From the IMG/VR virus record IMGVR_UViG_3300020148_000032: a stretch of DNA of 64,000 nucleotides. One strand, written 5' to 3'. This document shows positions 1 through 64,000 of this stretch, piece by piece (within the stretch, counting starts at the first letter, position 1; the number at the start of each line of letters is the position of its first letter). The position numbers and the translations under genes are program-made. Below the pieces are notes generated by a model, which saw only the letters and a program-made list of their open reading frames with translations, ran no database searches and had not been told where the DNA came from. The DNA comes from a virus. Lineage: Duplodnaviria; Caudoviricetes.

Positions 1-891
1 GTTGAAGGCTTCAGTAACTGATTGTGCTGGCATTGATTCGGCAACAGTGAATCCTTTATCCGCCCATTCTTCTTTAAAGTCTTGCGTGCTGTAATAAAGA
101 CCATCGCTCTTTCGTACTGAACCTAAGAAAGCAGTATCATCTTCATCATATTGAAGTACGATTCTATTATCCTTGCCCACAAGTTCAAACAAGAATGTCT
201 TGTCAGGGTGATTCTGAATAAGGTTACTAATTGCATCTAATCGTGCTTCATCTTTACGCAACATATTAGTGTAATAAAGAGCTTGATCGGAAGCAAAGCT
301 TGCCTTTGTTGAGAATGCTGGAAGACCGTCTGGTGCAACATAAAGAATACCTAAGCTACCATCCATCTTGTCAGTGACTTCAGCTTTAGCATTAAAGTCA
401 AGAGTTGAAATATCTGCCTCAGCCGAAACAGTGTTCTCTTCATCACCTAACGCCCAACCTGATTCAAGTTGACTAAGAGTGAAGAATTTACGCCATGGAC
501 GTTGTTCAATAATTGCATCATTCATTGAATTATCACTGTAACGAATTATTAAACCTCTTGCTTGTTTAGTGACTTCATTCCAAAGCCCAGCGTATTGAGC
601 ATTCCTTGTATAGCACAAAATGTGAAGGTCTGGATCTTCAGGGTGATTGTTGTCATAAACATATCCCTCTCTTACCATTTTCTTTAACAAGTCTAAATCA
701 AAGGCCTGCTCTAGAGGGTAATCGTTTTTGATGGAGGTTATTGTTCTTCCAGTCATAACTCTTTCGAAATCTTTTTGAGCCAAGTCTTTTGAAGAGTAAT
801 GATCCTCAATTGGTAACCCAAATGGGCATGACTTTCTTGCCTGGCATATCCCAGGTTCTCCGGTTTCAGGATTTAAATGGTATCGAGTCAT
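1..891 (-). CDS. HCCH-tagged T4 Rnl1/RnlA-like RNA ligase (runs off window start; absent from ORF track)
   Basis: Manual translation: MTRYHLNPETGEPGICQARKSCPFGLPIEDHYSSK..., then ARGLII, RPWRKFF, motif I KMDGSLG, motif III TFLFEL, NRIVLQY; open to base 1. Confidence 0.85.
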   Translation of the reverse strand, partial: MTRYHLNPETGEPGICQARKSCPFGLPIEDHYSSKDLAQKDFERVMTGRTITSIKNDYPLEQAFDLDLLKKMVREGYVYDNNHPEDPDLHILCYTRNAQYAGLWNEVTKQARGLIIRYSDNSMNDAIIEQRPWRKFFTLSQLESGWALGDEENTVSAEADISTLDFNAKAEVTDKMDGSLGILYVAPDGLPAFSTKASFASDQALYYTNMLRKDEARLDAISNLIQNHPDKTFLFELVGKDNRIVLQYDEDDTAFLGSVRKSDGLYYSTQDFKEEWADKGFTVAESMPAQSVTEAFN

Positions 892-922
892 GTTTTCCCC
901 TTGATAAAGATTGTGTGTTTTG

Positions 923-972
923 TTTTCTAAAAAAGGCCCAGGTGTTTTGCATCCTGAGCCTCTTTTAGAAAA
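923..972. terminator. Hairpin/terminator whose outer arms are inverted TTTAGAAAA motifs
   Basis: ttttctaaaaaaggcccagg...cctgagcctcttttagaaaa; the 923-931 arm also serves as the motif upstream of the ligase. Confidence 0.5.
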
Positions 973-981
973 TATTAAGTT

Positions 982-1287
982 CTATACTGGCCTGTATGCA
1001 TCATTATTTGAAGCCTCTGGTGTGGTAGGATCTTCAAACATGATATAGGACTGATCATCAATTGACCATCCGTTGTTCAAAAGAGCTACAACATTTTTAT
1101 TCCCGTGGTGACCACAAAAGAGCAACTCTGAAGTTTTTTCATTACTGTCTTTAATGGCTCGTACGAGAGCTCTAGAGGCGCACGCATCACAACGATCTTT
1201 CTCTAGAAGAGCGTCAGTCTTAATGAAGAGCTCTCTGTTAAGAGAGTCATGCTTAAGAAGACTTTTCTCTTTAGCTAGTGTATTCAT
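982..1287 (-). CDS. Small Zn-binding protein of a family typical of Actinomycetota
   Basis: DRCDAC...ELLFCGHHG motif. Confidence 0.6.
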   Translation of the reverse strand: MNTLAKEKSLLKHDSLNRELFIKTDALLEKDRCDACASRALVRAIKDSNEKTSELLFCGHHGNKNVVALLNNGWSIDDQSYIMFEDPTTPEASNNDAYRPV

Positions 1288-1335
1288 TGTTCTCCCAATC
1301 TTTAGAGTAAATGCATAATGTATAATATCAAAATT

Positions 1336-2775
1336 TTAAACAGTAAGTCTGAAATCCTTTAAATCATAAACCATGTCAGGTGAGCCCACTGCTTTATATA
1401 GCAATCGCTGAATAATTTGCGTGTCTCCAGGCTTGATTCCCATCCAGAACCAATTCTTCCTCATCATTTCATAGTCTTCATGAGAAGTTCCGTAGTTAAA
1501 GTATGTTTCACCATCAGTGATAACAAGAACATAAGACTTAGTCTTGTTCTCCCGGTCGTAAGTCTTAACGTACTGAAGAACGTTATCGATGTTAGTTCCA
1601 AAGCGACCAGCGATCCTCTTAAGAGTAGGGTCAAAAGGAACAACAGTATCAGACCACGTAATAGCATGAGGGATAATGTACTTGTCAGGAATGTTCATAG
1701 CAATGCTCGAAAGCTCTTCAATCGCATAACGCGGGATTGAGCCACTTACATCAAGTGCAAGAATAAGGTGAGGCGTAGTATCACCCTTACCAATCGGGTT
1801 CGGATTCTCACGGAAAGTAGGGAGAACAATTTCTGGGTAAGAATTTGCCATCTTCCGGCGAGGAGAATGCCACGACTCAACATACTTGCGCTTTCCAATA
1901 GACTTGATCTTCGGGTTAATCTTAGCAAGTAGATCATCCCACTCAAGAGTCACTGCAGTGTGGTTATTGCTGAAGACTGAACTCTTGTTAGGGTTAATGT
2001 TGATAGACACACCATTCGAACCCTTGACAGAATAATCATCGTTCTGTGCAAGAGCATCAAGGATGTCTTCAATAGCTTCAGTCATATCATCATTGTCAAT
2101 GTTTTCTGCAGCTTTATTGACAAGAACCGAAACAAGGTCCTTAAAATCTTGCAAGTTCTCTGAATCAACTCCAGTGACACCTCCGCAAGACTCAAAAATA
2201 GGCAATTCCTGCTGTTGAGAGCCAGAATCGCTAGAACCGTGACCTTCGGAAGAATCATTAGATTCGGAACCTTCTCCAGAGTCAGAACCTGATTCGGAGT
2301 CGTTAGGCATTTCAAGCTTGTCTTCAGTCTGGTCCTTAAGAGACATGATGTAATCATATGCCTGCTTTGTAGAAAAGACTGAGAAGTCAGCGCCATAAAG
2401 TGAAAGACCTGACATTCCACCTTCGGGAAGGTCAAGACCAGTGTTACCGAAGAGACCATCGTTGATAATGCACTCGTGAGCGTGAGTCAGAACCTGAGAA
2501 TCAGGATAGCTTACTCTGTCAGCAGCTTCCGAAAGGTGGTTAAGAACAATGTGATACGTCTCGTGAGCAAAAACAGCGCCAAGCTCGATATCAGACAACT
2601 TCTCAGCAAAATGAGGATTCACTTCGAAATAAATCTTCTTCTCATTGTGAACATATTTTACCTGAGCAGTAGGGATATTCTCGTTTTCAATAGGCTGACC
2701 GATTGATCGCGTTAAGGCGAAGAATGAAGGGCTGATAAAGGCGATTGCCTCTAGTCCGCGCTTGAAGTCATTCAT
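1336..2775 (-). CDS. DUF2201-type metallopeptidase + VWA-like domain protein (MoxR partner)
   Basis: HETYH (HExxH), acidic Ser/Gly linker, DVSGS MIDAS, GT, VITDG. Confidence 0.85.
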   Translation of the reverse strand: MNDFKRGLEAIAFISPSFFALTRSIGQPIENENIPTAQVKYVHNEKKIYFEVNPHFAEKLSDIELGAVFAHETYHIVLNHLSEAADRVSYPDSQVLTHAHECIINDGLFGNTGLDLPEGGMSGLSLYGADFSVFSTKQAYDYIMSLKDQTEDKLEMPNDSESGSDSGEGSESNDSSEGHGSSDSGSQQQELPIFESCGGVTGVDSENLQDFKDLVSVLVNKAAENIDNDDMTEAIEDILDALAQNDDYSVKGSNGVSININPNKSSVFSNNHTAVTLEWDDLLAKINPKIKSIGKRKYVESWHSPRRKMANSYPEIVLPTFRENPNPIGKGDTTPHLILALDVSGSIPRYAIEELSSIAMNIPDKYIIPHAITWSDTVVPFDPTLKRIAGRFGTNIDNVLQYVKTYDRENKTKSYVLVITDGETYFNYGTSHEDYEMMRKNWFWMGIKPGDTQIIQRLLYKAVGSPDMVYDLKDFRLTV

Positions 2776-2821
2776 GTCTTTTACCCCTTGTTAGAATGTT
2801 TGAATTAATAGTATCACAGGT

Positions 2822-3892
2822 TTACGCGAGAGTAAAACCCTTAAGGCGCATTTCGTAACGAAGTTCACCCTTCTTGTAAGTGGTCCAACCCATCATAAGA
2901 GTGTTGACCTGTACGTCAGTGAAGTTCTGAAGGATTTCACCCCAGTTTTCAGCAATACGTGCAGGGCCAACACCCTTCGAAAGTGCATTAGCAAGAGCAG
3001 TGTTAAGTCGGTTAATCTCATCATTAGTGAGGTTCCCATCCTTGTAGATTGCTCGAAGAGCAAGGATATTCTTGCTGCTCCTAAGAAGCTCGTTGGGCAT
3101 GTTGACGAACTCGTTAACAGTTAGCCTAGACTTGCTATTCTTTGAGTTTGCGCGAACGTCAGCTGGAGTAAATGCTTCAGCGAGAAGGCGAGTCCACTGG
3201 TCGAGAGAAATAATTGCACCAGGGGTAAGAGTATCACGCAGGGTCTCCTTCTTAGGGATTGCCTGGAATGCGGATACCATCATATCCATACGACGCGGAG
3301 AAAGATAAACAGCCTTCTTAGCAACATTGTTCTTTACGGCGTTCTTATAGCTGTTGTTGTACTCTTCCCAGAGAGACTTTACGACTCGAGCCACATCGGT
3401 ACCGTACTTCTTCGAGAAGTAGCCAGCATCAATCGAAGGGGTAGAGTCGAGGAACACATCGAATCGGTCAAGAAGTGCAGGGTCGATATCATCGACAGTG
3501 TAAGAACCATCGTTAGGGTTGATAGCTGCAGCGACTGCCTTAAGGTTAGGGAGAGGCTCACCGTTAATAGTTCCAAACTGGATGATCTCGAAAAGAGTAT
3601 TCCGAGTCCTGTCATCTGCTCGGTTGAACTCGTCCATGATAACAATTTCTGCCTCATCGAGGTCACGAGGGCGGTAGAACTCTACGGTCTTGGTCTCCTT
3701 ATTAGGAACTGGGATACCCACAAGATCAGTGTAAGGGTCAAGGGTGGCGGTGGAGTAATACTTCACCTTGTACCCAAGCTGGTTTGCAGCTTCAGTAAGG
3801 ATAGCAGTCTTACCAGTACCGAGAGGGCCAGAAATGAGAATGTTGAGTCCATTGCTCATGTAGTTCTTCACGTTGTTTACATTGATAGCCAT
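2822..3892 (-). CDS. MoxR-like AAA+ ATPase
   Basis: Walker A GPLGTGKT, Walker B IVIMDEFNRA, AINP, DPALLDRF, SPR; adjacent to VWA gene. Confidence 0.88.
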   Translation of the reverse strand: MAINVNNVKNYMSNGLNILISGPLGTGKTAILTEAANQLGYKVKYYSTATLDPYTDLVGIPVPNKETKTVEFYRPRDLDEAEIVIMDEFNRADDRTRNTLFEIIQFGTINGEPLPNLKAVAAAINPNDGSYTVDDIDPALLDRFDVFLDSTPSIDAGYFSKKYGTDVARVVKSLWEEYNNSYKNAVKNNVAKKAVYLSPRRMDMMVSAFQAIPKKETLRDTLTPGAIISLDQWTRLLAEAFTPADVRANSKNSKSRLTVNEFVNMPNELLRSSKNILALRAIYKDGNLTNDEINRLNTALANALSKGVGPARIAENWGEILQNFTDVQVNTLMMGWTTYKKGELRYEMRLKGFTLA

Positions 3893-3931
3893 TAGAATTC
3901 CTTAACGGTTACTAAATTGTTTGACAGATCT

Positions 3932-3960
3932 ATACTACATGAAAAATTAAAATAAGTCAA
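3932..3960 (-). promoter_or_regulatory. sigma70-type promoter TTGACT-17-TAGTAT
   Basis: Near-consensus boxes, 17-nt spacer, upstream of MoxR ATPase. Confidence 0.7.
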
Positions 3961-4028
3961 CATATGAATAGTGTTCCTCTTTTTATTTTTGTGTTATTAT
4001 ATGAATAATGAGGTGGAAGGATTCTCTT

Positions 4029-4646
4029 ATGGCTTTTATTTCTCTTGAGACTTTATTGAAAGAATATAAACCTGCGTATCCAGAAAATGGAACATGGAAT
4101 GACACGATTAAAGGAATTCTCGATTCTCCCTATGATAATGAGATAGTCACTCTTCTTATGGAAGATTTACAAATGTCAGAATATTTTAGGGAACCAATTG
4201 CTCTCACTCCAGATGAAGATGTTGATGAATATGGATCTTTTGTTTGCAATGGAACGCATCGCGTAGTCGCTCATATCCTTTCCGGCTCGAAAACTGTTTT
4301 TGTTCAATACGGATTTCCAGATATTGACGAGGAGGAATCTATAGAAACCACTGAGATTCTTATTGGATTCAGTAAAAAAGATTTAGAAGAAAGATACTCT
4401 CACGATGATGCTCTTTTTGAATTATTTGACATTATTTTTACCATCTCTCGTTCTTTAAAAATCTCTGACACTCTTTGGATTGAGAGTAATTTTATGAGTG
4501 AGAACTCTGACTCTTTCTATATTTCTTATCCACGATTATCTCCAGAAGTAACTTTCGATGTAATCCGGAAGATTTATGACACTCTTGCGAAGGAAACAGA
4601 CCTTTCGTTCAGTATTTCTTCTAAAAACGAAGTTCTTGATTTTTAA
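4029..4646 (+). CDS. ParB/sulfiredoxin-like N-terminal domain protein
   Basis: FREPI...VCNGTHRVVA resembles the ParB DGxHR motif. Confidence 0.55.
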   Translation: MAFISLETLLKEYKPAYPENGTWNDTIKGILDSPYDNEIVTLLMEDLQMSEYFREPIALTPDEDVDEYGSFVCNGTHRVVAHILSGSKTVFVQYGFPDIDEEESIETTEILIGFSKKDLEERYSHDDALFELFDIIFTISRSLKISDTLWIESNFMSENSDSFYISYPRLSPEVTFDVIRKIYDTLAKETDLSFSISSKNEVLDF

Positions 4647-6013
4647 TCAAAGGAGAAGAAATTATAAGGGAATTTCATCCAACTAAACTTTGATAATGCT
4701 GGGTGACGCATGAATGTAGAGCTTGATGTTTCAGTTTCAACATAAGAGCTATTAGCTTTGACGTTCTTGTAATTCATTTGACCATCAGTGAAACGAGTCC
4801 TTAATTTTAAGAAAGAAACGGACTTTGAGTCTTTGTTATGGATAGGAATAATGAGCCCATCAGTTCTTTTAGAAACAAAGATCGGCTTTAAAGCAATTCT
4901 CTCATCGTTGACAAACTCTTCAATAGTTGGGATTCTACCTTTTGTAATTTCATTTTTAGAATGATTGACATAATACGCTGGAGTATTTCTTAACCCCATA
5001 AGCCTTGCAATGAATTCTCTTTTTTGAATACTATCGGAGGCTTCAAATTTTTCTTTCCAAATTGAATTAACCGCCACTTGACGTTTCTTTGAAAGTTGTA
5101 TGTATTCTGGGTCATTCCCAATTTCTGCCCAATTCTTTGTAATATATTTTGAAAGAGTCTTTTGAGCAAAAGGAGTAGCTTTCCAAGTGTGAATATTTTT
5201 AAGATCAACAAGTGGGATATCGTAAGAAGTTCCAGAGAATTGATAAGTTGCTATAGTGTTAAGATCATTAACTTTTAACTTTCCAGAAGCAATGTCAGAT
5301 TCTATTCTTGAGCGATAATATGCAAGTATTTCATTATCAATCGACTCGACTCTCTCGTCATTATAAAGATTAAAATTTTCAAGGCCTAGAGCTTCACCGA
5401 CTTTTGCGACTGAACCATTGTGTAATATGTTTGATTCCGACTTGATACTTACTGGGTAATCTTTTCCATTAACAGTAATTCCAATGTCACCTACTGTACC
5501 GTCAGTTCCATGCGTACTCTCTTTTGCCATCCACCTAAGATTCTCGATAATTTCTTTATCATTGAGGCCTTCGTGTTTGAAAATTGAATATGACACTTGA
5601 GCAATTTGAACAGCTGATTGTATCTTCTCGTCCTCTTTCTTATCATTAGAGAGTTTTGCTGCAAGAACTAACAATTCTTCATAATTTTTAGTGCTTTTAG
5701 GTAAAGAGGTAATAATATGAATAAGATCGTCTTTAGTCTTCACTTGATTAATGTCTTTACCTCTTGCAAGAGCAATAACAAGAGCCTGTGAACCTGCTTC
5801 AGTAATCTCAGTATTGCGGGCGGTGCTCCCGCCGAATGAATGAGTATTTGAAAGAACGCGCACTTTTTCTTGGGATTCTACGTTTGATTCATACGCATCT
5901 CTGGCTTCTTCTTTAGTTGAATAATGTTCAAATTTATCTCCGAAAGGGCACGCTTTTTTAGCATGACAAACACCTGGGTTGCCAGTTTTTGGATTAATGT
6001 GATATGCAGACAT
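4643..6013 (-). CDS. HCCH-tagged PD-(D/E)xK restriction-endonuclease-like protein
   Basis: Tag YHINPKTGNPGVCHAKKACPFGDKFEHY; GTVGDIGI...VSIK resembles HaeIII-type REase active site. Confidence 0.55.
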   Translation of the reverse strand: MSAYHINPKTGNPGVCHAKKACPFGDKFEHYSTKEEARDAYESNVESQEKVRVLSNTHSFGGSTARNTEITEAGSQALVIALARGKDINQVKTKDDLIHIITSLPKSTKNYEELLVLAAKLSNDKKEDEKIQSAVQIAQVSYSIFKHEGLNDKEIIENLRWMAKESTHGTDGTVGDIGITVNGKDYPVSIKSESNILHNGSVAKVGEALGLENFNLYNDERVESIDNEILAYYRSRIESDIASGKLKVNDLNTIATYQFSGTSYDIPLVDLKNIHTWKATPFAQKTLSKYITKNWAEIGNDPEYIQLSKKRQVAVNSIWKEKFEASDSIQKREFIARLMGLRNTPAYYVNHSKNEITKGRIPTIEEFVNDERIALKPIFVSKRTDGLIIPIHNKDSKSVSFLKLRTRFTDGQMNYKNVKANSSYVETETSSSTFMRHPALSKFSWMKFPYNFFSFD

Positions 6014-6035
6014 GAATACTCCTTAAATCTATATC

Positions 6036-6044
6036 TTTTCTAAA
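6036..6044 (-). promoter_or_regulatory. TTTAGAAAA tagged-gene promoter motif
   Basis: 23 nt upstream of ATG, followed by AAGGAG RBS. Confidence 0.65.
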
Positions 6045-6113
6045 AAGAAGAGGAGTTAGATTTATTAAAAATTTTTTAAAATGATATAATATAGGTTCAT
6101 CAGGAGGTTTATA

Positions 6114-6899
6114 ATGGTGACTTATCTTACTGACATTTCTCATTCTGAGAAGGTTAGCGGAATGAAAGATGGAACTATAGGTTCTTTTCATTCTTGGGAA
6201 TTGGTAACAAGTGTTGACGGTCCTGGGACAAGACTGACTCTTTTTGTTAATGGCTGTCCACTTCGTTGTCTTTATTGCCATAATCCTGACACAATGAAAA
6301 TGAAAGATGGAAATCTTGTATCAGTAGAAGAAATTGGAAAACTTTTAAGAAGATATTCTCCGACTCTTAAGGCCACTAACGGAGGATTAACTCTTTCCGG
6401 TGGGGAAATTCTTATGCAGGCAAAATTTGCATTTAATCTCTTGAAAGAGGCAAAGAAACTTCATCTTCATACAGCTTTAGACACAAGCGGTTTCTTAGGA
6501 TTATATTGTACGCAAGACATGCTTGATCTTACTGATCTTGTCCTTCTAGATATAAAATCAGGTAATGAAGAAACATATAAAAAAGTCACTGGCAGGTCTT
6601 TACAACCAACAATAGATTTCGGAGAACGACTCGTAAAGAATAATAAGAAAATGTGGATCCGATTTGTTCTTGTCCCAGGGCTTACTGATGATGAACAGAA
6701 CATAAGAGATGTAGCAGATCTTATTAAAAATTGGAATACTGTTGAAAGAGTAGAAGTTCTCCCTTTCCATCAAATGGGTAAAGAAAAATGGCATGAACTT
6801 TCCATGCCGTATCTCTTAGAGGAAACTCTACCGCCAACATCAGAGGTGGTAGAGTTTGCCAAAAATATTTTTAAAGAATACGGTTTACCTGTTAAATAA
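6114..6899 (+). CDS. pflA: Pyruvate formate-lyase activating enzyme (radical SAM)
   Basis: HSWELVTSVDGPGTR, GCPLRCLYCHNPDT, SGGE, LDTSG, WIRFVLVPG, LPFHQMG. Confidence 0.92.
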   Translation: MVTYLTDISHSEKVSGMKDGTIGSFHSWELVTSVDGPGTRLTLFVNGCPLRCLYCHNPDTMKMKDGNLVSVEEIGKLLRRYSPTLKATNGGLTLSGGEILMQAKFAFNLLKEAKKLHLHTALDTSGFLGLYCTQDMLDLTDLVLLDIKSGNEETYKKVTGRSLQPTIDFGERLVKNNKKMWIRFVLVPGLTDDEQNIRDVADLIKNWNTVERVEVLPFHQMGKEKWHELSMPYLLEETLPPTSEVVEFAKNIFKEYGLPVK

Positions 6900-6901
6900 T
6901 A

Positions 6902-7738
6902 TTAGTATTTAACATTAAACTTTTCTTCAAGTTCTTTCCAACTTTTCTCAGGAATGTTAACTTCTGCATAATGACCACCCCAAGGGTAATCAGTATTCTT
7001 TAGAACATACTTCATCATTTCATAATAATTCTCTTTGAACGTTTTGCGTGTTTCAAAATCGTTTCTGAGAGTAATAAACTTTGGATCGGCTTTTATTTGT
7101 TCATCAGTTTTACGTTCTTTCTTTAATTTTCGAGTATAATCTCTTAATTCTTCCTCTGCTTTATATGCTTGAGTAAGAGCAATATCTCTAGAGTCTTTAA
7201 ATTCTACATTAACGTAGAAGTTTCTATCAAAATAATCAAATTGTGATTCACTTCTATCATAATTGAAAGAGTTAGCGATAAGTGTCACTTTATCTCTAAT
7301 TACTGAAACTTCTGAGTTAATATTTACAGCAGAGCCACTTAAGTCTTTAGTTTCGTCAGGGTGTGCATTAGATTCAATAATAATACTAATAGCTTGGTGA
7401 CTAGTCTTTCGGACTTTAAAACGGAGACCTTTAGGTAAATAATTCCCTTGTACGGCTTTCTTTAATTCTTCACGAATTGAAGCGGCGATTTGGGTAGTCG
7501 AAAGTTTTTGATCATAATTTGATCCTCGCCAACCATTTCCATATGGAGCTTCAATAGTTTCTCCGTCACCAACAGTATATGTTACTTCATTAAAAGAGTC
7601 AGACTTTGCTTCATATGCTGCTCGTGCTTCTGATTTTGATTCGTAATGCTCTTCAGAAGAGCCAAAAGGGCACCTGCCCTTCTCAGCATGACAGATGCCT
7701 GGATTGCCAGTCTTAGGATTAATGTGATAAGTAGACAT
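6902..7738 (-). CDS. HCCH-tagged LPD29-like (polyvalent-protein-associated) domain protein
   Basis: Start at MSTYH after AAGGAG; GSNYD..LSTTQIAASIREELK...FKVR...YDRSESQFDYFDRNFY. Confidence 0.7.
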   Translation of the reverse strand: MSTYHINPKTGNPGICHAEKGRCPFGSSEEHYESKSEARAAYEAKSDSFNEVTYTVGDGETIEAPYGNGWRGSNYDQKLSTTQIAASIREELKKAVQGNYLPKGLRFKVRKTSHQAISIIIESNAHPDETKDLSGSAVNINSEVSVIRDKVTLIANSFNYDRSESQFDYFDRNFYVNVEFKDSRDIALTQAYKAEEELRDYTRKLKKERKTDEQIKADPKFITLRNDFETRKTFKENYYEMMKYVLKNTDYPWGGHYAEVNIPEKSWKELEEKFNVKY

Positions 7739-7760
7739 GAAAAACTCCTTCAATATAAAG

Positions 7761-7837
7761 TTTTTCTAAATAGTTCTTTACTTATTTTCTTCTAATTCTA
7801 GAATAATTTTATTTCCCACAGAATAAGAACCCTTGAT
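7761..7837 (+). repeat. 77-bp exact direct repeat, copy 1
   Basis: Identical to 9507-9583; contains the TTTAGAAAA motif (7762-7770, minus) and the codons for QGFLFCGK-stop. Confidence 0.95.
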
Positions 7838-7949
7838 ATGCTTCTTCTAAAGTAGAATAGTGTTCTTCAAGAGATCCAAAAGGGCAGCGACCATGAGTTG
7901 CACGACAAAGGTCGGCATTTCCACTTTTTGGATTGATATGATATGTCAT
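7809..7949 (-). CDS. Stand-alone HCCH tag peptide (46 aa) or truncated tagged gene
   Basis: MTYHINPKSGNADLCRATHGRCPFGSLEEHYSTLEEAYQGFLFCGK; motif at 7972-7980. Confidence 0.7.
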   Translation of the reverse strand: MTYHINPKSGNADLCRATHGRCPFGSLEEHYSTLEEAYQGFLFCGK

Positions 7950-8110
7950 AACGGCCACCTTTATCCATAAGTTTTCTAAAAGGCTTTTAAATAAAGTTTG
8001 CTTTTTATTCTCATTCATATTAAAATAAATTCAAAAACAAAGAGATTTAATGCATCATCTACATGCTAAAAATAGGTGCTCGAGCACGCGAAAGTTTAGA
8101 AAGATATTGT

Positions 8111-8497
8111 ATGAAGTATCATATTAATTCTCGTGGTGATGTAAAACCATGTAGCGCGGCTAAAGGTAAATGTCCCTTTGGTGGACAAGAGAATCATTAT
8201 CTTAATAAGGCTTTAGCTCTTAAAGCTGTTGAAGACAAGTATGAAGCTTTTTCAATAGTTCCAGATACTCAATCTTCTGTGATATCATACATTTATACCC
8301 AATATTGCATTGAGAATAAACGTCTTCATAATTCTATCAATATTGGAGACCCTGCAGAGTTATTTTATTATTCATCTGCTCAAGGTAGACTAGAATTAGA
8401 AAGAAGATTATCTTATCGTAAAGATGATAAGAGATATCATTTCCATTTCAGATTTATAAAGAAGATCCAAGTTTTGGAGACATTGTTTTTGAAGTGA
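8111..8497 (+). CDS. HCCH-tagged hypothetical protein (possibly leaderless)
   Basis: MKYHINSRGDVKPCSAAKGKCPFGGQENHY; TTTAGAAAG ends at 8103, 8 nt before the ATG. Confidence 0.75.
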   Translation: MKYHINSRGDVKPCSAAKGKCPFGGQENHYLNKALALKAVEDKYEAFSIVPDTQSSVISYIYTQYCIENKRLHNSINIGDPAELFYYSSAQGRLELERRLSYRKDDKRYHFHFRFIKKIQVLETLFLK

Positions 8498-8688
8498 GAA
8501 TTATGATTCTTGATGATATGTGGAATTATGTTCTCTTTGATGAAGAAATAGGGTTTGATGTAATTCAAAAAATAGAAGATCTTGCTCATCTTGCTACTGT
8601 TAACAAACTTAACAGAAGTTTTGATGATTACTTTTATTCTCATAATCTTGAAAGAGCTTTTATAGAAAAGATCAAGAATTTTATTTAA
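8494..8688 (+). CDS. Hypothetical protein
   Basis: GTGA overlap with upstream stop. Confidence 0.5.
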   Translation: MRIMILDDMWNYVLFDEEIGFDVIQKIEDLAHLATVNKLNRSFDDYFYSHNLERAFIEKIKNFI

Positions 8689-8725
8689 TTCTTTTTAGAA
8701 AAGACTTTATACAGAGGAGTTTTTT

Positions 8726-9490
8726 ATGTCTAAATACCATGTTAATCCAGAAACAGGTAATCCTGGAGTATGTAAAGCAACTACTGGAAATTGTCCATTC
8801 GGTAGTGATGATCTTCATTTTAATACTAAATGGGAAGCCAGAATTTCCTATGAGCAATCACAGAGAGATGAAATTCTCAAAAAAATTTATGTATCAGATG
8901 AAGATAAAGTAAGTCTTTTGACAAGAACTCATTCTGATTATAAGAAAGAGCTCAATGATATGAGGGAAAGTGGAATTCTACCTAAAAATGTAAAGATAAG
9001 ATCTTATATTGTGTCATGGACACACGATGTTTATACTAGAATCAGTGTTCCAAAAGAAAACTTTTCTGATTTTTATGAATTCCCCTCTGTATATAAAATC
9101 TCTCAAAAATATAATGAGATAAACGATTCTCTTAAAGATTTAGATCAAAAGTATCATGAAAAGTTTAGTTCTGTAAGTATTGGAAAGACTTTTGTTTATT
9201 CTTATTTTACAAGCCCTCTAGAAGATATTGAAAATGGAGAATATAGAGAAAGAACAAAGCTTAACAGAGAAATACAAAAACTTAAAGATTCTGGGCTTGA
9301 TGATTTTTCTATTAATAATCTGGACAAAATCAAAGAACTTAAAGCTAGTTATTCAAAGAAAAATTTAACTCTCTTAAAAGTCAAGAAAATGCAAGAATAT
9401 ATGTGGAAAAATAAAGATAAGGTACTCCCTGAAAAGAATTGGGAAGAATTACTTACACGTTTTGATCTTAAAGATGATCTTATGAAGTAA
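8726..9490 (+). CDS. HCCH-tagged protein, paralog of 6902..7738
   Basis: Tag YHVNPETGNPGVCKATTGNCPFG; GILPKNVKIR vs NYLPKGLRFK; LPEKNWEELLTRF vs IPEKSWKELEEKF; motif 8694-8702. Confidence 0.8.
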   Translation: MSKYHVNPETGNPGVCKATTGNCPFGSDDLHFNTKWEARISYEQSQRDEILKKIYVSDEDKVSLLTRTHSDYKKELNDMRESGILPKNVKIRSYIVSWTHDVYTRISVPKENFSDFYEFPSVYKISQKYNEINDSLKDLDQKYHEKFSSVSIGKTFVYSYFTSPLEDIENGEYRERTKLNREIQKLKDSGLDDFSINNLDKIKELKASYSKKNLTLLKVKKMQEYMWKNKDKVLPEKNWEELLTRFDLKDDLMK

Positions 9491-9506
9491 TTCTTTTTAG
9501 AAAAGT

Positions 9507-9583
9507 TTTTTCTAAATAGTTCTTTACTTATTTTCTTCTAATTCTAGAATAATTTTATTTCCCACAGAATAAGAACCCTTGAT
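9507..9583 (+). repeat. 77-bp exact direct repeat, copy 2
   Basis: Identical to 7761-7837 (offset 1746). Confidence 0.95.
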
Positions 9584-9851
9584 CTGTAGAATAATAGTAC
9601 AATTCTATTGGAGAACCAACTAATGTACCATTATGCATAATATTGTTTATATATACAATATTGTGAGTATTTTAAAGAAACTTCAGACGATTCTATATCA
9701 GGGTCTCTCGTGAAAGTATCATGAGTTAACTCAAAAACTTTTCAGAATCTCTCTTGTTTTCAAAATGAAATTCTGAACCTCCAAAAGGGCAAGGTTTCTT
9801 TACTGCTTGACATTTACCTATTTGTTGAGTCTCTTCATTAAAGTGATACAT
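9555..9851 (-). pseudogene. Frameshifted HCCH-tagged paralog of 8111..8497
   Basis: MYHFNEETQQIGKCQAVKKPCPFGGSEFHFENKRDSEKF / ELTHDTFTRDPDIESSEVSLKYSQYCI / NNIMHNGTLVGSPIELYYYSTDQG read in successive shifted frames; aligns to PDTQSSVISYIYTQYCIENKRLHNSINIGDPAELFYYSSAQG. Confidence 0.8.
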
Positions 9852-9853
9852 TC

Positions 9854-10741
9854 TTACTCCTCAATATGAGAAATCAACGCATCATATTCAGACCAGAAAA
9901 CAAATTTGGCAGTCCTCTCTCCGTTAAAATACGCCTCAATATTAATTTTTCCTTGGTCAATATCATCAATAAATGTGTGCAGATTGTGACTAACCATAGT
10001 TAAATCTGTATATCGCACTTTTGTTTGTCCGCGATCTTCTTTAATGTCATAATGAGCAATAGCGATATGCTCGTATTTCTCTTTTATTCTATTATTTATT
10101 TGATCAAAAGTCCAATAAAAATCTTGAGTGTTAGTGAGATTGCTCCCGTCTTTATCAGCTACAATCATTCGTAATTTCTGGTGTTTATAGTCAACAAATA
10201 AAGCAAACCGATGATTTCCAATAGTTTGCCAACTTTGTGTACTCATTGATTTTCTTACATAACCTTTACCAATAAGAGCTTTGAATTTATTTTTATTTAT
10301 AAGTGAGAGTGAACCCAGAGTAACATTATTTCCTCTTCCCGATGATCTATGTGTTTTTAATTCCACTTGACCGAGGTCCGCTGAAGCTTTAGAATCTTTC
10401 TTTAAACCAAAGAGTTCTTCAAGTTTTAATCCAGGGGTTCCTTTATTTTCATCATAACCTTTAAGGGTAAAGAATTTTCCTTTAATGTCTTTTTCGAATT
10501 TGTCTTTTACCTGTTGTGGAGTACTTGCAAGGGAGTTATCTTTTGCGTTGTAAGAAGAATCACTTTTCCCTTCTTTCTTTACGAAAGTTTTTATTTCGGA
10601 AGTTTTATATTGGTTTTCTATATGTTGGTAGGCTGCCGACATAGAATCGAAATGAGATTCGGCGTTTCCATATGGACATGTCTTTTTAACTGCATGACAC
10701 GCGCTAGGAACAAGTGTTTCAGGATTAATGTGATATAGCAT
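9854..10741 (-). CDS. HCCH-tagged MvaI/BcnI-family endonuclease
   Basis: Tag; GTPGLKLEELFGL..D...ADLGQVELKTHR...VTL; motif 10764-10772. Confidence 0.75.
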   Translation of the reverse strand: MLYHINPETLVPSACHAVKKTCPYGNAESHFDSMSAAYQHIENQYKTSEIKTFVKKEGKSDSSYNAKDNSLASTPQQVKDKFEKDIKGKFFTLKGYDENKGTPGLKLEELFGLKKDSKASADLGQVELKTHRSSGRGNNVTLGSLSLINKNKFKALIGKGYVRKSMSTQSWQTIGNHRFALFVDYKHQKLRMIVADKDGSNLTNTQDFYWTFDQINNRIKEKYEHIAIAHYDIKEDRGQTKVRYTDLTMVSHNLHTFIDDIDQGKINIEAYFNGERTAKFVFWSEYDALISHIEE

Positions 10742-10782
10742 TCAAACCTCTCTTTACTAAATCTTTTCTAAAAAGCGAGGTT

Positions 10783-11274
10783 TTATTTATTATAGAAGTC
10801 AATGATTTCAAATGCCTTGTCAGTAAAAATTCGTTGTATTTCGTGATTATGGCAACATTCAACTCCATAAAGGGATAATTTTTCTTCTAATCTTTGAGCG
10901 AGAAATAATTCGTGTTCTTTTTTAGGGATAGTAAATAATTCATATTCATCATCCCAAGCACTCTTAATATAATCCCATGTTCCATCATCATGAATGATAA
11001 CTCTCACTTCTAGGAGGGGCTCTTTAAATCTGTATAAAAGAGGTACAGTAATGATTTTATTAAATAATTGTTTTTCTTCTTTAGAAGAAAAACGATATGG
11101 AGTTTCTATGAAATTCTTTTTAAGAAGAAGAATAACACTTTCCGAAAGCCTATCAAATTCTTTTTCTATTTCTATCATTTTTTGTAAAGCTTGAGTTTTA
11201 TGTAATTCTTTAGAGTGAATAACGTTCTTAGGTCCGTATTTCTCTTTAATATAAAGATCAGTGCGTGTTGACAT
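10783..11274 (-). CDS. Hypothetical protein
   Basis: 163-aa ORF, TGATATTTT upstream. Confidence 0.6.
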   Translation of the reverse strand: MSTRTDLYIKEKYGPKNVIHSKELHKTQALQKMIEIEKEFDRLSESVILLLKKNFIETPYRFSSKEEKQLFNKIITVPLLYRFKEPLLEVRVIIHDDGTWDYIKSAWDDEYELFTIPKKEHELFLAQRLEEKLSLYGVECCHNHEIQRIFTDKAFEIIDFYNK

Positions 11275-11361
11275 TTTAGCCTTTTCTCAAACAATAAAAA
11301 ATGTATGAGAAAAATATCAGAATGTGAAAATAGTCACATTCTCGTCAATTGATATTCTCGT

Positions 11362-11829
11362 TTGGTAATACTGAATGAAAGGGTCATTGTGAGAATTGAA
11401 TTAACGAGAGAAACTCTCATTATGATCTTTAATAATAATTACAATCACACTGTTTTATTCTTTCCAGAGAGTTACCCTGGTGGACCGTATGACCCGCGTT
11501 ACTCAATAGTGAGTGGATATAAAGAAGTCCACCCTTTACTAGAATTCAAGCGCATTTACATTTTTATTGAAACCCTTTTCTTCAAAAGGTTAGCTTTTGA
11601 CTCTTATCAAGATAGCGGGGGAGATCTTAATCATGTTGAGGATTTTGACATTGAATCTCCATTCGATTTTAAAACAGGCGAACTGCTTACTAAACCAGGT
11701 TTATATCCAGATTTTTCTACACCAAAAACGCTCGAAACAGACATTATTAGATATTACGATCTTGATGATAAAATTCTATTTCAATGGCATCAAGAGTTTA
11801 ATGACTTTGCGAAAAGAATTAGAACTTAA
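11362..11829 (+). CDS. Hypothetical protein
   Basis: ORF; start uncertain. Confidence 0.5.
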   Translation: MVILNERVIVRIELTRETLIMIFNNNYNHTVLFFPESYPGGPYDPRYSIVSGYKEVHPLLEFKRIYIFIETLFFKRLAFDSYQDSGGDLNHVEDFDIESPFDFKTGELLTKPGLYPDFSTPKTLETDIIRYYDLDDKILFQWHQEFNDFAKRIRT

Positions 11830-12194
11830 TAAAGATTCTTTTTACTACTAGTAGAGAAAATTTCACCTAAAGTGTAAGCATGATTAAGAATTTCGTCTCT
11901 TAATTTTTCTTTAAAACCATTAGATAGAGCACATTCAATAAATAACTCTTCATCAGAAAAAGAGTAACTCATATCCTCATTAATTCTCATGTAAATTTTT
12001 TCACTAGAATTATCAGCATTAAAAGAAACAATATGGTATTTCTTATCAAATGAAGAGTATGAAAGAGAGTATTGAGAAAGTATCAAAAAATACTCATTAA
12101 GATAACCTTCGAGCTCTTCTTGCAAATTCTTTTCTTCGAAAGAATTTAAAATTCTAGAATAAGACTCTTTTAATGTCACCATATAAACCTCCAC
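11826..12194 (-). CDS. Hypothetical protein
   Basis: ORF with GGAGG before internal Met. Confidence 0.55.
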   Translation of the reverse strand: MEVYMVTLKESYSRILNSFEEKNLQEELEGYLNEYFLILSQYSLSYSSFDKKYHIVSFNADNSSEKIYMRINEDMSYSFSDEELFIECALSNGFKEKLRDEILNHAYTLGEIFSTSSKKNLY

Positions 12195-12298
12195 TCACCT
12201 TTGACCATTGTAACTTTTCTTTTTAAAAGTCTGTAAAAATACAAGTCCGTCTTATTGCTTATTGGTAAAATATCTTTTGATAGGAAAGGAGGTTTTTC

Positions 12299-14431
12299 AT
12301 GGAACTCAAGAAAGAAGATAGCATCATAGAAGCTTTCGGAGTTGACTACACAAAACTTGCTTCTGAAGGAAAGTTAGATCCAGTCATTGGGCGCGATGAA
12401 GAAATACGTCGAATTATTCAAGTCCTCGCGCGGAGAACTAAAAATAATGCTGTTATTATTGGTGAACCCGGAGTTGGAAAGACCGCAATTGTAGAAGGGC
12501 TTGCTCAAAGGATTATTAATAAAGACGTCCCGAATAGCCTTAAGGATTGCTCACTTGTCTCTATAGAGATTAGCTCTCTCATTGCTGGAGCCGCCTATAG
12601 GGGGCAATTTGAGGAAAGAATGAAGAAACTTCTTGAAGAAGTAGAAGCTTCAGAAGGAAAAATTATACTTTTTGTTGATGAACTTCATACTATTATGAGA
12701 GCAGGTGGAGGAGAAGGTTCAGTTGATGCTGGAAATATTCTTAAACCTATGCTTGCAAGAGGGAAACTCCGCATGATTGGAGCCACAACTTTTAACGAGT
12801 ATCGCACTTCTATAGAGAAAGATTCTGCTCTCGAAAGACGATTCCAACCAATTTATGTTGGCGAACCTTCTATTGATGATGCTATTACAATCCTTAGAGG
12901 AATTCAAGAAAAGTACGAGGTTCACCACGGAGTGAATATTACTGATGATGCTCTTGTTGCTGCTGTGCAATTATCTCAACGTTACCTCCCAGACCGATTC
13001 TTGCCAGACAAAGCAGTAGACCTTATTGATGAAGCCACTGCTGCTTTAAAAATACAGCTTGATTCAATGCCAGCAGAACTCGATAAGCAATTAAGATCAC
13101 TTCAGAGGTTGAAAATTGAGAGAACTCAAGTCTCTAAAGAAACATCTAAAGAATCAATCGAAAGACTTGCAGAGATTGATGATGAAATCGCTAAACTTGA
13201 GAAAAACACTAATACCTTGAAAGAAAAATGGGATAAAGAAAAATTCTTTGTTCAATCTTTATCAAAGCATACTGAGATGCTAGAAAAATTAAAACTATCT
13301 CTTGATCAAGCTGAACGCGAGGGAGAGCTTGAAACAGCCGGTCGTATTAAATATGGAGAAATCCCTGTTGTTCAAAAGAAAATAGATGAGGACAGAGCGG
13401 GTCTGGATAGTATCCCTCTAGAAGAAAGACTTCTTAGAGAAGAAGTTGAGAAGAAGGACATTGCTGAGGTTATTTCTCGATGGACAGGTATACCCCTTGA
13501 CAAACTTCTTACTGAGGAAATCTCTAAACTTGCTAATTTAGAAGATTTACTACACAAGAGAGTTGTCGGTCAAGATGAAGCAATTCATTCTATTTCTAAT
13601 AGTATTCGTAGATCAAGGGCTGGCATTTCAGACGAAAACAAACCTATCGGATCATTTTTATTCTTGGGGCCTACTGGAGTAGGTAAAACTGAACTTGCTA
13701 AAGCTCTTGCTGAACAATTATTCAATGATGAGAACGCTCTTGTGCGTATTGACATGTCAGAATACATGGAAGCTCATTCAGTGGCAAGACTCATTGGTTC
13801 ACCTCCAGGTTATGTTGGTTATAACGAGGGTGGCCAGCTTACTGAAATTGTAAGAAGGAGACCTTACAGTGTTGTCCTTTTTGATGAAGTAGAAAAAGCC
13901 CATCCTGATATCTGGAATGCTCTTTTACAAGTCCTTGATGATGGAAGACTTACTGACGGCCAAGGTCGCACTGTCAACTTTAAAAACTCTGTTATCATAC
14001 TTACGAGTAATATTGGTAGCCCACTTATTCTCTCTTGGGATGGGAAAGATAAAGGATCTCTAGAAAATGAAGTAATGAAAGAATTAAAGAATTCTTTCAG
14101 ACCTGAATTCCTTAATAGAATTGATGAAATCGTCTTATTTGACAGAATAAGCAATTCAAATATGGAGGCAATCGTTCGTAAGGAACTTGATAGAACTGCT
14201 GTTAGAGTCAAGTCTAATCGCGGTATCTCCGTTATCTTTGACGACACCTTAGTTCACGAACTATCTGAACGAGGTTACGACCCGGCATTTGGAGCTAGAC
14301 CACTTAAGAGACTTATCCAAAACGAAGTTCTTAATCTTCTTGCTGAAAAAATTATTAAAGGTGAATTTGTAGAATCTGACGAGGTGAGAGTTTCATATAC
14401 TTACGGTCAAGTCGTAATGGAAAAGCTGTAA
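12299..14431 (+). CDS. clpB: ClpB disaggregase lacking the N-terminal Clp-repeat domain
   Basis: GKLDPVIGRDEEIRR at residue ~25, GEPGVGKT, LFVDELH, coiled-coil M-domain, GPTGVGKTE, RIDMSEY, GARPLKR. Confidence 0.93.
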   Translation: MELKKEDSIIEAFGVDYTKLASEGKLDPVIGRDEEIRRIIQVLARRTKNNAVIIGEPGVGKTAIVEGLAQRIINKDVPNSLKDCSLVSIEISSLIAGAAYRGQFEERMKKLLEEVEASEGKIILFVDELHTIMRAGGGEGSVDAGNILKPMLARGKLRMIGATTFNEYRTSIEKDSALERRFQPIYVGEPSIDDAITILRGIQEKYEVHHGVNITDDALVAAVQLSQRYLPDRFLPDKAVDLIDEATAALKIQLDSMPAELDKQLRSLQRLKIERTQVSKETSKESIERLAEIDDEIAKLEKNTNTLKEKWDKEKFFVQSLSKHTEMLEKLKLSLDQAEREGELETAGRIKYGEIPVVQKKIDEDRAGLDSIPLEERLLREEVEKKDIAEVISRWTGIPLDKLLTEEISKLANLEDLLHKRVVGQDEAIHSISNSIRRSRAGISDENKPIGSFLFLGPTGVGKTELAKALAEQLFNDENALVRIDMSEYMEAHSVARLIGSPPGYVGYNEGGQLTEIVRRRPYSVVLFDEVEKAHPDIWNALLQVLDDGRLTDGQGRTVNFKNSVIILTSNIGSPLILSWDGKDKGSLENEVMKELKNSFRPEFLNRIDEIVLFDRISNSNMEAIVRKELDRTAVRVKSNRGISVIFDDTLVHELSERGYDPAFGARPLKRLIQNEVLNLLAEKIIKGEFVESDEVRVSYTYGQVVMEKL

Positions 14432-14534
14432 GGTCAAACATGTCTCTCTTCTGTGCATGACATTCGTTTATGTCACCAGTATGAGGGTTTATATGATACA
14501 TGAAATTTTTCTAATCATTTTAGTTAAAATATAA

Positions 14535-15128
14535 ATGAATGAAAGGGAGACTCTTATGTTAGAGGCTATTAAAAGAGGTCGAGATGTTTCGCGCCCAATG
14601 GAAAGTTATGTTCCAAAAGAGGGAGAATTTTCTTTAAAGGAGCTTTCGAGTGTTAAACCGGACTTTTGGGCTCTACCTAGCCAAAAGTATAAAACCCCTA
14701 AGCCTTCTTTTCTAGTTCTTAATGACTATATAGCTATATTATCTAGAGGAGAAAGAGCTTTATTCTCATATGAGATTTTATCAGCATATACTTTATTTAA
14801 TCTACAATTAAAGCAATATGCAAGCAATCTCCGTATATTAGGTTACTCTAATACTTGTGACAAGCTTCTGAAAGAGGTTGAGCATTCCCTTTCTTATTCA
14901 GAATCAGTAAGCGGGTACAAGAAAAGCATTGATTTTGATTATAAATCAGTTATTAATACCTTTGAAAAAGAAAATAAGACTAAATGCCCTAATGAGAGAC
15001 TGATGACAGTTGAAGCTTTCGTCAACGATATCGAAATTTTTGTTGATTCTCTCCCATTTTTAAAATCTAGAAGTTATACTGCAGCATACTCAGTTTATAA
15101 AAGATTAATTAAGCTTTCTACATACTGA
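14535..15128 (+). CDS. Hypothetical protein
   Basis: 197-aa ORF. Confidence 0.55.
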   Translation: MNERETLMLEAIKRGRDVSRPMESYVPKEGEFSLKELSSVKPDFWALPSQKYKTPKPSFLVLNDYIAILSRGERALFSYEILSAYTLFNLQLKQYASNLRILGYSNTCDKLLKEVEHSLSYSESVSGYKKSIDFDYKSVINTFEKENKTKCPNERLMTVEAFVNDIEIFVDSLPFLKSRSYTAAYSVYKRLIKLSTY

Positions 15129-15238
15129 CACTCTTAATAATATTTTTCACATCAAATATCTCATGAAAGAGAGTCAGGAGTGAGAAAAGTCTTATATTCT
15201 GGCGCGGATTCTCACTATAAATAGACGTTCACGCTTTC

Positions 15239-15691
15239 TTACATGTAACGAGTGACTGGAGCGAGAGAAGAAGAAATGATAAGCTTAATAAAGGTCTCCT
15301 TCAGAGAGTGAAAATAAGTGTTGTGATGAGCGGGAGCAGTTTCTCCCTCATATGCAGGACCCTCAATTGCGCGAAGGGCGCGAATAAGAGTCTCCGAAAC
15401 TTTGGTAAATTCAAGGTTAATCTCGTGATCAGCGGGTAGAGAATGACGAGCGGTAAGGCGAGCAAGACCAAAGAGCTCAATTGCTTCGCGAGCCTCACGG
15501 ATGCTGGAATGATCCAGGGGAACCATTTCCATTGCCTCGTGAACCTTGCGCTGAAGACCAAACTTTTCAACATTCTCATCAACCTTTACAAGGTAATCAA
15601 CCTGATGGTTAAAGAATGAAATGACCTTCTCTGGAGTCGACTCAAGAACGTCAGCCATCGCAAGAGTGTTAATAAACGGGTTAATCGACAT
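15239..15691 (-). CDS. Hypothetical protein (higher-GC codon usage)
   Basis: ORF behind sigma70 promoter. Confidence 0.65.
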   Translation of the reverse strand: MSINPFINTLAMADVLESTPEKVISFFNHQVDYLVKVDENVEKFGLQRKVHEAMEMVPLDHSSIREAREAIELFGLARLTARHSLPADHEINLEFTKVSETLIRALRAIEGPAYEGETAPAHHNTYFHSLKETFIKLIISSSLAPVTRYM

Positions 15692-15727
15692 GAGAAAATC
15701 CTTAATCTAAGATTTATTAGTAGTTTC

Positions 15728-15756
15728 ACTATATCATAGTAAACATTTTAAGTCAA
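15728..15756 (-). promoter_or_regulatory. sigma70-type promoter TTGACT-17-TATAGT
   Basis: Near-consensus boxes. Confidence 0.7.
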
Positions 15757-15758
15757 TG

Positions 15759-16724
15759 CTAGATAAGAGTAATTTTTTCTTTCACATATTCTGGGTAGTC
15801 TTCCCATATTACTCCAGACGTATCAAACGCTACAAGTTTACCGTTCTTATCTATACCATAATTATTAAAATGATCATCATGGCCAGAAAGATTCATCTTT
15901 AATAATTCTTTAGAAGATAATCTCTCGCTATGCCTCATTTTTAATGATTCTTGAGCAACAAAACCGTAATCGCCTAAATTATAATAAGATTCTTTAACAT
16001 AGCGAATGTTTTTACTTTTCGGGAAGGCTTCTTTAGAAAGTATTGCTTGATGTATGTACTCTTCCGAACTCACATCATCAAATAAAGACGTTTTCCAAAT
16101 AAGATCTTTACTCGGTTGATAAAAGACAACTTGCTCTTTACCTGAATTAATAAGTATAAACCCATTTTCTTCAAAAGCATTATTATGTTCGTGTTCTCTT
16201 AAAAGATCTTTAAGGTCTAATTCTTTAATAGTCTTTGATAAGAGTTTAGCATCATCAATAGTTGACTTTAAACTCTTGTCTTCAAGCAAGAATTTTTGAT
16301 TGATTGGAGCTCTGTTAAGCTCTTTCTTGTATTCATATTGTAATTTCTTCATGTATTCTTCCCAAAATTCTTGCTTGTCTGGAAAGGAAGAAATAGTGTG
16401 AATAATGTCTCTATTATAGGACTCTAAATCCTGTTCATCAATCTGCATTTCAAGTTCTTGCTGAACGAATTGTCTTATCTTTTTCATAATAGTTCGGTGA
16501 AGTAGCGGCACATCATCTTCAGTCGCTACCCTCACCTCACTACTTATTGATAACATTTCATGAGCAAATTTTTTAGAATGAGATTCTATCTTTTCATGAA
16601 GATTAGTAATGAATTCTTTCGCTTCCTCTTTAGTTTGGAAATGATTTTCGTCTCCACCAAAGCGACATTTATTTTTTGCTGAGCATTTAAGAATTCGCTC
16701 TTCATGATTAACGTGAAATTTCAT
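15759..16724 (-). CDS. HCCH-tagged protein-kinase-like domain protein
   Basis: Tag FHVNHEERILKCSAKNKCRFGGDENHF; INSGKEQVVF..LIWK, DDHFNNYG...AFD. Confidence 0.6.
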   Translation of the reverse strand: MKFHVNHEERILKCSAKNKCRFGGDENHFQTKEEAKEFITNLHEKIESHSKKFAHEMLSISSEVRVATEDDVPLLHRTIMKKIRQFVQQELEMQIDEQDLESYNRDIIHTISSFPDKQEFWEEYMKKLQYEYKKELNRAPINQKFLLEDKSLKSTIDDAKLLSKTIKELDLKDLLREHEHNNAFEENGFILINSGKEQVVFYQPSKDLIWKTSLFDDVSSEEYIHQAILSKEAFPKSKNIRYVKESYYNLGDYGFVAQESLKMRHSERLSSKELLKMNLSGHDDHFNNYGIDKNGKLVAFDTSGVIWEDYPEYVKEKITLI

Positions 16725-16765
16725 TCTAAACCTTTTAATTCAACATTGTTATCTATGTTTCTATA

Positions 16766-17299
16766 TCATGCAATAAAATTCTTTACAGAGTTTCTTACCT
16801 CATTATTTATTGTAGTGTCTTTTATAACAGTGACACCTGAATAATTACTAGCAAAAATATTTGGAGTAATTAACAGGCCTAACTCGTCAACAATTTCTGC
16901 TTCTAAATATTCAAGAACATTTCGTGTAGCCTCAAAGTTAAATATTCCCTTGTTTGAGCTTATTGTTGCAGTAAGAAGGAGTACTTTCTTCCCAGCCCAA
17001 GAATTAGAACCCCAAGGGCGAGAAGCCCAATCAATAGCATTTTTAAGTGGAGCACTTATAGAATGATTATATTCTGGAGATACGATGATTATTTTTTCGA
17101 CTGACTCTATACCATCTTTTAATTCTTTCCCAAAGTCTGGAAAATCATTGTCATAATCAGCAGAATAAAAGGGGAGCTTATTAATTGGGAGGAAGACGAC
17201 TTCTTCGTCCAAATCATGAAGAATTTCTGAAACTGCTTTAGAGAGTTTCTTGTTTAACCCATTTGAAGCAACGCTTCCTGTAATAAGACCAATTGTCAT
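16766..17299 (-). CDS. NADPH-dependent FMN reductase
   Basis: GS...N, PEYNHSISAPLKNAIDWASRPWGSNSWAGK. Confidence 0.88.
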   Translation of the reverse strand: MTIGLITGSVASNGLNKKLSKAVSEILHDLDEEVVFLPINKLPFYSADYDNDFPDFGKELKDGIESVEKIIIVSPEYNHSISAPLKNAIDWASRPWGSNSWAGKKVLLLTATISSNKGIFNFEATRNVLEYLEAEIVDELGLLITPNIFASNYSGVTVIKDTTINNEVRNSVKNFIA

Positions 17300-17344
17300 T
17301 TTAACCTCTTTCTTTAAAGTTGATTTCAACAAGTAGATTAGAGT

Positions 17345-17887
17345 TTAATTCCCAATGAGCCCACCCAAGTCAAAAATAATTTCATTAAACGCTCGAGAAG
17401 TAAGAGCATCATGAGTATGATTCCTCTTGTAGAAGCTCTCTAATACTTTCTTGTCATATTTCTTAATAAGATGACTTATTCCTAACAAGTGGAAATCAAC
17501 AATCTCGCTTATGACATAACCTTTACTCTTGTTTTTCTCATAGACTTTCTCAACATATAACCAAAAGTCTAATTTGATACAAAGGACTTCATATCTTTGC
17601 TCTTTTTCCATCGATAATCTACCTAGGTCTTTTTCCTTATCTAAAAGAAGCAATGATTTCTTGTCTTTTTTCATGAGAGTAAAGATTTTTGTATTCACTC
17701 TACTATTAGGGTTATAATTGACAGGAATGTTTCCAAACTCTTTAATAAGTCTTTTGTCAGAGATAACTTTTTGTGGTTTTGTCACTTCAGGTTTAGTATC
17801 AAAATGCTGTTCTTCAACACAATTTTCTAAATTTCTACAAATGTTTATACGATTAGTCTTTGAATTAATGTGATACATCCCTGTCAT
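17345..17887 (-). CDS. Hypothetical protein with shortened HCCH tag
   Basis: MYHINSKTNRINICRNLENCVEEQHFDTK. Confidence 0.65.
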   Translation of the reverse strand: MTGMYHINSKTNRINICRNLENCVEEQHFDTKPEVTKPQKVISDKRLIKEFGNIPVNYNPNSRVNTKIFTLMKKDKKSLLLLDKEKDLGRLSMEKEQRYEVLCIKLDFWLYVEKVYEKNKSKGYVISEIVDFHLLGISHLIKKYDKKVLESFYKRNHTHDALTSRAFNEIIFDLGGLIGN

Positions 17888-17921
17888 CCCTCTTATCGAA
17901 ATATGACATTATTATATCAAT

Positions 17922-18719
17922 TTATCGAAGATATTCTCCTAAAGCGTCGGAAAGCATGTCACTAGCAGTAAACCACACTTGAGCCTCTTTAGTATCACCT
18001 GAAGCGTCAGCGCGATGAGCTCTCAAACGCCACTCTTCTTGCAAATCATTAAGCTCATTCATATTTTTACTAAACTCAGCTAAAGATTTAGAGTATTCCA
18101 TCTTTTGCGAAATTGGATCAAGTTCTGCGCGAGCTTTAAGGATAGTACTAATTTGCCCTTTAACATATTTTGAAATACCGTCAACATCATCTTTCAATTT
18201 TGTAATTTTGTCTCTTGTGGATAAGTAACTTTCTGTTACATCATATGAAGGTTCAGGGGTAACCCAAGGGTTATCATCGTGTAAAGGTTGTGCAAGAACG
18301 CTTCCGTCACTATTAACAGTCACTAAAGCAGGTTTATCAGAGTCACTTTCCTCATCGTAATAGTAACCCTCGTATTGCCCAGCAATAAGCATTCTTCCCA
18401 TATCAGTTGGGAAACCCTCAGTGATAGGCATATCATACGGATCATCTGGGTTTGGGATAGTAATGAAAGTATCTTTAGGCAATGTAGGAATATTATTTGA
18501 AGACTTTGAAGAATCAAGGTCTAATTCTGTTGGTGCCACTTCTGAATCAGCAATTCTTTTCAAAGTAGAGACAAGGTTTGCTTCTTGAATTTTCTCGTAT
18601 GCAAGAATTGCTTCTTCCTTAGACGAATAGTGTTCTTCGACAGAACCGAATGGGCAACCACCGCTTGTTGCTTTGCAAATTCCAGGTTCACCTTTACTAT
18701 TAATATGAAATTTAGACAT
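17922..18719 (-). CDS. HCCH-tagged hypothetical protein
   Basis: FHINSKGEPGICKATSGGCPFGSVEEHYSSKEEA; motif 18751-18759. Confidence 0.8.
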   Translation of the reverse strand: MSKFHINSKGEPGICKATSGGCPFGSVEEHYSSKEEAILAYEKIQEANLVSTLKRIADSEVAPTELDLDSSKSSNNIPTLPKDTFITIPNPDDPYDMPITEGFPTDMGRMLIAGQYEGYYYDEESDSDKPALVTVNSDGSVLAQPLHDDNPWVTPEPSYDVTESYLSTRDKITKLKDDVDGISKYVKGQISTILKARAELDPISQKMEYSKSLAEFSKNMNELNDLQEEWRLRAHRADASGDTKEAQVWFTASDMLSDALGEYLR

Positions 18720-18821
18720 GACTTATACCCCTTTAGTGTATGATAAAAACTTTTCTAAATCATTCTTCCGAAAGGTATGAAATAATATCCTTATTAGAAG
18801 AGCTTGTTAATCCTCCTCATT

Positions 18822-19610
18822 TTAAAATTGGTAAATACTTTCTGGATTTGAAAGATATTCTTGAGTAAAGACAATACAATTAGCATCTGTACCGTAGTTA
18901 CCCTCGTGAAGACCAATGACATGACCATATTCAGTCCTTCTCGTGAAGCGAGAATGATAATGACCATGTACAAGAAAGGTTGGCTTCACTGCGTGAAAAA
19001 CAGCGTCAAGGTTACGGCGATGAAGAGCGCTCTTATCAATGTTCTCTTTACCGAATAAACTAATCCCTCTCAGTTGGCTCCTTATCTCATCAGTGACAGG
19101 ATTAGGGCAACTTGCTGGAGAGTCATGCATAAGCATAAGCTTGATATCTTTACCTTTAGAATTCTCTATCGAAAGGGCTAATTCCTCAGGGGTAACCCAT
19201 TCTTCAATAAACCAATCTCTTCTGTCAGTTCTCATATTCTTATCAACAGAATATGCGCCACCTAGAGCAAGAACATCATGTTCTCCCCACTTGAAAACGA
19301 GACCTCTAGGTAGGTGAATGATGTTACTTCTTAAAGTTCTAGTGCCATCTTCATTAAGAGGGTAGCGGTAAAGATACTCGAAGTTTTCATGGTTACCATC
19401 AACGAAGTAAATAGTGATGCCAGACTTCTTAGCGGTCCAGTTCAAACCTTTGAGGTACTTTTCATATGAAGGGTACACACCAAAGTCTCCAACATGGAAA
19501 ATCGTTGTGATTCCTTCATTAACAGCTTTTTGAATAGCCTGTTTACCTTGAAAAAGAACTCCATGCCAGTCTCCAGCAATAAGAACTTTCTCATCATGTA
19601 TAGTGAACAC
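18822..19610 (-). CDS. Calcineurin-like metallophosphoesterase
   Basis: GDWHG, GDFG, DGNHE, HDSP, HGHYH; GTG start after AGGAGG. Confidence 0.88.
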   Translation of the reverse strand: MFTIHDEKVLIAGDWHGVLFQGKQAIQKAVNEGITTIFHVGDFGVYPSYEKYLKGLNWTAKKSGITIYFVDGNHENFEYLYRYPLNEDGTRTLRSNIIHLPRGLVFKWGEHDVLALGGAYSVDKNMRTDRRDWFIEEWVTPEELALSIENSKGKDIKLMLMHDSPASCPNPVTDEIRSQLRGISLFGKENIDKSALHRRNLDAVFHAVKPTFLVHGHYHSRFTRRTEYGHVIGLHEGNYGTDANCIVFTQEYLSNPESIYQF

Positions 19611-19659
19611 AATAGACCTCCTTATTGTATTGTAACACAAAAGGGTCTATAAAGTAAAC

Positions 19660-20835
19660 TTACTCTTTATAGAATTTTGCTCCTGATAAGAATCCATCAC
19701 CGCGCTCAGTAGTATCAACAAAGAACTTGTAACCTTCGATTGATCTGAGTTCTCCCTTATTAGTAACGTGGCGAATGTCAGAATACTCGTTACCTTTAGA
19801 GTCATGTAATGCATCATAAGTGTCATAAGAGTTCCAACCAGTAATTCTTCTTACTACTTCATCAGTTCCATTCTCTATTTTTACCCATAAATTCTTAATG
19901 TTACCTGACGAGTCAGTGATAAGATCGCTCCCTTTAATTTCGTGAACATAAATTGGTTTCCCTGGACGTTCCATATTAAATTTATATGGTTTAGCTTTTT
20001 CTCTCCACTCGATTTGCTCTTGTACTTTTTTTATGAATTCTCTATTTTTGAGACCTTCAGAAATAAGATTATTAGCTTTTTGGGTATACTCATCATATTC
20101 TTTCTTTTCTCTTAAAGAAATTTTATGTTCTTCTTTTAAGAAAGAAATATTTTGATTAGTTTTCTCAATAAGATCGGAACCTTTTCTGGATACAAAGAAG
20201 TCATCTAATACTTTCTTCATAAACTCTTTCTGTTCCTGATTTTCTAGTTCTGGAGTAAGTTTCTCTTTAGTAATCTCACTGTTAATAAACTCTTGCTTTT
20301 TATCTCTTAATGGAGTAAAGAAATGCTGAGCCCATATTTTAGGTAAACCTTGTTGCCGAGCGTATGCTTCTAGGGCATCAATAGTTTGATCGTATTCTCT
20401 ATTCTCTTTAGCTCTATACATTGCTAAATCAAATTTTTCAGGATCTTTATAATGATGTTTAAGGTAAAACCTTGCATTCCATTCAGATATTTTTTCGTAA
20501 AGAGAGAAGTATTCATCAGATATTTTTTCTTCTTTTGATTTAAGCCTTTGGATAAAAGTTTTAAGTTCATTTTCGTTAAGTTCAAAAAGTTTTTCAAAAT
20601 CTGGCTCATCAGAATTATCCCATTCGGAATTTATGAGTTCTACTTGAATGTGACTAGTGCTTGTATAGACTTTTTGTTTTGGAAGGGGGACAAGGACATC
20701 CGAGTACTTTTCTTCTATATGTTTTTGGGCTTCTTCTTTACTTTTAAAGTGCTCGTTATTAGACCCTAGTGGGCAATTATTGTCTTTTGCGCGACAGATT
20801 GCTGGTACACCTTTTTTGTTAATATGATATGTCAT
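19660..20835 (-). CDS. HCCH-tagged coiled-coil hypothetical protein
   Basis: YHINKKGVPAICRAKDNNCPLGSNNEHFKSKEEA; GTTAGATAA at 20857-20865. Confidence 0.8.
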   Translation of the reverse strand: MTYHINKKGVPAICRAKDNNCPLGSNNEHFKSKEEAQKHIEEKYSDVLVPLPKQKVYTSTSHIQVELINSEWDNSDEPDFEKLFELNENELKTFIQRLKSKEEKISDEYFSLYEKISEWNARFYLKHHYKDPEKFDLAMYRAKENREYDQTIDALEAYARQQGLPKIWAQHFFTPLRDKKQEFINSEITKEKLTPELENQEQKEFMKKVLDDFFVSRKGSDLIEKTNQNISFLKEEHKISLREKKEYDEYTQKANNLISEGLKNREFIKKVQEQIEWREKAKPYKFNMERPGKPIYVHEIKGSDLITDSSGNIKNLWVKIENGTDEVVRRITGWNSYDTYDALHDSKGNEYSDIRHVTNKGELRSIEGYKFFVDTTERGDGFLSGAKFYKE

Positions 20836-20873
20836 AGAAACTCCTTCGATATGAACTTATCTAACTTATTGGG

Positions 20874-21008
20874 TTACCCTATCTTTCTTTTTTTAGGTTC
20901 TCCGAATCTCTCAATATACTCTTCATATATTGCTTGCATTTGCTCTTCAGTGAGTTCAAACCATTCTTCAGGAATTTCTTTTAATAATTCATTAAGCTTT
21001 TTATTCAC
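20874..21008 (-). CDS. Small hypothetical protein (44 aa)
   Basis: GTG start, MNKKLNELLKEIPEEWFELTEEQMQAIYEEYIERFGEPKKRKIG. Confidence 0.45.
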   Translation of the reverse strand: MNKKLNELLKEIPEEWFELTEEQMQAIYEEYIERFGEPKKRKIG

Positions 21009-21058
21009 GATAAAAACCTGCTTTCTTTAAGAATTATTATTATTTTATCGAGAATATG

Positions 21059-21108
21059 AAGAAACCCCTCAATACTTAGTGGTAGTGGATAATATTAAGG
21101 GGTTTCTT
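21059..21108. terminator. Intrinsic terminator hairpin
   Basis: aagaaacccct...aggggtttctt. Confidence 0.55.
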
Positions 21109-21315
21109 TTATAGAGAGTCAAATTCTTCTAATACTTCTTCTATTGACTCAAGCATTCTTTCTAGTTCTCTTACGCCTAACAATTCATGATTTTTTAATT
21201 GATAGTGTAAAGTTTGTAATAACTCTAGAAGGTTTTGTTTTTGTAAAAGCAATGTTTCCCTGTCTAAATCTTTTTCAAGTTTAACATTGCTCATTTCAAA
21301 ATATAATTCTGTCAA
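21109..21315 (-). CDS. Hypothetical protein
   Basis: 68-aa ORF with GGAG RBS. Confidence 0.5.
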   Translation of the reverse strand: MTELYFEMSNVKLEKDLDRETLLLQKQNLLELLQTLHYQLKNHELLGVRELERMLESIEEVLEEFDSL

Positions 21316-21373
21316 TCTTTAACTCCGTTATGCTTCAAGTGAAAATGAAATCAATATCGGAATTGCGAATGGT

Positions 21374-21748
21374 TTAAACGAATTCTAGTTGGGAAGAACT
21401 TATATTAATAGCTCGGGCGTTCTTTTGAAGATAAGCTCTTAGTGTAGAATTAGTTTTTCTCACTCTTTGTTCTGTTCGTAAGGCGTTTAATTCCTTAAAA
21501 GTTTCATTGACCTCTCGAGTAACTCTAGCGGCTTTAATAGCTTTAGTGTTATTCAAGCGGAGGTTTTGAATTCTTGAAGAAGCTCCTAATGTTTGAAATT
21601 GACCATATTGTTTAGAGGCGATATCTTCGTATGCTCGTCCTGCTTCTTGAATTGTCTCGTAGTGTTCTCCGCCTGCTGCTCCATAGGGACAATCGCGGAC
21701 TGTAGCCTTACATTCTTTAGGCCCGTCGTCAGTAATGTGAAACTTCAT
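21374..21748 (-). CDS. HCCH-tagged small protein
   Basis: FHITDDGPKECKATVRDCPYGAAGGEHYETIQEA; GTTAGAAAT at 21780-21788. Confidence 0.8.
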   Translation of the reverse strand: MKFHITDDGPKECKATVRDCPYGAAGGEHYETIQEAGRAYEDIASKQYGQFQTLGASSRIQNLRLNNTKAIKAARVTREVNETFKELNALRTEQRVRKTNSTLRAYLQKNARAINISSSQLEFV

Positions 21749-21805
21749 TGCAAATACTCCAAAAATAAGATTTAAAGTAATTTCTAACCAAAAATGATAA
21801 CAACT

Positions 21806-22237
21806 TTAAATATTCAAAAAGCGAAGCGCATCAAGACGCCAAGTAAGATATTTTTCAATAAGAAGAATAAAACCTTCGTCTTCTATTACATAAGTATTTC
21901 TTTCGGGGAAATCTCCGTCACCTAAATCTAAAACAACTTCGAGATTTTCCATAATATACACTTCTTTACCTAATAAAGAAAAACGAATATTATAGAGAGT
22001 TTCAGAATTATCTTTAATTCTAAAAACCGCACTTAATTCTTCAATAGTATAAAGAGAAATTTCATCGCCTGAAGTTAACCGTTTTCTTTCAGCTTCAATG
22101 TTCTTCTTTAACTCATCAAGAAATTCTTTTACAAGCTCGCTAGAAATTCTCATAAAGAACCCTTTCTTTGTAGATATTTTTAATATCATGAAAAGGTTAG
22201 GCTTGATAACCTGCCATACTTTGATCATATTTGTCAA
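21806..22237 (-). CDS. Hypothetical protein
   Basis: ORF; likely internal start MRIS. Confidence 0.5.
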   Translation of the reverse strand: MTNMIKVWQVIKPNLFMILKISTKKGFFMRISSELVKEFLDELKKNIEAERKRLTSGDEISLYTIEELSAVFRIKDNSETLYNIRFSLLGKEVYIMENLEVVLDLGDGDFPERNTYVIEDEGFILLIEKYLTWRLDALRFLNI

Positions 22238-22712
22238 AATAATCTTTATTCATATTGTTATTAACAATTGAGGATTCTACCCTGCTTGTTGTAATTTCAA
22301 GATCTGGATTATCGACTCCTATAAAAAGAGCTGAATCAGTAGGTTCGAGACGCACAATTCTCAATGAATTATACTTTTCAATTTTTCCGTCTTTTTTATG
22401 AACTGTAAGATTCCATACGTCATCTCCGTATTCAGTTTCAGCAACATATTGAAGAACATAAGTTGATCCACTCTTTGTAGAGAATGCTAGTCGATCACCT
22501 GGGCGAGCTGACCTATATTTAGCAGCATTAATAACTGGGAGCCTACTATAGAGAACATCCATTCTGTTCTCTCCATCCTGAATGGCTTCTTGAACATTAT
22601 CGAAATGTGTAGGAGCATCTGGGTCCATTCGAGAATATGGACATTGTCCATGTTCAGCTTTACAAATACCTACTTCTCCAGTATTGGGATTAACATGAAA
22701 TACTTTATCCAT
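22197..22712 (-). CDS. HCCH-tagged hypothetical protein
   Basis: MDKVFHVNPNTGEVGICKAEHGQCPY...THF; TAATG coupling to upstream tagged gene. Confidence 0.78.
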   Translation of the reverse strand: MDKVFHVNPNTGEVGICKAEHGQCPYSRMDPDAPTHFDNVQEAIQDGENRMDVLYSRLPVINAAKYRSARPGDRLAFSTKSGSTYVLQYVAETEYGDDVWNLTVHKKDGKIEKYNSLRIVRLEPTDSALFIGVDNPDLEITTSRVESSIVNNNMNKDYFDKYDQSMAGYQA

Positions 22713-23407
22713 TATCTGTTCATCCAATCATCCGCATCTTCATATTCATATGGATCCTCATCATCCCAATAATCTTCCTCTTCCTCTTCATAATAATCAC
22801 CAGTAGGAATTGAAAGATTACCAATGAGAATATCCCCATCTTCAGTTCGAGTAAGTCGAGTATTCTCGCTAAAAGTAACAAAAGATCCTAAATCGTCAAT
22901 ATCTGTTTCTTTAAGCCCTTGGGCTTTCAATAATTCTACATCAACTACACCAATCATTCCTGAGTCAACTCCATAAACTCGACCTTTTTGATCAGTATAT
23001 TCACCATCACCATATTGTGTACTTAAACCTATGACAAGATGATTATCAATAGTTCCAGCAGCAATGACTTCTCTTTCTTTATAAGTAGCATTAACCCACC
23101 TTTGCCATACAGTACCCACATCTTTTACCGCATAACATGGGTCACCTACAAAGTAACGACCTGCTGGAATGTTAATGGCTGTACCGGCTGATGAGTACAT
23201 TGATTTGTCAACTTCTTTTACTTCAGCAGTATTTGGATCATATTTTTTCACTTTATTGAAAGAAGGTTGTTGTCTTTTCTCGAATGATGCGCGAGCTTCT
23301 TCTTTAGATTCAAAATGATTCTCGGCTCCACCATGAGGGCAAGGTTTCTTGTTAGCTCTACAGATACCTGGATTCCCAGTTTCCGGGTTAATGTGATAAA
23401 CAGTCAT
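22712..23407 (-). CDS. HCCH-tagged DUF4241-like protein
   Basis: Tag; GDPCY, YGDGEY, GVDSGMIG; acidic tail; GTTAGAAAA at 23439-23447. Confidence 0.7.
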   Translation of the reverse strand: MTVYHINPETGNPGICRANKKPCPHGGAENHFESKEEARASFEKRQQPSFNKVKKYDPNTAEVKEVDKSMYSSAGTAINIPAGRYFVGDPCYAVKDVGTVWQRWVNATYKEREVIAAGTIDNHLVIGLSTQYGDGEYTDQKGRVYGVDSGMIGVVDVELLKAQGLKETDIDDLGSFVTFSENTRLTRTEDGDILIGNLSIPTGDYYEEEEEDYWDDEDPYEYEDADDWMNR

Positions 23408-23442
23408 AGAAATAATCCTTAGTTATGTTGTTTTCACTTTTT

Positions 23443-24306
23443 CTAACGATTTTTAGAAAGTTTACGTTCAGATTCGAGAACTAATTCTTCTAACTGTTTA
23501 ACAGCCCCATGGTTAAAATCTTTAGGATTTAATTGATAAAGGTTATCAAAACCCTCAAGTCTTTTTATTAAGAACTCGTGGTAGAAGTTTTCATAATCTT
23601 TTTTGCGAATAAATGGGTAATGAGTGCTATAAATAGCAAGAACGATTGATTGAATGATTGCAAAAAACGCACCTTCCGCCTCATCAGATATTTCATAGAT
23701 ATCATCAGTGTCAAACTCATCATTAATTCTTGCAAGTGGGTTCTGAACAAGTCCAGTCTGAACTAAATTTGTATGGTGTGCAATATATAATTCCATTACT
23801 AGCTTTTGAAGTACATATTTTTGTAAGGGAAGCATGCGCTTTGATTTAAGAGTAAGGTTAAATTTTCTTGTTTCTCCATAAGAGTAAAAAGAACGCATAG
23901 AATATGGAGCTATTTGCTGAAAGCCTCCTAAAACAAGTGCGACAGAATTATCCCTCTCATCGTACATTTCTCCAATTTCTCTATCAACATCTTTACAAGT
24001 TTGAAGGAATTCTGGGGTCATTTCACCTTCAAGTTCTACATTAATGTTCTTTAAGTCAAGACTTTCAACAAAGACTGGAGCTTTTCCATCCTTCTCTCTA
24101 AAATAACCATTCTTTTGAGGAGCAAAATCTGCAAGTAACTCTAAGGTTTCAGGAGTATTTAATTCTGCTGACCATTGTTCAAAGTTATTTAAGTTAGACT
24201 TCTTTATTTTTGGATACTTAAAATATTGGTATGCGCTAAAGAACCCTAACACAATAATTCCCAAAGCAGTTATATATGAGAGAAGTAAACCCAATCCATC
24301 GTCCAT
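23443..24306 (-). CDS. Membrane-anchored hypothetical protein
   Basis: N-terminal hydrophobic helix. Confidence 0.6.
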   Translation of the reverse strand: MDDGLGLLLSYITALGIIVLGFFSAYQYFKYPKIKKSNLNNFEQWSAELNTPETLELLADFAPQKNGYFREKDGKAPVFVESLDLKNINVELEGEMTPEFLQTCKDVDREIGEMYDERDNSVALVLGGFQQIAPYSMRSFYSYGETRKFNLTLKSKRMLPLQKYVLQKLVMELYIAHHTNLVQTGLVQNPLARINDEFDTDDIYEISDEAEGAFFAIIQSIVLAIYSTHYPFIRKKDYENFYHEFLIKRLEGFDNLYQLNPKDFNHGAVKQLEELVLESERKLSKNR

Positions 24307-25674
24307 TTATGACAAACCTTTTCCTAGTAAGAGAGACTTAATTGAATCAGTAAAGGTACTTGATACCCGATTCTTCCTTTCATCTATTCCAATGAGATTA
24401 ATTACCATTTGAGAAGGAAGACCTTCAAAAGATTCAAGATCATCTAAAGCTTTCTCCCATTGACTTTTATTTGGGCAAAATTGTGTATCTTCAACTAAAA
24501 AACTCGACAAGATTTTAACAAAACTTTTTGCTTTATTCTTCTCTAGAATACTAATAATAAAATCATTTACATTGTCTTCTGATTTAGCACAAATCCAAGA
24601 ACCTGGTTTTAAAACAGCTGAAATTAAAGAAAGTATTTCTTTAGAATTAAGATCATTCTCATTATCTTCTAACCATTGAAGAATAATTTTTAATTTGTCA
24701 ATTTCTTTTACCATTATTGATGTAGAAGGAAGATTCCCAATAAGAGAAAAAACAAGTGGAATAAAATACTCGTTCTTCTCAAAAGCATTTTCCTTTATTA
24801 CTGATTTAAGAATCATTTTTACATAGCTGTTCATAATGACATTGTAATTATCCGTTTTTGATAAAGAATTATTCACAGTATAGAAAGTTTTAACAGATCT
24901 TTTTGAAGAACGAATATTATGGAGAGTATTGTCAGAAAGAAGAGCTCTTAACTCTTTCTGATTTAATGAAAAAAAGAATTCTTCAATTTTGTTATTATAA
25001 GCAAGATTAAGAAAAATAGTTTTGGTATTGTCTTCAAATCGGGTTAATAGGTTTGGAGTATGAGGGTATGCTTTAAGGAGAGAGAAATCAGAATAGAATT
25101 TTTCTAAATCTCCGTCATCTCTTAATTTATTAAAAAAATCTCCATATTTTTCTATGCCTTTAGAATCATGTAAATATTCATTCATTGCATATAAAGTATA
25201 AAGGAACCAATAATCAAGATCTTTCGAAGATTCTGGGGTAAGAGTAAAACGAACATCAAGAATATAAGAAATATTATATGTAGGAGAGTTCTTAGTCGCT
25301 ATTGCAGCATTAATTTTACTTCCAATAAATTGATCATTCATCAAACTTTTGACACTATTAACATACTCGTCTAAAGTGAAAGAATTAGGTAGCCCTTTAT
25401 AATACTGATGAATATTATTATAAAGATTAGTCTCGCTCTCATAAGTGATCGCTTTATCGTGAAGATAAGTGTTTAGGGTATCGTCTATGTTATAGAGATT
25501 TCGATTTTTATATGAAATAACCGTACCTCCCCAAGAAGAAACGGGAGGAGAAATATTTTTCGGAATAAGACTAAGATCTGGATGCTTCTCTAAAACACCT
25601 TTAGGGAATTGATCTGGAATCAAACGTCGCATATAATGCGGATCGTTGGCATTAAACATTCTTACTCCTACCAC
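24307..25674 (-). CDS. Hypothetical protein
   Basis: 455-aa ORF. Confidence 0.65.
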   Translation of the reverse strand: MVGVRMFNANDPHYMRRLIPDQFPKGVLEKHPDLSLIPKNISPPVSSWGGTVISYKNRNLYNIDDTLNTYLHDKAITYESETNLYNNIHQYYKGLPNSFTLDEYVNSVKSLMNDQFIGSKINAAIATKNSPTYNISYILDVRFTLTPESSKDLDYWFLYTLYAMNEYLHDSKGIEKYGDFFNKLRDDGDLEKFYSDFSLLKAYPHTPNLLTRFEDNTKTIFLNLAYNNKIEEFFFSLNQKELRALLSDNTLHNIRSSKRSVKTFYTVNNSLSKTDNYNVIMNSYVKMILKSVIKENAFEKNEYFIPLVFSLIGNLPSTSIMVKEIDKLKIILQWLEDNENDLNSKEILSLISAVLKPGSWICAKSEDNVNDFIISILEKNKAKSFVKILSSFLVEDTQFCPNKSQWEKALDDLESFEGLPSQMVINLIGIDERKNRVSSTFTDSIKSLLLGKGLS

Positions 25675-25709
25675 TTTGATAGGATTTTATCAAACTCTTA
25701 TATTGATTG

Positions 25710-27116
25710 TCAACCCTCTAGAATACGAACTCTAGTAATAATAGTTTGGTCAACACCATTATATTCTCCATGGTATTTTACTGAACCAGAACTAACTGTA
25801 ATCTCGTCACCTGGCTTATAATCAAGTTCTTTATTTGCCCACCACACTATCTGGTGACCTTCCTCATCTTTCATGATCATTTGTGAAGCATTATGATCAT
25901 TGTCATAATAACCATAACCTGCTTGTAGTCGAACTTTATTTTCCATTACAGTAAACTTTGTACCTTTTGGAATTTTTTCTTTAGGAGTTAAATAATGACC
26001 GTGAGTGAATGTCTCACCTTTTTTCTTGCGAGCCTCAGCAGCAGCAAGTTTCATTTCCTCACGATATGGACCAACAACGGCGCTGGCAAGAAGTCCAGTG
26101 TGCTTTGGAGAGAACCAATCACTTTTTGAAAGAGCCTGTAGGTTGGCTCCATAGTCTGATTGAGAATCAAGTGTATTAATGTATTCTTTAACTTTATCAA
26201 TCTCTCCGTTATTAGAATATTCTTGAGCTTTTGCGAACATTTCTTCACGCCAAGCTTGATCAACATTCCTACCACCGTAAAGAACATCCGCCACTAATTG
26301 TTTAGTAGGGACACCATCCCATGCAGAGGCAGACACATAAGCTTTACCCCCATTAGTAACAGCAAGTGATATTGCGAGAACGTCTTTTACTGGAAGGTGA
26401 TATGAATGGGCAGAGTCTTTAGAGAAAATGAGAGGATCACTATCATCTGTTTCTTTAGGAGTTGGATCAAATGTGAGAGACCATAAACCTTCAGGTTTAA
26501 TACCTAAGTATGATTGAACACAAGATGAACCAATCTGATGTAGTTTTCCATCGGGACCCTTAATAATGTAAGTTTTAGACCTTGGGCGAGAAATTCCACA
26601 ATGTTCACATTTAAGACTGTCAGGGCGCCAACCTTTAAGGTCAGTATTTTTAGCGGTACTCATGATCATACCGCCTTCTTCTTGATTAACGACAGCTTGG
26701 AAGGTGTAACCCTCTTGACCAATAAGAGGTTTGTTGAGAGTGAGGTCGTATACTTTTTTAGAAACTGGGAATAGCATTCCTTCTAATTGTGAGGTGACCA
26801 TTCGTTCAGAAACTTCATATTCGAAGCGTTCGCTGATACCAGCTTTTTCAAGTCGACGGTTAGCCTTCTCAATATTCTTTATTGCTTGAAAATAGCGAGA
26901 TTCGCTGTATGTGTATGTGTATTTTTCTTCAGGGTCTTCCTCTTGCTCTTCATCCCTAAGATATTCAGTGGGAAGGTTCTTATCTTTCATTGACTCTTCG
27001 TACATTTTCAATGTTTCATCGAAAGTGTCACCGTGTCCTTCTTCCCCATATCTGCAATGGCCGACTTCAGCACGGCAAATTCTTACTTCACCTTTAGGAT
27101 TAACGTGGTATCTCAT
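25710..27116 (-). CDS. HCCH-tagged phage protein with CxxC..C Zn motif and C-terminal OB-fold-like domain
   Basis: YHVNPKGEVRICRAEVGHCRYGEEGH; CEHCG..R.R..TY..QIGSSC; VKYHGEYNGVDQTIITRV; motif 27152-27160. Confidence 0.72.
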   Translation of the reverse strand: MRYHVNPKGEVRICRAEVGHCRYGEEGHGDTFDETLKMYEESMKDKNLPTEYLRDEEQEEDPEEKYTYTYSESRYFQAIKNIEKANRRLEKAGISERFEYEVSERMVTSQLEGMLFPVSKKVYDLTLNKPLIGQEGYTFQAVVNQEEGGMIMSTAKNTDLKGWRPDSLKCEHCGISRPRSKTYIIKGPDGKLHQIGSSCVQSYLGIKPEGLWSLTFDPTPKETDDSDPLIFSKDSAHSYHLPVKDVLAISLAVTNGGKAYVSASAWDGVPTKQLVADVLYGGRNVDQAWREEMFAKAQEYSNNGEIDKVKEYINTLDSQSDYGANLQALSKSDWFSPKHTGLLASAVVGPYREEMKLAAAEARKKKGETFTHGHYLTPKEKIPKGTKFTVMENKVRLQAGYGYYDNDHNASQMIMKDEEGHQIVWWANKELDYKPGDEITVSSGSVKYHGEYNGVDQTIITRVRILEG

Positions 27117-27165
27117 TATTTCACCTTCTTTTAAAGAACCAATATACAGTTTTTTCTAAAACACT

Positions 27166-28047
27166 TTAGTGGAACAAAAGGTAATTTGTAGCATCTATCC
27201 CGGCTTTAGCTCCATCGCCAGCAGCTATAATAACTTGTCGATATTCTGGGTTCTTAACGTCGCCCGCTACAAAGAACCCATCCACAACAGGAGCGTCTAT
27301 AAACCCGTCAGACTGCAGCCTAGCGATAGTCTCCGCGACCTTAGAATTAGGTGTTTGACCAACAGCTATAAAACAACCATTAACGGTAAATTCTTCCCCA
27401 TTGTTTGTTAAGACTGATTCAAGATTACCATCTAAACCCTTAAATTCTTTGACTTCAGTATTAAAATGAACAATAATGTTCTCTTTAGAATTCACTTTTT
27501 CGACTGCAGCACGAGAGGCTCTCCATTCTTCTTTCCGAATGAAAACGTGTACTTTGCTTGCGAGTTGACTAAGGTAAAGAGCCTCCTCAGCGGCAGTCTC
27601 ACCACCACCAACAAGAATCACTTCCTCATCTTGGAAGAACATTCCATCACAAGTCGCACAGTATGATACTCCAGAAAGCTCTTCACCTGGTTTGTTTAGT
27701 TTTTTAGGAGTGCTACCAGTTGCATAAATAACTGCTTTAGCAAGATGTTGTTTTTTCTCGCCCTCCATAGTAATAGTAAAGAAACCAGATTGTTCTTTCA
27801 CTATTTCTTTTACATCACCACGGTAGAATTCACCGCCCAATTCTTTTACATGTTCAGTAAACTTATTAGCCATCTCAATACCTTCAGTACCAAGTAGACC
27901 TAAATAATTGTCGATGACTTCAGTAGTTGTTACTAAACCACCTGGCATTGAACCTTCGATAATAAGAGTGGAAAGGTTTGCTCGTAAAGTGTAAACGGCG
28001 GCGCTTAAACCAGCTGGTCCACTACCAATAATAATAATGTCGTACAT
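27166..28047 (-). CDS. trxB: Thioredoxin reductase
   Basis: GSGPAG, IYATG, SYCATCDG, VGGGETA, AGDV. Confidence 0.9.
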   Translation of the reverse strand: MYDIIIIGSGPAGLSAAVYTLRANLSTLIIEGSMPGGLVTTTEVIDNYLGLLGTEGIEMANKFTEHVKELGGEFYRGDVKEIVKEQSGFFTITMEGEKKQHLAKAVIYATGSTPKKLNKPGEELSGVSYCATCDGMFFQDEEVILVGGGETAAEEALYLSQLASKVHVFIRKEEWRASRAAVEKVNSKENIIVHFNTEVKEFKGLDGNLESVLTNNGEEFTVNGCFIAVGQTPNSKVAETIARLQSDGFIDAPVVDGFFVAGDVKNPEYRQVIIAAGDGAKAGIDATNYLLFH

Positions 28048-28089
28048 GTAAAAATCCTCTAAATAAAGTGTTCTTATCTTACCAATTAA

Positions 28090-28875
28090 TTATTTTAATG
28101 ACTTGAAAACAAATGCGCGGTCATTAAGGAAATTAAATAATTCTTCATCTCTCAAATCTTTTTTAATCACTTGAAAATTAATTTCTTTAAGAGAATTAAA
28201 GAATAGATCTCTTTCTTCGGGAGAGAATCTCACATCAAAATCTAAACCTTGATCTATTGCTCTGTTCCCAAGAATGAGTGTTCTATAACATGACTTGATT
28301 GACTTTAATTCCCTTTTATTAGTTAATTCTTTATCTTTCATTCTTCGAAGTGTAGAAAGGGTGAACGAAATTGCTTTATCATGATACTCATAAGGAGAAT
28401 ATCGAAAATTCTGCAAGAAGTCTTGATACTTAGTGTCAGAATATTGTAGAGTGTGAGAATAAAGTAGGTCGATTTCTGGAAGAGAAGTATCAAAAAGTCT
28501 TCTTACATAATGAAATACTGGATACACTCTTAAATCATATTCATCATTGATGTACTGCTTATCATTAGACTTCCCTTCAATAATGATAGATAAGTCAATG
28601 TCGCTTGTTGGAAGAGATAAACCATACATGTGACTTCCAGAATAACCATAAGATTGAACGTCTCTTACTGACGGGTGTTCTCTAATAGCTTTAGCAAAAA
28701 TTTCTGGAAGGTTTTCTTTTTTAGTAATAGATTCAATAGCCATTGTTTGCATGACTTTTTCGTATGTCTCTCTTGCTTTTTCTGGAGTATCTTCGTGTAT
28801 GAAACTATATTTGCAAGCTCTAGTTGTTGCCTGACATGGTTTAACTTCACCATTTTTAGTAACGTGATACTTCAT
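28090..28875 (-). CDS. HCCH-tagged Pol-beta-superfamily nucleotidyltransferase
   Basis: YHVTKNGEVKPCQATTRACKYSFIH; GSHMYGLSLPTSDID; TTTAGAGAA at 28894-28902. Confidence 0.78.
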   Translation of the reverse strand: MKYHVTKNGEVKPCQATTRACKYSFIHEDTPEKARETYEKVMQTMAIESITKKENLPEIFAKAIREHPSVRDVQSYGYSGSHMYGLSLPTSDIDLSIIIEGKSNDKQYINDEYDLRVYPVFHYVRRLFDTSLPEIDLLYSHTLQYSDTKYQDFLQNFRYSPYEYHDKAISFTLSTLRRMKDKELTNKRELKSIKSCYRTLILGNRAIDQGLDFDVRFSPEERDLFFNSLKEINFQVIKKDLRDEELFNFLNDRAFVFKSLK

Positions 28876-28899
28876 GAGTTTCCTTTTTTAACCTTCTCT

Positions 28900-28965
28900 A
28901 AAAAGAATTAGACGCGAGGCCCCTTGGAGGATAGCGATAAGGAAGAACGTTGGGGCCCCGCGTAT
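28900..28965 (-). ncRNA. Candidate small RNA: 12-bp GC stem with C/U-rich loop
   Basis: Minus strand ACGCGGGGCCCC-(28-nt loop with CUUCCUU, CCUCC)-GGGGCCUCGCGU then U-tract; TATAAT just upstream. Confidence 0.4.
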
Positions 28966-29037
28966 AAAAATATTATAACTAAAATTTTATTAGCTTTTGT
29001 CAAAAGTGATAAATATTGCTTCTTTCAAAGAAGTGTC

Positions 29038-29235
29038 TTATTTTGAGAATTCTTCAACAAACTCCCAAAAAGGTTTATCCCTATAAACAGTAAATCCTGC
29101 TCCTTCGACGGTAATCATTTTTTCAGCCATAGCATTAATGTCATAATCCTTTACTGACAAGTGAGCCTTATTAAGAGGAATAACAATCTCTTCCTCAATA
29201 GCGTCTTCAAAACTAGAATAAGTCTTCTTAATCAT
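29038..29235 (-). CDS. Hypothetical protein
   Basis: GGAAGG RBS; TTTAGATAA motif at 29295-29303. Confidence 0.55.
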   Translation of the reverse strand: MIKKTYSSFEDAIEEEIVIPLNKAHLSVKDYDINAMAEKMITVEGAGFTVYRDKPFWEFVEEFSK

Positions 29236-29314
29236 GTTTACACCTTCCTAAGAACAGTATTTAATTATAAACCCATCATTGGGTTAGTATTATCTTATCT
29301 AAAAAGTAAGAGTT

Positions 29315-29587
29315 TTATACAGTAATAAGAGCGCGAGCTGAAACAAGTAATTTATTATCAAGGGTAGATGAATACTTTTTAATTTCTTCAAAAGCTTTCA
29401 CAAAATTCATCATTTGTACAGTTTTACAATCTTCTGGCGACTCGCAAAGGGTCCACATTTCTTTTTTAAAGTCTTCATATAATTTCGGGTCAGAGCTATC
29501 AAGCAAAACTGACTGAAACTTATTCAGGCCCTCCTGGAGAGATTTATTCGTCAGATTTTCCCAATCAGTTTTATTAATCGCCTGCAT
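29315..29587 (-). CDS. Hypothetical protein
   Basis: AAGGAG RBS. Confidence 0.55.
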   Translation of the reverse strand: MQAINKTDWENLTNKSLQEGLNKFQSVLLDSSDPKLYEDFKKEMWTLCESPEDCKTVQMMNFVKAFEEIKKYSSTLDNKLLVSARALITV

Positions 29588-30860
29588 TTTTCGCTCCTTC
29601 TTTTATTGTTTTTGTTAAATCAAACCCCATGTTAAGAGGTAATCCTCGCAAGTTTTCTTGCGTAAGTTTGTTAATTGTTTCTCTCCAATTTATTGAATCC
29701 TTTATATTATTGCCATACACACTATTATAGAAAGCATTCTCTTTAAAGAACCTTCCAAATTCTATTGATTGTTCGACTTCAAAATCTACATTAATACAAT
29801 AGTGCATAAAAGCGATTTTTGACATAACAGTAAAATGCACTTTTTCACTAATTAAAGTAAAAGCTTTTTCTGCTTTGTCCCCATAAATAAAGGTTATCTT
29901 TTTATGAAGAGCGTTATATCCAATTTGGTCAAAATAACTATACATATCTTTAGTCTCTTTGCTCAACAAGAAATCTATAGTTTCTGTTCTTTGCTCCTCA
30001 AGCTTTTTAAAGAACTCTGGTTTCAAAAAGTCAGAGTATTCTTTAGTGAAAGATTTTGAAAAAAGAGCATAAAGCATATTGTCAACACCAGTCAGACCTT
30101 TATCAAAATCTTGAACTATTTTTCGTGTTTCATTTAATTGATTCAGAAGTAACTTATCAAGAGAATTATCATATTCAAAGTATTCTCTGATCTTCTTCTC
30201 TCTATAGAACTCTACAAATGCAACATGAAAAGGTCTATTGCTATTTAAAGTATATGCTAATGCAAGAGGCAAACAGTTAAAATTGTATTGTTGTTCGGCA
30301 GTATTATTCTCAGTAGCAACAACATTTCCAAAGGCTGCAGAGCCACGTAAAATATTACACGGATCAAGCGGTATAACCCAAGGAGTTAAATAATATTCAA
30401 CTCCTCGCTCTCTCACAAGAGGGTATTCAGAGGCATTCTTCATATTCGAAAGTCTACCAATAAGATCCTCAGAAGTAAGCCGCGAAAGGATCTTAATATT
30501 TGAAAGGTAGGAAATGATTCCTAAAAACTTCCTGTAATCGTCAAGCGTTGAATCGAGAATATTATCAACATGAAGAACATTTTCGCTATTACTGAAATAA
30601 ATTGATTTCTTAATTCTGATAGTGAACGGTTCTCTAGTGGCTTCTTCTATACTCGCCTTAGTAGCCTCTAGAAGTTCAAGAAAAACATTAATGTAAAGCC
30701 GGCCCTTATAACGCTTTCTAGCAATTTCAGTAAATTGAAAAATTACATCTCTATCGGGCGCGCCCTTTACTCTAAATTCGACAAGATCAGTATCATAGAC
30801 ATGATACTCATAATTCTCGGAGGTCTTCATGCGAATAATCTTTCGATCAGATCTAGACAT
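29574..30860 (-). CDS. Hypothetical protein
   Basis: 428 aa, AGGAGG RBS, TTGACT-17-TATGAT promoter at 30897-30925. Confidence 0.7.
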   Translation of the reverse strand: MSRSDRKIIRMKTSENYEYHVYDTDLVEFRVKGAPDRDVIFQFTEIARKRYKGRLYINVFLELLEATKASIEEATREPFTIRIKKSIYFSNSENVLHVDNILDSTLDDYRKFLGIISYLSNIKILSRLTSEDLIGRLSNMKNASEYPLVRERGVEYYLTPWVIPLDPCNILRGSAAFGNVVATENNTAEQQYNFNCLPLALAYTLNSNRPFHVAFVEFYREKKIREYFEYDNSLDKLLLNQLNETRKIVQDFDKGLTGVDNMLYALFSKSFTKEYSDFLKPEFFKKLEEQRTETIDFLLSKETKDMYSYFDQIGYNALHKKITFIYGDKAEKAFTLISEKVHFTVMSKIAFMHYCINVDFEVEQSIEFGRFFKENAFYNSVYGNNIKDSINWRETINKLTQENLRGLPLNMGFDLTKTIKEGAKNAGD

Positions 30861-30987
30861 GAATAAATACCTCCTTTAGGCAAATAAGTTATTCTCATCA
30901 TAATTGATAAAGCAATAAAAGTCAAACTCCATTTATGAAAGATTTAACAGTATGTTAAAAGATAATCCATTTTTAATACCACCTCTC

Positions 30988-32070
30988 TTATAGAAGAGTT
31001 TTTGCTACACCTAAAGGTATTGTATCGAATTCTCGCCTTTTTGATAACTTAACAATCGAGTGATAATCGATTTCTCTCACTTCATCGTTAGGGTCTACCT
31101 CCGAAAATAAGAAAAAGATCTCCCTAATTTTATCTTCGGCATAAAATTGCAAAAGGTACTTGTAAAGTATAATATTCTCAAGAGTTATAAGAAAACGATT
31201 TTCTTTAAAATGGCTTCTATTTGAATCAATACTTTTCAAATGAGCGCACTCTTTCATTTCTTCAAAAGTCATATATTTCCAATATAATGAATCCTCTTTA
31301 AAAGTTAAGTCTTTATTTTTTAAATAGAATTCTAAAACATCAGAATTATTACTCTTAACAATATTCTTATAGGTTCTTAAGAAAATAATTTTCTTAAAAT
31401 CTTTTAAAGAATACTCTTTAAAGAGAATTATCAAAATTGAGGAAAGATAAAAGCCTATTGAAAAACCATCTTCAATCACAATATTCTTTGTTTTGAAGTA
31501 CTGGTCAAGTATTTCCTCTTTAGGTTTTTTAGAGAATTCTTTTAAAGAAACCTCATCATTATTATTAATGATCCAATAAAAGAATAACTCTGTATCTTCA
31601 TTAGATAAATGTCGAAGTGAGCTTAAATTATAAGCAAAAACTTTTGTATATTTTTCTTTATTTTTAAGAGCAAGAGATAAAAAATACCTATTTTTACAAA
31701 TAGTATTTAAAAAATCAAAATTATTCTTAATACAAGAGTAATGAAGCAATATAAATAAGGTCTTTAAAGAAACTATTTTATTATTCTCAATATATTTTAA
31801 AAAGTTATTCAAAACTTTAGTGTAATAGTTTATATTTCCTACAGTAAAAGATTGCTCATTTTCTAAAGAAGAGAATTCTTTAGATAAAAGCATTTTAGCG
31901 AAAACTTCATAATTTTCTTTATACTTTACAAGCGTTCTTTCCTTTGTATTCAGAAAAATGAATGTAATGCGCTTTTCTTTATAAAACCTTTTCCCAGAAA
32001 TAGTAAGAGAAATACTTCTTTCATTCTTGGTAACGTCTAGCTTTTCTTCTATAATTGTAGTGAATTTCAT
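30988..32070 (-). CDS. Hypothetical protein (very AT-rich)
   Basis: 360-aa ORF. Confidence 0.6.
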   Translation of the reverse strand: MKFTTIIEEKLDVTKNERSISLTISGKRFYKEKRITFIFLNTKERTLVKYKENYEVFAKMLLSKEFSSLENEQSFTVGNINYYTKVLNNFLKYIENNKIVSLKTLFILLHYSCIKNNFDFLNTICKNRYFLSLALKNKEKYTKVFAYNLSSLRHLSNEDTELFFYWIINNNDEVSLKEFSKKPKEEILDQYFKTKNIVIEDGFSIGFYLSSILIILFKEYSLKDFKKIIFLRTYKNIVKSNNSDVLEFYLKNKDLTFKEDSLYWKYMTFEEMKECAHLKSIDSNRSHFKENRFLITLENIILYKYLLQFYAEDKIREIFFLFSEVDPNDEVREIDYHSIVKLSKRREFDTIPLGVAKTLL

Positions 32071-32086
32071 TAGACAAGTTCCTTAA

Positions 32087-32395
32087 CTACTGAAAGAGGG
32101 TATTGCAACAAATCTCTATTCTTTGTAAGTTTTTCAATTGCTTCAAAATTTGGCTGAATAGTTTGTAACAAATCATTTTCTTTCTTATTCTGCATAGATT
32201 CATCATAATAAAAAAGATTTTATGTCCATCAGAATCCCGAAAAGGAACTCTTTTTAAAAAGTTTTCTTGAAGCTCAAGACTTGGGCAACTCTCTTGGAAA
32301 AATAGTTTTCCTACAAAAGGGTCATTTTTATCAGACTTATGAACAATAAAGTTTGTCTCTAACCCATTAGGGATAAGGTCAATAAGTGTTTTCAT
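32087..32395 (-). CDS. Hypothetical protein
   Basis: Start overlaps nrdI stop. Confidence 0.4.
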   Translation of the reverse strand: MKTLIDLIPNGLETNFIVHKSDKNDPFVGKLFFQESCPSLELQENFLKRVPFRDSDGHKIFFIMMNLCRIRKKMICYKLFSQILKQLKNLQRIEICCNTLFQ

Positions 32396-32805
32396 TTTAA
32401 AGAATCCCAATAACGTTGAATTCCAAGAATAACATTCTCAGTATCACGCGAAGTCCCAGCAAGTTCGAAATGATAAAGAAGAGGAACATTGAGTTTTTTT
32501 GAGATAATACGCCCTGCAAGACCATAAGCCTCACCGAAGTTAATATTACCTCCAGTAATTACGCCTACACAAAGGTTGCGATTTTCTTCAACATTCAAGA
32601 ATTTAATCACTTGCTTTGGTACAGCACCCTTATGATTTCCTCCACCATAAGTAGGAACAAAAAGGATATATTTCTCAGTCATTAAAAGTGATTTATCACT
32701 AGCTCTCAAAGGCAAACGATAAGACTCAAAACCTAAAGTGTCAACGAACTTCTTAGTATTCTCAGTGACAGATGAAAAATATACAATCTTAGGGGTGCTT
32801 TCCAT
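32392..32805 (-). CDS. nrdI: Class Ib ribonucleotide reductase flavodoxin NrdI
   Basis: VYFSSVTENTKKFV, PTYGGG, AVPKQVIKFLN, GNINFG, FELAGT. Confidence 0.92.
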   Translation of the reverse strand: MESTPKIVYFSSVTENTKKFVDTLGFESYRLPLRASDKSLLMTEKYILFVPTYGGGNHKGAVPKQVIKFLNVEENRNLCVGVITGGNINFGEAYGLAGRIISKKLNVPLLYHFELAGTSRDTENVILGIQRYWDSLK

Positions 32806-32807
32806 TA

Positions 32808-33125
32808 CTATACCTCTTCTTTAAACCCTACTTCATAAAAAGTTTTGAAGAGCCTTTCCTTACTGCGAAGGATATTTTCTTTATTCTGAAGTGGGAAACT
32901 ACTAATATTATAATAACCTTTTTTAGAGGAAGAATCAACAATAACTTCAAGTATTACATTACGATCTAAAAATGCTGAATAATAATATTTTTGTGAAGAA
33001 AAATTCCTAAAACCTAACCTCTGAAAAACAGCGTGAGAGGTCTCCATAGGGAATGAAACGTTAGTTAGTCCAAGCATAAGGGTCCGCCTTAAAAACAAGT
33101 AGTTGGTTAGATGAGGGAAAGTCAA
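32808..33125 (-). CDS. Hypothetical protein
   Basis: ORF; start uncertain. Confidence 0.4.
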   Translation of the reverse strand: MTFPHLTNYLFLRRTLMLGLTNVSFPMETSHAVFQRLGFRNFSSQKYYYSAFLDRNVILEVIVDSSSKKGYYNISSFPLQNKENILRSKERLFKTFYEVGFKEEV

Positions 33126-33957
33126 TTTTCACATTGTCAGAATCATAGAGGGACACCCTTTCCTCCAAATGCTCTCTATACCCTGGTTGTAAGTACTCTT
33201 CAGAATGAACAAGACTAAACCCATACTTTTGAACATATTCAGCATATTCACTACGAGTAAAAAGTGCGTATTTCTCTTTTGATTCACGATGAACCGAGCG
33301 AATACCCCAAGTGAAAGTATAAATAAACTCCATAATGGACTGCTCATCACCATAAAGAGTATATGGATCAGTCATTGTTAAATGAATATACTGATTAGAG
33401 CTACCCTTAACAATTAGTTTTTCTTCCTTAGTAAAGTCTGGAAAATCTTTAACATATTCTTCCAAAAAATCTGAAAGCTCTACGGGGTCTGTAAAGTGAG
33501 CTCTAATTGTTCGATTTGTAGTGGGAATAACTCCATCACGAATAATTAATCTGCCACCGTCTTTTAGAAGAGTCCTCATATGATGAAGAGTCTCATTAAA
33601 AGCACCCCACGAGTATTCTCCAGTATTTGAATGTCCATATGAGAATACTTCATGAAGCACACTAGAGCACACAATATTAGAGAAGAAACCAGGGTAAAGT
33701 AAATTGCCAAGTCTCTCGCTTGAACCCTTAAGAACATGCAACCCCTTGATTTTTCTGAGTATTTCCAAACTTTCAGGAGAATAATCAAGTGAATATGTTT
33801 CATGTCCAAACTTCATAATGGTTTTAGAAAGATCACCAGTTCCTGCTCCAACATCAAGAGTTGGCCCGTCAATAAGGTAATCGAGTATCTTCTTCTTATC
33901 CCCAAGACTAGAAGTCATAAGATCAAAATATTCTTGATCATAAGTAAGCTTTTGCAT
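33061..33957 (-). CDS. Class I SAM-dependent methyltransferase
   Basis: LDVGAGTG, SSVLHEVFSY, LKDGGRLIIRDG. Confidence 0.82.
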   Translation of the reverse strand: MQKLTYDQEYFDLMTSSLGDKKKILDYLIDGPTLDVGAGTGDLSKTIMKFGHETYSLDYSPESLEILRKIKGLHVLKGSSERLGNLLYPGFFSNIVCSSVLHEVFSYGHSNTGEYSWGAFNETLHHMRTLLKDGGRLIIRDGVIPTTNRTIRAHFTDPVELSDFLEEYVKDFPDFTKEEKLIVKGSSNQYIHLTMTDPYTLYGDEQSIMEFIYTFTWGIRSVHRESKEKYALFTRSEYAEYVQKYGFSLVHSEEYLQPGYREHLEERVSLYDSDNVKIDFPSSNQLLVFKADPYAWTN

Positions 33958-33997
33958 GTTGAAATACCCTATCTTTACATTCCTATTATAACAAGTT

Positions 33998-34630
33998 CTA
34001 CATTCGAGACAGAACCAGATCATTCTCTTCGAGGGCAATAGCGAAATCAGTAATATCTGTGAGAGTCATGAGATCATAGTCAAACAAATCATCAATAGTC
34101 ACCTTGTAAGACTCAAAGAATTCGAGCGAATGAGGGTTAGCGGCTGCAGAAATGCTACCTACATCCTCCCACTTGTTCTTGTAGAAAACGGCAGCATATT
34201 CGCTATCCTGAGGATTCAGATCATCAAAGTTATCATTCAGATCTTCTTCAATAAGTGGAGAGAAAATCTGCTCAGGCTTGAAGCGCACGCGATACACGTA
34301 GAATTCAGTGAGACCCTCCTCGCGGAATCGGGCACCCGCGCGCTCGAGCGCAGCATACTCAGTACCAATGTGAGTGTAGTACGAATTACCATTATTGGCT
34401 GAAAGAATACGCTCTTTCCAAGAGTCATGTGCGGTGACATGGTACCAGTCACGCTCGACCAACTCTTGAAAGGTAAGATTGGTGTCAGAACTTGCTCCAA
34501 TAAGAAGATTATTAATGTGAATCTTACCTCCACAGATGCACGAGAGTTCGTGAGAGGGATCCATAAGGTAAATTACTTCTTCCTTCTTAAGAGTAAGGAG
34601 GCAGTGATTACAGTAGACCTTAGTCAGCAT
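33998..34630 (-). CDS. Zn-ribbon + ADP-ribosyltransferase-like protein
   Basis: CxxC..CxC; WYHVT, THIGT..AALER, YKNKWEDVGSIS. Confidence 0.5.
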   Translation of the reverse strand: MLTKVYCNHCLLTLKKEEVIYLMDPSHELSCICGGKIHINNLLIGASSDTNLTFQELVERDWYHVTAHDSWKERILSANNGNSYYTHIGTEYAALERAGARFREEGLTEFYVYRVRFKPEQIFSPLIEEDLNDNFDDLNPQDSEYAAVFYKNKWEDVGSISAAANPHSLEFFESYKVTIDDLFDYDLMTLTDITDFAIALEENDLVLSRM

Positions 34631-34631
34631 T

Positions 34632-35195
34632 TTATAATTTCAACACTTTCTTTTCACCAGCAAGGGATATCGTTATTGAGTCAAATGATACATCACCTAG
34701 AACAAAAAGTGAATCCTCAACTACTGCATAGTAATTATCGGTGTAACCTAGATTCAAATGAGGGTTCCAAATTGAACTCAAGTTTTGATTCTCGTTTCTA
34801 AAAACTTTTGAAAGATAAGAGATTAGATCTCTTCTAAGATCTGTCACACTTTTAGATTCACGAAAATTAACGTTAGCGTTAACAGTTGTTTTTACATCAT
34901 CACGATGGCTGTTAGTAATGTTAATAGAATACAATTCACCTGAAAGAGGGAGTATATCATGTCTATTAATCTCTTTAGTAGAAAGATCAAAAAACATATC
35001 CCTCTCATTTTCCTTCATGTGAGAAACATCACCAAGGAAAAGCAGAGTGACATGAAGATCTTCGGGGGAGAGACCCCATGGACGCGCAATACGAGCTGCA
35101 TCGTGTTCGGAAGGAGAAAGCATGATTGCACCATACTTATTTTTAATCATATTCAAGTATTCATTATTGTCCATTTCAGATTTTCCTGTGATCAT
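34632..35195 (-). CDS. 2H phosphoesterase family protein
   Basis: LHVTLLFLG and PHLNLGY motifs; TTGACT-17-CATAAT promoter at 35221-35249. Confidence 0.75.
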   Translation of the reverse strand: MITGKSEMDNNEYLNMIKNKYGAIMLSPSEHDAARIARPWGLSPEDLHVTLLFLGDVSHMKENERDMFFDLSTKEINRHDILPLSGELYSINITNSHRDDVKTTVNANVNFRESKSVTDLRRDLISYLSKVFRNENQNLSSIWNPHLNLGYTDNYYAVVEDSLFVLGDVSFDSITISLAGEKKVLKL

Positions 35196-35254
35196 TACAT
35201 CCCCTAAATAACGTTTTTTAATTATGACACAGGTTTATATCAAAGTCAATGAGA

Positions 35255-35285
35255 AAAGCCGCTGTTTCAAAGAAACAGCGGCTTT
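35255..35285. terminator. Intrinsic terminator
   Basis: aaagccgctgtttc-aaa-gaaacagcggcttt perfect stem. Confidence 0.8.
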
Positions 35286-35333
35286 CATTCTCTTAAAACT
35301 AAAATTTAAAAAAAGAGATTAATTTTAAAAATT

Positions 35334-35876
35334 TTAGCGAATATTGAAAGAGAGAGAACTTTTATCATTCTTGAATTTAATGTGATTAATAAGATTAGTC
35401 TCAAAAATGATACTTAAGATTGACTCTAGATCTTTATCTTTAGTATAGAAAACAAAAGCTCCATTGTCCATAGTAAAGTATTCTTTCAATTGATTATTTT
35501 CAATATAATTCATCATTCTATTAAGAATCTTCTTGAAAGCGTAACTAGTATTACGGCTTCTTCCAGTAATAATGAACATATAACTTCCATTATTAAGATC
35601 TATTTTTCGAATGAAATTCTTTCTCGCTCTTCGAGCAAAAACCTTTTCAAGAAGATTAATAGAAGCTTTTAATTTTTCTCCCCTGAAATTAGTGAAAAAT
35701 GTGAGTGTTACTTTCTTACCTTCAATTTTAATATTGAAAGAGTCAGTGTTATTCTCAAAATGCGTGACTTTTTTCCGTAATTTCCACATGTAAAAAATTT
35801 TAAAAATATTCATTTTATTCCTTAGATAATAAACTCTCAACATCGAAAGAGAATTCCATAAGCCAACCCTTACCAT
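35334..35876 (-). CDS. Hypothetical protein
   Basis: ORF; likely start MNIF. Confidence 0.5.
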   Translation of the reverse strand: MVRVGLWNSLSMLRVYYLRNKMNIFKIFYMWKLRKKVTHFENNTDSFNIKIEGKKVTLTFFTNFRGEKLKASINLLEKVFARRARKNFIRKIDLNNGSYMFIITGRSRNTSYAFKKILNRMMNYIENNQLKEYFTMDNGAFVFYTKDKDLESILSIIFETNLINHIKFKNDKSSLSFNIR

Positions 35877-36159
35877 AACCTATTTGAACCTCAGAAATCT
35901 TCATTGCTACGTTAGAGTCTTCCAAAAGCTCAGCAATTCCAACTCCAGTACTATAATCTTTCACAAAGAACCTATTGAAACCAGGAGTAAGCCCGTAACC
36001 AGCTAGACACACTGAGATTGGCTCTTCACGACCATAATCTCCATCAATAAGAACAGCAAGTGAATCATCACTAGCGTAACGACTCACATAAAGATTAGTA
36101 GCGTTCTTCTTATAATATCGAGTAGTAAATTCGTTAAGTTGGGTAATCTTCTTTAGCAT
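35815..36159 (-). CDS. Hypothetical phage protein
   Basis: AAGGAG RBS; SLAV...ISVCL...FVKDY. Confidence 0.6.
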   Translation of the reverse strand: MLKKITQLNEFTTRYYKKNATNLYVSRYASDDSLAVLIDGDYGREEPISVCLAGYGLTPGFNRFFVKDYSTGVGIAELLEDSNVAMKISEVQIGYGKGWLMEFSFDVESLLSKE

Positions 36160-36162
36160 GTC

Positions 36163-36816
36163 TTACTCCTTCTCTTTAAGAAAGTCAAGTACTATTGTCC
36201 AATTATATCGAGAGACACCATAATTCTCATGTGGTGCTATACATAAAAAATTAGACTTTTTTACTGTCGGGAAAGACGCAGTTTTCTCTGATTCAAGTAA
36301 AAGTATTCTTTCTGGAATTGCAGAGTCATCAATCCAAATAATTTGAGAATTCCCCATGTTTGTATCTTTCAAATAATTTTTGAGAGATAAGAATTTGCAG
36401 GAATGATCGTGATAATGAAATTCATCTCCCCAAGGAAGAAAACTCATTTCATTGAAAGACTTTATCTCAAGTCGAGAACACACATCATCCATATGTTCTC
36501 TCCAAGTAGTAAGCCAAATGATCTGAACAGTTGATTTAGAGGTTAACTGGTTAAACTCTTTTACGAATTCTGTTGACCACTGTAATTCATAAGTCTTAGG
36601 TTCTCTATAAGTCTTATGCATTTTATGATAGTGAGCTTCTACATCCTTATCATAATGAGGGTTAGGGTGTCGCTCTCTTTTATCAGCAGGATAATATTCT
36701 TTAGGGAAAGTTCCGCTATGGTAGAAGGAATTAAAGACTCCGTCAAAATCTACAAAAAGAAACGTCTTTACTCCAGCATTCAAATATGCTGTAGCACTTA
36801 ACGCTTCTTTAAACAT
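36163..36816 (-). CDS. HAD phosphatase of the Swiss-Army-Knife RNA-repair type
   Basis: FVDFDGV, IWLTTWR, IWIDD, P..GV. Confidence 0.78.
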   Translation of the reverse strand: MFKEALSATAYLNAGVKTFLFVDFDGVFNSFYHSGTFPKEYYPADKRERHPNPHYDKDVEAHYHKMHKTYREPKTYELQWSTEFVKEFNQLTSKSTVQIIWLTTWREHMDDVCSRLEIKSFNEMSFLPWGDEFHYHDHSCKFLSLKNYLKDTNMGNSQIIWIDDSAIPERILLLESEKTASFPTVKKSNFLCIAPHENYGVSRYNWTIVLDFLKEKE

Positions 36817-36883
36817 AAAACCTCCAATGTTTATATCTTATCACCTAATTCTCTTAAAAGAAATACTTTATAGATACTTTTTT

Positions 36884-37006
36884 ATGAAAACTTATCATGT
36901 TAATCCAGAAGCTGGGAAAATAGATATTGTTCCATATGATAAACAAAATATTGAAATAAGGGGTTGGTTACCGCATTATAAAGACATGACTTTTGTTGAA
37001 AGTTGA
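36884..37006 (+). CDS. Degenerate stand-alone tag peptide lacking cysteines (40 aa)
   Basis: MKTYHVNPEAGKIDIVPYDKQNIEIRGWLPHYKDMTFVES; TATAGATAC ends at 36877, 7 nt before the ATG. Confidence 0.5.
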   Translation: MKTYHVNPEAGKIDIVPYDKQNIEIRGWLPHYKDMTFVES

Positions 37007-37063
37007 GTTGACAAAAGACCTTTATTTTAGTTAAAATAAGTATTGAAAGAAAGGAATTTACTT

Positions 37064-37684
37064 ATGAATACTACACCGATTGTTATGACAGTCATTGTGA
37101 ATGATTCAAAGAATTTCTCTCTTTATTCTCTTTATCATGCTTTAGGGCAGGGTTTCCTTGAATTTTACCCGATTCTTAGCTCTAGTATTCTTCATTCTGA
37201 GTGGGAGAACACTGATTATCGAAAAATTGTAAAGAGAGCAAAGCCCGAACTTTTTAAAAAGATTGTTGCAACGACTGAGGGTAATTATTTCAAAAAAGGT
37301 AACGTTGAATTCTTGTTTCTTCCTTTGAGTTATCAAGGTCAGGATCCAACTTCTATTAAGAGAGCTCAATTAGCTCACTTTAATGGGGTTTTTATTCAAG
37401 AAGATTATTCTGAATCATTTTTTAAAGTAACTCTTAACTCTCTTGTTGACATGAGTTCTGGTAAGCAAGCGGCGGCTGTTATGCATAGTGTTCATAGAGC
37501 TTTCTGTGAATCTAGCATTAAGGTAAGAGACGAATGGGAATCAAGAGGTTTCGATTTCGTTATAGAGAATAGTGTTATCACTATTGATAAAGATTATGAT
37601 GTTATTATTCACGATCTCGGTTACACTGAGGTTCCTACAGGGACCATCACTGTAGCGGGTGAGTGGCTTCATCCACAAGATTAA
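37064..37684 (+). CDS. Pth2-like peptidyl-tRNA hydrolase (two-domain actinobacterial type)
   Basis: RKIVKRAK, MSSGKQAAAVMH, IHDLGYTEVPTGTIT. Confidence 0.75.
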   Translation: MNTTPIVMTVIVNDSKNFSLYSLYHALGQGFLEFYPILSSSILHSEWENTDYRKIVKRAKPELFKKIVATTEGNYFKKGNVEFLFLPLSYQGQDPTSIKRAQLAHFNGVFIQEDYSESFFKVTLNSLVDMSSGKQAAAVMHSVHRAFCESSIKVRDEWESRGFDFVIENSVITIDKDYDVIIHDLGYTEVPTGTITVAGEWLHPQD

Positions 37685-37874
37685 CTTAAGATGTACCTAA
37701 TGAAGAATTTTTTAATGAAATTGTTTCCGAACATGAAAAATTCATATGCTGAAACTCACAATCCTGAAAACATTAGATTGCGCGCTGATTTTGAAAATCA
37801 GAATAGGATTATTTCAAGAATTCACTAAAAAGAAAAAAGGGCTCAAATATTTGGGCTCCTTTCTAGTAAGAATT

Positions 37875-38387
37875 CTATATTTTTGATTTTAATTCTTCTT
37901 TTCTTGCATTAATTTTTTCAAGGTAAAGAGTGACTTCAACTGATCTGTTCTTCAAAAAGGTATGGTTCTTTTTCAAGCCTTCTAATTCTTTTTCTTGCTC
38001 AGAAATTTTAGCCTCTATTTTTTGTTTTCTTTCACCAGATAATTTTGAAGCTTTATTCTTAAGTGACCCAACAAATGCTTCTTTAAGAGCAACTTTGTCT
38101 TCAACTTTTTGAATTAAAGAAGTGAGGGTTTCATCTTTAAGAAGCGTTTTCGCTCTATCTTTCTCTATTTCTTTATCATTGACATATTTCTTTACTGGGA
38201 ATCGAGAGTACCTTTCACGCTCGTGAAAGAGTGAATCCTCTAGGTCATCTTTCATTGATGCTTCATATGCCACTCTTGCATCTTGAGGTGTTTCATAATG
38301 CTCATCTTTAGATCCATATGGACACCTTCCGAAAAGAGCCTTACAGGCTCCTGGATTACCATTCTTGTCAATGTGAAATTTAGCCAT
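37875..38387 (-). CDS. HCCH-tagged coiled-coil protein
   Basis: FHIDKNGNPGACKALFGRCPYGSKDEHY; TTTAGATAG at 38414-38422. Confidence 0.8.
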   Translation of the reverse strand: MAKFHIDKNGNPGACKALFGRCPYGSKDEHYETPQDARVAYEASMKDDLEDSLFHERERYSRFPVKKYVNDKEIEKDRAKTLLKDETLTSLIQKVEDKVALKEAFVGSLKNKASKLSGERKQKIEAKISEQEKELEGLKKNHTFLKNRSVEVTLYLEKINARKEELKSKI

Positions 38388-38756
38388 TATGAACCCCTTT
38401 TAATTTTATTTACCTATCTAAAAAGAATCTAGAAGAGAGACCGCTCCTAGTAATATAAGTAGTTAAGTAGTATTGTTACTTTATAAACTATTTATAAAGA
38501 ATTTAAAAAACAAGCTTATAAATAGTACCATGCTAAGTAAAGTCAAAAACAAGTTTTTAGGCTTTTTAGGTTTTTGTGGAGCAAGAAGATTTGAAAATAC
38601 TAAGTAAGTTTTATTATTATTGGTAGTTTATTTTAGACTGCAGTCTTAGAAAGGAAAAGTCAGAGGTATGTCGTTCATCATAACTGCACTAAAGTTCTGT
38701 TAGAAAGCAGCTTAGAGTTAGTAGCCGTACAATTTAGACACACTCCTACAAAACGG

Positions 38757-39071
38757 CTACTCTTCTATGTGCTCTGAAGGAGCTTCGGGATTTTGGTCCT
38801 CAGGCTTCGGCCAATTTCGTGACATATTCTTCTCTAACTTGAACTTAACTTTGTCAAGTAAATCTTGTGGCTCAAATCCCATTCTCATAGCACCACCAGT
38901 CAATAACAAAATTCCATCAACCCACTCTTCGAGATCCGCAGGATCTTTTTCAATTTCATCTAACTCTTTACGAGCATGAGCAATAATTCCAACATATGTC
39001 TGGTGAGGCCAAGTCTTATCAGCAAATTCTCTCTGCACATAAAGAAAGTTTTCATCAATCGAAAAATTCAT
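38757..39071 (-). CDS. DUF550-like dATP/dGTP pyrophosphohydrolase (MazG-like)
   Basis: H.RKELDEIE.DP.DLEEWVD...K..KN.SR.WP. Confidence 0.75.
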   Translation of the reverse strand: MNFSIDENFLYVQREFADKTWPHQTYVGIIAHARKELDEIEKDPADLEEWVDGILLLTGGAMRMGFEPQDLLDKVKFKLEKNMSRNWPKPEDQNPEAPSEHIEE

Positions 39072-39072
39072 G

Positions 39073-40047
39073 TTAAAGAGCTCCCTTGAAAGAAGAATGG
39101 GTCACTCCGTAAATTGAAAGCTTGTTCTTCTTAGCTTCCAGAAGAGTAGAGTTTTGAGAAGTCTTTACAGCGTTTTGAGCCTTCTCGGAAATTAAAGGAA
39201 CGTCAGACACAATAAAAGCCGCTCGGGAAGAAGTAGGAAAAACAAGGGCGTGGTTAGAGTCAGACATCTTAATTTCCCTCTGCGGAACATAAGGCGTAAA
39301 GAAAAGATCGTAATCAGTCTGAATAAAATGACCTCGTGGAGTCTCTACATAATCAATCATTGTAATAAGAGAATTCACAAATCCATTGATTGTGCGAATA
39401 GACTTTACATTGAGTTCCGGTCGCGGGTTGCGTACAGCCTGAGAAAGGAAGAACCCATACAGACGGACAAGATCAACATAGCGCGCACCCTTGTACTGGT
39501 TAGGGTTCGTCAGTTTCTGAGTGGACTCAAGGTAGAGAGCTTCAATAACAGAGAAGAAAGACTCAACACTAAGGTTATAAAAACCATTCCCCTCTTCATC
39601 AATTCCATGTGCAAAGAAAGTATCAATAACCTCTTCCTGAAAAACACCTGAATCCGTAAAGCGGAGAGACTTTACAGTGTAATTGCGAGAGTTAGGAACC
39701 TTTGACCCACGGAACTTCTTAATAAAGCACAGTGGGAGCCAGTGATGGACCTTAGGAGAATGCGCGCTCTTTGATGATCCAAGGCGAGAGATGAGAGTCA
39801 TTGTCAAGTAGTAAATAACGTCAGACTTCATGTCAAGAGAGAAAGGGTCGCCCTTAATAGTCTGAGATGTAAGGAGCTTCGCCTGCGCTTGCGCGTAATT
39901 TGAAACCTTCTCCCTCAAAGAGGGATCCTTAATCATGAGGGAGTTAAGAGCTTCAAATTTCTGGGGAACTTCAAGAGGCATGTCTGTTAAATTAAACGTG
40001 AGTTCAAGAGCAGTGAGATACCTGTTCATCTCATCGCGTGTTGACAT
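39073..40047 (-). CDS. DUF4238-like protein
   Basis: HHWLPLCFIKKF, VESFFSVIE, Q.VR.P; TTGACA-17-TTTAAT at 40077-40105. Confidence 0.6.
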   Translation of the reverse strand: MSTRDEMNRYLTALELTFNLTDMPLEVPQKFEALNSLMIKDPSLREKVSNYAQAQAKLLTSQTIKGDPFSLDMKSDVIYYLTMTLISRLGSSKSAHSPKVHHWLPLCFIKKFRGSKVPNSRNYTVKSLRFTDSGVFQEEVIDTFFAHGIDEEGNGFYNLSVESFFSVIEALYLESTQKLTNPNQYKGARYVDLVRLYGFFLSQAVRNPRPELNVKSIRTINGFVNSLITMIDYVETPRGHFIQTDYDLFFTPYVPQREIKMSDSNHALVFPTSSRAAFIVSDVPLISEKAQNAVKTSQNSTLLEAKKNKLSIYGVTHSSFKGAL

Positions 40048-40266
40048 GGTAGTCCCTTTCGTCGTTCGCAAAAACTATTAAACACGAAAAAGAATCTTAT
40101 GTCAACTATTAAAAGTCTCTCACCCTCATATTTTTCTTTAGAGCAATCTAATGTTTTCCTGAGTAACGGGCTTCTTTATTATTTTTAATTTTTTTCATGA
40201 AAATTGACTCTTTAACTAAATGTTGGGATTTTTTATCGCTTTCAGATTATTGTTGGACCTTTAGTG

Positions 40267-40755
40267 TCATCCCATATCACCTGTATTCTCATCCGTGAGT
40301 GCATTAACCGATTCTGCCCGGTATATTAATTCTAATTTTAGCCACTCTGGAATTGCGGATTCCTCTCGTGGGTGCATTTCGAGGTCTTCTATGACATTTT
40401 CAATAGGAAACGTAGTTCCATCGGCAGTTTTGGGCATTTCAGTATAATTAAATGCTATTTGAAAATTTCCAAGATCTTCAATAGTCGGATTAAGAACAAT
40501 GATACAGTTAAACCATGCACCTTGATTCTTAGTATACATTTGCTCTCTTAAAAGGATAAGATCATAAGAAAGTTGTGACGCTATTTCTGGGGTGAAAAGC
40601 TTTGTTTCATCAAGGTTAGAGATCGCATTAATTCTATTGTGAGTAGGTATGAATTCTACAGTAAAACGACCTATTGGTTTTTCTTCAAAAGAGTCATGCA
40701 ATTTGTCCATAATATGAAAAACCATTTGTTTTGTTTCTTCAGAATATTCATACAT
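40267..40755 (-). CDS. Polymorphic-toxin immunity-like protein (YezG/DUF600-like, actinobacterial type)
   Basis: LREQMY...GAWF...FNY..P...DLEMHPR....IPEWL. Confidence 0.6.
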   Translation of the reverse strand: MYEYSEETKQMVFHIMDKLHDSFEEKPIGRFTVEFIPTHNRINAISNLDETKLFTPEIASQLSYDLILLREQMYTKNQGAWFNCIIVLNPTIEDLGNFQIAFNYTEMPKTADGTTFPIENVIEDLEMHPREESAIPEWLKLELIYRAESVNALTDENTGDMG

Positions 40756-40766
40756 GAGAAATGCTC

Positions 40767-41771
40767 CTAAACGTTTTCAATATTTTCTAAATCGGGGAAT
40801 CTCTTTCGTGTAAAATGACGAACTAGATTAGTTATTAAATCGGCAAAATCTTCATCAAGGTCGAAATAGTCAATTTCCTCATCTTGATAACCACTGTTAT
40901 CATAAATGGGGTACTTCACTTTTTCGCCAATACTTAATAAATAATAATTTACAATTACGGCTCTATCTTCAGCGGACGACCACAAGTTAAAATAATCAAT
41001 AGAATTAGAAATTAATTCTGGCTCAAATTCATGTGAAAGATATCCCGGTAAATCAGACTCCTTCTCAGAATCTAACAAGAATGATAATAATTCTTTATCC
41101 TCATAAAGAGAATTAGAATATAAAATATCAATATAATTCCAAATTTTTATAAACAATTCATTATTTTTAAGAATTGAATATTTTTTAGGAATATTCAACT
41201 TTTTTAATCGATCAAAATAAAAAACTTTAGTATCAATAGAATCAAGTTTTTCCTTTATAACCCTTGACTCTTCATTAAGTAAATCGTACCACTCTGGAAT
41301 ATATTTCTTACTTCTCGGGTACTTTTTAAAATGATGTAACAATGATGCTCTTTTTGGGAAAATGTTAGGAACATCATCATTGTCTTTCCACTGATCTTCA
41401 AGTATATTAAAACGTCTCATCCGGTTAATACTTATAGAGAAACTATTCCTCTTTTGAGAGTAATAAAGAGTGAAGTGAAGAAAAGATCCAATTTCTTCAA
41501 GGTAAAATGCTTCTTCAAGATCAAGAATTACTTCATGACTAATTTCTTCAATACAACGGTTTACTAAATCTGGGTGAGTTTTACTTTTCCCAGAGATAAT
41601 AACCCCGCCAATTGTAGTAAAAAAGAATGTAACTTCAGAATTCTTTACATTTTTAAAATGATGAAGTATAGATTCTTCTATACGTTCTAATGCTCGCGCT
41701 ATTTTAGGTGAAGCTATATAATAACCTTCAACTACATCGTCATGAAGTTCTGTTCTAATAATATTTTCCAT
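40767..41771 (-). CDS. Immunity-like protein, diverged paralog with C-terminal extension
   Basis: LEEAFY...GSFL...KYPRSKKYIPEWY. Confidence 0.5.
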   Translation of the reverse strand: MENIIRTELHDDVVEGYYIASPKIARALERIEESILHHFKNVKNSEVTFFFTTIGGVIISGKSKTHPDLVNRCIEEISHEVILDLEEAFYLEEIGSFLHFTLYYSQKRNSFSISINRMRRFNILEDQWKDNDDVPNIFPKRASLLHHFKKYPRSKKYIPEWYDLLNEESRVIKEKLDSIDTKVFYFDRLKKLNIPKKYSILKNNELFIKIWNYIDILYSNSLYEDKELLSFLLDSEKESDLPGYLSHEFEPELISNSIDYFNLWSSAEDRAVIVNYYLLSIGEKVKYPIYDNSGYQDEEIDYFDLDEDFADLITNLVRHFTRKRFPDLENIENV

Positions 41772-41789
41772 AAGAAAAATATCACTTAC

Positions 41790-42095
41790 TTAAAAAGGTG
41801 GGTCTTGCTTTATATCTGTCGCTAAACGTATAGCTAAAGAATAAAACTGCTCCATTTCTTTGAAAACAAATTCTTTATTAGACCAATAATTATTAAAAAA
41901 GCTTCGAATCCTCTCATATACAAAGGTGTTAAGAAGTGGATCCTGATACTTTTTCTCTAGATCATTGAGAAAGAGGTTCATGTTTTCCTCTAACCTTAGA
42001 TTCATCATAGGAGATTCATCATTCTTTTGAATAAGAGCGTTATATTTTTCTTCATATTTTTCATAGATTTCCATTAGATACTCCTTTAAATTCAA
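41790..42095 (-). CDS. Hypothetical protein
   Basis: ORF. Confidence 0.5.
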   Translation of the reverse strand: MNLKEYLMEIYEKYEEKYNALIQKNDESPMMNLRLEENMNLFLNDLEKKYQDPLLNTFVYERIRSFFNNYWSNKEFVFKEMEQFYSLAIRLATDIKQDPPF

Positions 42096-42912
42096 ATAAA
42101 AGAATTAGTGATGTTGGTAAATTTTTAACAGATTCATCAGTGCAATTAAGAATCATTAACATTTCATCTATATTGTATGAACTTTCGATAAATTCATCAA
42201 AATAATACACTAAAGAATCAAAAGTTTTTAAAGTATTAGAATATGTCACTAGGTTAAAATATATAAAATTAAAATTGTTATTAAAGAAATAATACTTTCT
42301 TGCTTTATTTAATAGCTCTTCATGAAATTCATTCTTATAATCTTTAAGCCAAAGGTGGGGATCCAACGTAAAAATACAATTATCTTTTAAATGTTTTAAA
42401 ATATAAATCCCGTCTTGCTCATTAAAATCATTTTGCAAGAAAATAGTAAAGATATTTTGCTGTAAAGTGAACTTGTTTTTACTTATATTTTGTTTTTCGT
42501 TAAGAGTAATATATCTAGAATAAATATTACTCATTTGAGCAACTATTTCTCCCGAATGGTCAAAAAAAGAATATGGATGTCTTGTGTAAGTTTCCAGAAC
42601 AGATTCTAGAAACTTAGTGAAATGCGAGATATCTGGTTTTTCTCCAGGGAGAGCCAAATTTTTATACTTTCGCAATAAATCAGCAAATAAATTCTGAGAT
42701 AACTCTGAGTCGAGGGTAGAAATGAAGAAGTGGAGTTTCTGATTTGATCTTTTCTTTATAAATTGAAGCAAATATTCTTTTTCATTTATTGGAATATCTT
42801 TAAGATATGTATTATTAGAGAGTTGTTTAATGTGTTTTGTTACTCTCCTGCGGTTAGACCATGGATATGTGAAATATTCCCATCGTGGAATAATCATGAA
42901 TTGATTATCCAA
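42061..42912 (-). CDS. Hypothetical protein
   Basis: 283-aa ORF. Confidence 0.6.
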   Translation of the reverse strand: MDNQFMIIPRWEYFTYPWSNRRRVTKHIKQLSNNTYLKDIPINEKEYLLQFIKKRSNQKLHFFISTLDSELSQNLFADLLRKYKNLALPGEKPDISHFTKFLESVLETYTRHPYSFFDHSGEIVAQMSNIYSRYITLNEKQNISKNKFTLQQNIFTIFLQNDFNEQDGIYILKHLKDNCIFTLDPHLWLKDYKNEFHEELLNKARKYYFFNNNFNFIYFNLVTYSNTLKTFDSLVYYFDEFIESSYNIDEMLMILNCTDESVKNLPTSLILLFEFKGVSNGNL

Positions 42913-43271
42913 TTATTCATATAATTCTTGTCAACAGAAGTCTTTAATTCGCCAACGAGAGTGACCGATGATGAAGAATTGAGGGTTTCTTTAACTGATA
43001 AATACTCTTCACTGTCTAGTAAGAGCTCATTTTCTGTAATGATGTTTCCACAATCAGAAGTTTTAAAGAAGAATGTGCGTCCACTAATGCTTGTCACTTC
43101 TTCTTCCCAATATGTAACAGAGCAAGTCACTACCCCCAAAGTGGAGTCCTCTGTAGTGACTTGCTCTGTTAATGTATTAAAGCTTTTGATGGAAATATAT
43201 CCTAAACCTACAACGAGAAGTGTGAAAAAGAGGGAGAGAAAGATTAACCTCTTGGTCTTGTTCTTCTTCAT
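42894..43271 (-). CDS. Exported/membrane-anchored protein
   Basis: Basic N-terminus + hydrophobic helix. Confidence 0.6.
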   Translation of the reverse strand: MKKNKTKRLIFLSLFFTLLVVGLGYISIKSFNTLTEQVTTEDSTLGVVTCSVTYWEEEVTSISGRTFFFKTSDCGNIITENELLLDSEEYLSVKETLNSSSSVTLVGELKTSVDKNYMNNWIINS

Positions 43272-43283
43272 GTAGATTTCACC

Positions 43284-43541
43284 TTAGAATAATTCATCAA
43301 AGAATTCGGCGATAGCCTCGTCAACAATTTCTGCACTAAAACTACCGCTTTTAGTGAAGAGAACAAGCAACGCTTGACCTTTATCATTAACTAGTACATC
43401 AAACTTTACTGGTTCTGATGAATCAAAACTTGGTCCAACACTTACAGAAATTAATGATTCGTGCCCTTTGAGGGTTTCTCGACCAAGGGCTCTATTAATT
43501 GCACCAATCGCGTTGACTGCTGTTACAATGGGTTTAGGCAT
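43284..43541 (-). CDS. Hypothetical protein
   Basis: AGGAGG RBS. Confidence 0.6.
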   Translation of the reverse strand: MPKPIVTAVNAIGAINRALGRETLKGHESLISVSVGPSFDSSEPVKFDVLVNDKGQALLVLFTKSGSFSAEIVDEAIAEFFDELF

Positions 43542-43653
43542 AAAAAACCTCCTTCAATGAGATTATTATAACCACAATAATAGAAGTTTTTACAAAGGGT
43601 GAGAATTCTCACCCTTCGGCGGAAAGCGTGAATGTCTTTAGCGGTCACGTAGT

Positions 43654-46600
43654 TCATAATCGCTTAGTCTTTCTTAAAGACAATAATGATCCCGTTCCTA
43701 TTAATATCAAGATACTAGAGATAAATATCATGTCATAGAGAGAGCTACCAGTCACAGGATGAGCAGTAGGTCTATCAGTTGGAACATTAGTGTTAGTTGG
43801 GTTATCAACTGGAGTCGGATCACTCGGGTTTGTTGGATTCGTTGGGTCAACAGGGTCATTAGGGTCTGTTGGGTCAGTAGGGGTCGAAGTTGTTATGAAA
43901 GGCATAACAGCACCTACTTGATCACACTGATCCTCAATAATTTGTTCTGGGTCAGATGAACATGTCATATTTCCAAGAACTCCAGAAAGAGTAAGTAACG
44001 CACCTGGGTCAGTAGGATAATCAGGTTGAATCTTACCATTAGGGAGAATTTCCTGAATTGGAGTTTCTACACCTGAATACCACCCTTGAACAAGTAAGTT
44101 TTCTTGAGTTGTAGGCAAAGTAGATTGTGTATAAACAGTTGAATCAAAGTTTACTACCATGCTTGTACCTGGGAATAACCCTTCAACTGGAATAGTAACA
44201 TATGTTCTTTCAGAATCTCTAGAAATCACTGGTGTAATTTCAACATCAGAACTATTGAGGTCATACATTAGGTATTTTCTTGGACTAGTTCTATAACTTG
44301 CCCAACCTCCATTAGAATACATTTGTTGGTAGATATCCCATATTGCATGTATTGACATTGAATAAGTAGCGTCAGTTCCAAGAAGATAAAGTTCTCCTTC
44401 TGAAGAGATATAACTTCCAATGACAGAGCTAGCGATAAATCCAAAATTAGAAGCTTTAATATTCTCCCCCGTTTTAGTGTTTGTAATAAACTCCCCTTCT
44501 TTCATAGTGAAATATTCATTACCCTCAAACCAGAAACCATATGACTCCCAGTTATAATAACCATCGACAAAAATTGCCTCTCCTGAAGAGTTAGTTGCAT
44601 AAACGAACCTGTTGTTAGAAGGGTACTCATTAGATGCTTTCAAATCAGTCATTGATGAGAAGTCAGTGTCTTCATACTTCTTTAACAAATTACCATTAAT
44701 GTCAATTTCAAGAAGTTCATTGTTAGCAAGAATGTATCCATTGTCTATCCAGAACCCGAATCTATTTCTGAAAACAAACATATCAGTTATTTTCAAAACT
44801 TTATTCTCATAGGATAACAAAGTAGGGTTATCAAACGAGTAGAAAACGAACATGCTCCCGCCATCATTAGGAGTTACGTCTCCATATTCTACAATTGGAT
44901 TATTTTTTCCTACATATACATAACCATCGTCTGTTACAAAATATGTTTTATTTGAAGTTGGATAGATAGCAGAATAATGCTTTGAATCATCAAGTATTGA
45001 TTTTTGTGGAGTTGAATAACTAATTGAAGTTCCTGTTTCTGTATAAATTGGAGAATTAACTGAACCCCAAGCCCATATTCCTCCATTAACATCAGTAGCA
45101 AGAATTGATGTGTTCCCCCAGTTTATAGCCACAAAAACATTATCAACAGTAATTGGGGTGCCATTATCATCAATGACTAATCCAAACAGTTCATACATTC
45201 CAAGACCAGAACCTCTACCTAATAGGTCTCCACCATAACCGCCAGAGAGACTAAGAGGGTTTGTTCCAGACCAAAGATTATTGTTCAAATCAAGGACAAA
45301 CAAGTCTCCCGCACCGTCACTGTAAACATTTTTACCAGTTAATTGAACGTTATTGTAATCTACAAGTGGAGCAATATTGTCTGAATTGTCAGCATCTTCA
45401 AACATTCCATTGACTGATAAGACCCACACCTTATCGTCAGTGTCTATAGCGTAATACATTCCGTATTCTGCAGAATCAATGATATCCTTGAACTTCATTG
45501 ATGCTGTTGGGGTCCAGATTACTGGTTCTATTTTTGGATCTCCAAGGAAATCATTACCCAAATAATAAAGTCGTCCGTTCTCGTCTAGAAGCAAACTAGT
45601 ATTATTTCCAGAAAGAGTTTCTTTCCACTTTATTTCATTAGTAGTTGTTGCCATAATAGTGTCATTAGTTCCAAATACGATATCTGGAGTATTAATGTTG
45701 ACATTAAGATCACCAGTAAGAGGTTTGTTTCCATTATTCGTAATTGTTACTGACCAATTAGCGGAACAAGAGTCATCGGCTGTAGCAGCAGAACAATTAG
45801 AGTCAATAGTTGATACATCAACACTAGGGTCATAATTAGCGCGCTTAAAACCAACTTGTGTTCCGAATGAATTACCTGGGGTTGCAGTAACCGTGAAAAC
45901 ATTTGAAGGTAATGCTCCATCGATCATATTGATAAATTTTCTATAACTAGAATATGCTACGTCTTCATATAATTGGTTACCCCAACGGTCAAGACCCAAA
46001 GTATCACCACTTGGAGGACTAACAACAATTGTATATTCTCCTTGTGGTACTGATGTTGAATACGATCCATCACTGGCTGTAAGTAAAGTAATATATGGAG
46101 CAATAGAGCTATCTGGAATAGAATCATAAAGTCCAGTATAAATACTTATTGGAACATTAGGTATTTGCGGGTCGCTTGCGCTCCATCTTCCATTAAGATC
46201 ATCATCCCAGTAAACATCACCTGAAATATTATAAGTGTCTGCAATCATATATACAGGTTGTGGTCTTTCTATAGTTCTTGTTCCTCCATTGACTACAGTA
46301 GGTCCAGTCCAAAGGACAAAAGAGTCACCAGGTTGAGAATCTGCACCTTGGCTCATCGTTATTCGTAATTGAGCTGCGGTACTTAAAGTAGAAGAAGCAT
46401 CAGCAGGAACAAATACTCTTAATGCTGTTGCTTGGTCAAGAGTTGGATTTCCAAAGAGTCCAGCATCACTTACTAGATACCAGCTAGAATCTGCAGGGTT
46501 AAAAGTAGGGAGAATGTCAGTCGTAAAATAAAGTTCAGCATTCGTACTACTATTGCTCATATCTAGATATGCTGATGATAGTGTTGGCTTGTTAGTGAAC

Positions 46601-49011
46601 GAGCTCTCAGTCGGTCCAAAATATGTTGAACTGTTTGCATAAGAGAGAAGATATTGATTATCTCCTTCTTGTGGAAGAATAAAGACTGTTTCTAGAGATT
46701 GTTGAGTTGAAGAGTTAAGAGTAATAAGACTTGCATCATATGAGAAATCTTCCCCCAAGTTAACACGGTTATTTTCGAGAGGGAAATCATCCTCATGTAC
46801 TGAAACGATATCTTCAGTTTGAGTGAATACTCGCACTGGAGCGCTGGTTCCCACCATTTCTGGATAATCTGCATCATTCATGTTAAAAGTAGCAGTATAC
46901 GAAACATAGTAATAGCTCTTTAAGGTAGCGTTTGGTGTCACACTTACTCTTGGGAGAGAAATATCTGCACTTTCGTTGGCACCTCCTGGTGGCATCCAGT
47001 TTGAAAGAGTGAAGTCGATAATGTATCCAGTGCTGTCAGAGCTTCCACAAATTTTCCCATCAGATCCAGGGATTGGGTCTTGAATAGTATAACTCCATGT
47101 TTGTTGAGAATTTTGAGCATTGTTGACAACAAGCGTGTCTCGGTTAACTACTGGGAGAGATACACAAGGGTCTAATTCATAACGCAAAGTAGGAGAATAT
47201 TCCTTATTTGGAGTAACACCATAAAGCGATAATTGTCCAGAAGGCCCATTATTCAAAGTTTGATTACCAGCAATAATGTCTCTATTGTTCCATGTAAGGA
47301 GGGGATATACATAGATACCTTGGCTTGCAGGGTAATCAAGAACAACAGTGTTCTGAAGAATATTAGAAGTGTAATATCCACTTGTTGTACCTGCTAATAA
47401 TTGGTATGAAGAAACAGTTGAGGTTTCGCCAGGAACAAGAACTGAACTTATTTCAGAAGCGCTCTTATTTGTAATACCAATGTAAACATGCGAGTAACCA
47501 ACATAGTCAAATGTTTCTAATGTCTCATGAGGAATAACGATTCTTTCAACAACAGCAGTTGAATCTGGAGTTCCAGTCACCCAACCAGTGTTATTAGAAG
47601 CATCAAGTATCTCAGAGTTTGACTTGGGAGTAGAACTCCATTGTCTTATATAGAGGTCAGAAGTAAGAACTTGATCATTCAAAGTAATTTCTGGAACATT
47701 TGAATTTTCTTCAAGAGTTTGGATAGAAGGGTTAAGGAGCGAGACTGAGTACACTAATGCATAATCAGTGTTGGGGTTGTTTCCATAATTTGTAAAGTCC
47801 GCAAGATTTTCAAAGTGAGCGTACATTTCAGTGGATGGTGCGACCTCCCTTAAATATTCTGTGATTTCAACATCCGAACCACCAGTGATGTTTCTTTGAT
47901 TGAAAATACTAACAGTTGGGTCACTAGGTGTTGCTATACTGAATGCTGTTGGAACCCCACTATAGGTTGTTTCATTCCTAAAGTTTTCAACATAAGTCCA
48001 GTCATTATTTAAGAAGTATGTACCTTCTGAAGAGCCCATTTCGTTATTATGTGTTGAATCATTTCCTGATAAACCGTCTCCCGGTTGAGTTCCAGTTCCA
48101 TTATTGGGATAGAGAGGGTTTACAGTAAAACTAGTTGGATCAACATTAATATGTAAAGCATATGATCCATTAAATTCGGGAAGTACAGCCTTTAAATATT
48201 GTGATTGTCCTGAGTTTTCAGAAATTGGGAGTAATCCATTATTTGGGAATATTTGTAATGAATATTCGCCATTATTGTCTTTGACAAACCATTGTGTAGC
48301 TGCTGGCATTTCAGTTACATCAAGAGTTCCAGACCAAGGTCCACCAGTGCTTGACCCCTTAGTGTTATTAGTTCCACCTACTTTTAGAGCAACTGGGCGT
48401 ATCTCAAAGAATTGATCAAGACTCCCATAGGTCGTGCCTCCGCCAGAAAGAATTAAATCAGCATAAGGTTGTGAAGTAATAGTAGTGTTGTCAAGCTCTA
48501 CAATATTTTCAGTAGAATTCAAGGACGTTTTTATTGAAACTGAAGCGACTTCACTCAAGGTTAAACCATGGGTATCCTCAGCCTTTAATGTAAGGGTGTA
48601 TGTAGAATTCTTTTCTTGATTCCTTACGAGAGTTTCAGTCCACACTTGTGGGTTTACTACAGTAAAGAATTCGCTATTCTGAGGAGTAATAGTCACTGTT
48701 CTAGCGTCCCCAGGGAGATAATGTACGTTAAGTGTATATTGTACAGTATCTCCACTGGTGACTACATTATCGTGCGGATCATCATCACCGACCTCAAAAC
48801 CATTCGCAGTCGTAATATAAGTCTGTCGGTCTGTACCGTGTCCAGTACCGTCAAAGTCTTTATTGAAAGTTATTTCGACTTGAGCGGTAGTGTCAGTATA
48901 AGCATGACCCTTTAATAAACTAGTTGGGATTATTAATAGTACTAGCAGACTTGCAAGAATAAAAGCCGGGACTTTTATGGCATTGCTGAAAACGTTTTGA
49001 GTATTCTTCAT
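43654..49011 (-). CDS. Large sortase-type cell-surface protein (signal peptide, SdrD-B-like domain, RCC1-like repeats, PT linker, HPVTG + TM + basic tail)
   Basis: ISGDVYWDDDLNG; LLLDENGRLYYLG and ATDVNGGIWAWG repeats; PTDPTDPNDPVDPTNPT; HPVTG...FISSILILIGTGSLLSLRKTKRL. Confidence 0.78.
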   Translation of the reverse strand: MKNTQNVFSNAIKVPAFILASLLVLLIIPTSLLKGHAYTDTTAQVEITFNKDFDGTGHGTDRQTYITTANGFEVGDDDPHDNVVTSGDTVQYTLNVHYLPGDARTVTITPQNSEFFTVVNPQVWTETLVRNQEKNSTYTLTLKAEDTHGLTLSEVASVSIKTSLNSTENIVELDNTTITSQPYADLILSGGGTTYGSLDQFFEIRPVALKVGGTNNTKGSSTGGPWSGTLDVTEMPAATQWFVKDNNGEYSLQIFPNNGLLPISENSGQSQYLKAVLPEFNGSYALHINVDPTSFTVNPLYPNNGTGTQPGDGLSGNDSTHNNEMGSSEGTYFLNNDWTYVENFRNETTYSGVPTAFSIATPSDPTVSIFNQRNITGGSDVEITEYLREVAPSTEMYAHFENLADFTNYGNNPNTDYALVYSVSLLNPSIQTLEENSNVPEITLNDQVLTSDLYIRQWSSTPKSNSEILDASNNTGWVTGTPDSTAVVERIVIPHETLETFDYVGYSHVYIGITNKSASEISSVLVPGETSTVSSYQLLAGTTSGYYTSNILQNTVVLDYPASQGIYVYPLLTWNNRDIIAGNQTLNNGPSGQLSLYGVTPNKEYSPTLRYELDPCVSLPVVNRDTLVVNNAQNSQQTWSYTIQDPIPGSDGKICGSSDSTGYIIDFTLSNWMPPGGANESADISLPRVSVTPNATLKSYYYVSYTATFNMNDADYPEMVGTSAPVRVFTQTEDIVSVHEDDFPLENNRVNLGEDFSYDASLITLNSSTQQSLETVFILPQEGDNQYLLSYANSSTYFGPTESSFTNKPTLSSAYLDMSNSSTNAELYFTTDILPTFNPADSSWYLVSDAGLFGNPTLDQATALRVFVPADASSTLSTAAQLRITMSQGADSQPGDSFVLWTGPTVVNGGTRTIERPQPVYMIADTYNISGDVYWDDDLNGRWSASDPQIPNVPISIYTGLYDSIPDSSIAPYITLLTASDGSYSTSVPQGEYTIVVSPPSGDTLGLDRWGNQLYEDVAYSSYRKFINMIDGALPSNVFTVTATPGNSFGTQVGFKRANYDPSVDVSTIDSNCSAATADDSCSANWSVTITNNGNKPLTGDLNVNINTPDIVFGTNDTIMATTTNEIKWKETLSGNNTSLLLDENGRLYYLGNDFLGDPKIEPVIWTPTASMKFKDIIDSAEYGMYYAIDTDDKVWVLSVNGMFEDADNSDNIAPLVDYNNVQLTGKNVYSDGAGDLFVLDLNNNLWSGTNPLSLSGGYGGDLLGRGSGLGMYELFGLVIDDNGTPITVDNVFVAINWGNTSILATDVNGGIWAWGSVNSPIYTETGTSISYSTPQKSILDDSKHYSAIYPTSNKTYFVTDDGYVYVGKNNPIVEYGDVTPNDGGSMFVFYSFDNPTLLSYENKVLKITDMFVFRNRFGFWIDNGYILANNELLEIDINGNLLKKYEDTDFSSMTDLKASNEYPSNNRFVYATNSSGEAIFVDGYYNWESYGFWFEGNEYFTMKEGEFITNTKTGENIKASNFGFIASSVIGSYISSEGELYLLGTDATYSMSIHAIWDIYQQMYSNGGWASYRTSPRKYLMYDLNSSDVEITPVISRDSERTYVTIPVEGLFPGTSMVVNFDSTVYTQSTLPTTQENLLVQGWYSGVETPIQEILPNGKIQPDYPTDPGALLTLSGVLGNMTCSSDPEQIIEDQCDQVGAVMPFITTSTPTDPTDPNDPVDPTNPTNPSDPTPVDNPTNTNVPTDRPTAHPVTGSSLYDMIFISSILILIGTGSLLSLRKTKRL

Positions 49012-49056
49012 TTTTCTCTCTCAAGATCTTACGATGATAGAAAGAAATATCAAAAG

Positions 49057-50055
49057 TTATATTGTTTTAATCACTAACTTTGGAGCGTCAGAGTTAAGAG
49101 TTAAATAATAAATGTGTTCATTTTCCTCTAACTCGTTAATCTTTGTAAGAGAAATAACAAATCCTAATCTTTCGAGAAGGTTGATATGGGCTCTATTAGA
49201 ACTCCAGCTACTGACAAGGAAGGACTTACCCTCATTTTCTTTAATAAGTTCTTTGTAAAGATTTAACCCAAAGCCTTCACGTCTGCGGTCTTTATTAACA
49301 GCAATAAAGTGAATTGCTACGTCAATCTTAGTTCTTCTTAAAGAAGTGTTAATTGGGTTTTCTTCATAGATGAGAACTCCAATTGGTTTCTCATCTTCAC
49401 AAACAATGAGGGAAGAGTATTCTTTTACATTTTCAAGAACTTTGAGAATTGAACCTCCGGCTCTTGCTTTTTCTTGTGTAAGTTTTAACCTCTTGTTAAT
49501 TGGTGGGTTGAAATCGTCATTATTTTCTTCAAGTAAACCAGCAATGAGATTAATAGTTTTCTCATCGTATTCTTTTGGAGAGACATGTTTGTAAGTAATT
49601 ATTTTTTCTGACAAATCGTTCACTTTTTCTTGCGTGTCCTTTATTGTAGTGTTATTAGATGTTTGTGAATATTTAGCAATGAGTACTCCTAACAAGTATC
49701 CTGGTAGAGTGCTTGAGAGTGCAATTCCTTGGAATATTAGAAATATTGCTAGAAGTGGAGATATTAGTGAAAATATTGGAGCTATTATAATAAATGTAAT
49801 GTATGGAAAAAATATTAACCCTAAACTTGCTTCCTTCCGCGCTTCTATGATTGTTGAGCCTAATAAAGCGGCTATTGCTGAGTATGCGAAGAATACGCAT
49901 AACATGAAAAGAAACCCGTCTTTAGAACCTAATGCAATAAGGGAAAATGTTTGTAGAAAAAAGGCTAGCGTTGTTACTATGTAGAGAGAAAAAGTTGCAA
50001 TCCATGCATGTGGAGTTTCTTTTACTTCAATTAGCCAATTTTTAATCTGTTCCAT
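49057..50055 (-). CDS. Multi-pass membrane domain fused to GNAT acetyltransferase
   Basis: ~4 TM helices then IAVNKDRRREGFG...N.AHINLLERLGF. Confidence 0.72.
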   Translation of the reverse strand: MEQIKNWLIEVKETPHAWIATFSLYIVTTLAFFLQTFSLIALGSKDGFLFMLCVFFAYSAIAALLGSTIIEARKEASLGLIFFPYITFIIIAPIFSLISPLLAIFLIFQGIALSSTLPGYLLGVLIAKYSQTSNNTTIKDTQEKVNDLSEKIITYKHVSPKEYDEKTINLIAGLLEENNDDFNPPINKRLKLTQEKARAGGSILKVLENVKEYSSLIVCEDEKPIGVLIYEENPINTSLRRTKIDVAIHFIAVNKDRRREGFGLNLYKELIKENEGKSFLVSSWSSNRAHINLLERLGFVISLTKINELEENEHIYYLTLNSDAPKLVIKTI

Positions 50056-50120
50056 AATAAGTACTCCTTTGTCATTTACGATAATGACAGTAAAAATAAT
50101 ATCAGATTATAACTTTCTTA

Positions 50121-50573
50121 TTACGAAAAATTTTTGTCAATGACAAGTATAGAATTTATTTTTCCAAGAGAAAGATAATCTAAAAGAACTCTATTCTCAT
50201 GAAGATTGACATTACGACAATCAAAAACAAAAACAGTTTTCTTATCATTAACAATTAAAGAATTGAGTTCTCTCATAGTTTCTTGAACATTTTTAAGATC
50301 TTTAAGAACTGTTGTGTAGCCAGAACTTTCAAGAGAATTTACTAAACTTTTTAAAGACTCTCTCTTACTCTTTAATGAAAGAACCTGGTGATGTTCCCCT
50401 AACGCTTCAACTTCTGTTCGATGATACTGGCCGCCCGAAAGAAGAGGGTGCAAAATATCTTTTACAAGTAAAAAGTTTCTAAGATTATTGTCTTCAGGGT
50501 AGAATACTTCAGAAATGTCTACGCGAGGGTTCGTAACAGTTTGTCGAGAGAAAAAAGAGAGAATGTTTCTCAT
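50121..50573 (-). CDS. Hypothetical protein
   Basis: AAGGAG RBS. Confidence 0.55.
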   Translation of the reverse strand: MRNILSFFSRQTVTNPRVDISEVFYPEDNNLRNFLLVKDILHPLLSGGQYHRTEVEALGEHHQVLSLKSKRESLKSLVNSLESSGYTTVLKDLKNVQETMRELNSLIVNDKKTVFVFDCRNVNLHENRVLLDYLSLGKINSILVIDKNFS

Positions 50574-50684
50574 AAGAGGCTCCTTACATTTAAGAAAAAT
50601 ATCAAATATTATTTAATTCTTAGTTTGATTTCTTAGAGTTCTCGTGTATAATTTTCTTATTACATACTACGAACGGAGTTCATC

Positions 50685-51428
50685 ATGAAGGTCTTGAAGC
50701 GAATCCTCATCATGTTCGCTCTTGGTGTTGTCATCTTCAATATCCTAATCTTCATGATTGCGTCCTCTCACACTTCATACAAGGCTCCGACTTCTAATGA
50801 TCGTGTTATCAATCAGATCGAAGACTTTCAGAATTCTGATGAATATATTGCTGCCACTGATGCGGTGAACGAGTTCATCGACTCTCTTGAATCTATTATT
50901 CCTCAGGATAACGTTTCTGAAGCTCCCTCGATTAACTTGGTTGACGAAACTCACGAGGGTTACACTCGTGGTGCGTTTGGAGATTCTTGGGTTGATGTTG
51001 ACAACAACTCTTGCTCTACCCGAGATGATGTTCTTCAGCGTGATTTGACTAACATTATTCTTGATGGAAATTGTAAGGTTGTTGAAGGCGATCTCGTTGA
51101 CCCGTATTCTGGAGTAAACCTTCACCACATTTACGGTGAGTCCTCCATTGATATTGACCACATTGTTCCTCTCGCCTACGCTTGGGACCACGGAGCATAT
51201 GCATGGTCTGATGCAGAGCGGATTGCATTCGCTAACGATATGGAGAACCTCCTTGCTGTTTCGGCTTCCGAGAACCGATCGAAGGGCGCGAGCGGTCCTA
51301 GCGAGTACATGCCTTCGAATAATGACTACAAGTGCCAGTACGCAACTAATTTTCTCAACATTGTGACGAAGTACTCTCTCACCATGACCCAGGATGATTA
51401 CAATGTTGCTCAGTCCGCATGTTCGTAA
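50685..51428 (+). CDS. Exported HNH endonuclease (DUF1524/GmrSD C-terminal-like)
   Basis: N-terminal anchor; YTRGAFG..W.D.D.N.C.TR, DPYSG, IDIDHIVPL, FAND..NLLAV...NRSKG. Confidence 0.85.
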   Translation: MKVLKRILIMFALGVVIFNILIFMIASSHTSYKAPTSNDRVINQIEDFQNSDEYIAATDAVNEFIDSLESIIPQDNVSEAPSINLVDETHEGYTRGAFGDSWVDVDNNSCSTRDDVLQRDLTNIILDGNCKVVEGDLVDPYSGVNLHHIYGESSIDIDHIVPLAYAWDHGAYAWSDAERIAFANDMENLLAVSASENRSKGASGPSEYMPSNNDYKCQYATNFLNIVTKYSLTMTQDDYNVAQSACS

Positions 51429-51441
51429 GGTTTAAAAAGAA

Positions 51442-51804
51442 TTGAATAAGAAAATTTCCCTTCTTCTTCTTAGTTCTTTATCATTTGTCTTTTTTATCTC
51501 TACCCTCAACATGACACATGAGTCAGAAATCCTTTACAAGGAGAGTTCGTACTCTTTCTTTAAAGTTTATGGAACTTCTTCTCGCTGGGCCTACCTTTCT
51601 CAAGATACTTTAGATTATGTAACATGCGAGAGAGAAGAAAACGTATACGAGTGTGTCTCTTCTGATTGGGTTTTTTCATACCAAGCGGACCATGATGGGA
51701 ATAATATTAAGGCACCTGTCCTCACTGGTCCCGAAGGGATGAAATGTGGGGCAAGAAATAATGCGGATAGTATTGATTTCATCTGCTTAACTCCTGTAGA
51801 TTAG
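51442..51804 (+). CDS. Exported hypothetical protein
   Basis: Signal-peptide-like N-terminus. Confidence 0.5.
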   Translation: MNKKISLLLLSSLSFVFFISTLNMTHESEILYKESSYSFFKVYGTSSRWAYLSQDTLDYVTCEREENVYECVSSDWVFSYQADHDGNNIKAPVLTGPEGMKCGARNNADSIDFICLTPVD

Positions 51805-52006
51805 GAGCTAAGAGGACTTTACGGTAAAAGTGAATCAATATACACTAAGGGCGGGGAGCCTTTTAAACTGAGATTTCTCGCCCTTAAATGTTCTTAAAGA
51901 AGCCCGTCGCGCACTTTAACCGAATGATCGAATTAATAGTGTATGATTTGAGTTCTTCATTAGAGTCAGAAATTTTTACTCCTGAATCATAAATAATCGA
52001 GTTTCT

Positions 52007-53293
52007 TTAATCTTTTACGTAGCCTTCTACAGCTTTTGGACGTTGACCTTTAGGAGCTTCGCGTAATCTTTCAGCGAAACCATAAAGAGCTTTAAATGTC
52101 ATAATGGCGTCAGGCAAAGCGCTGTGCGCGTCCTCATAAGGAATACCATTTGCTTCACTGAAGCTCTCTAATCTGTTATTCTTACCCTCATCAAAAAGAA
52201 TGGTTGAAATAACACGAGTATCACTCCAGGAAACAATAGGTGACATTTCATTCTTGTGGCGTGAAGAAATATTCAAACCAGAAAAGACTTCACTCTTTTG
52301 CCAGAAACCATTGAGGTGTTGTGAGAGGTAGGACTTTTCAAAAGCATCATTATGTGCAACGTTGATGGAATCTGGATCATTAAGGAATTTCCCCACAGTT
52401 TCTTGAACTTTAGGGTCATTGAATTTTCTTTTCCCTACTACGTCTTGAGGTCTAATTTTGTGAACTGCGGTGGCTCCCACTCCGATAACATCTCTTACTT
52501 CAGAATTATTAATGTCAAATCTTTCTTCATATTCTTCAAGAATTTCTCCGCTAGGTGAAACCTTGACGATACCGATCTCAATAATTTCGCCCATGTTAGG
52601 GTCAAGTGATGTTGTTTCAAGGTCAACGAATACTCTATTCTTTTTCCAAGTAGTGGGTCCACCTTGTTGGAATAATGAAACAATGTATTCATCTTTAGTC
52701 ATTCCAGATTCTTCGTTATAATTGTAATAGAGTTCTTCAGCATCTTTACGAGAAATCTCATTCCAAGAAGCTAATTGATTAATGGTAGCGTCTTCCATTT
52801 CTGGGCTAATTTCTTCATTAAAATTCACATTAAGACGCATTGTTGCTCTATAAGCCTTTTGTGCTCTCTTGCTAGCATAAGTTTTTGGAGGGCTTGGATA
52901 TTTATCATCAGCATCAAGTAAACCCATTTCTTTAGCATAGTGTCGCGCGAGCCTCATATTGTGATAATCAACTCTTTGCTTTTCATAGATTTCTCTTAAT
53001 TCATCATGAAGATCATCAATGACTTGAGGGTCAACCATACCTAGAAGAGCAGACACTTTTAATTCTTCAAGTTGGTTCTCACGAGGGTCAGAATCATTTG
53101 CTACAGATGTTTCAAATGCGTCTCTATACTTCTCAATATTGTCAAGAATCGTTTTCGCTTTTTCAGAGTATTTGTTTTGCGCCTCTTCCTTACTAGAGTA
53201 ATGATCTGTTTCTAAATCTCCAAAAGGGCATGTTTTCTTAGCGCGACAAATACCTGGGTTACCCGTTTTAGGGTTAATGTGAAATCTTTTCAT
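52007..53293 (-). CDS. HCCH-tagged DEDDh 3'-5' exonuclease (DnaQ-like)
   Basis: Tag FHINPKTGNPGICRAKKTCPFGDLETDHY; VDLETT, AHNDAFE, HSALPDA; motif 53350-53358. Confidence 0.85.
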   Translation of the reverse strand: MKRFHINPKTGNPGICRAKKTCPFGDLETDHYSSKEEAQNKYSEKAKTILDNIEKYRDAFETSVANDSDPRENQLEELKVSALLGMVDPQVIDDLHDELREIYEKQRVDYHNMRLARHYAKEMGLLDADDKYPSPPKTYASKRAQKAYRATMRLNVNFNEEISPEMEDATINQLASWNEISRKDAEELYYNYNEESGMTKDEYIVSLFQQGGPTTWKKNRVFVDLETTSLDPNMGEIIEIGIVKVSPSGEILEEYEERFDINNSEVRDVIGVGATAVHKIRPQDVVGKRKFNDPKVQETVGKFLNDPDSINVAHNDAFEKSYLSQHLNGFWQKSEVFSGLNISSRHKNEMSPIVSWSDTRVISTILFDEGKNNRLESFSEANGIPYEDAHSALPDAIMTFKALYGFAERLREAPKGQRPKAVEGYVKD

Positions 53294-53363
53294 GAAAGTT
53301 AAACTCCAATAAGCGAATTTGAATAATATCGTGATTGTGTAATGAATCCTTTTCTAAAGAGAA

Positions 53364-53401
53364 ACTTTAAAAGCTCCACATTTCTGCGGAGCTTTTAAAG
53401 T
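53364..53401. terminator. Intrinsic terminator
   Basis: actttaaaagctcc...ggagcttttaaagt. Confidence 0.75.
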
Positions 53402-53411
53402 GACCTGGGAG

Positions 53412-53837
53412 TCAGAGGAGAGTATCCTTTGAAAGATCCTTAATAACTTCAGGATCATATACCTTCGAAACCTCGCCCGAGGCTTCGAAAACTAGACGGC
53501 TAGCGTAAAGTCGCTTTGACTTCTTTGCCTGCGCCACCTCGAAAAATGTGTCTCCTACCTGGTGCATTCCGATGAGTGACTTGTCACCTTCGGAAGGGAC
53601 AACACCCTCCTTGAGGGGGAAAGTGTTCAAGCGAGAAATGAAGATACTTGCAACAGCTGCATCGAAACGATTAGCCGTCCAGATTGCTCGCATGGTATCA
53701 ACAAACAGTTCGGGAACCTGACGCTCACGAATGAGAGTAGTAATGAACGCTTCTTGATTAGGAGTCACGGGTGTAAGCTTTCGTGCCTCGGTGTTAGCAA
53801 TTTGAGAAACGGTAGTCATGTTAATCCTTAGGTTCAA
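53412..53837 (-). CDS. Hypothetical phage protein
   Basis: TPNQEAFITTL; TTGACT-17-TAGAAT promoter at 53847-53875. Confidence 0.6.
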   Translation of the reverse strand: MNLRINMTTVSQIANTEARKLTPVTPNQEAFITTLIRERQVPELFVDTMRAIWTANRFDAAVASIFISRLNTFPLKEGVVPSEGDKSLIGMHQVGDTFFEVAQAKKSKRLYASRLVFEASGEVSKVYDPEVIKDLSKDTLL

Positions 53838-53878
53838 GTTAAGATTATTCTATATTTGATTTTTCTAAAAGTCAATAT

Positions 53879-54331
53879 TTAGAAAGTCCAAATTTCGATA
53901 GTGATTTCTGGGTAATGCTCGGCCTGAGTATCAATAATATTACGCACCAAGTCCCAATCAAGACCACCAATTCCCGCTCCAATGCGGGGGAGTGCAAGAG
54001 AGACGATTCCATTCTCACGCAAATAGGCGAGAGTGTTTGCAAGAGAGCTGTCAAGCCACTGGTAACTTGCATTGGGACCTGGGAGATCCTGTGTTGCCAT
54101 GTTCATGATAAGGGTTCCGTCAGAAGCCATGACGGGAAGAACCGTACCGGGGGTAAGAAGCCCTTCATCACAAGCCTTCTTGTAAGGTGCAAAGACTTCT
54201 GGATAAAGAGAGCGAAGGGTCTTAGCAATTCCTCTTCCCATTACTCCCTTTACATTGACTCCATGCCCGTAAGCTTCAGCGTGTGAGGTGAAAAGATCAC
54301 CATTCTTCTCAATAATGTTTGTAGGTGACAT
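53879..54331 (-). CDS. Macro domain (ADP-ribose hydrolase, Poa1p/DarG-like)
   Basis: GDLF, HGVNVKGVMGRGIA, LPRIGAGIGGLDW; TTGACA-17-TAGAAT at 54357-54385. Confidence 0.88.
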   Translation of the reverse strand: MSPTNIIEKNGDLFTSHAEAYGHGVNVKGVMGRGIAKTLRSLYPEVFAPYKKACDEGLLTPGTVLPVMASDGTLIMNMATQDLPGPNASYQWLDSSLANTLAYLRENGIVSLALPRIGAGIGGLDWDLVRNIIDTQAEHYPEITIEIWTF

Positions 54332-54503
54332 GATACTCTCCTTAAAGTATATTTTCATTCTATCATTATGTGAGAAGAATGTCAATTAGTCGTGTCAATA
54401 CTTTCACAATCATAGTAATCAGTAGCCGTATTGTCACTCTTTATACACATGAGTGAGTTTTCTCTGTTTGGTACTTTTATGTATTGAAGATAGAAAACGC
54501 GAA

Positions 54504-55382
54504 TTAGTGTCGTGCCGTTATAGCCATTGAAACAACTTTAATCATTTCCCCTAATGCTTCGTAAGAGCTACTTTCGAGATCTTCCTGAGCTTTCAAGTTC
54601 TCTAAACGTTCTTTTTCGACCTCTAGATCTTCAATGTCATATGTGGAAATTCTCTCTACTAACTCTTCAGCGTTGCGTGGATTTCCATAATATTTAGGGA
54701 GGGGTTTTAGCTCTTTAGCGTATCCAGCTATTTGAATAAGTGAGTAATATTCTTCAACTACTTCTGACCATCCAGATTCGCTACAGCGATCATATGCTGA
54801 CAAGAAAATAAGATTCTTTGTTTCTTCTGATAGTCCACGATTAGCATTTGGGAATGATTCTTCAAGAACTTTTTGACCATCATTTTGATTCATCTTGGGT
54901 TGCTTTCGGAATGCGTAGAATGCTCCTGTTAAGCCATGACTCTTTGTTTCATCAGTATCTATTGATTCTAAAGAATGAGTTCTTACTGATTCAATAATCT
55001 TTGCATAGGGAATCATCTCTGTTAGCAAGATTTGTGGCGATGAAACTCCTGCTTTGTTAATTGCTTCCCTGTAAATAATCTTGCAGAGTTCATCATCTAC
55101 ATCACTGAGAGAGTATGGGAAAGCTTCTTTAATAATTTGAGGAAAGTTGTCTTCTCTAATATTTTTCTTACCTTCGAGTTTGTCCATAGTTTTATAGAAT
55201 GGGATATCTGTTTCTGTTTTACGCGAAAGGGTGGGTAAACCATGTAATTGCGAGAGGGTTTCTTCGATTGCTTTAATGGCTTCTTCTTTAGAGTCATAAT
55301 GTGTTGAATGTATGGGACATTCTTTCTTTTCAGCATTGCAAACTCTCGGAAACCCGTCAGCTGGTGAGATATGATAGCGCAT
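54504..55382 (-). CDS. HCCH-tagged protein with internally duplicated ~55-aa helical domain
   Basis: MRYHISPADGFPRVCNAEKKECPIHSTHYDSKEEA after GAGGAG RBS. Confidence 0.75.
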   Translation of the reverse strand: MRYHISPADGFPRVCNAEKKECPIHSTHYDSKEEAIKAIEETLSQLHGLPTLSRKTETDIPFYKTMDKLEGKKNIREDNFPQIIKEAFPYSLSDVDDELCKIIYREAINKAGVSSPQILLTEMIPYAKIIESVRTHSLESIDTDETKSHGLTGAFYAFRKQPKMNQNDGQKVLEESFPNANRGLSEETKNLIFLSAYDRCSESGWSEVVEEYYSLIQIAGYAKELKPLPKYYGNPRNAEELVERISTYDIEDLEVEKERLENLKAQEDLESSSYEALGEMIKVVSMAITARH

Positions 55383-55602
55383 AGTGTTCTCCTCTACAAA
55401 AAGCGATAGAAACCTATTAAACTTTAACAAGCCCTTTTAGGTTTCTATTGCCTTTTAATAAAAATCTTTAATTGTGTATTATTTGGAGTAAGATTTTTTG
55501 TTATTTAATGTGTAACTTCATTAACATGTTAAGAACAAGTCTGTTCCCTTAAAGTGTTAATTTTGATGAAGATGACAATTTACATTAAATCAATTTTAAT
55601 GT

Positions 55603-55773
55603 TTATCGACCGATTTCCTCGAAATCGTAGTCGTCCCCGCTGAAGTCCAGGTCGCGGGGGTCAATTCCGCGAATGTTGTTCAGGGTTCGCTCAACGTTCC
55701 GATTGTCGCGGCGCTCGGCGCGGTCGGTAATCTTTTCGTAGCGTTCGTATTCGTATCGGATAGTGCGGGCCAT
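55603..55773 (-). CDS. Small GC-rich early protein (56 aa; absent from ORF track)
   Basis: MARTIRYEYERYEKITDRAERRDNRNVERTLNNIRGIDPRDLDFSGDDYDFEEIGR; AAAGGT RBS; TTGACA-17-TATAGT at 55834-55862. Confidence 0.7.
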   Translation of the reverse strand: MARTIRYEYERYEKITDRAERRDNRNVERTLNNIRGIDPRDLDFSGDDYDFEEIGR

Positions 55774-56019
55774 GGTGGTTACCTTTAATACCTTTCATAG
55801 GGGACACATTCATTTGAGTGTGTCAACAGTTTAACTATACAATGTAAGTTTTTGAGTGTCAACCTCTATTTTGATCTTCAAAATGTTTTTATTGTCAGGA
55901 TTGTATTATTCATATGAAAGTTCAAAATTAATGCATAGAGTTATATTCAACATTAAAACGAATAAAGTAGTGATGAAAAGAATAAAAAGTACGATTCTGC
56001 CGCGACCGCATTGCGGGGA

Positions 56020-56163
56020 CTAGTTGGACTGTTTGGCTCGGTTGCCGCGCCTCGACTTCTTGGGCGCCGTCGTCTTCGTTGCAAGCATATTGAGCAGCTG
56101 CTTTCGCTCGGCAGAGGTGGTGCTTGTCCGCTCGACACCGTAACTAAGTTCTTTGATACCCAT
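56020..56163 (-). CDS. Small basic GC-rich protein (47 aa; absent from ORF track)
   Basis: MGIKELSYGVERTSTTSAERKQLLNMLATKTTAPKKSRRGNRAKQSN; GGGGAGG RBS. Confidence 0.55.
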   Translation of the reverse strand: MGIKELSYGVERTSTTSAERKQLLNMLATKTTAPKKSRRGNRAKQSN

Positions 56164-56186
56164 AGCTCTTGCCTCCCCCTTTCTTT

Positions 56187-56600
56187 TTATAACTCTACAG
56201 GTTTATCCTGTCCGGATTGTTCTAAATGCATCCTCTGATTAAACAAAAAATGCTTACTTGGCTTTCCGCTAATAATGGCAAAATAAGAATCATTATCTTT
56301 TGGAGAAAAATCTTCAATTACTATATCTAGATCCTGAGCAATCTGATTTATCTCAAAGAGAGAATATAGATTACTTACATCATATTTTACTCTTGTTTTC
56401 TCAAACATTTTCATTCTATTATAAACTTCGACTTCTTTCGGGTTCTTATCGAATTCTTCATGCTCAAGATCAAAAACAATCGAAACCTCTATATAATTTT
56501 TATGCTGTTTGAAAAAATATTTATAATCTAAACTATGTAAATAATTCCGTACTTCTTCGTATTTACTTCTAGAAATTTCAAATAAAACGAGTGCTTTCAT
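56187..56600 (-). CDS. Hypothetical protein
   Basis: GAGGG RBS, TGATATTT upstream. Confidence 0.55.
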   Translation of the reverse strand: MKALVLFEISRSKYEEVRNYLHSLDYKYFFKQHKNYIEVSIVFDLEHEEFDKNPKEVEVYNRMKMFEKTRVKYDVSNLYSLFEINQIAQDLDIVIEDFSPKDNDSYFAIISGKPSKHFLFNQRMHLEQSGQDKPVEL

Positions 56601-56641
56601 ATTCCCTCTTTACATTTTAGGTATATATGAAAATATCATTA

Positions 56642-56998
56642 TTAACAATAAACGGAGAAAACCTCATCAGCATCTTCGCTAAGGCTTGAAGTCTTCAATT
56701 CATTACGATACTCTTCAAGAGTGTCAAGTCCAAAGAACTCCTCAATATCTTCAGTAAAATGAAGAGCGACTCGGAACCCAAGCTTATCAGTCCAAAAATT
56801 TACAAGTTCATCTTCGGAGAAAATACCATTCACATCAAGGTATTCGTCAGTTCCAATTCGAACTACAACGTGATACCACTGTTGTGGGTCCTGAGGGAGC
56901 GAAATAACACACACTTCAAAATCATGCTTGAAAGAGAGAGCAAGTGCTAGATTATGACAATTACCGTTCGAGTAATAGTCAATTACATCTTCATCCAT
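56642..56998 (-). CDS. Papain/transglutaminase-like Cys-His-Asp protein
   Basis: GNCHNLALAL, WYHVVV, YLDVNG; TTGACT-17-TAGAAT at 57027-57055. Confidence 0.55.
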   Translation of the reverse strand: MDEDVIDYYSNGNCHNLALALSFKHDFEVCVISLPQDPQQWYHVVVRIGTDEYLDVNGIFSEDELVNFWTDKLGFRVALHFTEDIEEFFGLDTLEEYRNELKTSSLSEDADEVFSVYC

Positions 56999-57051
56999 TA
57001 GGTGCTCCTTTATATGAAATCAGTTGATTCTATCATGGAGCATTAAAGAAG

Positions 57052-57462
57052 TCAATAAGTGAAAGGCCAGATACCGTTTGCCCACATATAACCTAGAATA
57101 TGATAAGAGGCCAGCAAAGTAAATACTACGCTTACAATATAAAGACCTTTAACCGCCCAAGCTCTAGCCCTTACTTGTTTCAATCGGCGAGAGCACTCCC
57201 ATAAAGCCCAAAGTAGAAAAACTCCCCAAAGAGTTCTAACAATCATAGCTCCTTCGAATCCTATGAATTGTTGGAAGAAATTCCATGTACCGTTCATCTC
57301 AAAGGCAACATCACTATGAGAGATACTGTACCAGCTTGCTAAACTATCAAAGAGGGTCGTGATAACAGCAATAATTCCTGAAATTGTAGCAGTTTTTGGA
57401 ATCGATAGAGGTTCTTTGTAAAAAGAGTTTTTCTGAATTGGGAAGGAGTTTATGACACTCAT
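57052..57462 (-). CDS. Membrane protein
   Basis: Three hydrophobic helices. Confidence 0.6.
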   Translation of the reverse strand: MSVINSFPIQKNSFYKEPLSIPKTATISGIIAVITTLFDSLASWYSISHSDVAFEMNGTWNFFQQFIGFEGAMIVRTLWGVFLLWALWECSRRLKQVRARAWAVKGLYIVSVVFTLLASYHILGYMWANGIWPFTY

Positions 57463-57545
57463 TTTTTATCATTTCTATTTGAAGGGCAGAAACAATATCG
57501 GTATTTTTTCGATAAAATATAATATTAGCACTTTAAGGACCCACA

Positions 57546-57929
57546 ATGAGTATTAAAAGGGTTTTACTTACCAATGAACAAGTAAAGTTTTTAGAAGACA
57601 ATAAAATAGTTTTTACGACAGATTTTGAAGGTTTTTCACCCATACAAGCGTTTGGATGGGTGAATAACACACAGAGGTTCTATTTTAGAATTAGAGGTAA
57701 AGAAACGTCCCTTCGTGTGGGTTATGCTGATCAAGAAGAAGAGAATGTTAAATCGTTCCTCAAAGGTAAAGAACCAGAGGATATTAATTCTTTCGATTAT
57801 TATCCAACAGAGACAATATTGAATTCATCTTTTTCTCTTACTGGTGGAGAATCTCTTTTTGAAATCTTTCAAAAAGCGTTCAATTTATTAAGGCCCTCAA
57901 GTAAAGAAAATAATTTTGATTTCTCATGA
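57546..57929 (+). CDS. Hypothetical phage protein
   Basis: PIQAFG...FYFRIRG. Confidence 0.55.
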   Translation: MSIKRVLLTNEQVKFLEDNKIVFTTDFEGFSPIQAFGWVNNTQRFYFRIRGKETSLRVGYADQEEENVKSFLKGKEPEDINSFDYYPTETILNSSFSLTGGESLFEIFQKAFNLLRPSSKENNFDFS

Positions 57930-58222
57930 TACGAAACAACCTTAAATTTTTTGCAACTGATGAGGAAAGAATTAATGATAAGATTCTAGAAAGCACTTTA
58001 GTGCACTCTGACCCTCAAATAGATAAGTATTATCTTCCTAACCGTTCTCAATTGCAAGAAGTTTTAATGAAAGCTAGGATCTATAAGGGAACTTGGTATC
58101 ACAGTGTGGTGATATTACGGAAGAGTTTAAATAATACTCCAGAATTGATGAAAGTGAAAAAACTTGGAGCCGACGCTGGAATTTATATTGAGAATATTCT
58201 TACTCCGGAGGTAAAGAAATGA
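57926..58222 (+). CDS. Hypothetical protein
   Basis: ATGA coupling. Confidence 0.5.
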   Translation: MIRNNLKFFATDEERINDKILESTLVHSDPQIDKYYLPNRSQLQEVLMKARIYKGTWYHSVVILRKSLNNTPELMKVKKLGADAGIYIENILTPEVKK

Positions 58223-58482
58223 AATCTGAATCTTTTAGAATCAGAACTGTTGAACAGAATAAAACTTTTTGTGGTCAATCTGACGCTTTTTATACTGTTA
58301 ATTATATAACGAGAAATGGGAAGATTCATATCTCTAAAATTCGTCGTATTATTCCTAAAACAAATTTGATAAAACATTTCCATAAATCACTCTTGAAAGA
58401 AGTTCTTTCTAAATTTATTAATAAAGATGATTCAGAAATTTTTGATCATATTTCTATTGATCGAGTAGAAATAGTAGAATAG
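58219..58482 (+). CDS. Hypothetical protein
   Basis: GGAGG RBS, ATGA coupling. Confidence 0.55.
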   Translation: MKSESFRIRTVEQNKTFCGQSDAFYTVNYITRNGKIHISKIRRIIPKTNLIKHFHKSLLKEVLSKFINKDDSEIFDHISIDRVEIVE

Positions 58483-58492
58483 AGAAATAAAC

Positions 58493-58816
58493 ATGACCTT
58501 TATACTTTACTCCGTTCTGTTTACATCACCACTTTTCGCTATTTCAGTGTGTTATTTGCTTATGAAAAAATCTTGGAATAGAGCTGCTAGTGGAGTGACT
58601 TCTCTTTTACTTTTTTCTTTCTTAATTTTTATGGTATGGTTTGCTTTTGATAGTCATATTCAGCCTGGTACTTTAGAGTCAGTAACATTTCCATATTTTT
58701 ATGGAGCTTTACTTCTTGTTTCACTTTCTTTGCAAGTGACTGCTTTATTGAAAGTATTGGACCTTGTTGATACCGTTGAAAGTGTAGGGTTCAAAGAGGC
58801 ATGGAGTAAATTTTAA
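58493..58816 (+). CDS. Membrane protein
   Basis: Three hydrophobic helices. Confidence 0.55.
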   Translation: MTFILYSVLFTSPLFAISVCYLLMKKSWNRAASGVTSLLLFSFLIFMVWFAFDSHIQPGTLESVTFPYFYGALLLVSLSLQVTALLKVLDLVDTVESVGFKEAWSKF

Positions 58817-59370
58817 AAAGATTTCTTGTAGAGATTTTTAGCCCATTCTGTGTTGAGCATTTCAATGGGTGGGAATTCTGGGTCCACACCTCGACCGCCT
58901 TTTTCTTGATTAAGTCCTTGTCTAAACTCATCGTAATCAAGCTCTAGTCTTTGAAGAAGATCGGCATCTTGAATAATTGCTGATGGTAAAGTAAGAGGTT
59001 TCTCGTGAGGAAAATATGTTGCTCTGATGAGCATTTCCACCAACTTCTCATCATCAACAAGTGTTGACTTTCTCATAAAGTCAACACTTGCCTGAATATT
59101 ACGTTCCTCAGTAGCTCCTGGAATGTAATCAGTATCATGAAACAAACCAGCAATCATAAGAGATTGAATAATGTGCTGACTTAAACCGTGGTATTCTCCA
59201 CCTTTTCCTGCCCAATAACTTACACTAAGTAAATGATCCCAACCATGATAAGGAAGTCTTAAACTAGGATTGTGATCCTCAACATAATCTAAAAACAATA
59301 CTGAGAGCGAATATTCATCGAAAAGAGCTTCTAACCTCTCTTCACGGTCAATTGTAAAACGTTTATCCAT
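58813..59370 (-). CDS. HD-domain phosphohydrolase
   Basis: PYHGWDH, AGLFHD, IRAT, IQDAD. Confidence 0.8.
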   Translation of the reverse strand: MDKRFTIDREERLEALFDEYSLSVLFLDYVEDHNPSLRLPYHGWDHLLSVSYWAGKGGEYHGLSQHIIQSLMIAGLFHDTDYIPGATEERNIQASVDFMRKSTLVDDEKLVEMLIRATYFPHEKPLTLPSAIIQDADLLQRLELDYDEFRQGLNQEKGGRGVDPEFPPIEMLNTEWAKNLYKKSF

Positions 59371-59670
59371 TACTTAAACTTTCCCTCAAATGCATTATTA
59401 TTATACCGAAAAACTAATTACTCACAAAATAAAATCTTATGTTGCTTGCAATTCCCTCAACTGTCAAGATAATAAAAAGCTTATGTATATTAAGCACTAT
59501 CATGGAGAAGTAATTCTTACTTATCGAAAATAAGAATGGCGACCACTTTATTGTGACCGCCATTTCGTTTTTATTATTGAGGTGTATGTACTTTAGGAAG
59601 ACCTCTACCAATACTTGGTCGAGCTAAATCCGGGTTTTGTCTCATCAACTCTTGAACTAGGTCGCCCTCA

Positions 59671-60825
59671 TTACTCTCCAGCAAAACTTTGGTAACTAGC
59701 ATCAGATCCAGTCATTACGCTACTGATTGTGTTAGAGTCCCCACCGAGTATTGTATGAAGACCTCCGTCCCAGCTAGTAGTAATAGTTGTGTAACGCATA
59801 TTAGTGCTAACTGAACCATCTTCTGGAGATACGGTAAAGTCTGTCAGGGAGAGAATCCCAATGTCAGTCCAAGCTTTCCCCAGGTATGAGGTATAGTTTC
59901 CAATGCTATATGCAACCCACATACCCTGATTATTAGGTCCGCCGCTAATCATATTAATTGGCTGTGGAGTATGAGGGTGATGCCCGATAAGAACATCAAC
60001 TTCTCCACTTTCAGCAATATATTCACTAATAGCAATCTGGCTAGCACTTGGAGTCGTAATATACTCTTGACAACAATGAACACTTGCCATTACTACGTCG
60101 GCGCCTTCTGCTCGAGCAGTTCTAGCGTCTTCGATAAGTGGATTAAGTGTTGATAAATCAAATCGCGAGAATGTGTTGACTGCCCAAGGTTTGCCAGCAG
60201 GTTTACTAAGCCCATTGAGAGCCCAAGTGTAACTTACGATACCTATAGTAAGTTCTACCCCGTCTTTTTCAAGGGTAATAAGAAGCGGTCCAGCACCCTC
60301 ATCTGAATCGCTAACTCCAGTAATCTGGATTCCTGCTTCGGAAGCCGACTTTCGCGTGTCTTGAATCGCTGAGAAGCCACCGTCCATCGAGTGATTGCTT
60401 GCTGCTGAGCATGCATCCCAACCATAATTTTTTAACTGTTGTAAAGTGCTGTATGGATTCGTAAAGACTGGAGCTTCTCTCATGACGAAACTTGGCCCTG
60501 TAGAGCTTGAAAGGATCTCTAAATGACAAACTGCTAGATCAGCTGATTCTACTGCTGGTAATGCTGGCTCTAGAAGTGAAGAATAATTGTAAGAGTTAGG
60601 AGCAAAATAACGATTGATTTCTGGCCCAGTAAGAAAATCTCCAGCGTTAAGGACAGTAAACACTACTGGATTTTTCACAATTTCAACATCAGGGGTTTTC
60701 ACGACAAAATCACCCGAATTTGCAGTAATCGCTGGTAATTTTTCATTCTCTTGAAGTTCTGGCTCAGTAATAGAACAAGCAGTTAGTGCAAGAACTATGA
60801 GTGCCCCTAGAGTAAGTTTCTTCAT
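59671..60825 (-). CDS. CapA-family (PgsA-like) metallophosphatase lipoprotein
   Basis: Lipobox LTAC; AGD, CHLE, ASNHSMD, GHHPH, YSIGN. Confidence 0.85.
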   Translation of the reverse strand: MKKLTLGALIVLALTACSITEPELQENEKLPAITANSGDFVVKTPDVEIVKNPVVFTVLNAGDFLTGPEINRYFAPNSYNYSSLLEPALPAVESADLAVCHLEILSSSTGPSFVMREAPVFTNPYSTLQQLKNYGWDACSAASNHSMDGGFSAIQDTRKSASEAGIQITGVSDSDEGAGPLLITLEKDGVELTIGIVSYTWALNGLSKPAGKPWAVNTFSRFDLSTLNPLIEDARTARAEGADVVMASVHCCQEYITTPSASQIAISEYIAESGEVDVLIGHHPHTPQPINMISGGPNNQGMWVAYSIGNYTSYLGKAWTDIGILSLTDFTVSPEDGSVSTNMRYTTITTSWDGGLHTILGGDSNTISSVMTGSDASYQSFAGE

Positions 60826-61427
60826 CAGTTCCCTCCCTCGTCAACTTCGTACCATTCGGTTCTCTTGTTAACCTCCTCAAGGAATGTATCAATAAAAATC
60901 GGACCGTAATTCTTATCATCGTTCTTGAAGCCACTTTCATGAACCTTCTCTTGTGAAAGCATAACAATAGACATTGAAGTAAAGCTTGAAAGTCCGCTTA
61001 GGTGAGCGTAAGCACGAAGAAGTGAAACAATGATTCCGCGATCTGCTCCACTTTCGAATTCTAGATTCTTGTATTTGTTAAGAAGTTCAAGAGTCTGGCG
61101 AATGTAATAAAGATGAGCACTTTGAACGAACATGCTAGAGAAATATGGAGCGCGATCAGTAATTCCAGAGTAATAACCTGACATGATGATTTTCTCTAAC
61201 TTTCGTGAATAATCATCCTTATTCTTAAGGAAATCACTTTCGTTGAGTGAGAGATCAGAAGAAATTGAGTCTTTGATTTCTTTTAAAACATCATCATCAT
61301 TGATACCCTCAATAAGAAGAGCAAGAATTGTAAGCTCTTCAAGCTCTTTCTGATTGTTTGATGAAAGAGTCTTAATAAGCTCAACAAGTTTCTTAGTCCA
61401 GAATTTTGTGATAAGAGAATTATTCAT
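60825..61427 (-). CDS. Hypothetical protein
   Basis: TTGACT-17-TAAGGT at 61461-61489. Confidence 0.6.
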   Translation of the reverse strand: MNNSLITKFWTKKLVELIKTLSSNNQKELEELTILALLIEGINDDDVLKEIKDSISSDLSLNESDFLKNKDDYSRKLEKIIMSGYYSGITDRAPYFSSMFVQSAHLYYIRQTLELLNKYKNLEFESGADRGIIVSLLRAYAHLSGLSSFTSMSIVMLSQEKVHESGFKNDDKNYGPIFIDTFLEEVNKRTEWYEVDEGGN

Positions 61428-61550
61428 TTCTATTTCCTAATCCATTATGCATTCACTTTTACCTTATCATATATTAAAAAATAAGTCAAACGGAGTGTCT
61501 ATTGACTTTTATAGAAAAATAGATAAAGTATTTAAAGAAAGGAGCTTATC

Positions 61551-61904
61551 GTGGAATCTCTTTATGTTATTGGAAAAGCGCATCGCAACGAATTTGCACA
61601 TTTTCTTCAGAAGAAGCCAATTGAATACACTGAAGAAAAGAGAGAGAACTTTTCCATATTTACGATAACTAAAGCTTCAGAAATTGATCTTAAAAGGGTC
61701 GCAATGTGGGTTGCTCGTCACCACCACGACCGTGTAGAGATTAAGACTACTCGCCGTATTGCTAAGGCAATCCTTTCTTTTGATAAGACTGATCAACTTG
61801 AGGTGAAAATTATCAAGAAAGGTTTGTTCAAAGTGACTGTTGAAATTTACGGCACTCGACTTTTTGTTAACGCTCTTATGAAGCGTATTGCGGGTATGAG
61901 TTAG
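61551..61904 (+). CDS. Hypothetical protein
   Basis: AAGGAG RBS, GTG start. Confidence 0.6.
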   Translation: MESLYVIGKAHRNEFAHFLQKKPIEYTEEKRENFSIFTITKASEIDLKRVAMWVARHHHDRVEIKTTRRIAKAILSFDKTDQLEVKIIKKGLFKVTVEIYGTRLFVNALMKRIAGMS

Positions 61905-61917
61905 AGCTTAAATAAAT

Positions 61918-61950
61918 TATTAAGGCCCGACTATAGTCGGGCTTTTAATA
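61918..61950. terminator. Intrinsic terminator
   Basis: aaggcccgac-tata-gtcgggcttt. Confidence 0.7.
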
Positions 61951-62061
61951 GTAAGAGCATTGTGGCTCAGTTGGTGAGGTAACGTTCTATACTGCCTTAT
62001 AACAGAATTTCAATCTCTCATGACGTAATGACATACCATCATAGTTTTACCTCGAGAGAGG

Positions 62062-62289
62062 TCAGAAGTCCGTCTTATCTATTCCATATATTTCGCGCAT
62101 AAAACGTCTTTTTTTGTAGGACATGAAATTCATGAGAGAGAATGTAAGTGACGCTAGAGAAATAATAAGGAAATAAAAAGATCTGCTAGAACCCCACGAT
62201 TGTGAGAGAATATAAACAAAAATTCCAAACCCAATAAAGAAGAGGGATGAGAATATAATGTTTTCTATTTCTTTTGCGGAGTATTTCAA
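62062..62289 (-). CDS. Small two-TM membrane protein
   Basis: Two hydrophobic helices. Confidence 0.5.
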   Translation of the reverse strand: MKYSAKEIENIIFSSLFFIGFGIFVYILSQSWGSSRSFYFLIISLASLTFSLMNFMSYKKRRFMREIYGIDKTDF

Positions 62290-62519
62290 TTATTGCCCCC
62301 TTTTACTTTTTCGTATTGCAAAAAGAATGCAAAGTATCTGTCAACAATGCTTTTAATTTCTACATAAAATTCTGATTCTCGTAAAAAGTAGAGAGATGCT
62401 GAATAATTATAGGAAACAAGAATTGCACCATATGTATAATCAAGGCTGCTAATCTCTAGAATTCCATGAGAGAACTCTCGTATACGATAGTTCCCAACTA
62501 TAAATTCAGATTTTTGCAT
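62286..62519 (-). CDS. Hypothetical protein
   Basis: GAGGG RBS. Confidence 0.5.
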   Translation of the reverse strand: MQKSEFIVGNYRIREFSHGILEISSLDYTYGAILVSYNYSASLYFLRESEFYVEIKSIVDRYFAFFLQYEKVKGGNN

Positions 62520-62561
62520 TTTCCCTCATTTCCTCTTTATTGTAACAACTTTATCATCGAG

Positions 62562-63134
62562 TTAAATACTCTTCCATAAAAGTATATTATCATGTTCAAT
62601 GTATTCTCTTTCTATTAAAGAGTTGTTATCCCAGAAGATTTGCGGACTCCACAAATCTTTCACTCCATAAAAACTGAAGAACGTAGTCTTGTTTCCAATA
62701 ATGCATTTTTTACAGGGAATAATTTCACATAAAGCGAGTGAGGTATTGTTACGGGAGTCAAGACTGTCTATTTTATAGATAGACATTTCTCCTAGCATAG
62801 GGGCCTTTATTTTCAACATTACCCCTGGGTAGGAAAGTAATTGATTCCAAGTAGTGAATGTTTCCATCTTGGTTTCCTCAAAGATTAATTCTTTCTCTAC
62901 CTTTTGTTTATATTGAGTAGTTTTAAAGGCGTAACCAAGTGGAGAGTTGTCGTAATACCCGAGTATGTGGAAGAAATTATCGTAAACATGATGTGGAAGA
63001 CTGTAGGATTTTATTTCGATCTCGGTGTTAAGTAGAGCGTGCGCTAAAAGCTCTTCTTTAGACAAATTGGAAGAATTCTTGATCTCTTCTTTTAGTATAG
63101 AAATTCTGTGATTAATAATGTTCATACTGCCCAT
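62562..63134 (-). CDS. Hypothetical protein
   Basis: 190-aa ORF. Confidence 0.55.
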   Translation of the reverse strand: MGSMNIINHRISILKEEIKNSSNLSKEELLAHALLNTEIEIKSYSLPHHVYDNFFHILGYYDNSPLGYAFKTTQYKQKVEKELIFEETKMETFTTWNQLLSYPGVMLKIKAPMLGEMSIYKIDSLDSRNNTSLALCEIIPCKKCIIGNKTTFFSFYGVKDLWSPQIFWDNNSLIEREYIEHDNILLWKSI

Positions 63135-63138
63135 AATG

Positions 63139-63327
63139 TTATGAGAAACATTCTCCTTTATCTTTTAACATACATAAGTTATGGCCTATTTTAGGTTCCA
63201 AATCTGACTGTACTATATTCATAATAAAGATGAAAACTGCCGTAAAGATAAAAAGAGTCATTAAAAAGATTGCATTCTTCTTTAATTTAGCCTTTGCTTG
63301 AGCCATCATGTTACAAGAACCTTTCAC
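63139..63327 (-). CDS. Small membrane protein
   Basis: Single hydrophobic helix. Confidence 0.45.
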   Translation of the reverse strand: MKGSCNMMAQAKAKLKKNAIFLMTLFIFTAVFIFIMNIVQSDLEPKIGHNLCMLKDKGECFS

Positions 63328-63346
63328 TAATATCTTTATTATAACT

Positions 63347-63387
63347 AGTAAAGCCCCGTGACCTGTTGAAAATCACGGGGCTTTACT
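63347..63387. terminator. Intrinsic terminator
   Basis: agtaaagccccgtga...tcacggggctttact. Confidence 0.8.
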
Positions 63388-63397
63388 GTGCAATTTG

Positions 63398-64000
63398 TTA
63401 CCTTGACAACGAAACCAGTCGCATGTCAGTAGTGTTGTTGTAGCAAGTCTGGAGGACAATCGAGCCCGGCATACCCTGCATGACAGACACGTTGTCACCC
63501 TTCTGAACAACCTTCGCTGCCTGAACAGTCCAGACACCATCAAGCTCGCCTCCGGTAATCTTGATTTGCTGACCAACCTGAAGATCCAGAATAGTAGAAC
63601 CACCACAATGACGGTGGATTGGGTAGTAGCCAAGACCGTAGTAAGAACCCCAATAAGTAAGACCGCCAGTGCAGGCATCAACGGCTGCCTGATCGCCAGA
63701 ATTAGCAACCCAAGTGGTCCACACAACACCTGAAGCAGAACCCTTATTCGAAGAATTTGCGGAGCTTGAAGCTGCAGCTTTACGCTGTGCCTCTGCTTGC
63801 GCGGCAGCCTCTTCAGCAGCCTTACGCTCAGCCTCAGCCTTCTCCCATTCTACAACCTCATTGTTGACAACAGTCACCTGGGCTTGGGACTCAACGGTAA
63901 GGGCTTCCACCTCAGAACGAGTGAGGTTAGTAAGAAGGAGAGCAGTCATGGCCTTATTACGTTCAACGGCGAGGGCCGTTCGTGAAGCGTCAGAAGCCTT
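63398..64000 (-). CDS. Exported protein with Ala-rich coiled coil and C-terminal sortase-like domain (5' end beyond window)
   Basis: Frame open to 64000; IHRHCGG..., IVLQTCY...MR resembles sortase His/TLxTC/Arg. Confidence 0.6.
   Translation of the reverse strand, partial: KASDASRTALAVERNKAMTALLLTNLTRSEVEALTVESQAQVTVVNNEVVEWEKAEAERKAAEEAAAQAEAQRKAAASSSANSSNKGSASGVVWTTWVANSGDQAAVDACTGGLTYWGSYYGLGYYPIHRHCGGSTILDLQVGQQIKITGGELDGVWTVQAAKVVQKGDNVSVMQGMPGSIVLQTCYNNTTDMRLVSLSR

Follow-up and report, generated by a model that had tools for sequence, protein, structure and literature searches.

An unnamed His-Cys-Cys-His domain on unrelated enzymes of giant elements: a candidate docking handle tied to a transfer or secretion machine

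A folded tag of about 45 residues was found to head a series of unrelated proteins in the window, by which we mean the whole 64,000-nucleotide stretch of viral DNA analyzed here. The tagged genes share a dedicated promoter-like box, and in complete relatives this box also stands before the operon of a membrane apparatus. The best-supported reading is that the tag is a candidate docking handle tied to a transfer or secretion machine. The overall explanation, in which co-regulated tagged enzymes dock on one partner, plausibly such a machine, is a serious possibility that we place a little short of probable.

To locate the tag, an HMM was built from 20 copies and compared with all stop-to-stop six-frame translations of the window. 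The results revealed 20 full copies (E 1e-14 to 1e-24), each at the first Met of its own ORF and each keeping H, C, C and H; they comprised 18 intact tagged genes and two tag-only stumps (Table 1). Below them ranked a 19-residue fragment and then the ORF at 36884, and weaker matches in the window were noise (E > 1). The original prediction had described the motif at 21 starts, and translation confirmed it at all 21. Its list needed three amendments: the entries at 7949 and 9851 are the two tag-only stumps, the plus-strand ORF at 36884 is degenerate, retains only the first ~13 tag residues, has no Cys and is at best a decayed copy, and a further decayed copy on the minus strand had been missed (14355-14501).

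Table 1. Tagged genes and decayed tag copies in the window, with the promoter-like boxes upstream of them (each box lies on the strand of its gene).
Feature	Coordinates	Strand	Tag E	Other matches and remarks	Box	Box coordinates	Box distance upstream of gene start (nt)
Tagged gene, Rnl1-type RNA ligase	1..891	-	1.5e-18	PF09511 E 3.8e-10; C-terminus beyond window	TAGAAA	924..929	38
Tagged gene, 456 aa	4643..6013	-	6e-22	no Pfam or PHROG match for the cargo	TTTTAGAAAAG	6037..6042	29
Tagged gene, 278 aa, weak LPD29-like	6902..7738	-	1e-24	PF18847 E 5e-4, below Pfam's cut-off	ATTTAGAAAAA	7763..7768	30
Tag-only stump, 46 aa	7809..7949	-	4e-22	truncated copy	TTTTAGAAAAC	7973..7978	29
Tagged gene, 128 aa	8111..8497	+	8e-20		GTTTAGAAAGA	8097..8102	just 14, atypical spacing
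Tagged gene, 254 aa	8726..9490	+	6e-23		TTTTAGAAAAG	8696..8701	30
Tag-only stump, 41 aa	9726..9851	-	1e-19		none		
Tagged gene, 295 aa, MvaI/BcnI-type nuclease	9854..10741	-	1e-20	PF15515 E 4.9e-13	TTTTAGAAAAG	10765..10770	29
Decayed copy	14355..14501	-	8e-8 over 19 residues	first tag half MYHINPHTGDINEC, then diverged			
Tagged gene, 321 aa	15759..16724	-	1e-16		TAGATA (variant)	16750..16755	31
Tagged gene, 180 aa	17345..17887	-	3e-14	divergent tag	none		
Tagged gene, 265 aa	17922..18719	-	1e-21		ATTTAGAAAAG	18752..18757	38
Tagged gene, 391 aa	19660..20835	-	2e-20		TTAGATAAG (variant)	20858..20863	28
Tagged gene, 124 aa	21374..21748	-	9e-17	smallest intact	GGTTAGAAATT	21781..21786	38
Tagged gene, 171 aa	22197..22712	-	3e-18	directly behind the 23407 gene	none		
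Tagged gene, 231 aa	22712..23407	-	7e-23	phrog_20074 E 9e-27, only from residue 78	CGTTAGAAAAA	23440..23445	38
Tagged gene, 468 aa	25710..27116	-	4e-18	phrog_2319 E 2e-51, from residue 66	TTTTAGAAAAA	27153..27158	42
Tagged gene, 261 aa, weak nucleotidyltransferase-like	28090..28875	-	5e-15	PF01909 E 0.004, below Pfam's cut-off	TTTTAGAGAAG	28895..28900	25
Degenerate 40-aa ORF, doubtful copy	36884..37006	+	0.019	only YHVNPEAGK kept, no Cys			
Tagged gene, 170 aa	37875..38387	-	7e-20		TTTTAGATAGG (variant)	38415..38420	33
Tagged gene, 428 aa, DEDDh exonuclease	52007..53293	-	2e-21	PF00929 E 1.1e-12	CTTTAGAAAAG	53351..53356	63
Tagged gene, 292 aa	54504..55382	-	1.5e-18				

The four residues H5, C16, C23 and H31 were invariant in the 18 aligned window copies, as they were in 141/141 copies drawn from a wide range of elements, and very probably form one Zn site. 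About 20 tag positions are conserved across elements of 35-58% GC, including the surface polar residues N7, T10, S34, K35, R39 and E43. Modeled alone with AF2 (pLDDT 80), the tag is predicted to be a compact, independently folding domain of ~45 residues with a beta-hairpin, a Cys-bearing knuckle and an alpha-helix. The same fold was obtained inside the full-length exonuclease protein (pLDDT 91-96 for the tag, 91 for the protein), which is ordered as tag, long helical hairpin and DEDDh exonuclease; its structure matches were of the DnaQ/RNase T fold, and the modeled tag caps a 49-residue helix, apart from the enzyme. No match to the domain was obtained in Pfam, NCBIfam, PHROGs or PDB, in agreement with the original prediction that it belongs to no named family. 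The interpretation in the original prediction holds in part: a real, portable module fused to unrelated cargos, probably Zn-binding, is supported.

The cargos were as diverse as had been claimed, with no pair in the window alike at E < 1e-6. Regarding their names, Pfam upheld the RNA ligase, the MvaI/BcnI-type nuclease and the DEDDh exonuclease; the nucleotidyltransferase and LPD29 fell below its cut-offs, and the kinase-like, OB-fold and DUF4241-like assignments were not recovered with Pfam or PHROG. In other elements, the cargos included HD, HNH, ART, GNAT and RNase_T domains, Zeta-toxin/AAA_33 kinases, HEAT/LRV repeats and coiled coils, a spectrum that supports the proposed effector-like character. 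Orthologous cargos retain the tag across elements at 31-49% identity, suggesting that the fusions are stable; tagged orthologues of the 891 RNA ligase gene (44-48% identity) and of the 27116 gene occur in both G001 and G003. Among the 5' regions of the window tags, no exact DNA match was longer than the box itself (16 nt), and the copies are old paralogs without sign of recent 5' shuffling. Modularity is supported by homologous cargos with and without the tag (among 29 exonuclease homologues, 10 carry it and 19 have a different N-terminus).

At E <= 1e-3, the tag was detected in 5,647 cluster representatives, and in nearly all of them it begins at residue 1. The claim that it always lies at the extreme N-terminus holds for all window copies but has exceptions elsewhere: among the 150 best matches, two had a C-terminal tag and nine a second copy. 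These C-terminal and tandem arrangements indicate that it acts as a domain and not as an N-terminal signal peptide. The carriers are giant elements of 0.3-0.8 Mb with mostly orphan genes and mixed phage/plasmid character; complete elements hold 9-21 copies, and tag-bearing contigs reach 727-828 kb, with GC contents from 35 to 58%. The tag is nearly absent from cells, as judged from one sampled actinobacterial class (1/401 genomes).

The box, tTTAGA(A/G)Aa, lies 25-50 nt upstream of the ATG of tagged genes, one per gene, and is nearly absent upstream of untagged genes in the window and four other elements. TAGAAA preceded 14/19 tagged and 4/68 untagged genes in the window (p 5e-9), and TAGAGA preceded 11/13 and 0/246 in G001 (p 1e-17). 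The corresponding counts were 5/9 and 2/308 in G002 (TTTAGAA) and 4/13 and 0/362 in G003 (TTAGAGA), and six of the eight tagged genes in L001 had the box. The position matrix revealed a compact box without a -35 element. All three complete tag-bearing relatives encode a Tad/TcpE/VirB4-like apparatus, whose operon begins with a 66-71-aa membrane protein followed by TadC-TadA-TadB-TcpE-AAA_10-CpaB-CpaE. That membrane protein gene was the only untagged gene boxed in 3/3 relatives, with a chance expectation that we estimate at ~4e-4 over 109 orthologue triplets; the link was examined in these three related elements and not in the window's own replicon.

The conjugative channel named in the original prediction thereby gains some circumstantial support, because the tagged genes share their box with the apparatus operon in all three relatives. 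A common promoter box indicates co-expression, not physical interaction. In the docking reading, the tagged genes and the machine would belong to a single regulon under a factor specific to the element, possibly the one sigma-70-family factor found in each relative. The tag would serve as a protein-protein handle bringing dozens of unrelated enzymes (RNA-repair, nuclease, exonuclease, HD, kinase, ADP-ribosyltransferase and GNAT types) to one common partner, for which the most plausible candidate is the transfer or secretion machine expressed alongside them. They may then be delivered into a cell that the element has just entered, or stand ready for it, and serve there for establishment and counter-defense. 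Against this reading, several cargos, among them the RNA ligase and the proofreading-type exonuclease, could work well in the producing cell, and type IV secretion signals described so far lie at the C-terminus or internally and are not N-terminal Zn domains. In addition, a clear coupling protein of the VirD4 type was not found, and the AAA_10 protein gave only weak TraG/TrwB matches.

The nearest functional analogy for docking would be the XVIPCD, reportedly a C-terminal, non-Zn domain of ~120 aa that binds VirD4; the tag, in contrast, has 45 aa, is usually N-terminal, carries H-C-C-H and is unrelated in sequence. The X-Tfes, bacteria-killing effectors of type IV secretion in Xanthomonas and Stenotrophomonas, carry this one domain on many unrelated enzymes and are encoded alongside a type IV-type machine, as are the tagged genes here (PMC8740702, PMC6536674). 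Polymorphic toxin and effector families (LXG/WXG100, MIX, PAAR-Rhs) likewise join a constant N-terminal module, in their case a trafficking domain, to variable C-terminal enzymes (Zhang et al. 2012, PMC3482391), and HNH, ART, Zeta-toxin kinase and restriction-type nuclease cargos are toxin-like. The tagged set nevertheless includes many repair or housekeeping-type cargos and diverged old paralogs instead of recently swapped cassettes, and no trafficking domain or secretion signal of a known kind was detected in tagged proteins. The carriers resemble the Inocles of oral Streptococcus, giant plasmid-like extrachromosomal elements that likewise measure hundreds of kb, have a low GC content, consist largely of unknown genes and carry transfer genes of the VirB4 type; the searched text of that description mentions neither Tad genes nor a common N-terminal module (PMC12340149).

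An unlikely alternative is that the H-C-C-H finger tethers the enzymes to DNA or RNA, for instance tRNA or the single strand undergoing transfer, and thereby enriches them at their substrate. Small Zn domains are often nucleic-acid binders, many of the cargos that could be identified have nucleic acids as substrates (RNA ligase, MvaI/BcnI nuclease, DEDDh exonuclease, HNH, HD, NTase), and the exonuclease tag is modeled at the tip of its helical hairpin like a reach-out arm. DNA binding has also been proposed for a Zn-ribbon expansion in phage G, which likewise has tens of small Zn-module copies in one giant element (Iyer et al. 2021, PMC7824862). That module differs in motif, being built on two Cys pairs (CPICG ... 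CPHGC), and the proteins that contain it are small and stand alone; the tag profile yielded nothing at E <= 1 in the 497-kb phage G genome. Moreover, the tag averages a net charge of -0.1 and its conserved helix is acidic (S-K-E-E-A-R-x-A-Y-E), suggesting that it is not a typical nucleic-acid finger. ART, GNAT, HEAT/LRV repeats and coiled coils are not nucleic-acid enzymes, and a tether leaves unexplained the dedicated promoter class and the box common to the membrane machine.

Somewhat less likely again is a regulatory or quality-control handle, by which a chaperone or protease of the element would recognize the tag, or the tag would sense Zn or redox state, so that the potentially harmful enzymes could be kept back, activated or removed together. 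Candidate recognizers include an N-domain-less ClpB-like ATPase, a Lon-like protease and a MoxR/VWA pair. The 710-aa ClpB-like ATPase (12299-14431) lies among tagged genes and is conserved in 3/3 relatives at 38-42% identity, and one relative gave a strong 'ATP-dependent protease' PHROG match. In both the window and L070, a MoxR and DUF2201 pair adjoins tagged genes, and each of the two has homologues in G002, but the pair is missing from some tag-bearing elements. Cys/His Zn sites can be redox-sensitive; degrons, however, are usually short and unstructured, and the tag is a folded Zn domain.

It is improbable that the tag has no common destination and is a folding cap, inherited with its promoter by old duplications, that aids expression or solubility, the co-regulation then reflecting a single class of promoter used by accessory genes that stand alone. 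The age of the paralogs, the joint travel of tag and promoter, and the stumps and decayed copies, which resemble ordinary birth-and-death turnover, are consistent with such a cap. On the other hand, the ~20 conserved positions, surface polar ones included, are more than a cap would be expected to need, and orthologous cargos retain the tag despite their divergence. The cargos, being unrelated, cannot descend from one ancestor gene, so fusion must have occurred many times.

The least probable account, and a very remote one, is a capsid or inner-body tag of a huge phage, which would dock cargo in the prohead and perhaps be cut off after the conserved A-[YF]-E, the cargo then being injected with the DNA. 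In its favor, the three complete relatives are listed as viruses in IMG/VR, and the cargo spectrum resembles that of the injected polyvalent proteins reportedly described by Iyer and colleagues in 2017. The tag end, A-[YF]-E (A 74%, E 91%), also resembles the A-X-E site at which the SPN3US prohead protease removes N-terminal propeptides (PMC10052503). Like the tag, the T4 capsid targeting sequence and the SPN3US/phiKZ-type head-protein propeptides (PMC10052503) are N-terminal addresses on unrelated proteins, but they are short unstructured peptides, and their phages have clear genes for capsid and prohead protease. The tag, in contrast, folds as a Zn-type domain that can be C-terminal or tandem, and its A-[YF]-E lies inside a continuous, confidently modeled helix. 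Phage_capsid (HK97) and Terminase_6N had no match in the three complete relatives; neither had Peptidase_S77, a result that is uninformative because its control was silent too. Among the 25 commonest families that Pfam and PHROG scans listed for 107 proteins of one relative, none was a head, packaging or tail family, although divergent capsid genes could escape this search of three Pfam families and one 107-protein scan. A terminase-like stretch inside an SNF2 helicase was a stray exception in that scan. The contigs, of 727-828 kb, reach beyond the largest phage genome known to us (~735 kb), and the box is not common to any recognizable structural operon. Since the relatives lack capsid and terminase matches and the box heads the Tad/TcpE/VirB4-like operon instead, a capsid address, the first destination proposed for the tag, is unlikely.

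In summary, the tag heads a large, old accessory-gene family in giant elements. It represents an unnamed and widespread module, and its dedicated box, together with the place of this box before the Tad/TcpE/VirB4-like operon, is new.

A tag profile was built from 20 copies of the His-Cys-Cys-His domain and used to search the window in all stop-to-stop frames. It was observed that 20 matches (E 1e-14 to 1e-24) each lay at the first Met of its ORF; the next-best matches were a 19-residue fragment (E 8e-8) and the ORF at 36884 (E 0.019), and the rest was noise. The original prediction had placed the motif at 21 starts, and translation from those starts found it at each of them. In the profile check, 20 of the 21 were full copies at ORF starts, and the one at 36884 proved to be a degenerate 40-aa ORF. 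In the alignment of the window copies, the His, Cys, Cys and His ligands were invariant. Eighteen tagged genes in the window were still intact, and the stumps and decayed copies listed in the table show turnover of tagged genes.

Positions of tag remnants, boxed or neighbouring genes and operons in the window, in the three complete IMG/VR relatives bearing the tag (G001, G002, G003) and at two other loci (L019, L070)
Sequence	Position	Strand	Feature	Basis
Window	7949		Tag-only stump	Translation
Window	9851		Tag-only stump	Translation
Window	36884		Tag copy; 40-aa ORF with the first third of the motif only, without Cys	Translation
Window	14501 (start)	-	Additional decayed tag copy	Translation
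Window	40267-40755	-	Untagged gene; TTAGA(A/G)A box 35 nt upstream	
Window	53412-53819	-	Untagged gene; TTAGA(A/G)A box 49 nt upstream	
Window	1336-3892	-	MoxR-type AAA ATPase and DUF2201_N (putative metallopeptidase) pair beside tagged genes	
L070	16247-18960	+	MoxR-type AAA ATPase and DUF2201_N pair beside tagged genes	
G002	283181-285911	+	Homologues of the MoxR-type ATPase and the DUF2201_N protein, adjoining each other	
Window	12299-14431	+	ClpB-like two-ring AAA+ ATPase, 710 aa	
Window	43654-49011	-	1,785-aa ORF	
L019 (NZ_LMFI01000005.1)	4001-4695		Two adjacent tagged genes, 98 and 134 aa, on a chromosome contig of Nocardioides sp. Root140	
G003	51267-40801	-	Hybrid operon	Pfam matches
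G001	200972-212775	+	Hybrid operon	Synteny
G002	236695-250142	+	Hybrid operon	Synteny

The cargos, that is, the remainders of the tagged proteins, had been described as largely unrelated, and no pair of window cargos was alike at E < 1e-6. Pfam upheld the names Rnl1-type RNA ligase, MvaI/BcnI-type nuclease and DEDDh exonuclease; the matches behind the names NTase and LPD29 fell under Pfam's cut-offs, and the other proposed names were not recovered. The PHROG matches of two cargos started only past the tag, at residues 66 and 78, indicating that those cargo families exist in phages without the tag. Polar, disorder-type residues were slightly richer just after the tag (0.59) than in the rest of the protein (0.54). 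Across elements, the tag was retained on orthologous cargos at 31-49% identity, namely the RNA ligase, a phrog_2319-like protein and the exonuclease. Homologues of the exonuclease (n = 29) all lay on metagenomic contigs, several of 0.3-0.67 Mb; 10 of the 29 carried the tag, and 19 had a different N-terminus. The majority of cargos were found in one element only, and the few recognisable elsewhere among 149 hits were HD, Zeta-toxin/AAA_33 kinases, HNH, ART, GNAT and RNase_T.

The original prediction knew of no named family for the domain, and the database searches agreed with it. Scanning 20 window or locus proteins with Pfam-A 2025, NCBIfam 20 and PHROGs v4 gave nothing covering residues 1-50, and PDB profile searches with the tag returned chance matches only (E 0.56 and E 5.2). 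In an alignment of 141 copies, H5, C16, C23 and H31 were invariant in all 141, and about 20 further positions were strongly conserved. In the AlphaFold2 model of the tag (pLDDT 80), residues 3-6 and 13-16 paired in a beta-hairpin, a loop bore Cys, and a helix started at residue 35. Within the full-length model of the exonuclease protein (whole-model pLDDT 91), the tag fold reached pLDDT 91-96, and its helix, continuing over 49 residues, led into a long hairpin of helices by which the tag was kept clear of the DEDDh domain; in this one full-length model, the segment behind the tag was a rigid helix, not a floppy linker. Zn-binding domains in general have four invariant metal ligands in a compact fold; the tag has four invariant putative ligands and a compact modelled fold (pLDDT 80-96), and it is a new mini-domain, probably Zn-binding. 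Foldseek with the tag model gave no match at E <= 0.001, a wide VIA-align search gave weak similarity to Kunitz-like topologies only (best Z 4.1), and in the ESM Atlas, feature-based and shape-based searches yielded unnamed viral clusters only. Complex prediction of a tag homodimer with Zn scored 0.00, which was no verdict either way.

The profile search of 1.84 billion cluster representatives revealed 5,647 tag-bearing representatives at E <= 1e-3, of which 1,711 reached E <= 1e-10. The hits listed were 59-469 aa long; the domain began at residue 1 in almost all, and it was N-terminal in about 97%. Among the best 150 hits, two had calling artefacts upstream of a Met, in two the domain was C-terminal and came after a similar Ser/Asn-rich linker, and nine contained a second copy. 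The C-terminal and two-copy cases indicated a domain with an N-terminal preference and not a signal obliged to sit there; the claim that it always stands at the extreme N-terminus thus held in the window but not elsewhere. Proteins P0003 (146 aa) and P0051 (149 aa) carried tags at opposite ends of a spacer of about 60 residues, and P0002 (275 aa) carried two in tandem; such two-tag proteins could be bridges or competitors for the tag's presumed binding partner.

The window proteins sit on a 436,884-bp contig, and contigs of 727, 740 and 828 kb (52-58% GC over the parts read) carried other tagged proteins; the 828-kb contig (L001) had eight or nine tagged genes within one 20-kb stretch. IMG/VR was scanned for the tag with a 7-copy alignment, and the three records rated complete (309-437 kb) showed 11-21 profile matches each, corresponding to 9-13 tagged genes each by our own gene calls in the parts read. 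Neither a megablast search with 20 kb of the window nor tblastn with the tag found a match in GenBank phages or PLSDB plasmids, and a word-indexed protein search for the tag region found nothing but the query. Among species-representative genomes, the tag was limited to one Nocardioides isolate and one metagenome bin, and it was absent from all 400 other sampled genomes of the actinobacterial class of Nocardioides. The bin, with 19 tag copies on short contigs, is probably a mis-binned element. The isolate, strain Root140, was the one cultured organism in which the tag turned up, and experiments could start from it.

A short promoter-like box was associated with the tagged genes. In the window, 14 of 19 tagged genes had TAGAAA no more than 70 nt upstream, against 4 of 68 untagged genes (p 5e-9). 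Unbiased k-mer enrichment recovered the same box in four other elements: as TAGAGA in G001 (tagged 11/13, untagged 0/246, p 1e-17), TTTAGAA in G002 (5/9 and 2/308), TTAGAGA in G003 (4/13 and 0/362) and TAGA(A/G)A in L001 (tagged 6/8); further contigs also carried it. When 51 upstream regions were aligned on the box, the consensus was t-T-T-A-G-A-(A/G)-A-a, and no conserved -35 element was seen, an arrangement resembling -10-only promoters, among them the T4 late promoters. The longest exact DNA match among the 5' regions of the window tags was 16 nt and was the box itself, indicating that the tag copies are old and that the box has been kept by selection and not by recent duplication. In several cases, including the genes starting at 891 and 28875, the T-run before the box came after a GC-rich inverted repeat, so the T-run may be the terminator tail of the upstream gene together with the start of the box. 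The two untagged window genes listed in the table with a TTAGA(A/G)A box may be further regulon members.

Only one untagged gene was boxed in all three complete relatives, namely the first gene of an operon, with TTAGAAAA 44-59 nt upstream; the chance expectation for such sharing was estimated at about 4e-4 from background rates and 109 orthologue triplets. The operon encoded, in order, a small membrane protein (66-71 aa), two unknowns, TadC-like, TadA-like and TadB-like proteins, an unknown, TcpE, AAA_10, a CpaB/RcpC-like protein and a CpaE/ParA-like protein. The G003 matches were T2SSF, T2SSE (E 1.5e-32), T2SSF, TcpE (E 1e-10) and AAA_10 (E 2.4e-49), with RcpC (weak, E 5e-4) and CbiA/ParA as the last. 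The AAA_10 ATPase was short (394 aa) and VirB4/TraG-like; no VirD4 was identified in the operon, where the AAA_10 protein had weak TraG/TrwB hits only. Tad pilus genes and TcpE with a VirB4/TraG-like ATPase normally belong to separate systems, and the relatives' operon combined the features of a Tad (type IVc) pilus and a Tcp-type conjugation apparatus.

Each complete relative contained three or four T2SSE-family ATPases, a strong AAA_10 (VirB4-like) match and one sigma-70-family gene. Searches of the three with PF05065 (Phage_capsid) and PF03237 (Terminase_6N) gave no match, although divergent genes may escape these models; Peptidase_S77 (PF03420) matched neither the relatives nor the controls, so that search was uninformative. 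Pfam and PHROG scans of 107 G003 proteins, with the 25 most frequent families listed, revealed replication and repair genes, Ter/TelA-type stress genes, PASTA domains, homing endonucleases and rIIA/B-like proteins, and no head or tail families among those listed. These results showed that the tag-bearing giant elements have a mixed phage/plasmid character, with the tag in multiple copies. G001, G002 and G003 (loci L022-L067), rated complete viruses, gave no capsid or terminase match in these searches and carry the Tad/TcpE/VirB4-like operon, several T2SSE ATPases, a sigma factor, DnaE, gyrase, RecA and Ter/TelA-type genes. The three may be giant conjugative-type elements, not phages. At the ends of G001 (IMGVR_UViG_3300012642_000011), matches were mirrored at x and 437,577-x to at least 107.6 kb and not at 130.8 kb; either G001 has inverted terminal repeats longer than 100 kb or its assembly contains a palindromic artefact.

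The untagged neighbours in the window included the ClpB-like ATPase, which is without the usual N-domain and is kept in all three complete relatives at 38-42% identity. The 1,785-aa ORF had a sub-threshold RCC1-like repeat hit as its sole match; PHROGs gave nothing for it, and the three relatives lacked a homologue.

We compared the tag with known systems. The closest functional analogy was the XVIPCD of type IV-secreted antibacterial effectors, a C-terminal domain of about 120 aa that binds the all-alpha domain of VirD4, whereas the tag is 45 aa long and N-terminal in most hits. The N-terminal head-targeting peptides of T4 and SPN3US offered a further analogy. The tag ends in A-[YF]-E (A 74%, E 91%), a motif lying inside a continuous helix in the model; the prohead-protease propeptide site is L/I-X-E or A-X-E. 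Polymorphic toxins likewise join a constant N-terminal trafficking module to variable C-terminal domains; only part of the tag cargos are toxin-like. Toxins of that kind have a cognate immunity gene directly downstream and swap cassettes by recombination. Long stretches of common DNA were not seen between the tag regions, where the 16-nt box is the longest exact match. Membership in the phage G Zn-ribbon expansion (Iyer et al. 2021) was rejected, as there was no homology to YP_009015343-type Zn-ribbons. The tag profile gave 0 hits at E <= 1 in the phage G genome (NC_023719), whose gp32 has a different motif with two Cys pairs, and that expansion is unrelated to the tag. The tag domain belongs to none of these systems, differing in sequence, size, position or context, and was rated a constant marker domain, of putative function, on variable effectors.

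A dedicated box is common to the tagged genes and, in the three relatives, to the Tad/TcpE/VirB4-like operon. We infer that the tagged genes and the membrane machine belong to a single regulon, which the element's own sigma factor may read, and that the tag is a handle by which these proteins dock onto one common partner, most plausibly the membrane machine expressed with them. A bolder proposal, which we consider rather unlikely as it stands, is that a new route of protein delivery, leading through this machine into recipient or target cells, recognizes its cargo by the H-C-C-H domain. A giant extrachromosomal element would then encode a hybrid Tad-pilus/TcpE/VirB4 machine, and a single class of -10-only promoters would switch on the machine and the tagged genes together. 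The machine would translocate dozens of pre-made enzymes for RNA repair, nucleolytic and modifying activities into the recipient or target cell, and any enzyme could become cargo by fusion to the 45-residue, putatively Zn-binding module. Alternatively, the tag may be a quality-control handle, a reading consistent with the conserved N-domain-less ClpB-like ATPase. A capsid address, for which head-targeting peptides provide the analogy, is argued against by the lack of virion genes in the Phage_capsid and Terminase_6N searches of the three relatives, and a mere folding cap by the conserved polar surface of the tag. A simple DNA or RNA finger accords poorly with a mean net charge of about zero over the 141 copies and with cargos of which some are not nucleic-acid enzymes.

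The tag defines a widespread domain family without a name. Clustered at 50% identity, the family comprises thousands of clusters; a complete element has 9-21 copies, and this 64-kb window by itself has about 20. Its members mark out a separate class of co-regulated accessory proteins in barely described giant mobile elements, and tag and box together provide a handle for annotating hundreds of orphan genes. The presumed regulon, with one sigma factor and one 8-9-nt box, is testable at the bench. Moreover, among the IMG/VR "complete viruses" of 0.3-0.44 Mb, at least three may be conjugative-type elements and not phages. If the tag is indeed a docking or delivery signal, it would be a compact, portable tag directing proteins to a bacterial machine.

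Follow-up and report, generated by a model that had tools for sequence, protein, structure and literature searches.

The seven-base word TTAGAnA precedes nearly every gene of a tagged family in an uncultured giant element of plasmid- or phage-like character and in distant relatives

Described promoter classes and the tagged gene family

The late promoters of phage T4 carry TATAAATA and are read by gp55 together with gp33 and the gp45 clamp, the leaderless housekeeping promoters of Actinobacteria have TAnnnT about 6-7 nt before the start codon, and in the hrp-box/HrpL regulons of type III effectors many unrelated proteins have a common N-terminal module and one dedicated promoter. As quoted in PMC3601020, the late promoters of phage SPO1 have the form CGTTAGA-N17-19-GATATT, with CGTTAGA as the -35 element, and depend on gp34/gp33. 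The SigN (ZpdN) regulon of the Bacillus subtilis plasmid pBS32 has a -10 region (T)AGATA(T/A)AA followed by 7 nt and then by +1, and its promoters require the -35 element TTTACGTTT (PMC6751061).

Giant extrachromosomal elements of 0.4-0.8 Mb have been recognised only recently, for example the oral "Inocles", in a paper that holds no promoter analysis (PMC12340149), and about 95% of the genes of giant elements are without known function. The DNA analysed here (the window) is 64 kb of a 437-kb element that encodes a family of proteins with an N-terminal His-Cys-Cys-His tag. This tag is uncatalogued and has more than 5,000 representatives in metagenomes, the family was not found in cultured phages, IMG/VR or PLSDB, and the tagged class is made up of nucleases, RNA-repair enzymes and other conflict-type proteins.

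The word TTAGAnA (the box) stands ahead of nearly every tagged gene in this giant uncultured plasmid- or phage-like element and in its distant relatives. It marks a real alternative-promoter regulon, of a variant not described before, and is most likely the element's own promoter, which would turn on the whole tagged family jointly. Such a mark, shared by one large gene class, opens a direct way into the regulation of giant elements: it delimits a regulon recognisable from the sequence itself, predicts exact transcription starts, shows where to seek the cognate factor and offers a simple reporter for when and where the tagged proteins are made.

The box in the window

The window has 17 copies of the exact word TTTAGAAAA, whereas dinucleotide shuffles give 4.97 +/- 1.97 and none of them reached 17. 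The sequence-only reading of this DNA had placed nine exact copies ahead of tagged starts (891, 6013, 7738, 7949, 8726, 10741, 18719, 27116 and 53293), and all nine are found there, 19-59 nt upstream and oriented with the gene. The nine variants it named are each in place as well: GTTAGAAAA before 23407, GTTAGAAAT before 21748, GTTAGATAA before 20835, TTTAGAGAA before 28875, TTTAGATAG before 38387, TTTAGAAAG before 8111, TATAGAAAC before 16724, AATAGAAAC before 55382 and TATAGATAC before 36884.

Within the 62 nt upstream, 16 of the 21 tagged starts have a box, compared with 5 of the 66 untagged ones at the same AT content (p = 2e-9). Enrichment over an AT-matched background holds for TTAGA[AGT]A too, which precedes 14/21 tagged and 2/66 untagged genes (p = 2e-9; upstream sets 70.7% and 69.3% AT), whereas its reverse complement, as a control, precedes one tagged and one untagged gene. 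The degenerate 7-mer alone is only about 2-fold enriched in AT-rich intergenic DNA (21 copies vs 11.5 +/- 3.3), and 14 of the 21 intergenic copies are aimed at a tagged start; the signal lies in orientation, position and linkage to the tag.

The spacing, counted from the 7-mer's end to the ATG, shows two clusters, at 22-24 and at 32 nt, much as first read. To the first cluster belong TTAGAAA at 6037..6043 (minus strand, 23 nt before tagged gene 4643-6013, SD-led, predicted +1 at 6029, a G), at 7763..7769 (minus, 24 nt before 6902-7738, SD-led), at 7973..7979 (minus, 23 nt before the tag-only ORF 7809-7949, SD-led), at 8695..8701 (plus, 24 nt before tagged gene 8726-9490, predicted +1 at 8709, an A) and at 10765..10771 (minus, 23 nt before the tagged MvaI/BcnI-like nuclease gene 9854-10741), together with TTAGATA at 20858..20864 (minus, 22 nt before tagged gene 19660-20835). 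The second comprises four minus-strand copies of TTAGAAA that lie 32 nt before tagged genes, at 924..930 (gene 1-891, predicted +1 at 916, an A), 18752..18758 (gene 17922-18719), 21781..21787 (gene 21374-21748) and 23440..23446 (gene 22712-23407); close to it is the variant ATAGAAA at 16758..16764 (minus), 33 nt before tagged gene 15759-16724, which has a second variant, ATAGATA, at 16750-16756. Other spacings, all on the minus strand, are those of TTAGAGA at 28895..28901 (19 nt before tagged gene 28090-28875), TTAGATA at 38415..38421 (27 nt before 37875-38387), TTAGAAA at 27153..27159 (36 nt before 25710-27116) and at 53351..53357 (57 nt before the tagged RNase T-like exonuclease gene 52007-53293), and the weak variant ATAGAAA at 55442..55448 (59 nt before 54504-55382).

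Two plus-strand boxes lie close to starts that have no Shine-Dalgarno (SD) site, again as first read. TTAGAAA at 8096..8102 is 8 nt before ATG 8111 of tagged gene 8111-8497, and the variant ATAGATA at 36870..36876 is exactly 7 nt before ATG 36884 of the tag-only ORF 36884-37006; both are of leaderless type, and for the latter the predicted +1 would be the A of the ATG itself.

Three tagged genes without a box (starts 9851, 17887 and 22712) follow another tagged gene, at gaps of 2, 34 and -1 nt. The first is the tag-only fragment 9729-9851, in one shared unit behind the nuclease gene 9854-10741; the second, 17345-17887, lies behind 17922-18719 and has its own extended -10, TGATATAAT; the third, 22197-22712, overlaps the end of 22712-23407 and is operon-internal. 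The untagged genes of the window have ordinary TTGACA/TGnTATAAT promoters, and strong sigma70 or extended -10 promoters precede 15/66 of them but only 2/21 tagged genes. In keeping with the first proposal, the box acts like a dedicated non-sigma70 promoter element of -10 type that has no -35, and it has little overlap with the sigma70/extended -10 promoters that untagged genes use.

Relatives, spacing and the predicted start

The relatives supply the strongest evidence for the link between box and tag. Of the 202 tagged genes in 86 loci of related uncultured elements (31-64% GC), 90 have TTAGA[AGT]A upstream, compared with 6 of their 389 neighbours (p = 1.5e-41); an unbiased comparison gave GTTAGA as the top k-mer (66 vs 4; 1e-29), with TTAGAAA at 52 vs 4, and the link is present in all four GC classes, from 0.28 to 0.70. 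The strict box is absent from about half of the relatives' tagged genes, and operon position accounts for only half of these. Tagged genes that lack a box are mostly operon-internal, with 46/97 of them no more than 25 nt behind a same-strand ORF as against 12/127 of the boxed ones (p = 1e-10). When the 90 sites are aligned, information is confined to the box, with none at positions -30 to -2; no conserved -35 was found, in agreement with the reading of the window, and C is never the base preceding the box. Pairs of homologous genes retain the box, whilst the remainder of their upstream DNA is at random-level identity (28-52%).

Distance from the box divides these starts sharply. None of the 19 starts with a box 6-9 nt from the ATG has an SD site, 15 of them being at exactly 7 nt, whereas all 85 with a box 17-45 nt away have one. 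At the eighth position beyond the box, 71/85 members of this SD-led class have a purine (p = 3e-9), preceded by a pyrimidine-rich, G-poor stretch, which looks like a typical start-site signature in a register that would match the leaderless ATG. The SD dichotomy, together with the purine peak at box end + 8, lends indirect support to the earlier prediction of a start some 7-8 nt downstream, and the related suggestion of leaderless mRNAs where the box is 7-8 nt from an SD-less ATG gains support at the level of predicted starts. A short, constant distance between the element and an SD-less start codon, as seen here, is the mark of promoters for leaderless mRNAs, and the geometry points to a promoter of -10 type.

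Enrichment, orientation, tag linkage, cross-lineage conservation, the spacing rules and the absence of other promoter elements are direct observations, and from the sequence we infer that the box is a transcription start signal and where that start lies. The explanation that we favour, and consider probable as a whole, is a private promoter class of -10 type read by a candidate element-encoded factor. Its core, and apparently sole conserved part, would be [G/A/T]TTAGA[A/T/G]A, specific to this family of giant extrachromosomal elements and acting as a -10-type element at about -14 to -8, with +1 at box end + 8. A leaderless mRNA would result where this position coincides with the A of the ATG, and elsewhere a leader of 15-40 nt with a Shine-Dalgarno site. 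The reader would be an alternative sigma-like protein or, less likely, an RNA polymerase of the element's own, and would turn on the His-Cys-Cys-His-tagged genes as one regulon; an element-encoded reader is most likely because there is no -35, the last A is invariant (not the housekeeping T at -7) and the box is kept across relatives of 31-64% GC. If so, these elements would govern part of their own transcription as phages do.

Known systems, the putative reader and rival explanations

SigN promoters come close in their letters, TAGA(T/A)A being common to the SigN -10 and the box, and pBS32 resembles this element in gene content (gyrase, PHP-type polymerase, RNR/NrdI, thioredoxin, tdk, RusA, AAA ATPase). 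However, the SigN -35 is missing here and SigN's TAGA lies 3 nt further from +1 than the spacing proposed for the box; in the window and related loci the box does not fit the SigN class, as defined by TTTACGTTT at -35, a -10 of AGATA(T/A)AA and a SigN-family sigma. A tblastn search with SigN of the window and all related loci returned a single, spurious match (E = 0.016), and the window, about 40 kb of a syntenic relative and the roughly 570 kb of related loci probed with SigN yielded no gene for a sigma factor or an RNA polymerase.

The T4 late promoters likewise have one box, about 8 bp long, in the -10 region and no -35, with short leaders and a large co-regulated class, and TAGAAA is one base from the TATAAA of T4; a specialised factor reads the T4 promoters and is proposed here too. 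The differences are that the box has an invariant G, that the element is not T4-like and that late timing is unsupported. The box TTAGAnA is not TATAAATA, and Pfam detected no gp55, gp33 or sliding-clamp proteins among about 60 window proteins. The sequence-only reading had envisaged a late-type phage regulon with synthesis at assembly time. That part finds no support, Pfam scans of the same proteins having revealed no sigma factor, RNA polymerase subunit or virion protein in this 64 kb of the 437-kb element.

The SPO1 heptamer CGTTAGA is itself a form that the box often takes in relatives (19 tagged vs 1 untagged upstream region). A GATATT-like sequence (at least 5 of 6) lies 17-19 nt downstream in 0/85 SD-led sites, and the box cannot be an SPO1-type -35 because it ends 7 nt before leaderless ATGs.

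The same short spacing bears on an unlikely alternative, that the box is an operator at which an element-encoded activator or repressor modulates weak promoters recognised by the host holoenzyme. A dedicated regulator would likewise use a short, regulon-wide site, and the window version has palindromic flanks (CTTTTTAGAAAAG), but these are gone in GC-rich relatives, and conservation across lineages covers just the asymmetric 7-8 bp of TTAGAnA. Orientation is strict, no -10 (TAnnnT/TATAAT) or -35 is conserved alongside, and the 7 nt from box to ATG in the leaderless class is too short for a separate -10. Dyad or direct-repeat symmetry, and variable position relative to a separate core promoter, as expected of transcription-factor operators, were not seen; the box is asymmetric, strictly oriented and has no core promoter beside it.

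It seems improbable that the box is an atypical -10 recognised by the housekeeping sigma of the host, which would make an element factor unnecessary. The opening T and A of TAGAnA do match the TA of TATAAT/TAnnnT, and the spacing to the leaderless start is like that of leaderless promoters of Actinobacteria, which share with the box a -10-only look and a fixed short distance to an SD-less start codon. Housekeeping promoters nevertheless need T(-7) at the position where the box has its invariant final A, no preference for T is seen at the next base, and the box is limited to one gene family, almost never preceding untagged neighbours, and is also used with SD-bearing leaders; other genes in the window use canonical TTGACA/TGnTATAAT promoters. 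Neither housekeeping sigma70/SigA element was recovered: there is no TTGACA-like -35 at 16-18 nt upstream, positions -30 to -2 of the 90 sites carrying no information and tagged window genes scoring low for sigma70, and the -10 hexamer is TAGAnA, with its final A invariant, in place of a TATAAT/TAnnnT that ends in T.

We give similarly little weight to an RNA element in the 5' leader, acting in processing, stability or translation (a translational-regulator site or a substitute for the SD, for example) with the true promoters further upstream. The box is always on the sense strand near the start codon, and in SD-less genes its distance to the ATG is a constant 7 nt, close to the place expected of an SD. 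Against this, no conserved or sigma70-like promoter is found upstream of the boxes, several of which begin right after a terminator with no space for another promoter, the purine peak at box end + 8 of SD-led genes has no obvious reason at the RNA level, and operon-internal tagged genes without a box fit a transcription signal better than a per-gene translation signal. Rfam covariance models at gathering thresholds gave no match in the window, which also counts against a structured RNA leader. A functionless box, hitch-hiking on a duplicated module of upstream region plus tag or marking cassette recombination junctions, is hardly tenable: tagged genes are paralogous and two duplicated segments end exactly at the boxes of 9488-9516, leaving orphans, but flanks are unconserved even within the window, the box persists in relatives with random-level upstream identity and GC 30 points apart, and the SD/distance rules and the purine at +1 are unexpected under neutral hitch-hiking.

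With the private promoter class thus preferred, a wider and more tentative idea is that a portable "front end", made up of the box and the N-terminal His-Cys-Cys-His tag, could recruit any gene to one co-expressed, perhaps co-delivered, set, read by a new sigma class or polymerase of the elements' own and firing as a unit at one moment, such as transfer to or establishment in a new cell. Transcription machinery of the elements' own would account for the seven bases working at 31-64% GC, and so probably in hosts of different phyla. HrpL-type regulons similarly pair an N-terminal module with a dedicated promoter, a role of the present tag in secretion or transfer being putative only. The private boxes CCGCCTACA and CCGCACA of promoter-plus-tag modules on giant plasmids differ from TTAGAnA, and their tags differ too.

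About ten boxes come straight after a strong terminator hairpin, for example in loci L003 and L006 and in the window, where a hairpin at about 932-963 immediately precedes the box at 924..930; overall the enrichment of hairpins upstream of boxes is not significant (p = 0.075). The tagged genes are paralogues and some boxes, such as the copies at 9488-9586, stem from duplication rather than independent selection. Two orphan boxes lie back to back at 9488..9516 (9497-9503 on the plus strand, 9509-9515 on the minus) with no gene start behind them, at the junction of two duplicated segments, and are copies of the 8726 and 7738 promoter regions. A box-like TTAGAAA at 53862..53868 (minus), before untagged gene 53412-53819, is probably not a functional box, because it falls in the 17-nt spacer of a good sigma70-type promoter (TTGACT-N17-TAGAAT). 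Finally TTAGAAA at 40784..40790 (minus), within the 3' end of the upstream gene, is 28 nt before the untagged YezG-like gene 40267-40755, which is a possible untagged member of the regulon.

Association of the box with tagged genes

In the window the promoter-like box (TTAGAnA, in its strict form TTAGA[AGT]A) had been reported in an exact version upstream of nine tagged starts and as variants before nine more, with the remaining three tagged genes sitting directly behind another tagged gene. All nine exact copies are present in the orientation of the gene, the nine variants were found as the sequence-only reading described them, and the three box-less genes do lie behind another tagged gene, with gaps of 2, 34 and -1 nt. 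Exact TTTAGAAAA occurs 17 times in the window against 4.97 +/- 1.97 expected, and the strict box precedes 14/21 tagged genes against 2/66 in AT-matched untagged upstream regions (p = 2e-9), the AT content of the two sets being alike (70.7% tagged, 69.3% untagged); its reverse complement, as a control, precedes one tagged and one untagged gene. In AT-rich intergenic DNA the degenerate 7-mer is only ~2-fold over-represented, with 21 copies against 11.5 +/- 3.3 in shuffles, and 14 of these 21 are oriented towards a tagged start. Flanks beyond the core (T)TTAGAAA(A) are not conserved in the window, and an EM motif run drifted to a Shine-Dalgarno plus AT-rich signal.

Related loci were gathered through the tag, an N-terminal His-Cys-Cys-His module, and comprise an 828-kb JGI contig of 56% GC (L003), a 79-kb contig of 64% GC that has a MoxR-DUF2201 neighbourhood in common with the window (L006), six loci from species genomes, of which four lie on short contigs belonging to a single metagenome-assembled genome (MAG), and 78 metagenome loci, many on contigs of 0.2-0.73 Mb. 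From outside the window 202 non-redundant tagged genes, identified with a tag HMM, were compared with 389 untagged neighbours from a simple ORF call. The strict box lies within 45 nt upstream of 90/202 tagged genes and 6/389 untagged (p = 1.5e-41), with 6 tagged and 5 untagged in the reverse-complement control, and among the six boxed "untagged" neighbours one has a diverged tag and one is a MoxR-like gene. In an unbiased comparison the top k-mer was GTTAGA (66 vs 4, 1e-29) and the next TTAGAAA (52 vs 4), and the link between box and tag is present in all four GC classes, from 0.28 to 0.70. The observation is confirmed, with very strong statistics, particularly in the relatives.

The logo of the box is [G>A>T, never C]TTAGA[A>T>G]A, and the absence of a consistent -35, first remarked on in the window, holds in the relatives, where positions -30 to -2 of the logo are without conservation. 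A hairpin or dyad operator as the conserved feature is ruled out, since the window version (CTTTTTAGAAAAG) looks palindromic but its counterparts in GC-rich relatives do not. For a footprint test, homologous pairs were taken from different contigs, chosen unconditioned on box presence; 9 have the box in both members, 16 in neither and 2 are discordant, and in four pairs that retain it the remaining upstream DNA is 28-52% identical.

A trio of genes at 982-3892 (-) encodes a MoxR-like AAA ATPase, a DUF2201_N protein (VWA-type metallopeptidase-like) and a small DUF7455 protein, and at 16306-19524 of L006 (64% GC) MoxR, DUF2201_N and a 101-aa gene follow in the same order. At another related locus, L042, the MoxR-like gene (7596-8708) has its own box 9 nt before an ATG lacking a Shine-Dalgarno (SD) site.

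Start site and the factor reading the box

The distance from box to start codon is bimodal, with a sharp peak at 7 nt (15 genes at exactly 7 nt and 2 at 8 nt) and a second, broader group between 17 and 42 nt. An SD site is found in 0/19 genes of the short, leaderless-type class (box 6-9 nt from the ATG) against 85/85 of the long class. Long-class genes have a purine as the eighth base after the box in 71/85 cases (p = 3e-9), and the stretch preceding this base is pyrimidine-rich, almost without G; in the short class the eighth base is the A of the ATG. Both classes indicate the same start, and the box would lie at about -14 to -8 from this predicted position. Furthermore, 46/97 box-less tagged genes lie no more than 25 nt behind a same-strand ORF against 12/127 boxed ones (p = 1e-10), the pattern expected if only the heads of transcription units need a box. 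A strong terminator hairpin stands directly before ~10 boxes (in the window at 932-963, and at several boxes of L003 and L006); enrichment of such hairpins upstream of boxes overall was not significant (p = 0.075), and a simple sigma70/terminator scanner gave no discrimination. At 58479-58485 (+), AATAGAGA stands exactly 7 nt before the SD-less ATG at 58493 of an untagged gene for a small membrane protein of 107 aa, which may be a leaderless member of the regulon without the tag.

Untagged window genes often have a textbook TTGACA-N17-TATAAT, many with a TGn extended -10, and a sigma70-type promoter score of at least 10 was reached by 15/66 untagged against 2/21 tagged genes, one of the latter two being the box-less gene 17887. 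This contrast within the window points to a division in which one gene set has host-type promoters and the tagged set relies on the box. Near-consensus TTGACA-N17-TATAAT, mostly with a TGn extended -10, precedes the untagged starts 6114, 15691, 19610, 25659, 35195, 37064, 54331, 55773, 56998 and 62519; such promoters are Gram-positive in style and may hint at the host.

The reading of the box as a promoter is well supported, by indirect evidence. In its simplest form the box would be a -10-type, single-box promoter that is not read by the housekeeping sigma, given that it has no -35, that its invariant final base is A and not T(-7), and that it is reserved to a single gene family. As the same seven bases recur across 30 GC points, the reader is probably a factor encoded by the elements themselves. 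An encoded sigma factor or RNA polymerase, which the sequence-only reading had proposed looking for, did not emerge from Pfam scans of ~60 window proteins, nor was one found in ~40 kb of the syntenic contig L006, and Sigma70_r2 matches in the MAG with related contigs were all on host-like contigs of 56-64% GC or at an unrelated locus, an ECF-sigma of 31% GC. The proposal of a phage late regulon synthesised at assembly time was not supported.

Comparison with known promoters and elements

T4 late promoters consist of one box with no -35, and in architecture they are the closest to the box described here. The plasmid pBS32 encodes its own sigma, SigN, which serves a private regulon with promoters that read TTTACGTTT...(T)AGATA(T/A)AA-N7-+1 (PMC6751061). 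The letters TAGA(T/A)A are common to the SigN -10 and the box, but the boxes lack the SigN -35, and in SigN promoters the TAGA is 3 nt more distant from the start. A tblastn search of the window and related loci gave no SigN homologue, and a word-indexed search queried with SigN returned nothing beyond Bacillaceae plasmids and phages of 80-100 kb. SPO1 late promoters have the structure CGTTAGA-N17-19-GATATT (PMC3601020). Their CGTTAGA also occurs commonly as a version of the box, yet a bipartite reading of this type was rejected, as GATATT follows at that spacing in 0/85 sites and the leaderless spacing excludes a -35 role. A literature search for the box motif gave only primer matches and an unrelated phage K repeat.

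pBS32 itself (L130/L131, NZ_CP020103), an 84-kb plasmid with its own sigma, has a striking overlap in functions with this element family, including gyrase A/B, a PHP-type polymerase, RNR with an NrdI-like flavodoxin, thioredoxins, tdk, RusA, DNA ligase, a PQ-loop protein and an AAA ATPase; in its lifestyle it may represent a small cousin available in culture. [quoted passage not shown]

The tag family and its cassettes

The shared module of ~45 residues, [YF]H[IV]N..G.P..C.A....CPFG....H[YF], opens 21 window genes and is joined to unrelated cargo domains, including an MvaI/BcnI-like nuclease, an RNase T-like exonuclease and LPD29; no Pfam family was found for it. Megablast of the window against cultured phages gave no match, and in IMG/VR there was no exact match to a 41-mer from the window and none to the tag peptide, with a MoxR profile search returning generic AAA matches only. 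By tblastn the tag proteins had no credible match in cultured phages and none in PLSDB plasmids, and only the query itself came back when the tag was used in a word-indexed protein search. In a profile search of metagenomes the tag is very common (5,351 cluster representatives). Among metagenome contigs, at least seven of 0.47-0.83 Mb and 33-59% GC bear tagged genes (including L016, L033, L059, L074 and L081). Five of the seven come from a single sample series, Ga0308157, and the contigs are either giant elements, in an unusually rich set, or cells with small genomes. A cultured isolate, Nocardioides sp. Root140 (contig_13, L011), has two adjacent tagged genes with a box at neither; judging from this locus, the promoter seems not to occur where the cognate element is missing. 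Experimental work on the tag could start from this strain.

Three mini-ORFs of 40-46 aa consist of the tag with no cargo domain, at 9729-9851 (-), 7809-7949 (-) and 36884-37006 (+), and two of the three are preceded by a box. Possible explanations are that they are decayed cassettes, that they serve as spare front ends, or that they encode small free tag proteins. At 9488-9586, segments duplicated with 7743-7840 (98 nt, 91% identity) and 8686-8708 (23 nt, 91% identity) meet exactly at two back-to-back boxes, TTTAGAAAAG and TTTTTTCTAAA, with the result that orphan promoters lie behind gene 8726-9490. The joining of duplicated segments at boxes suggests that recombination at or near the box may shuffle "promoter + tag" modules.
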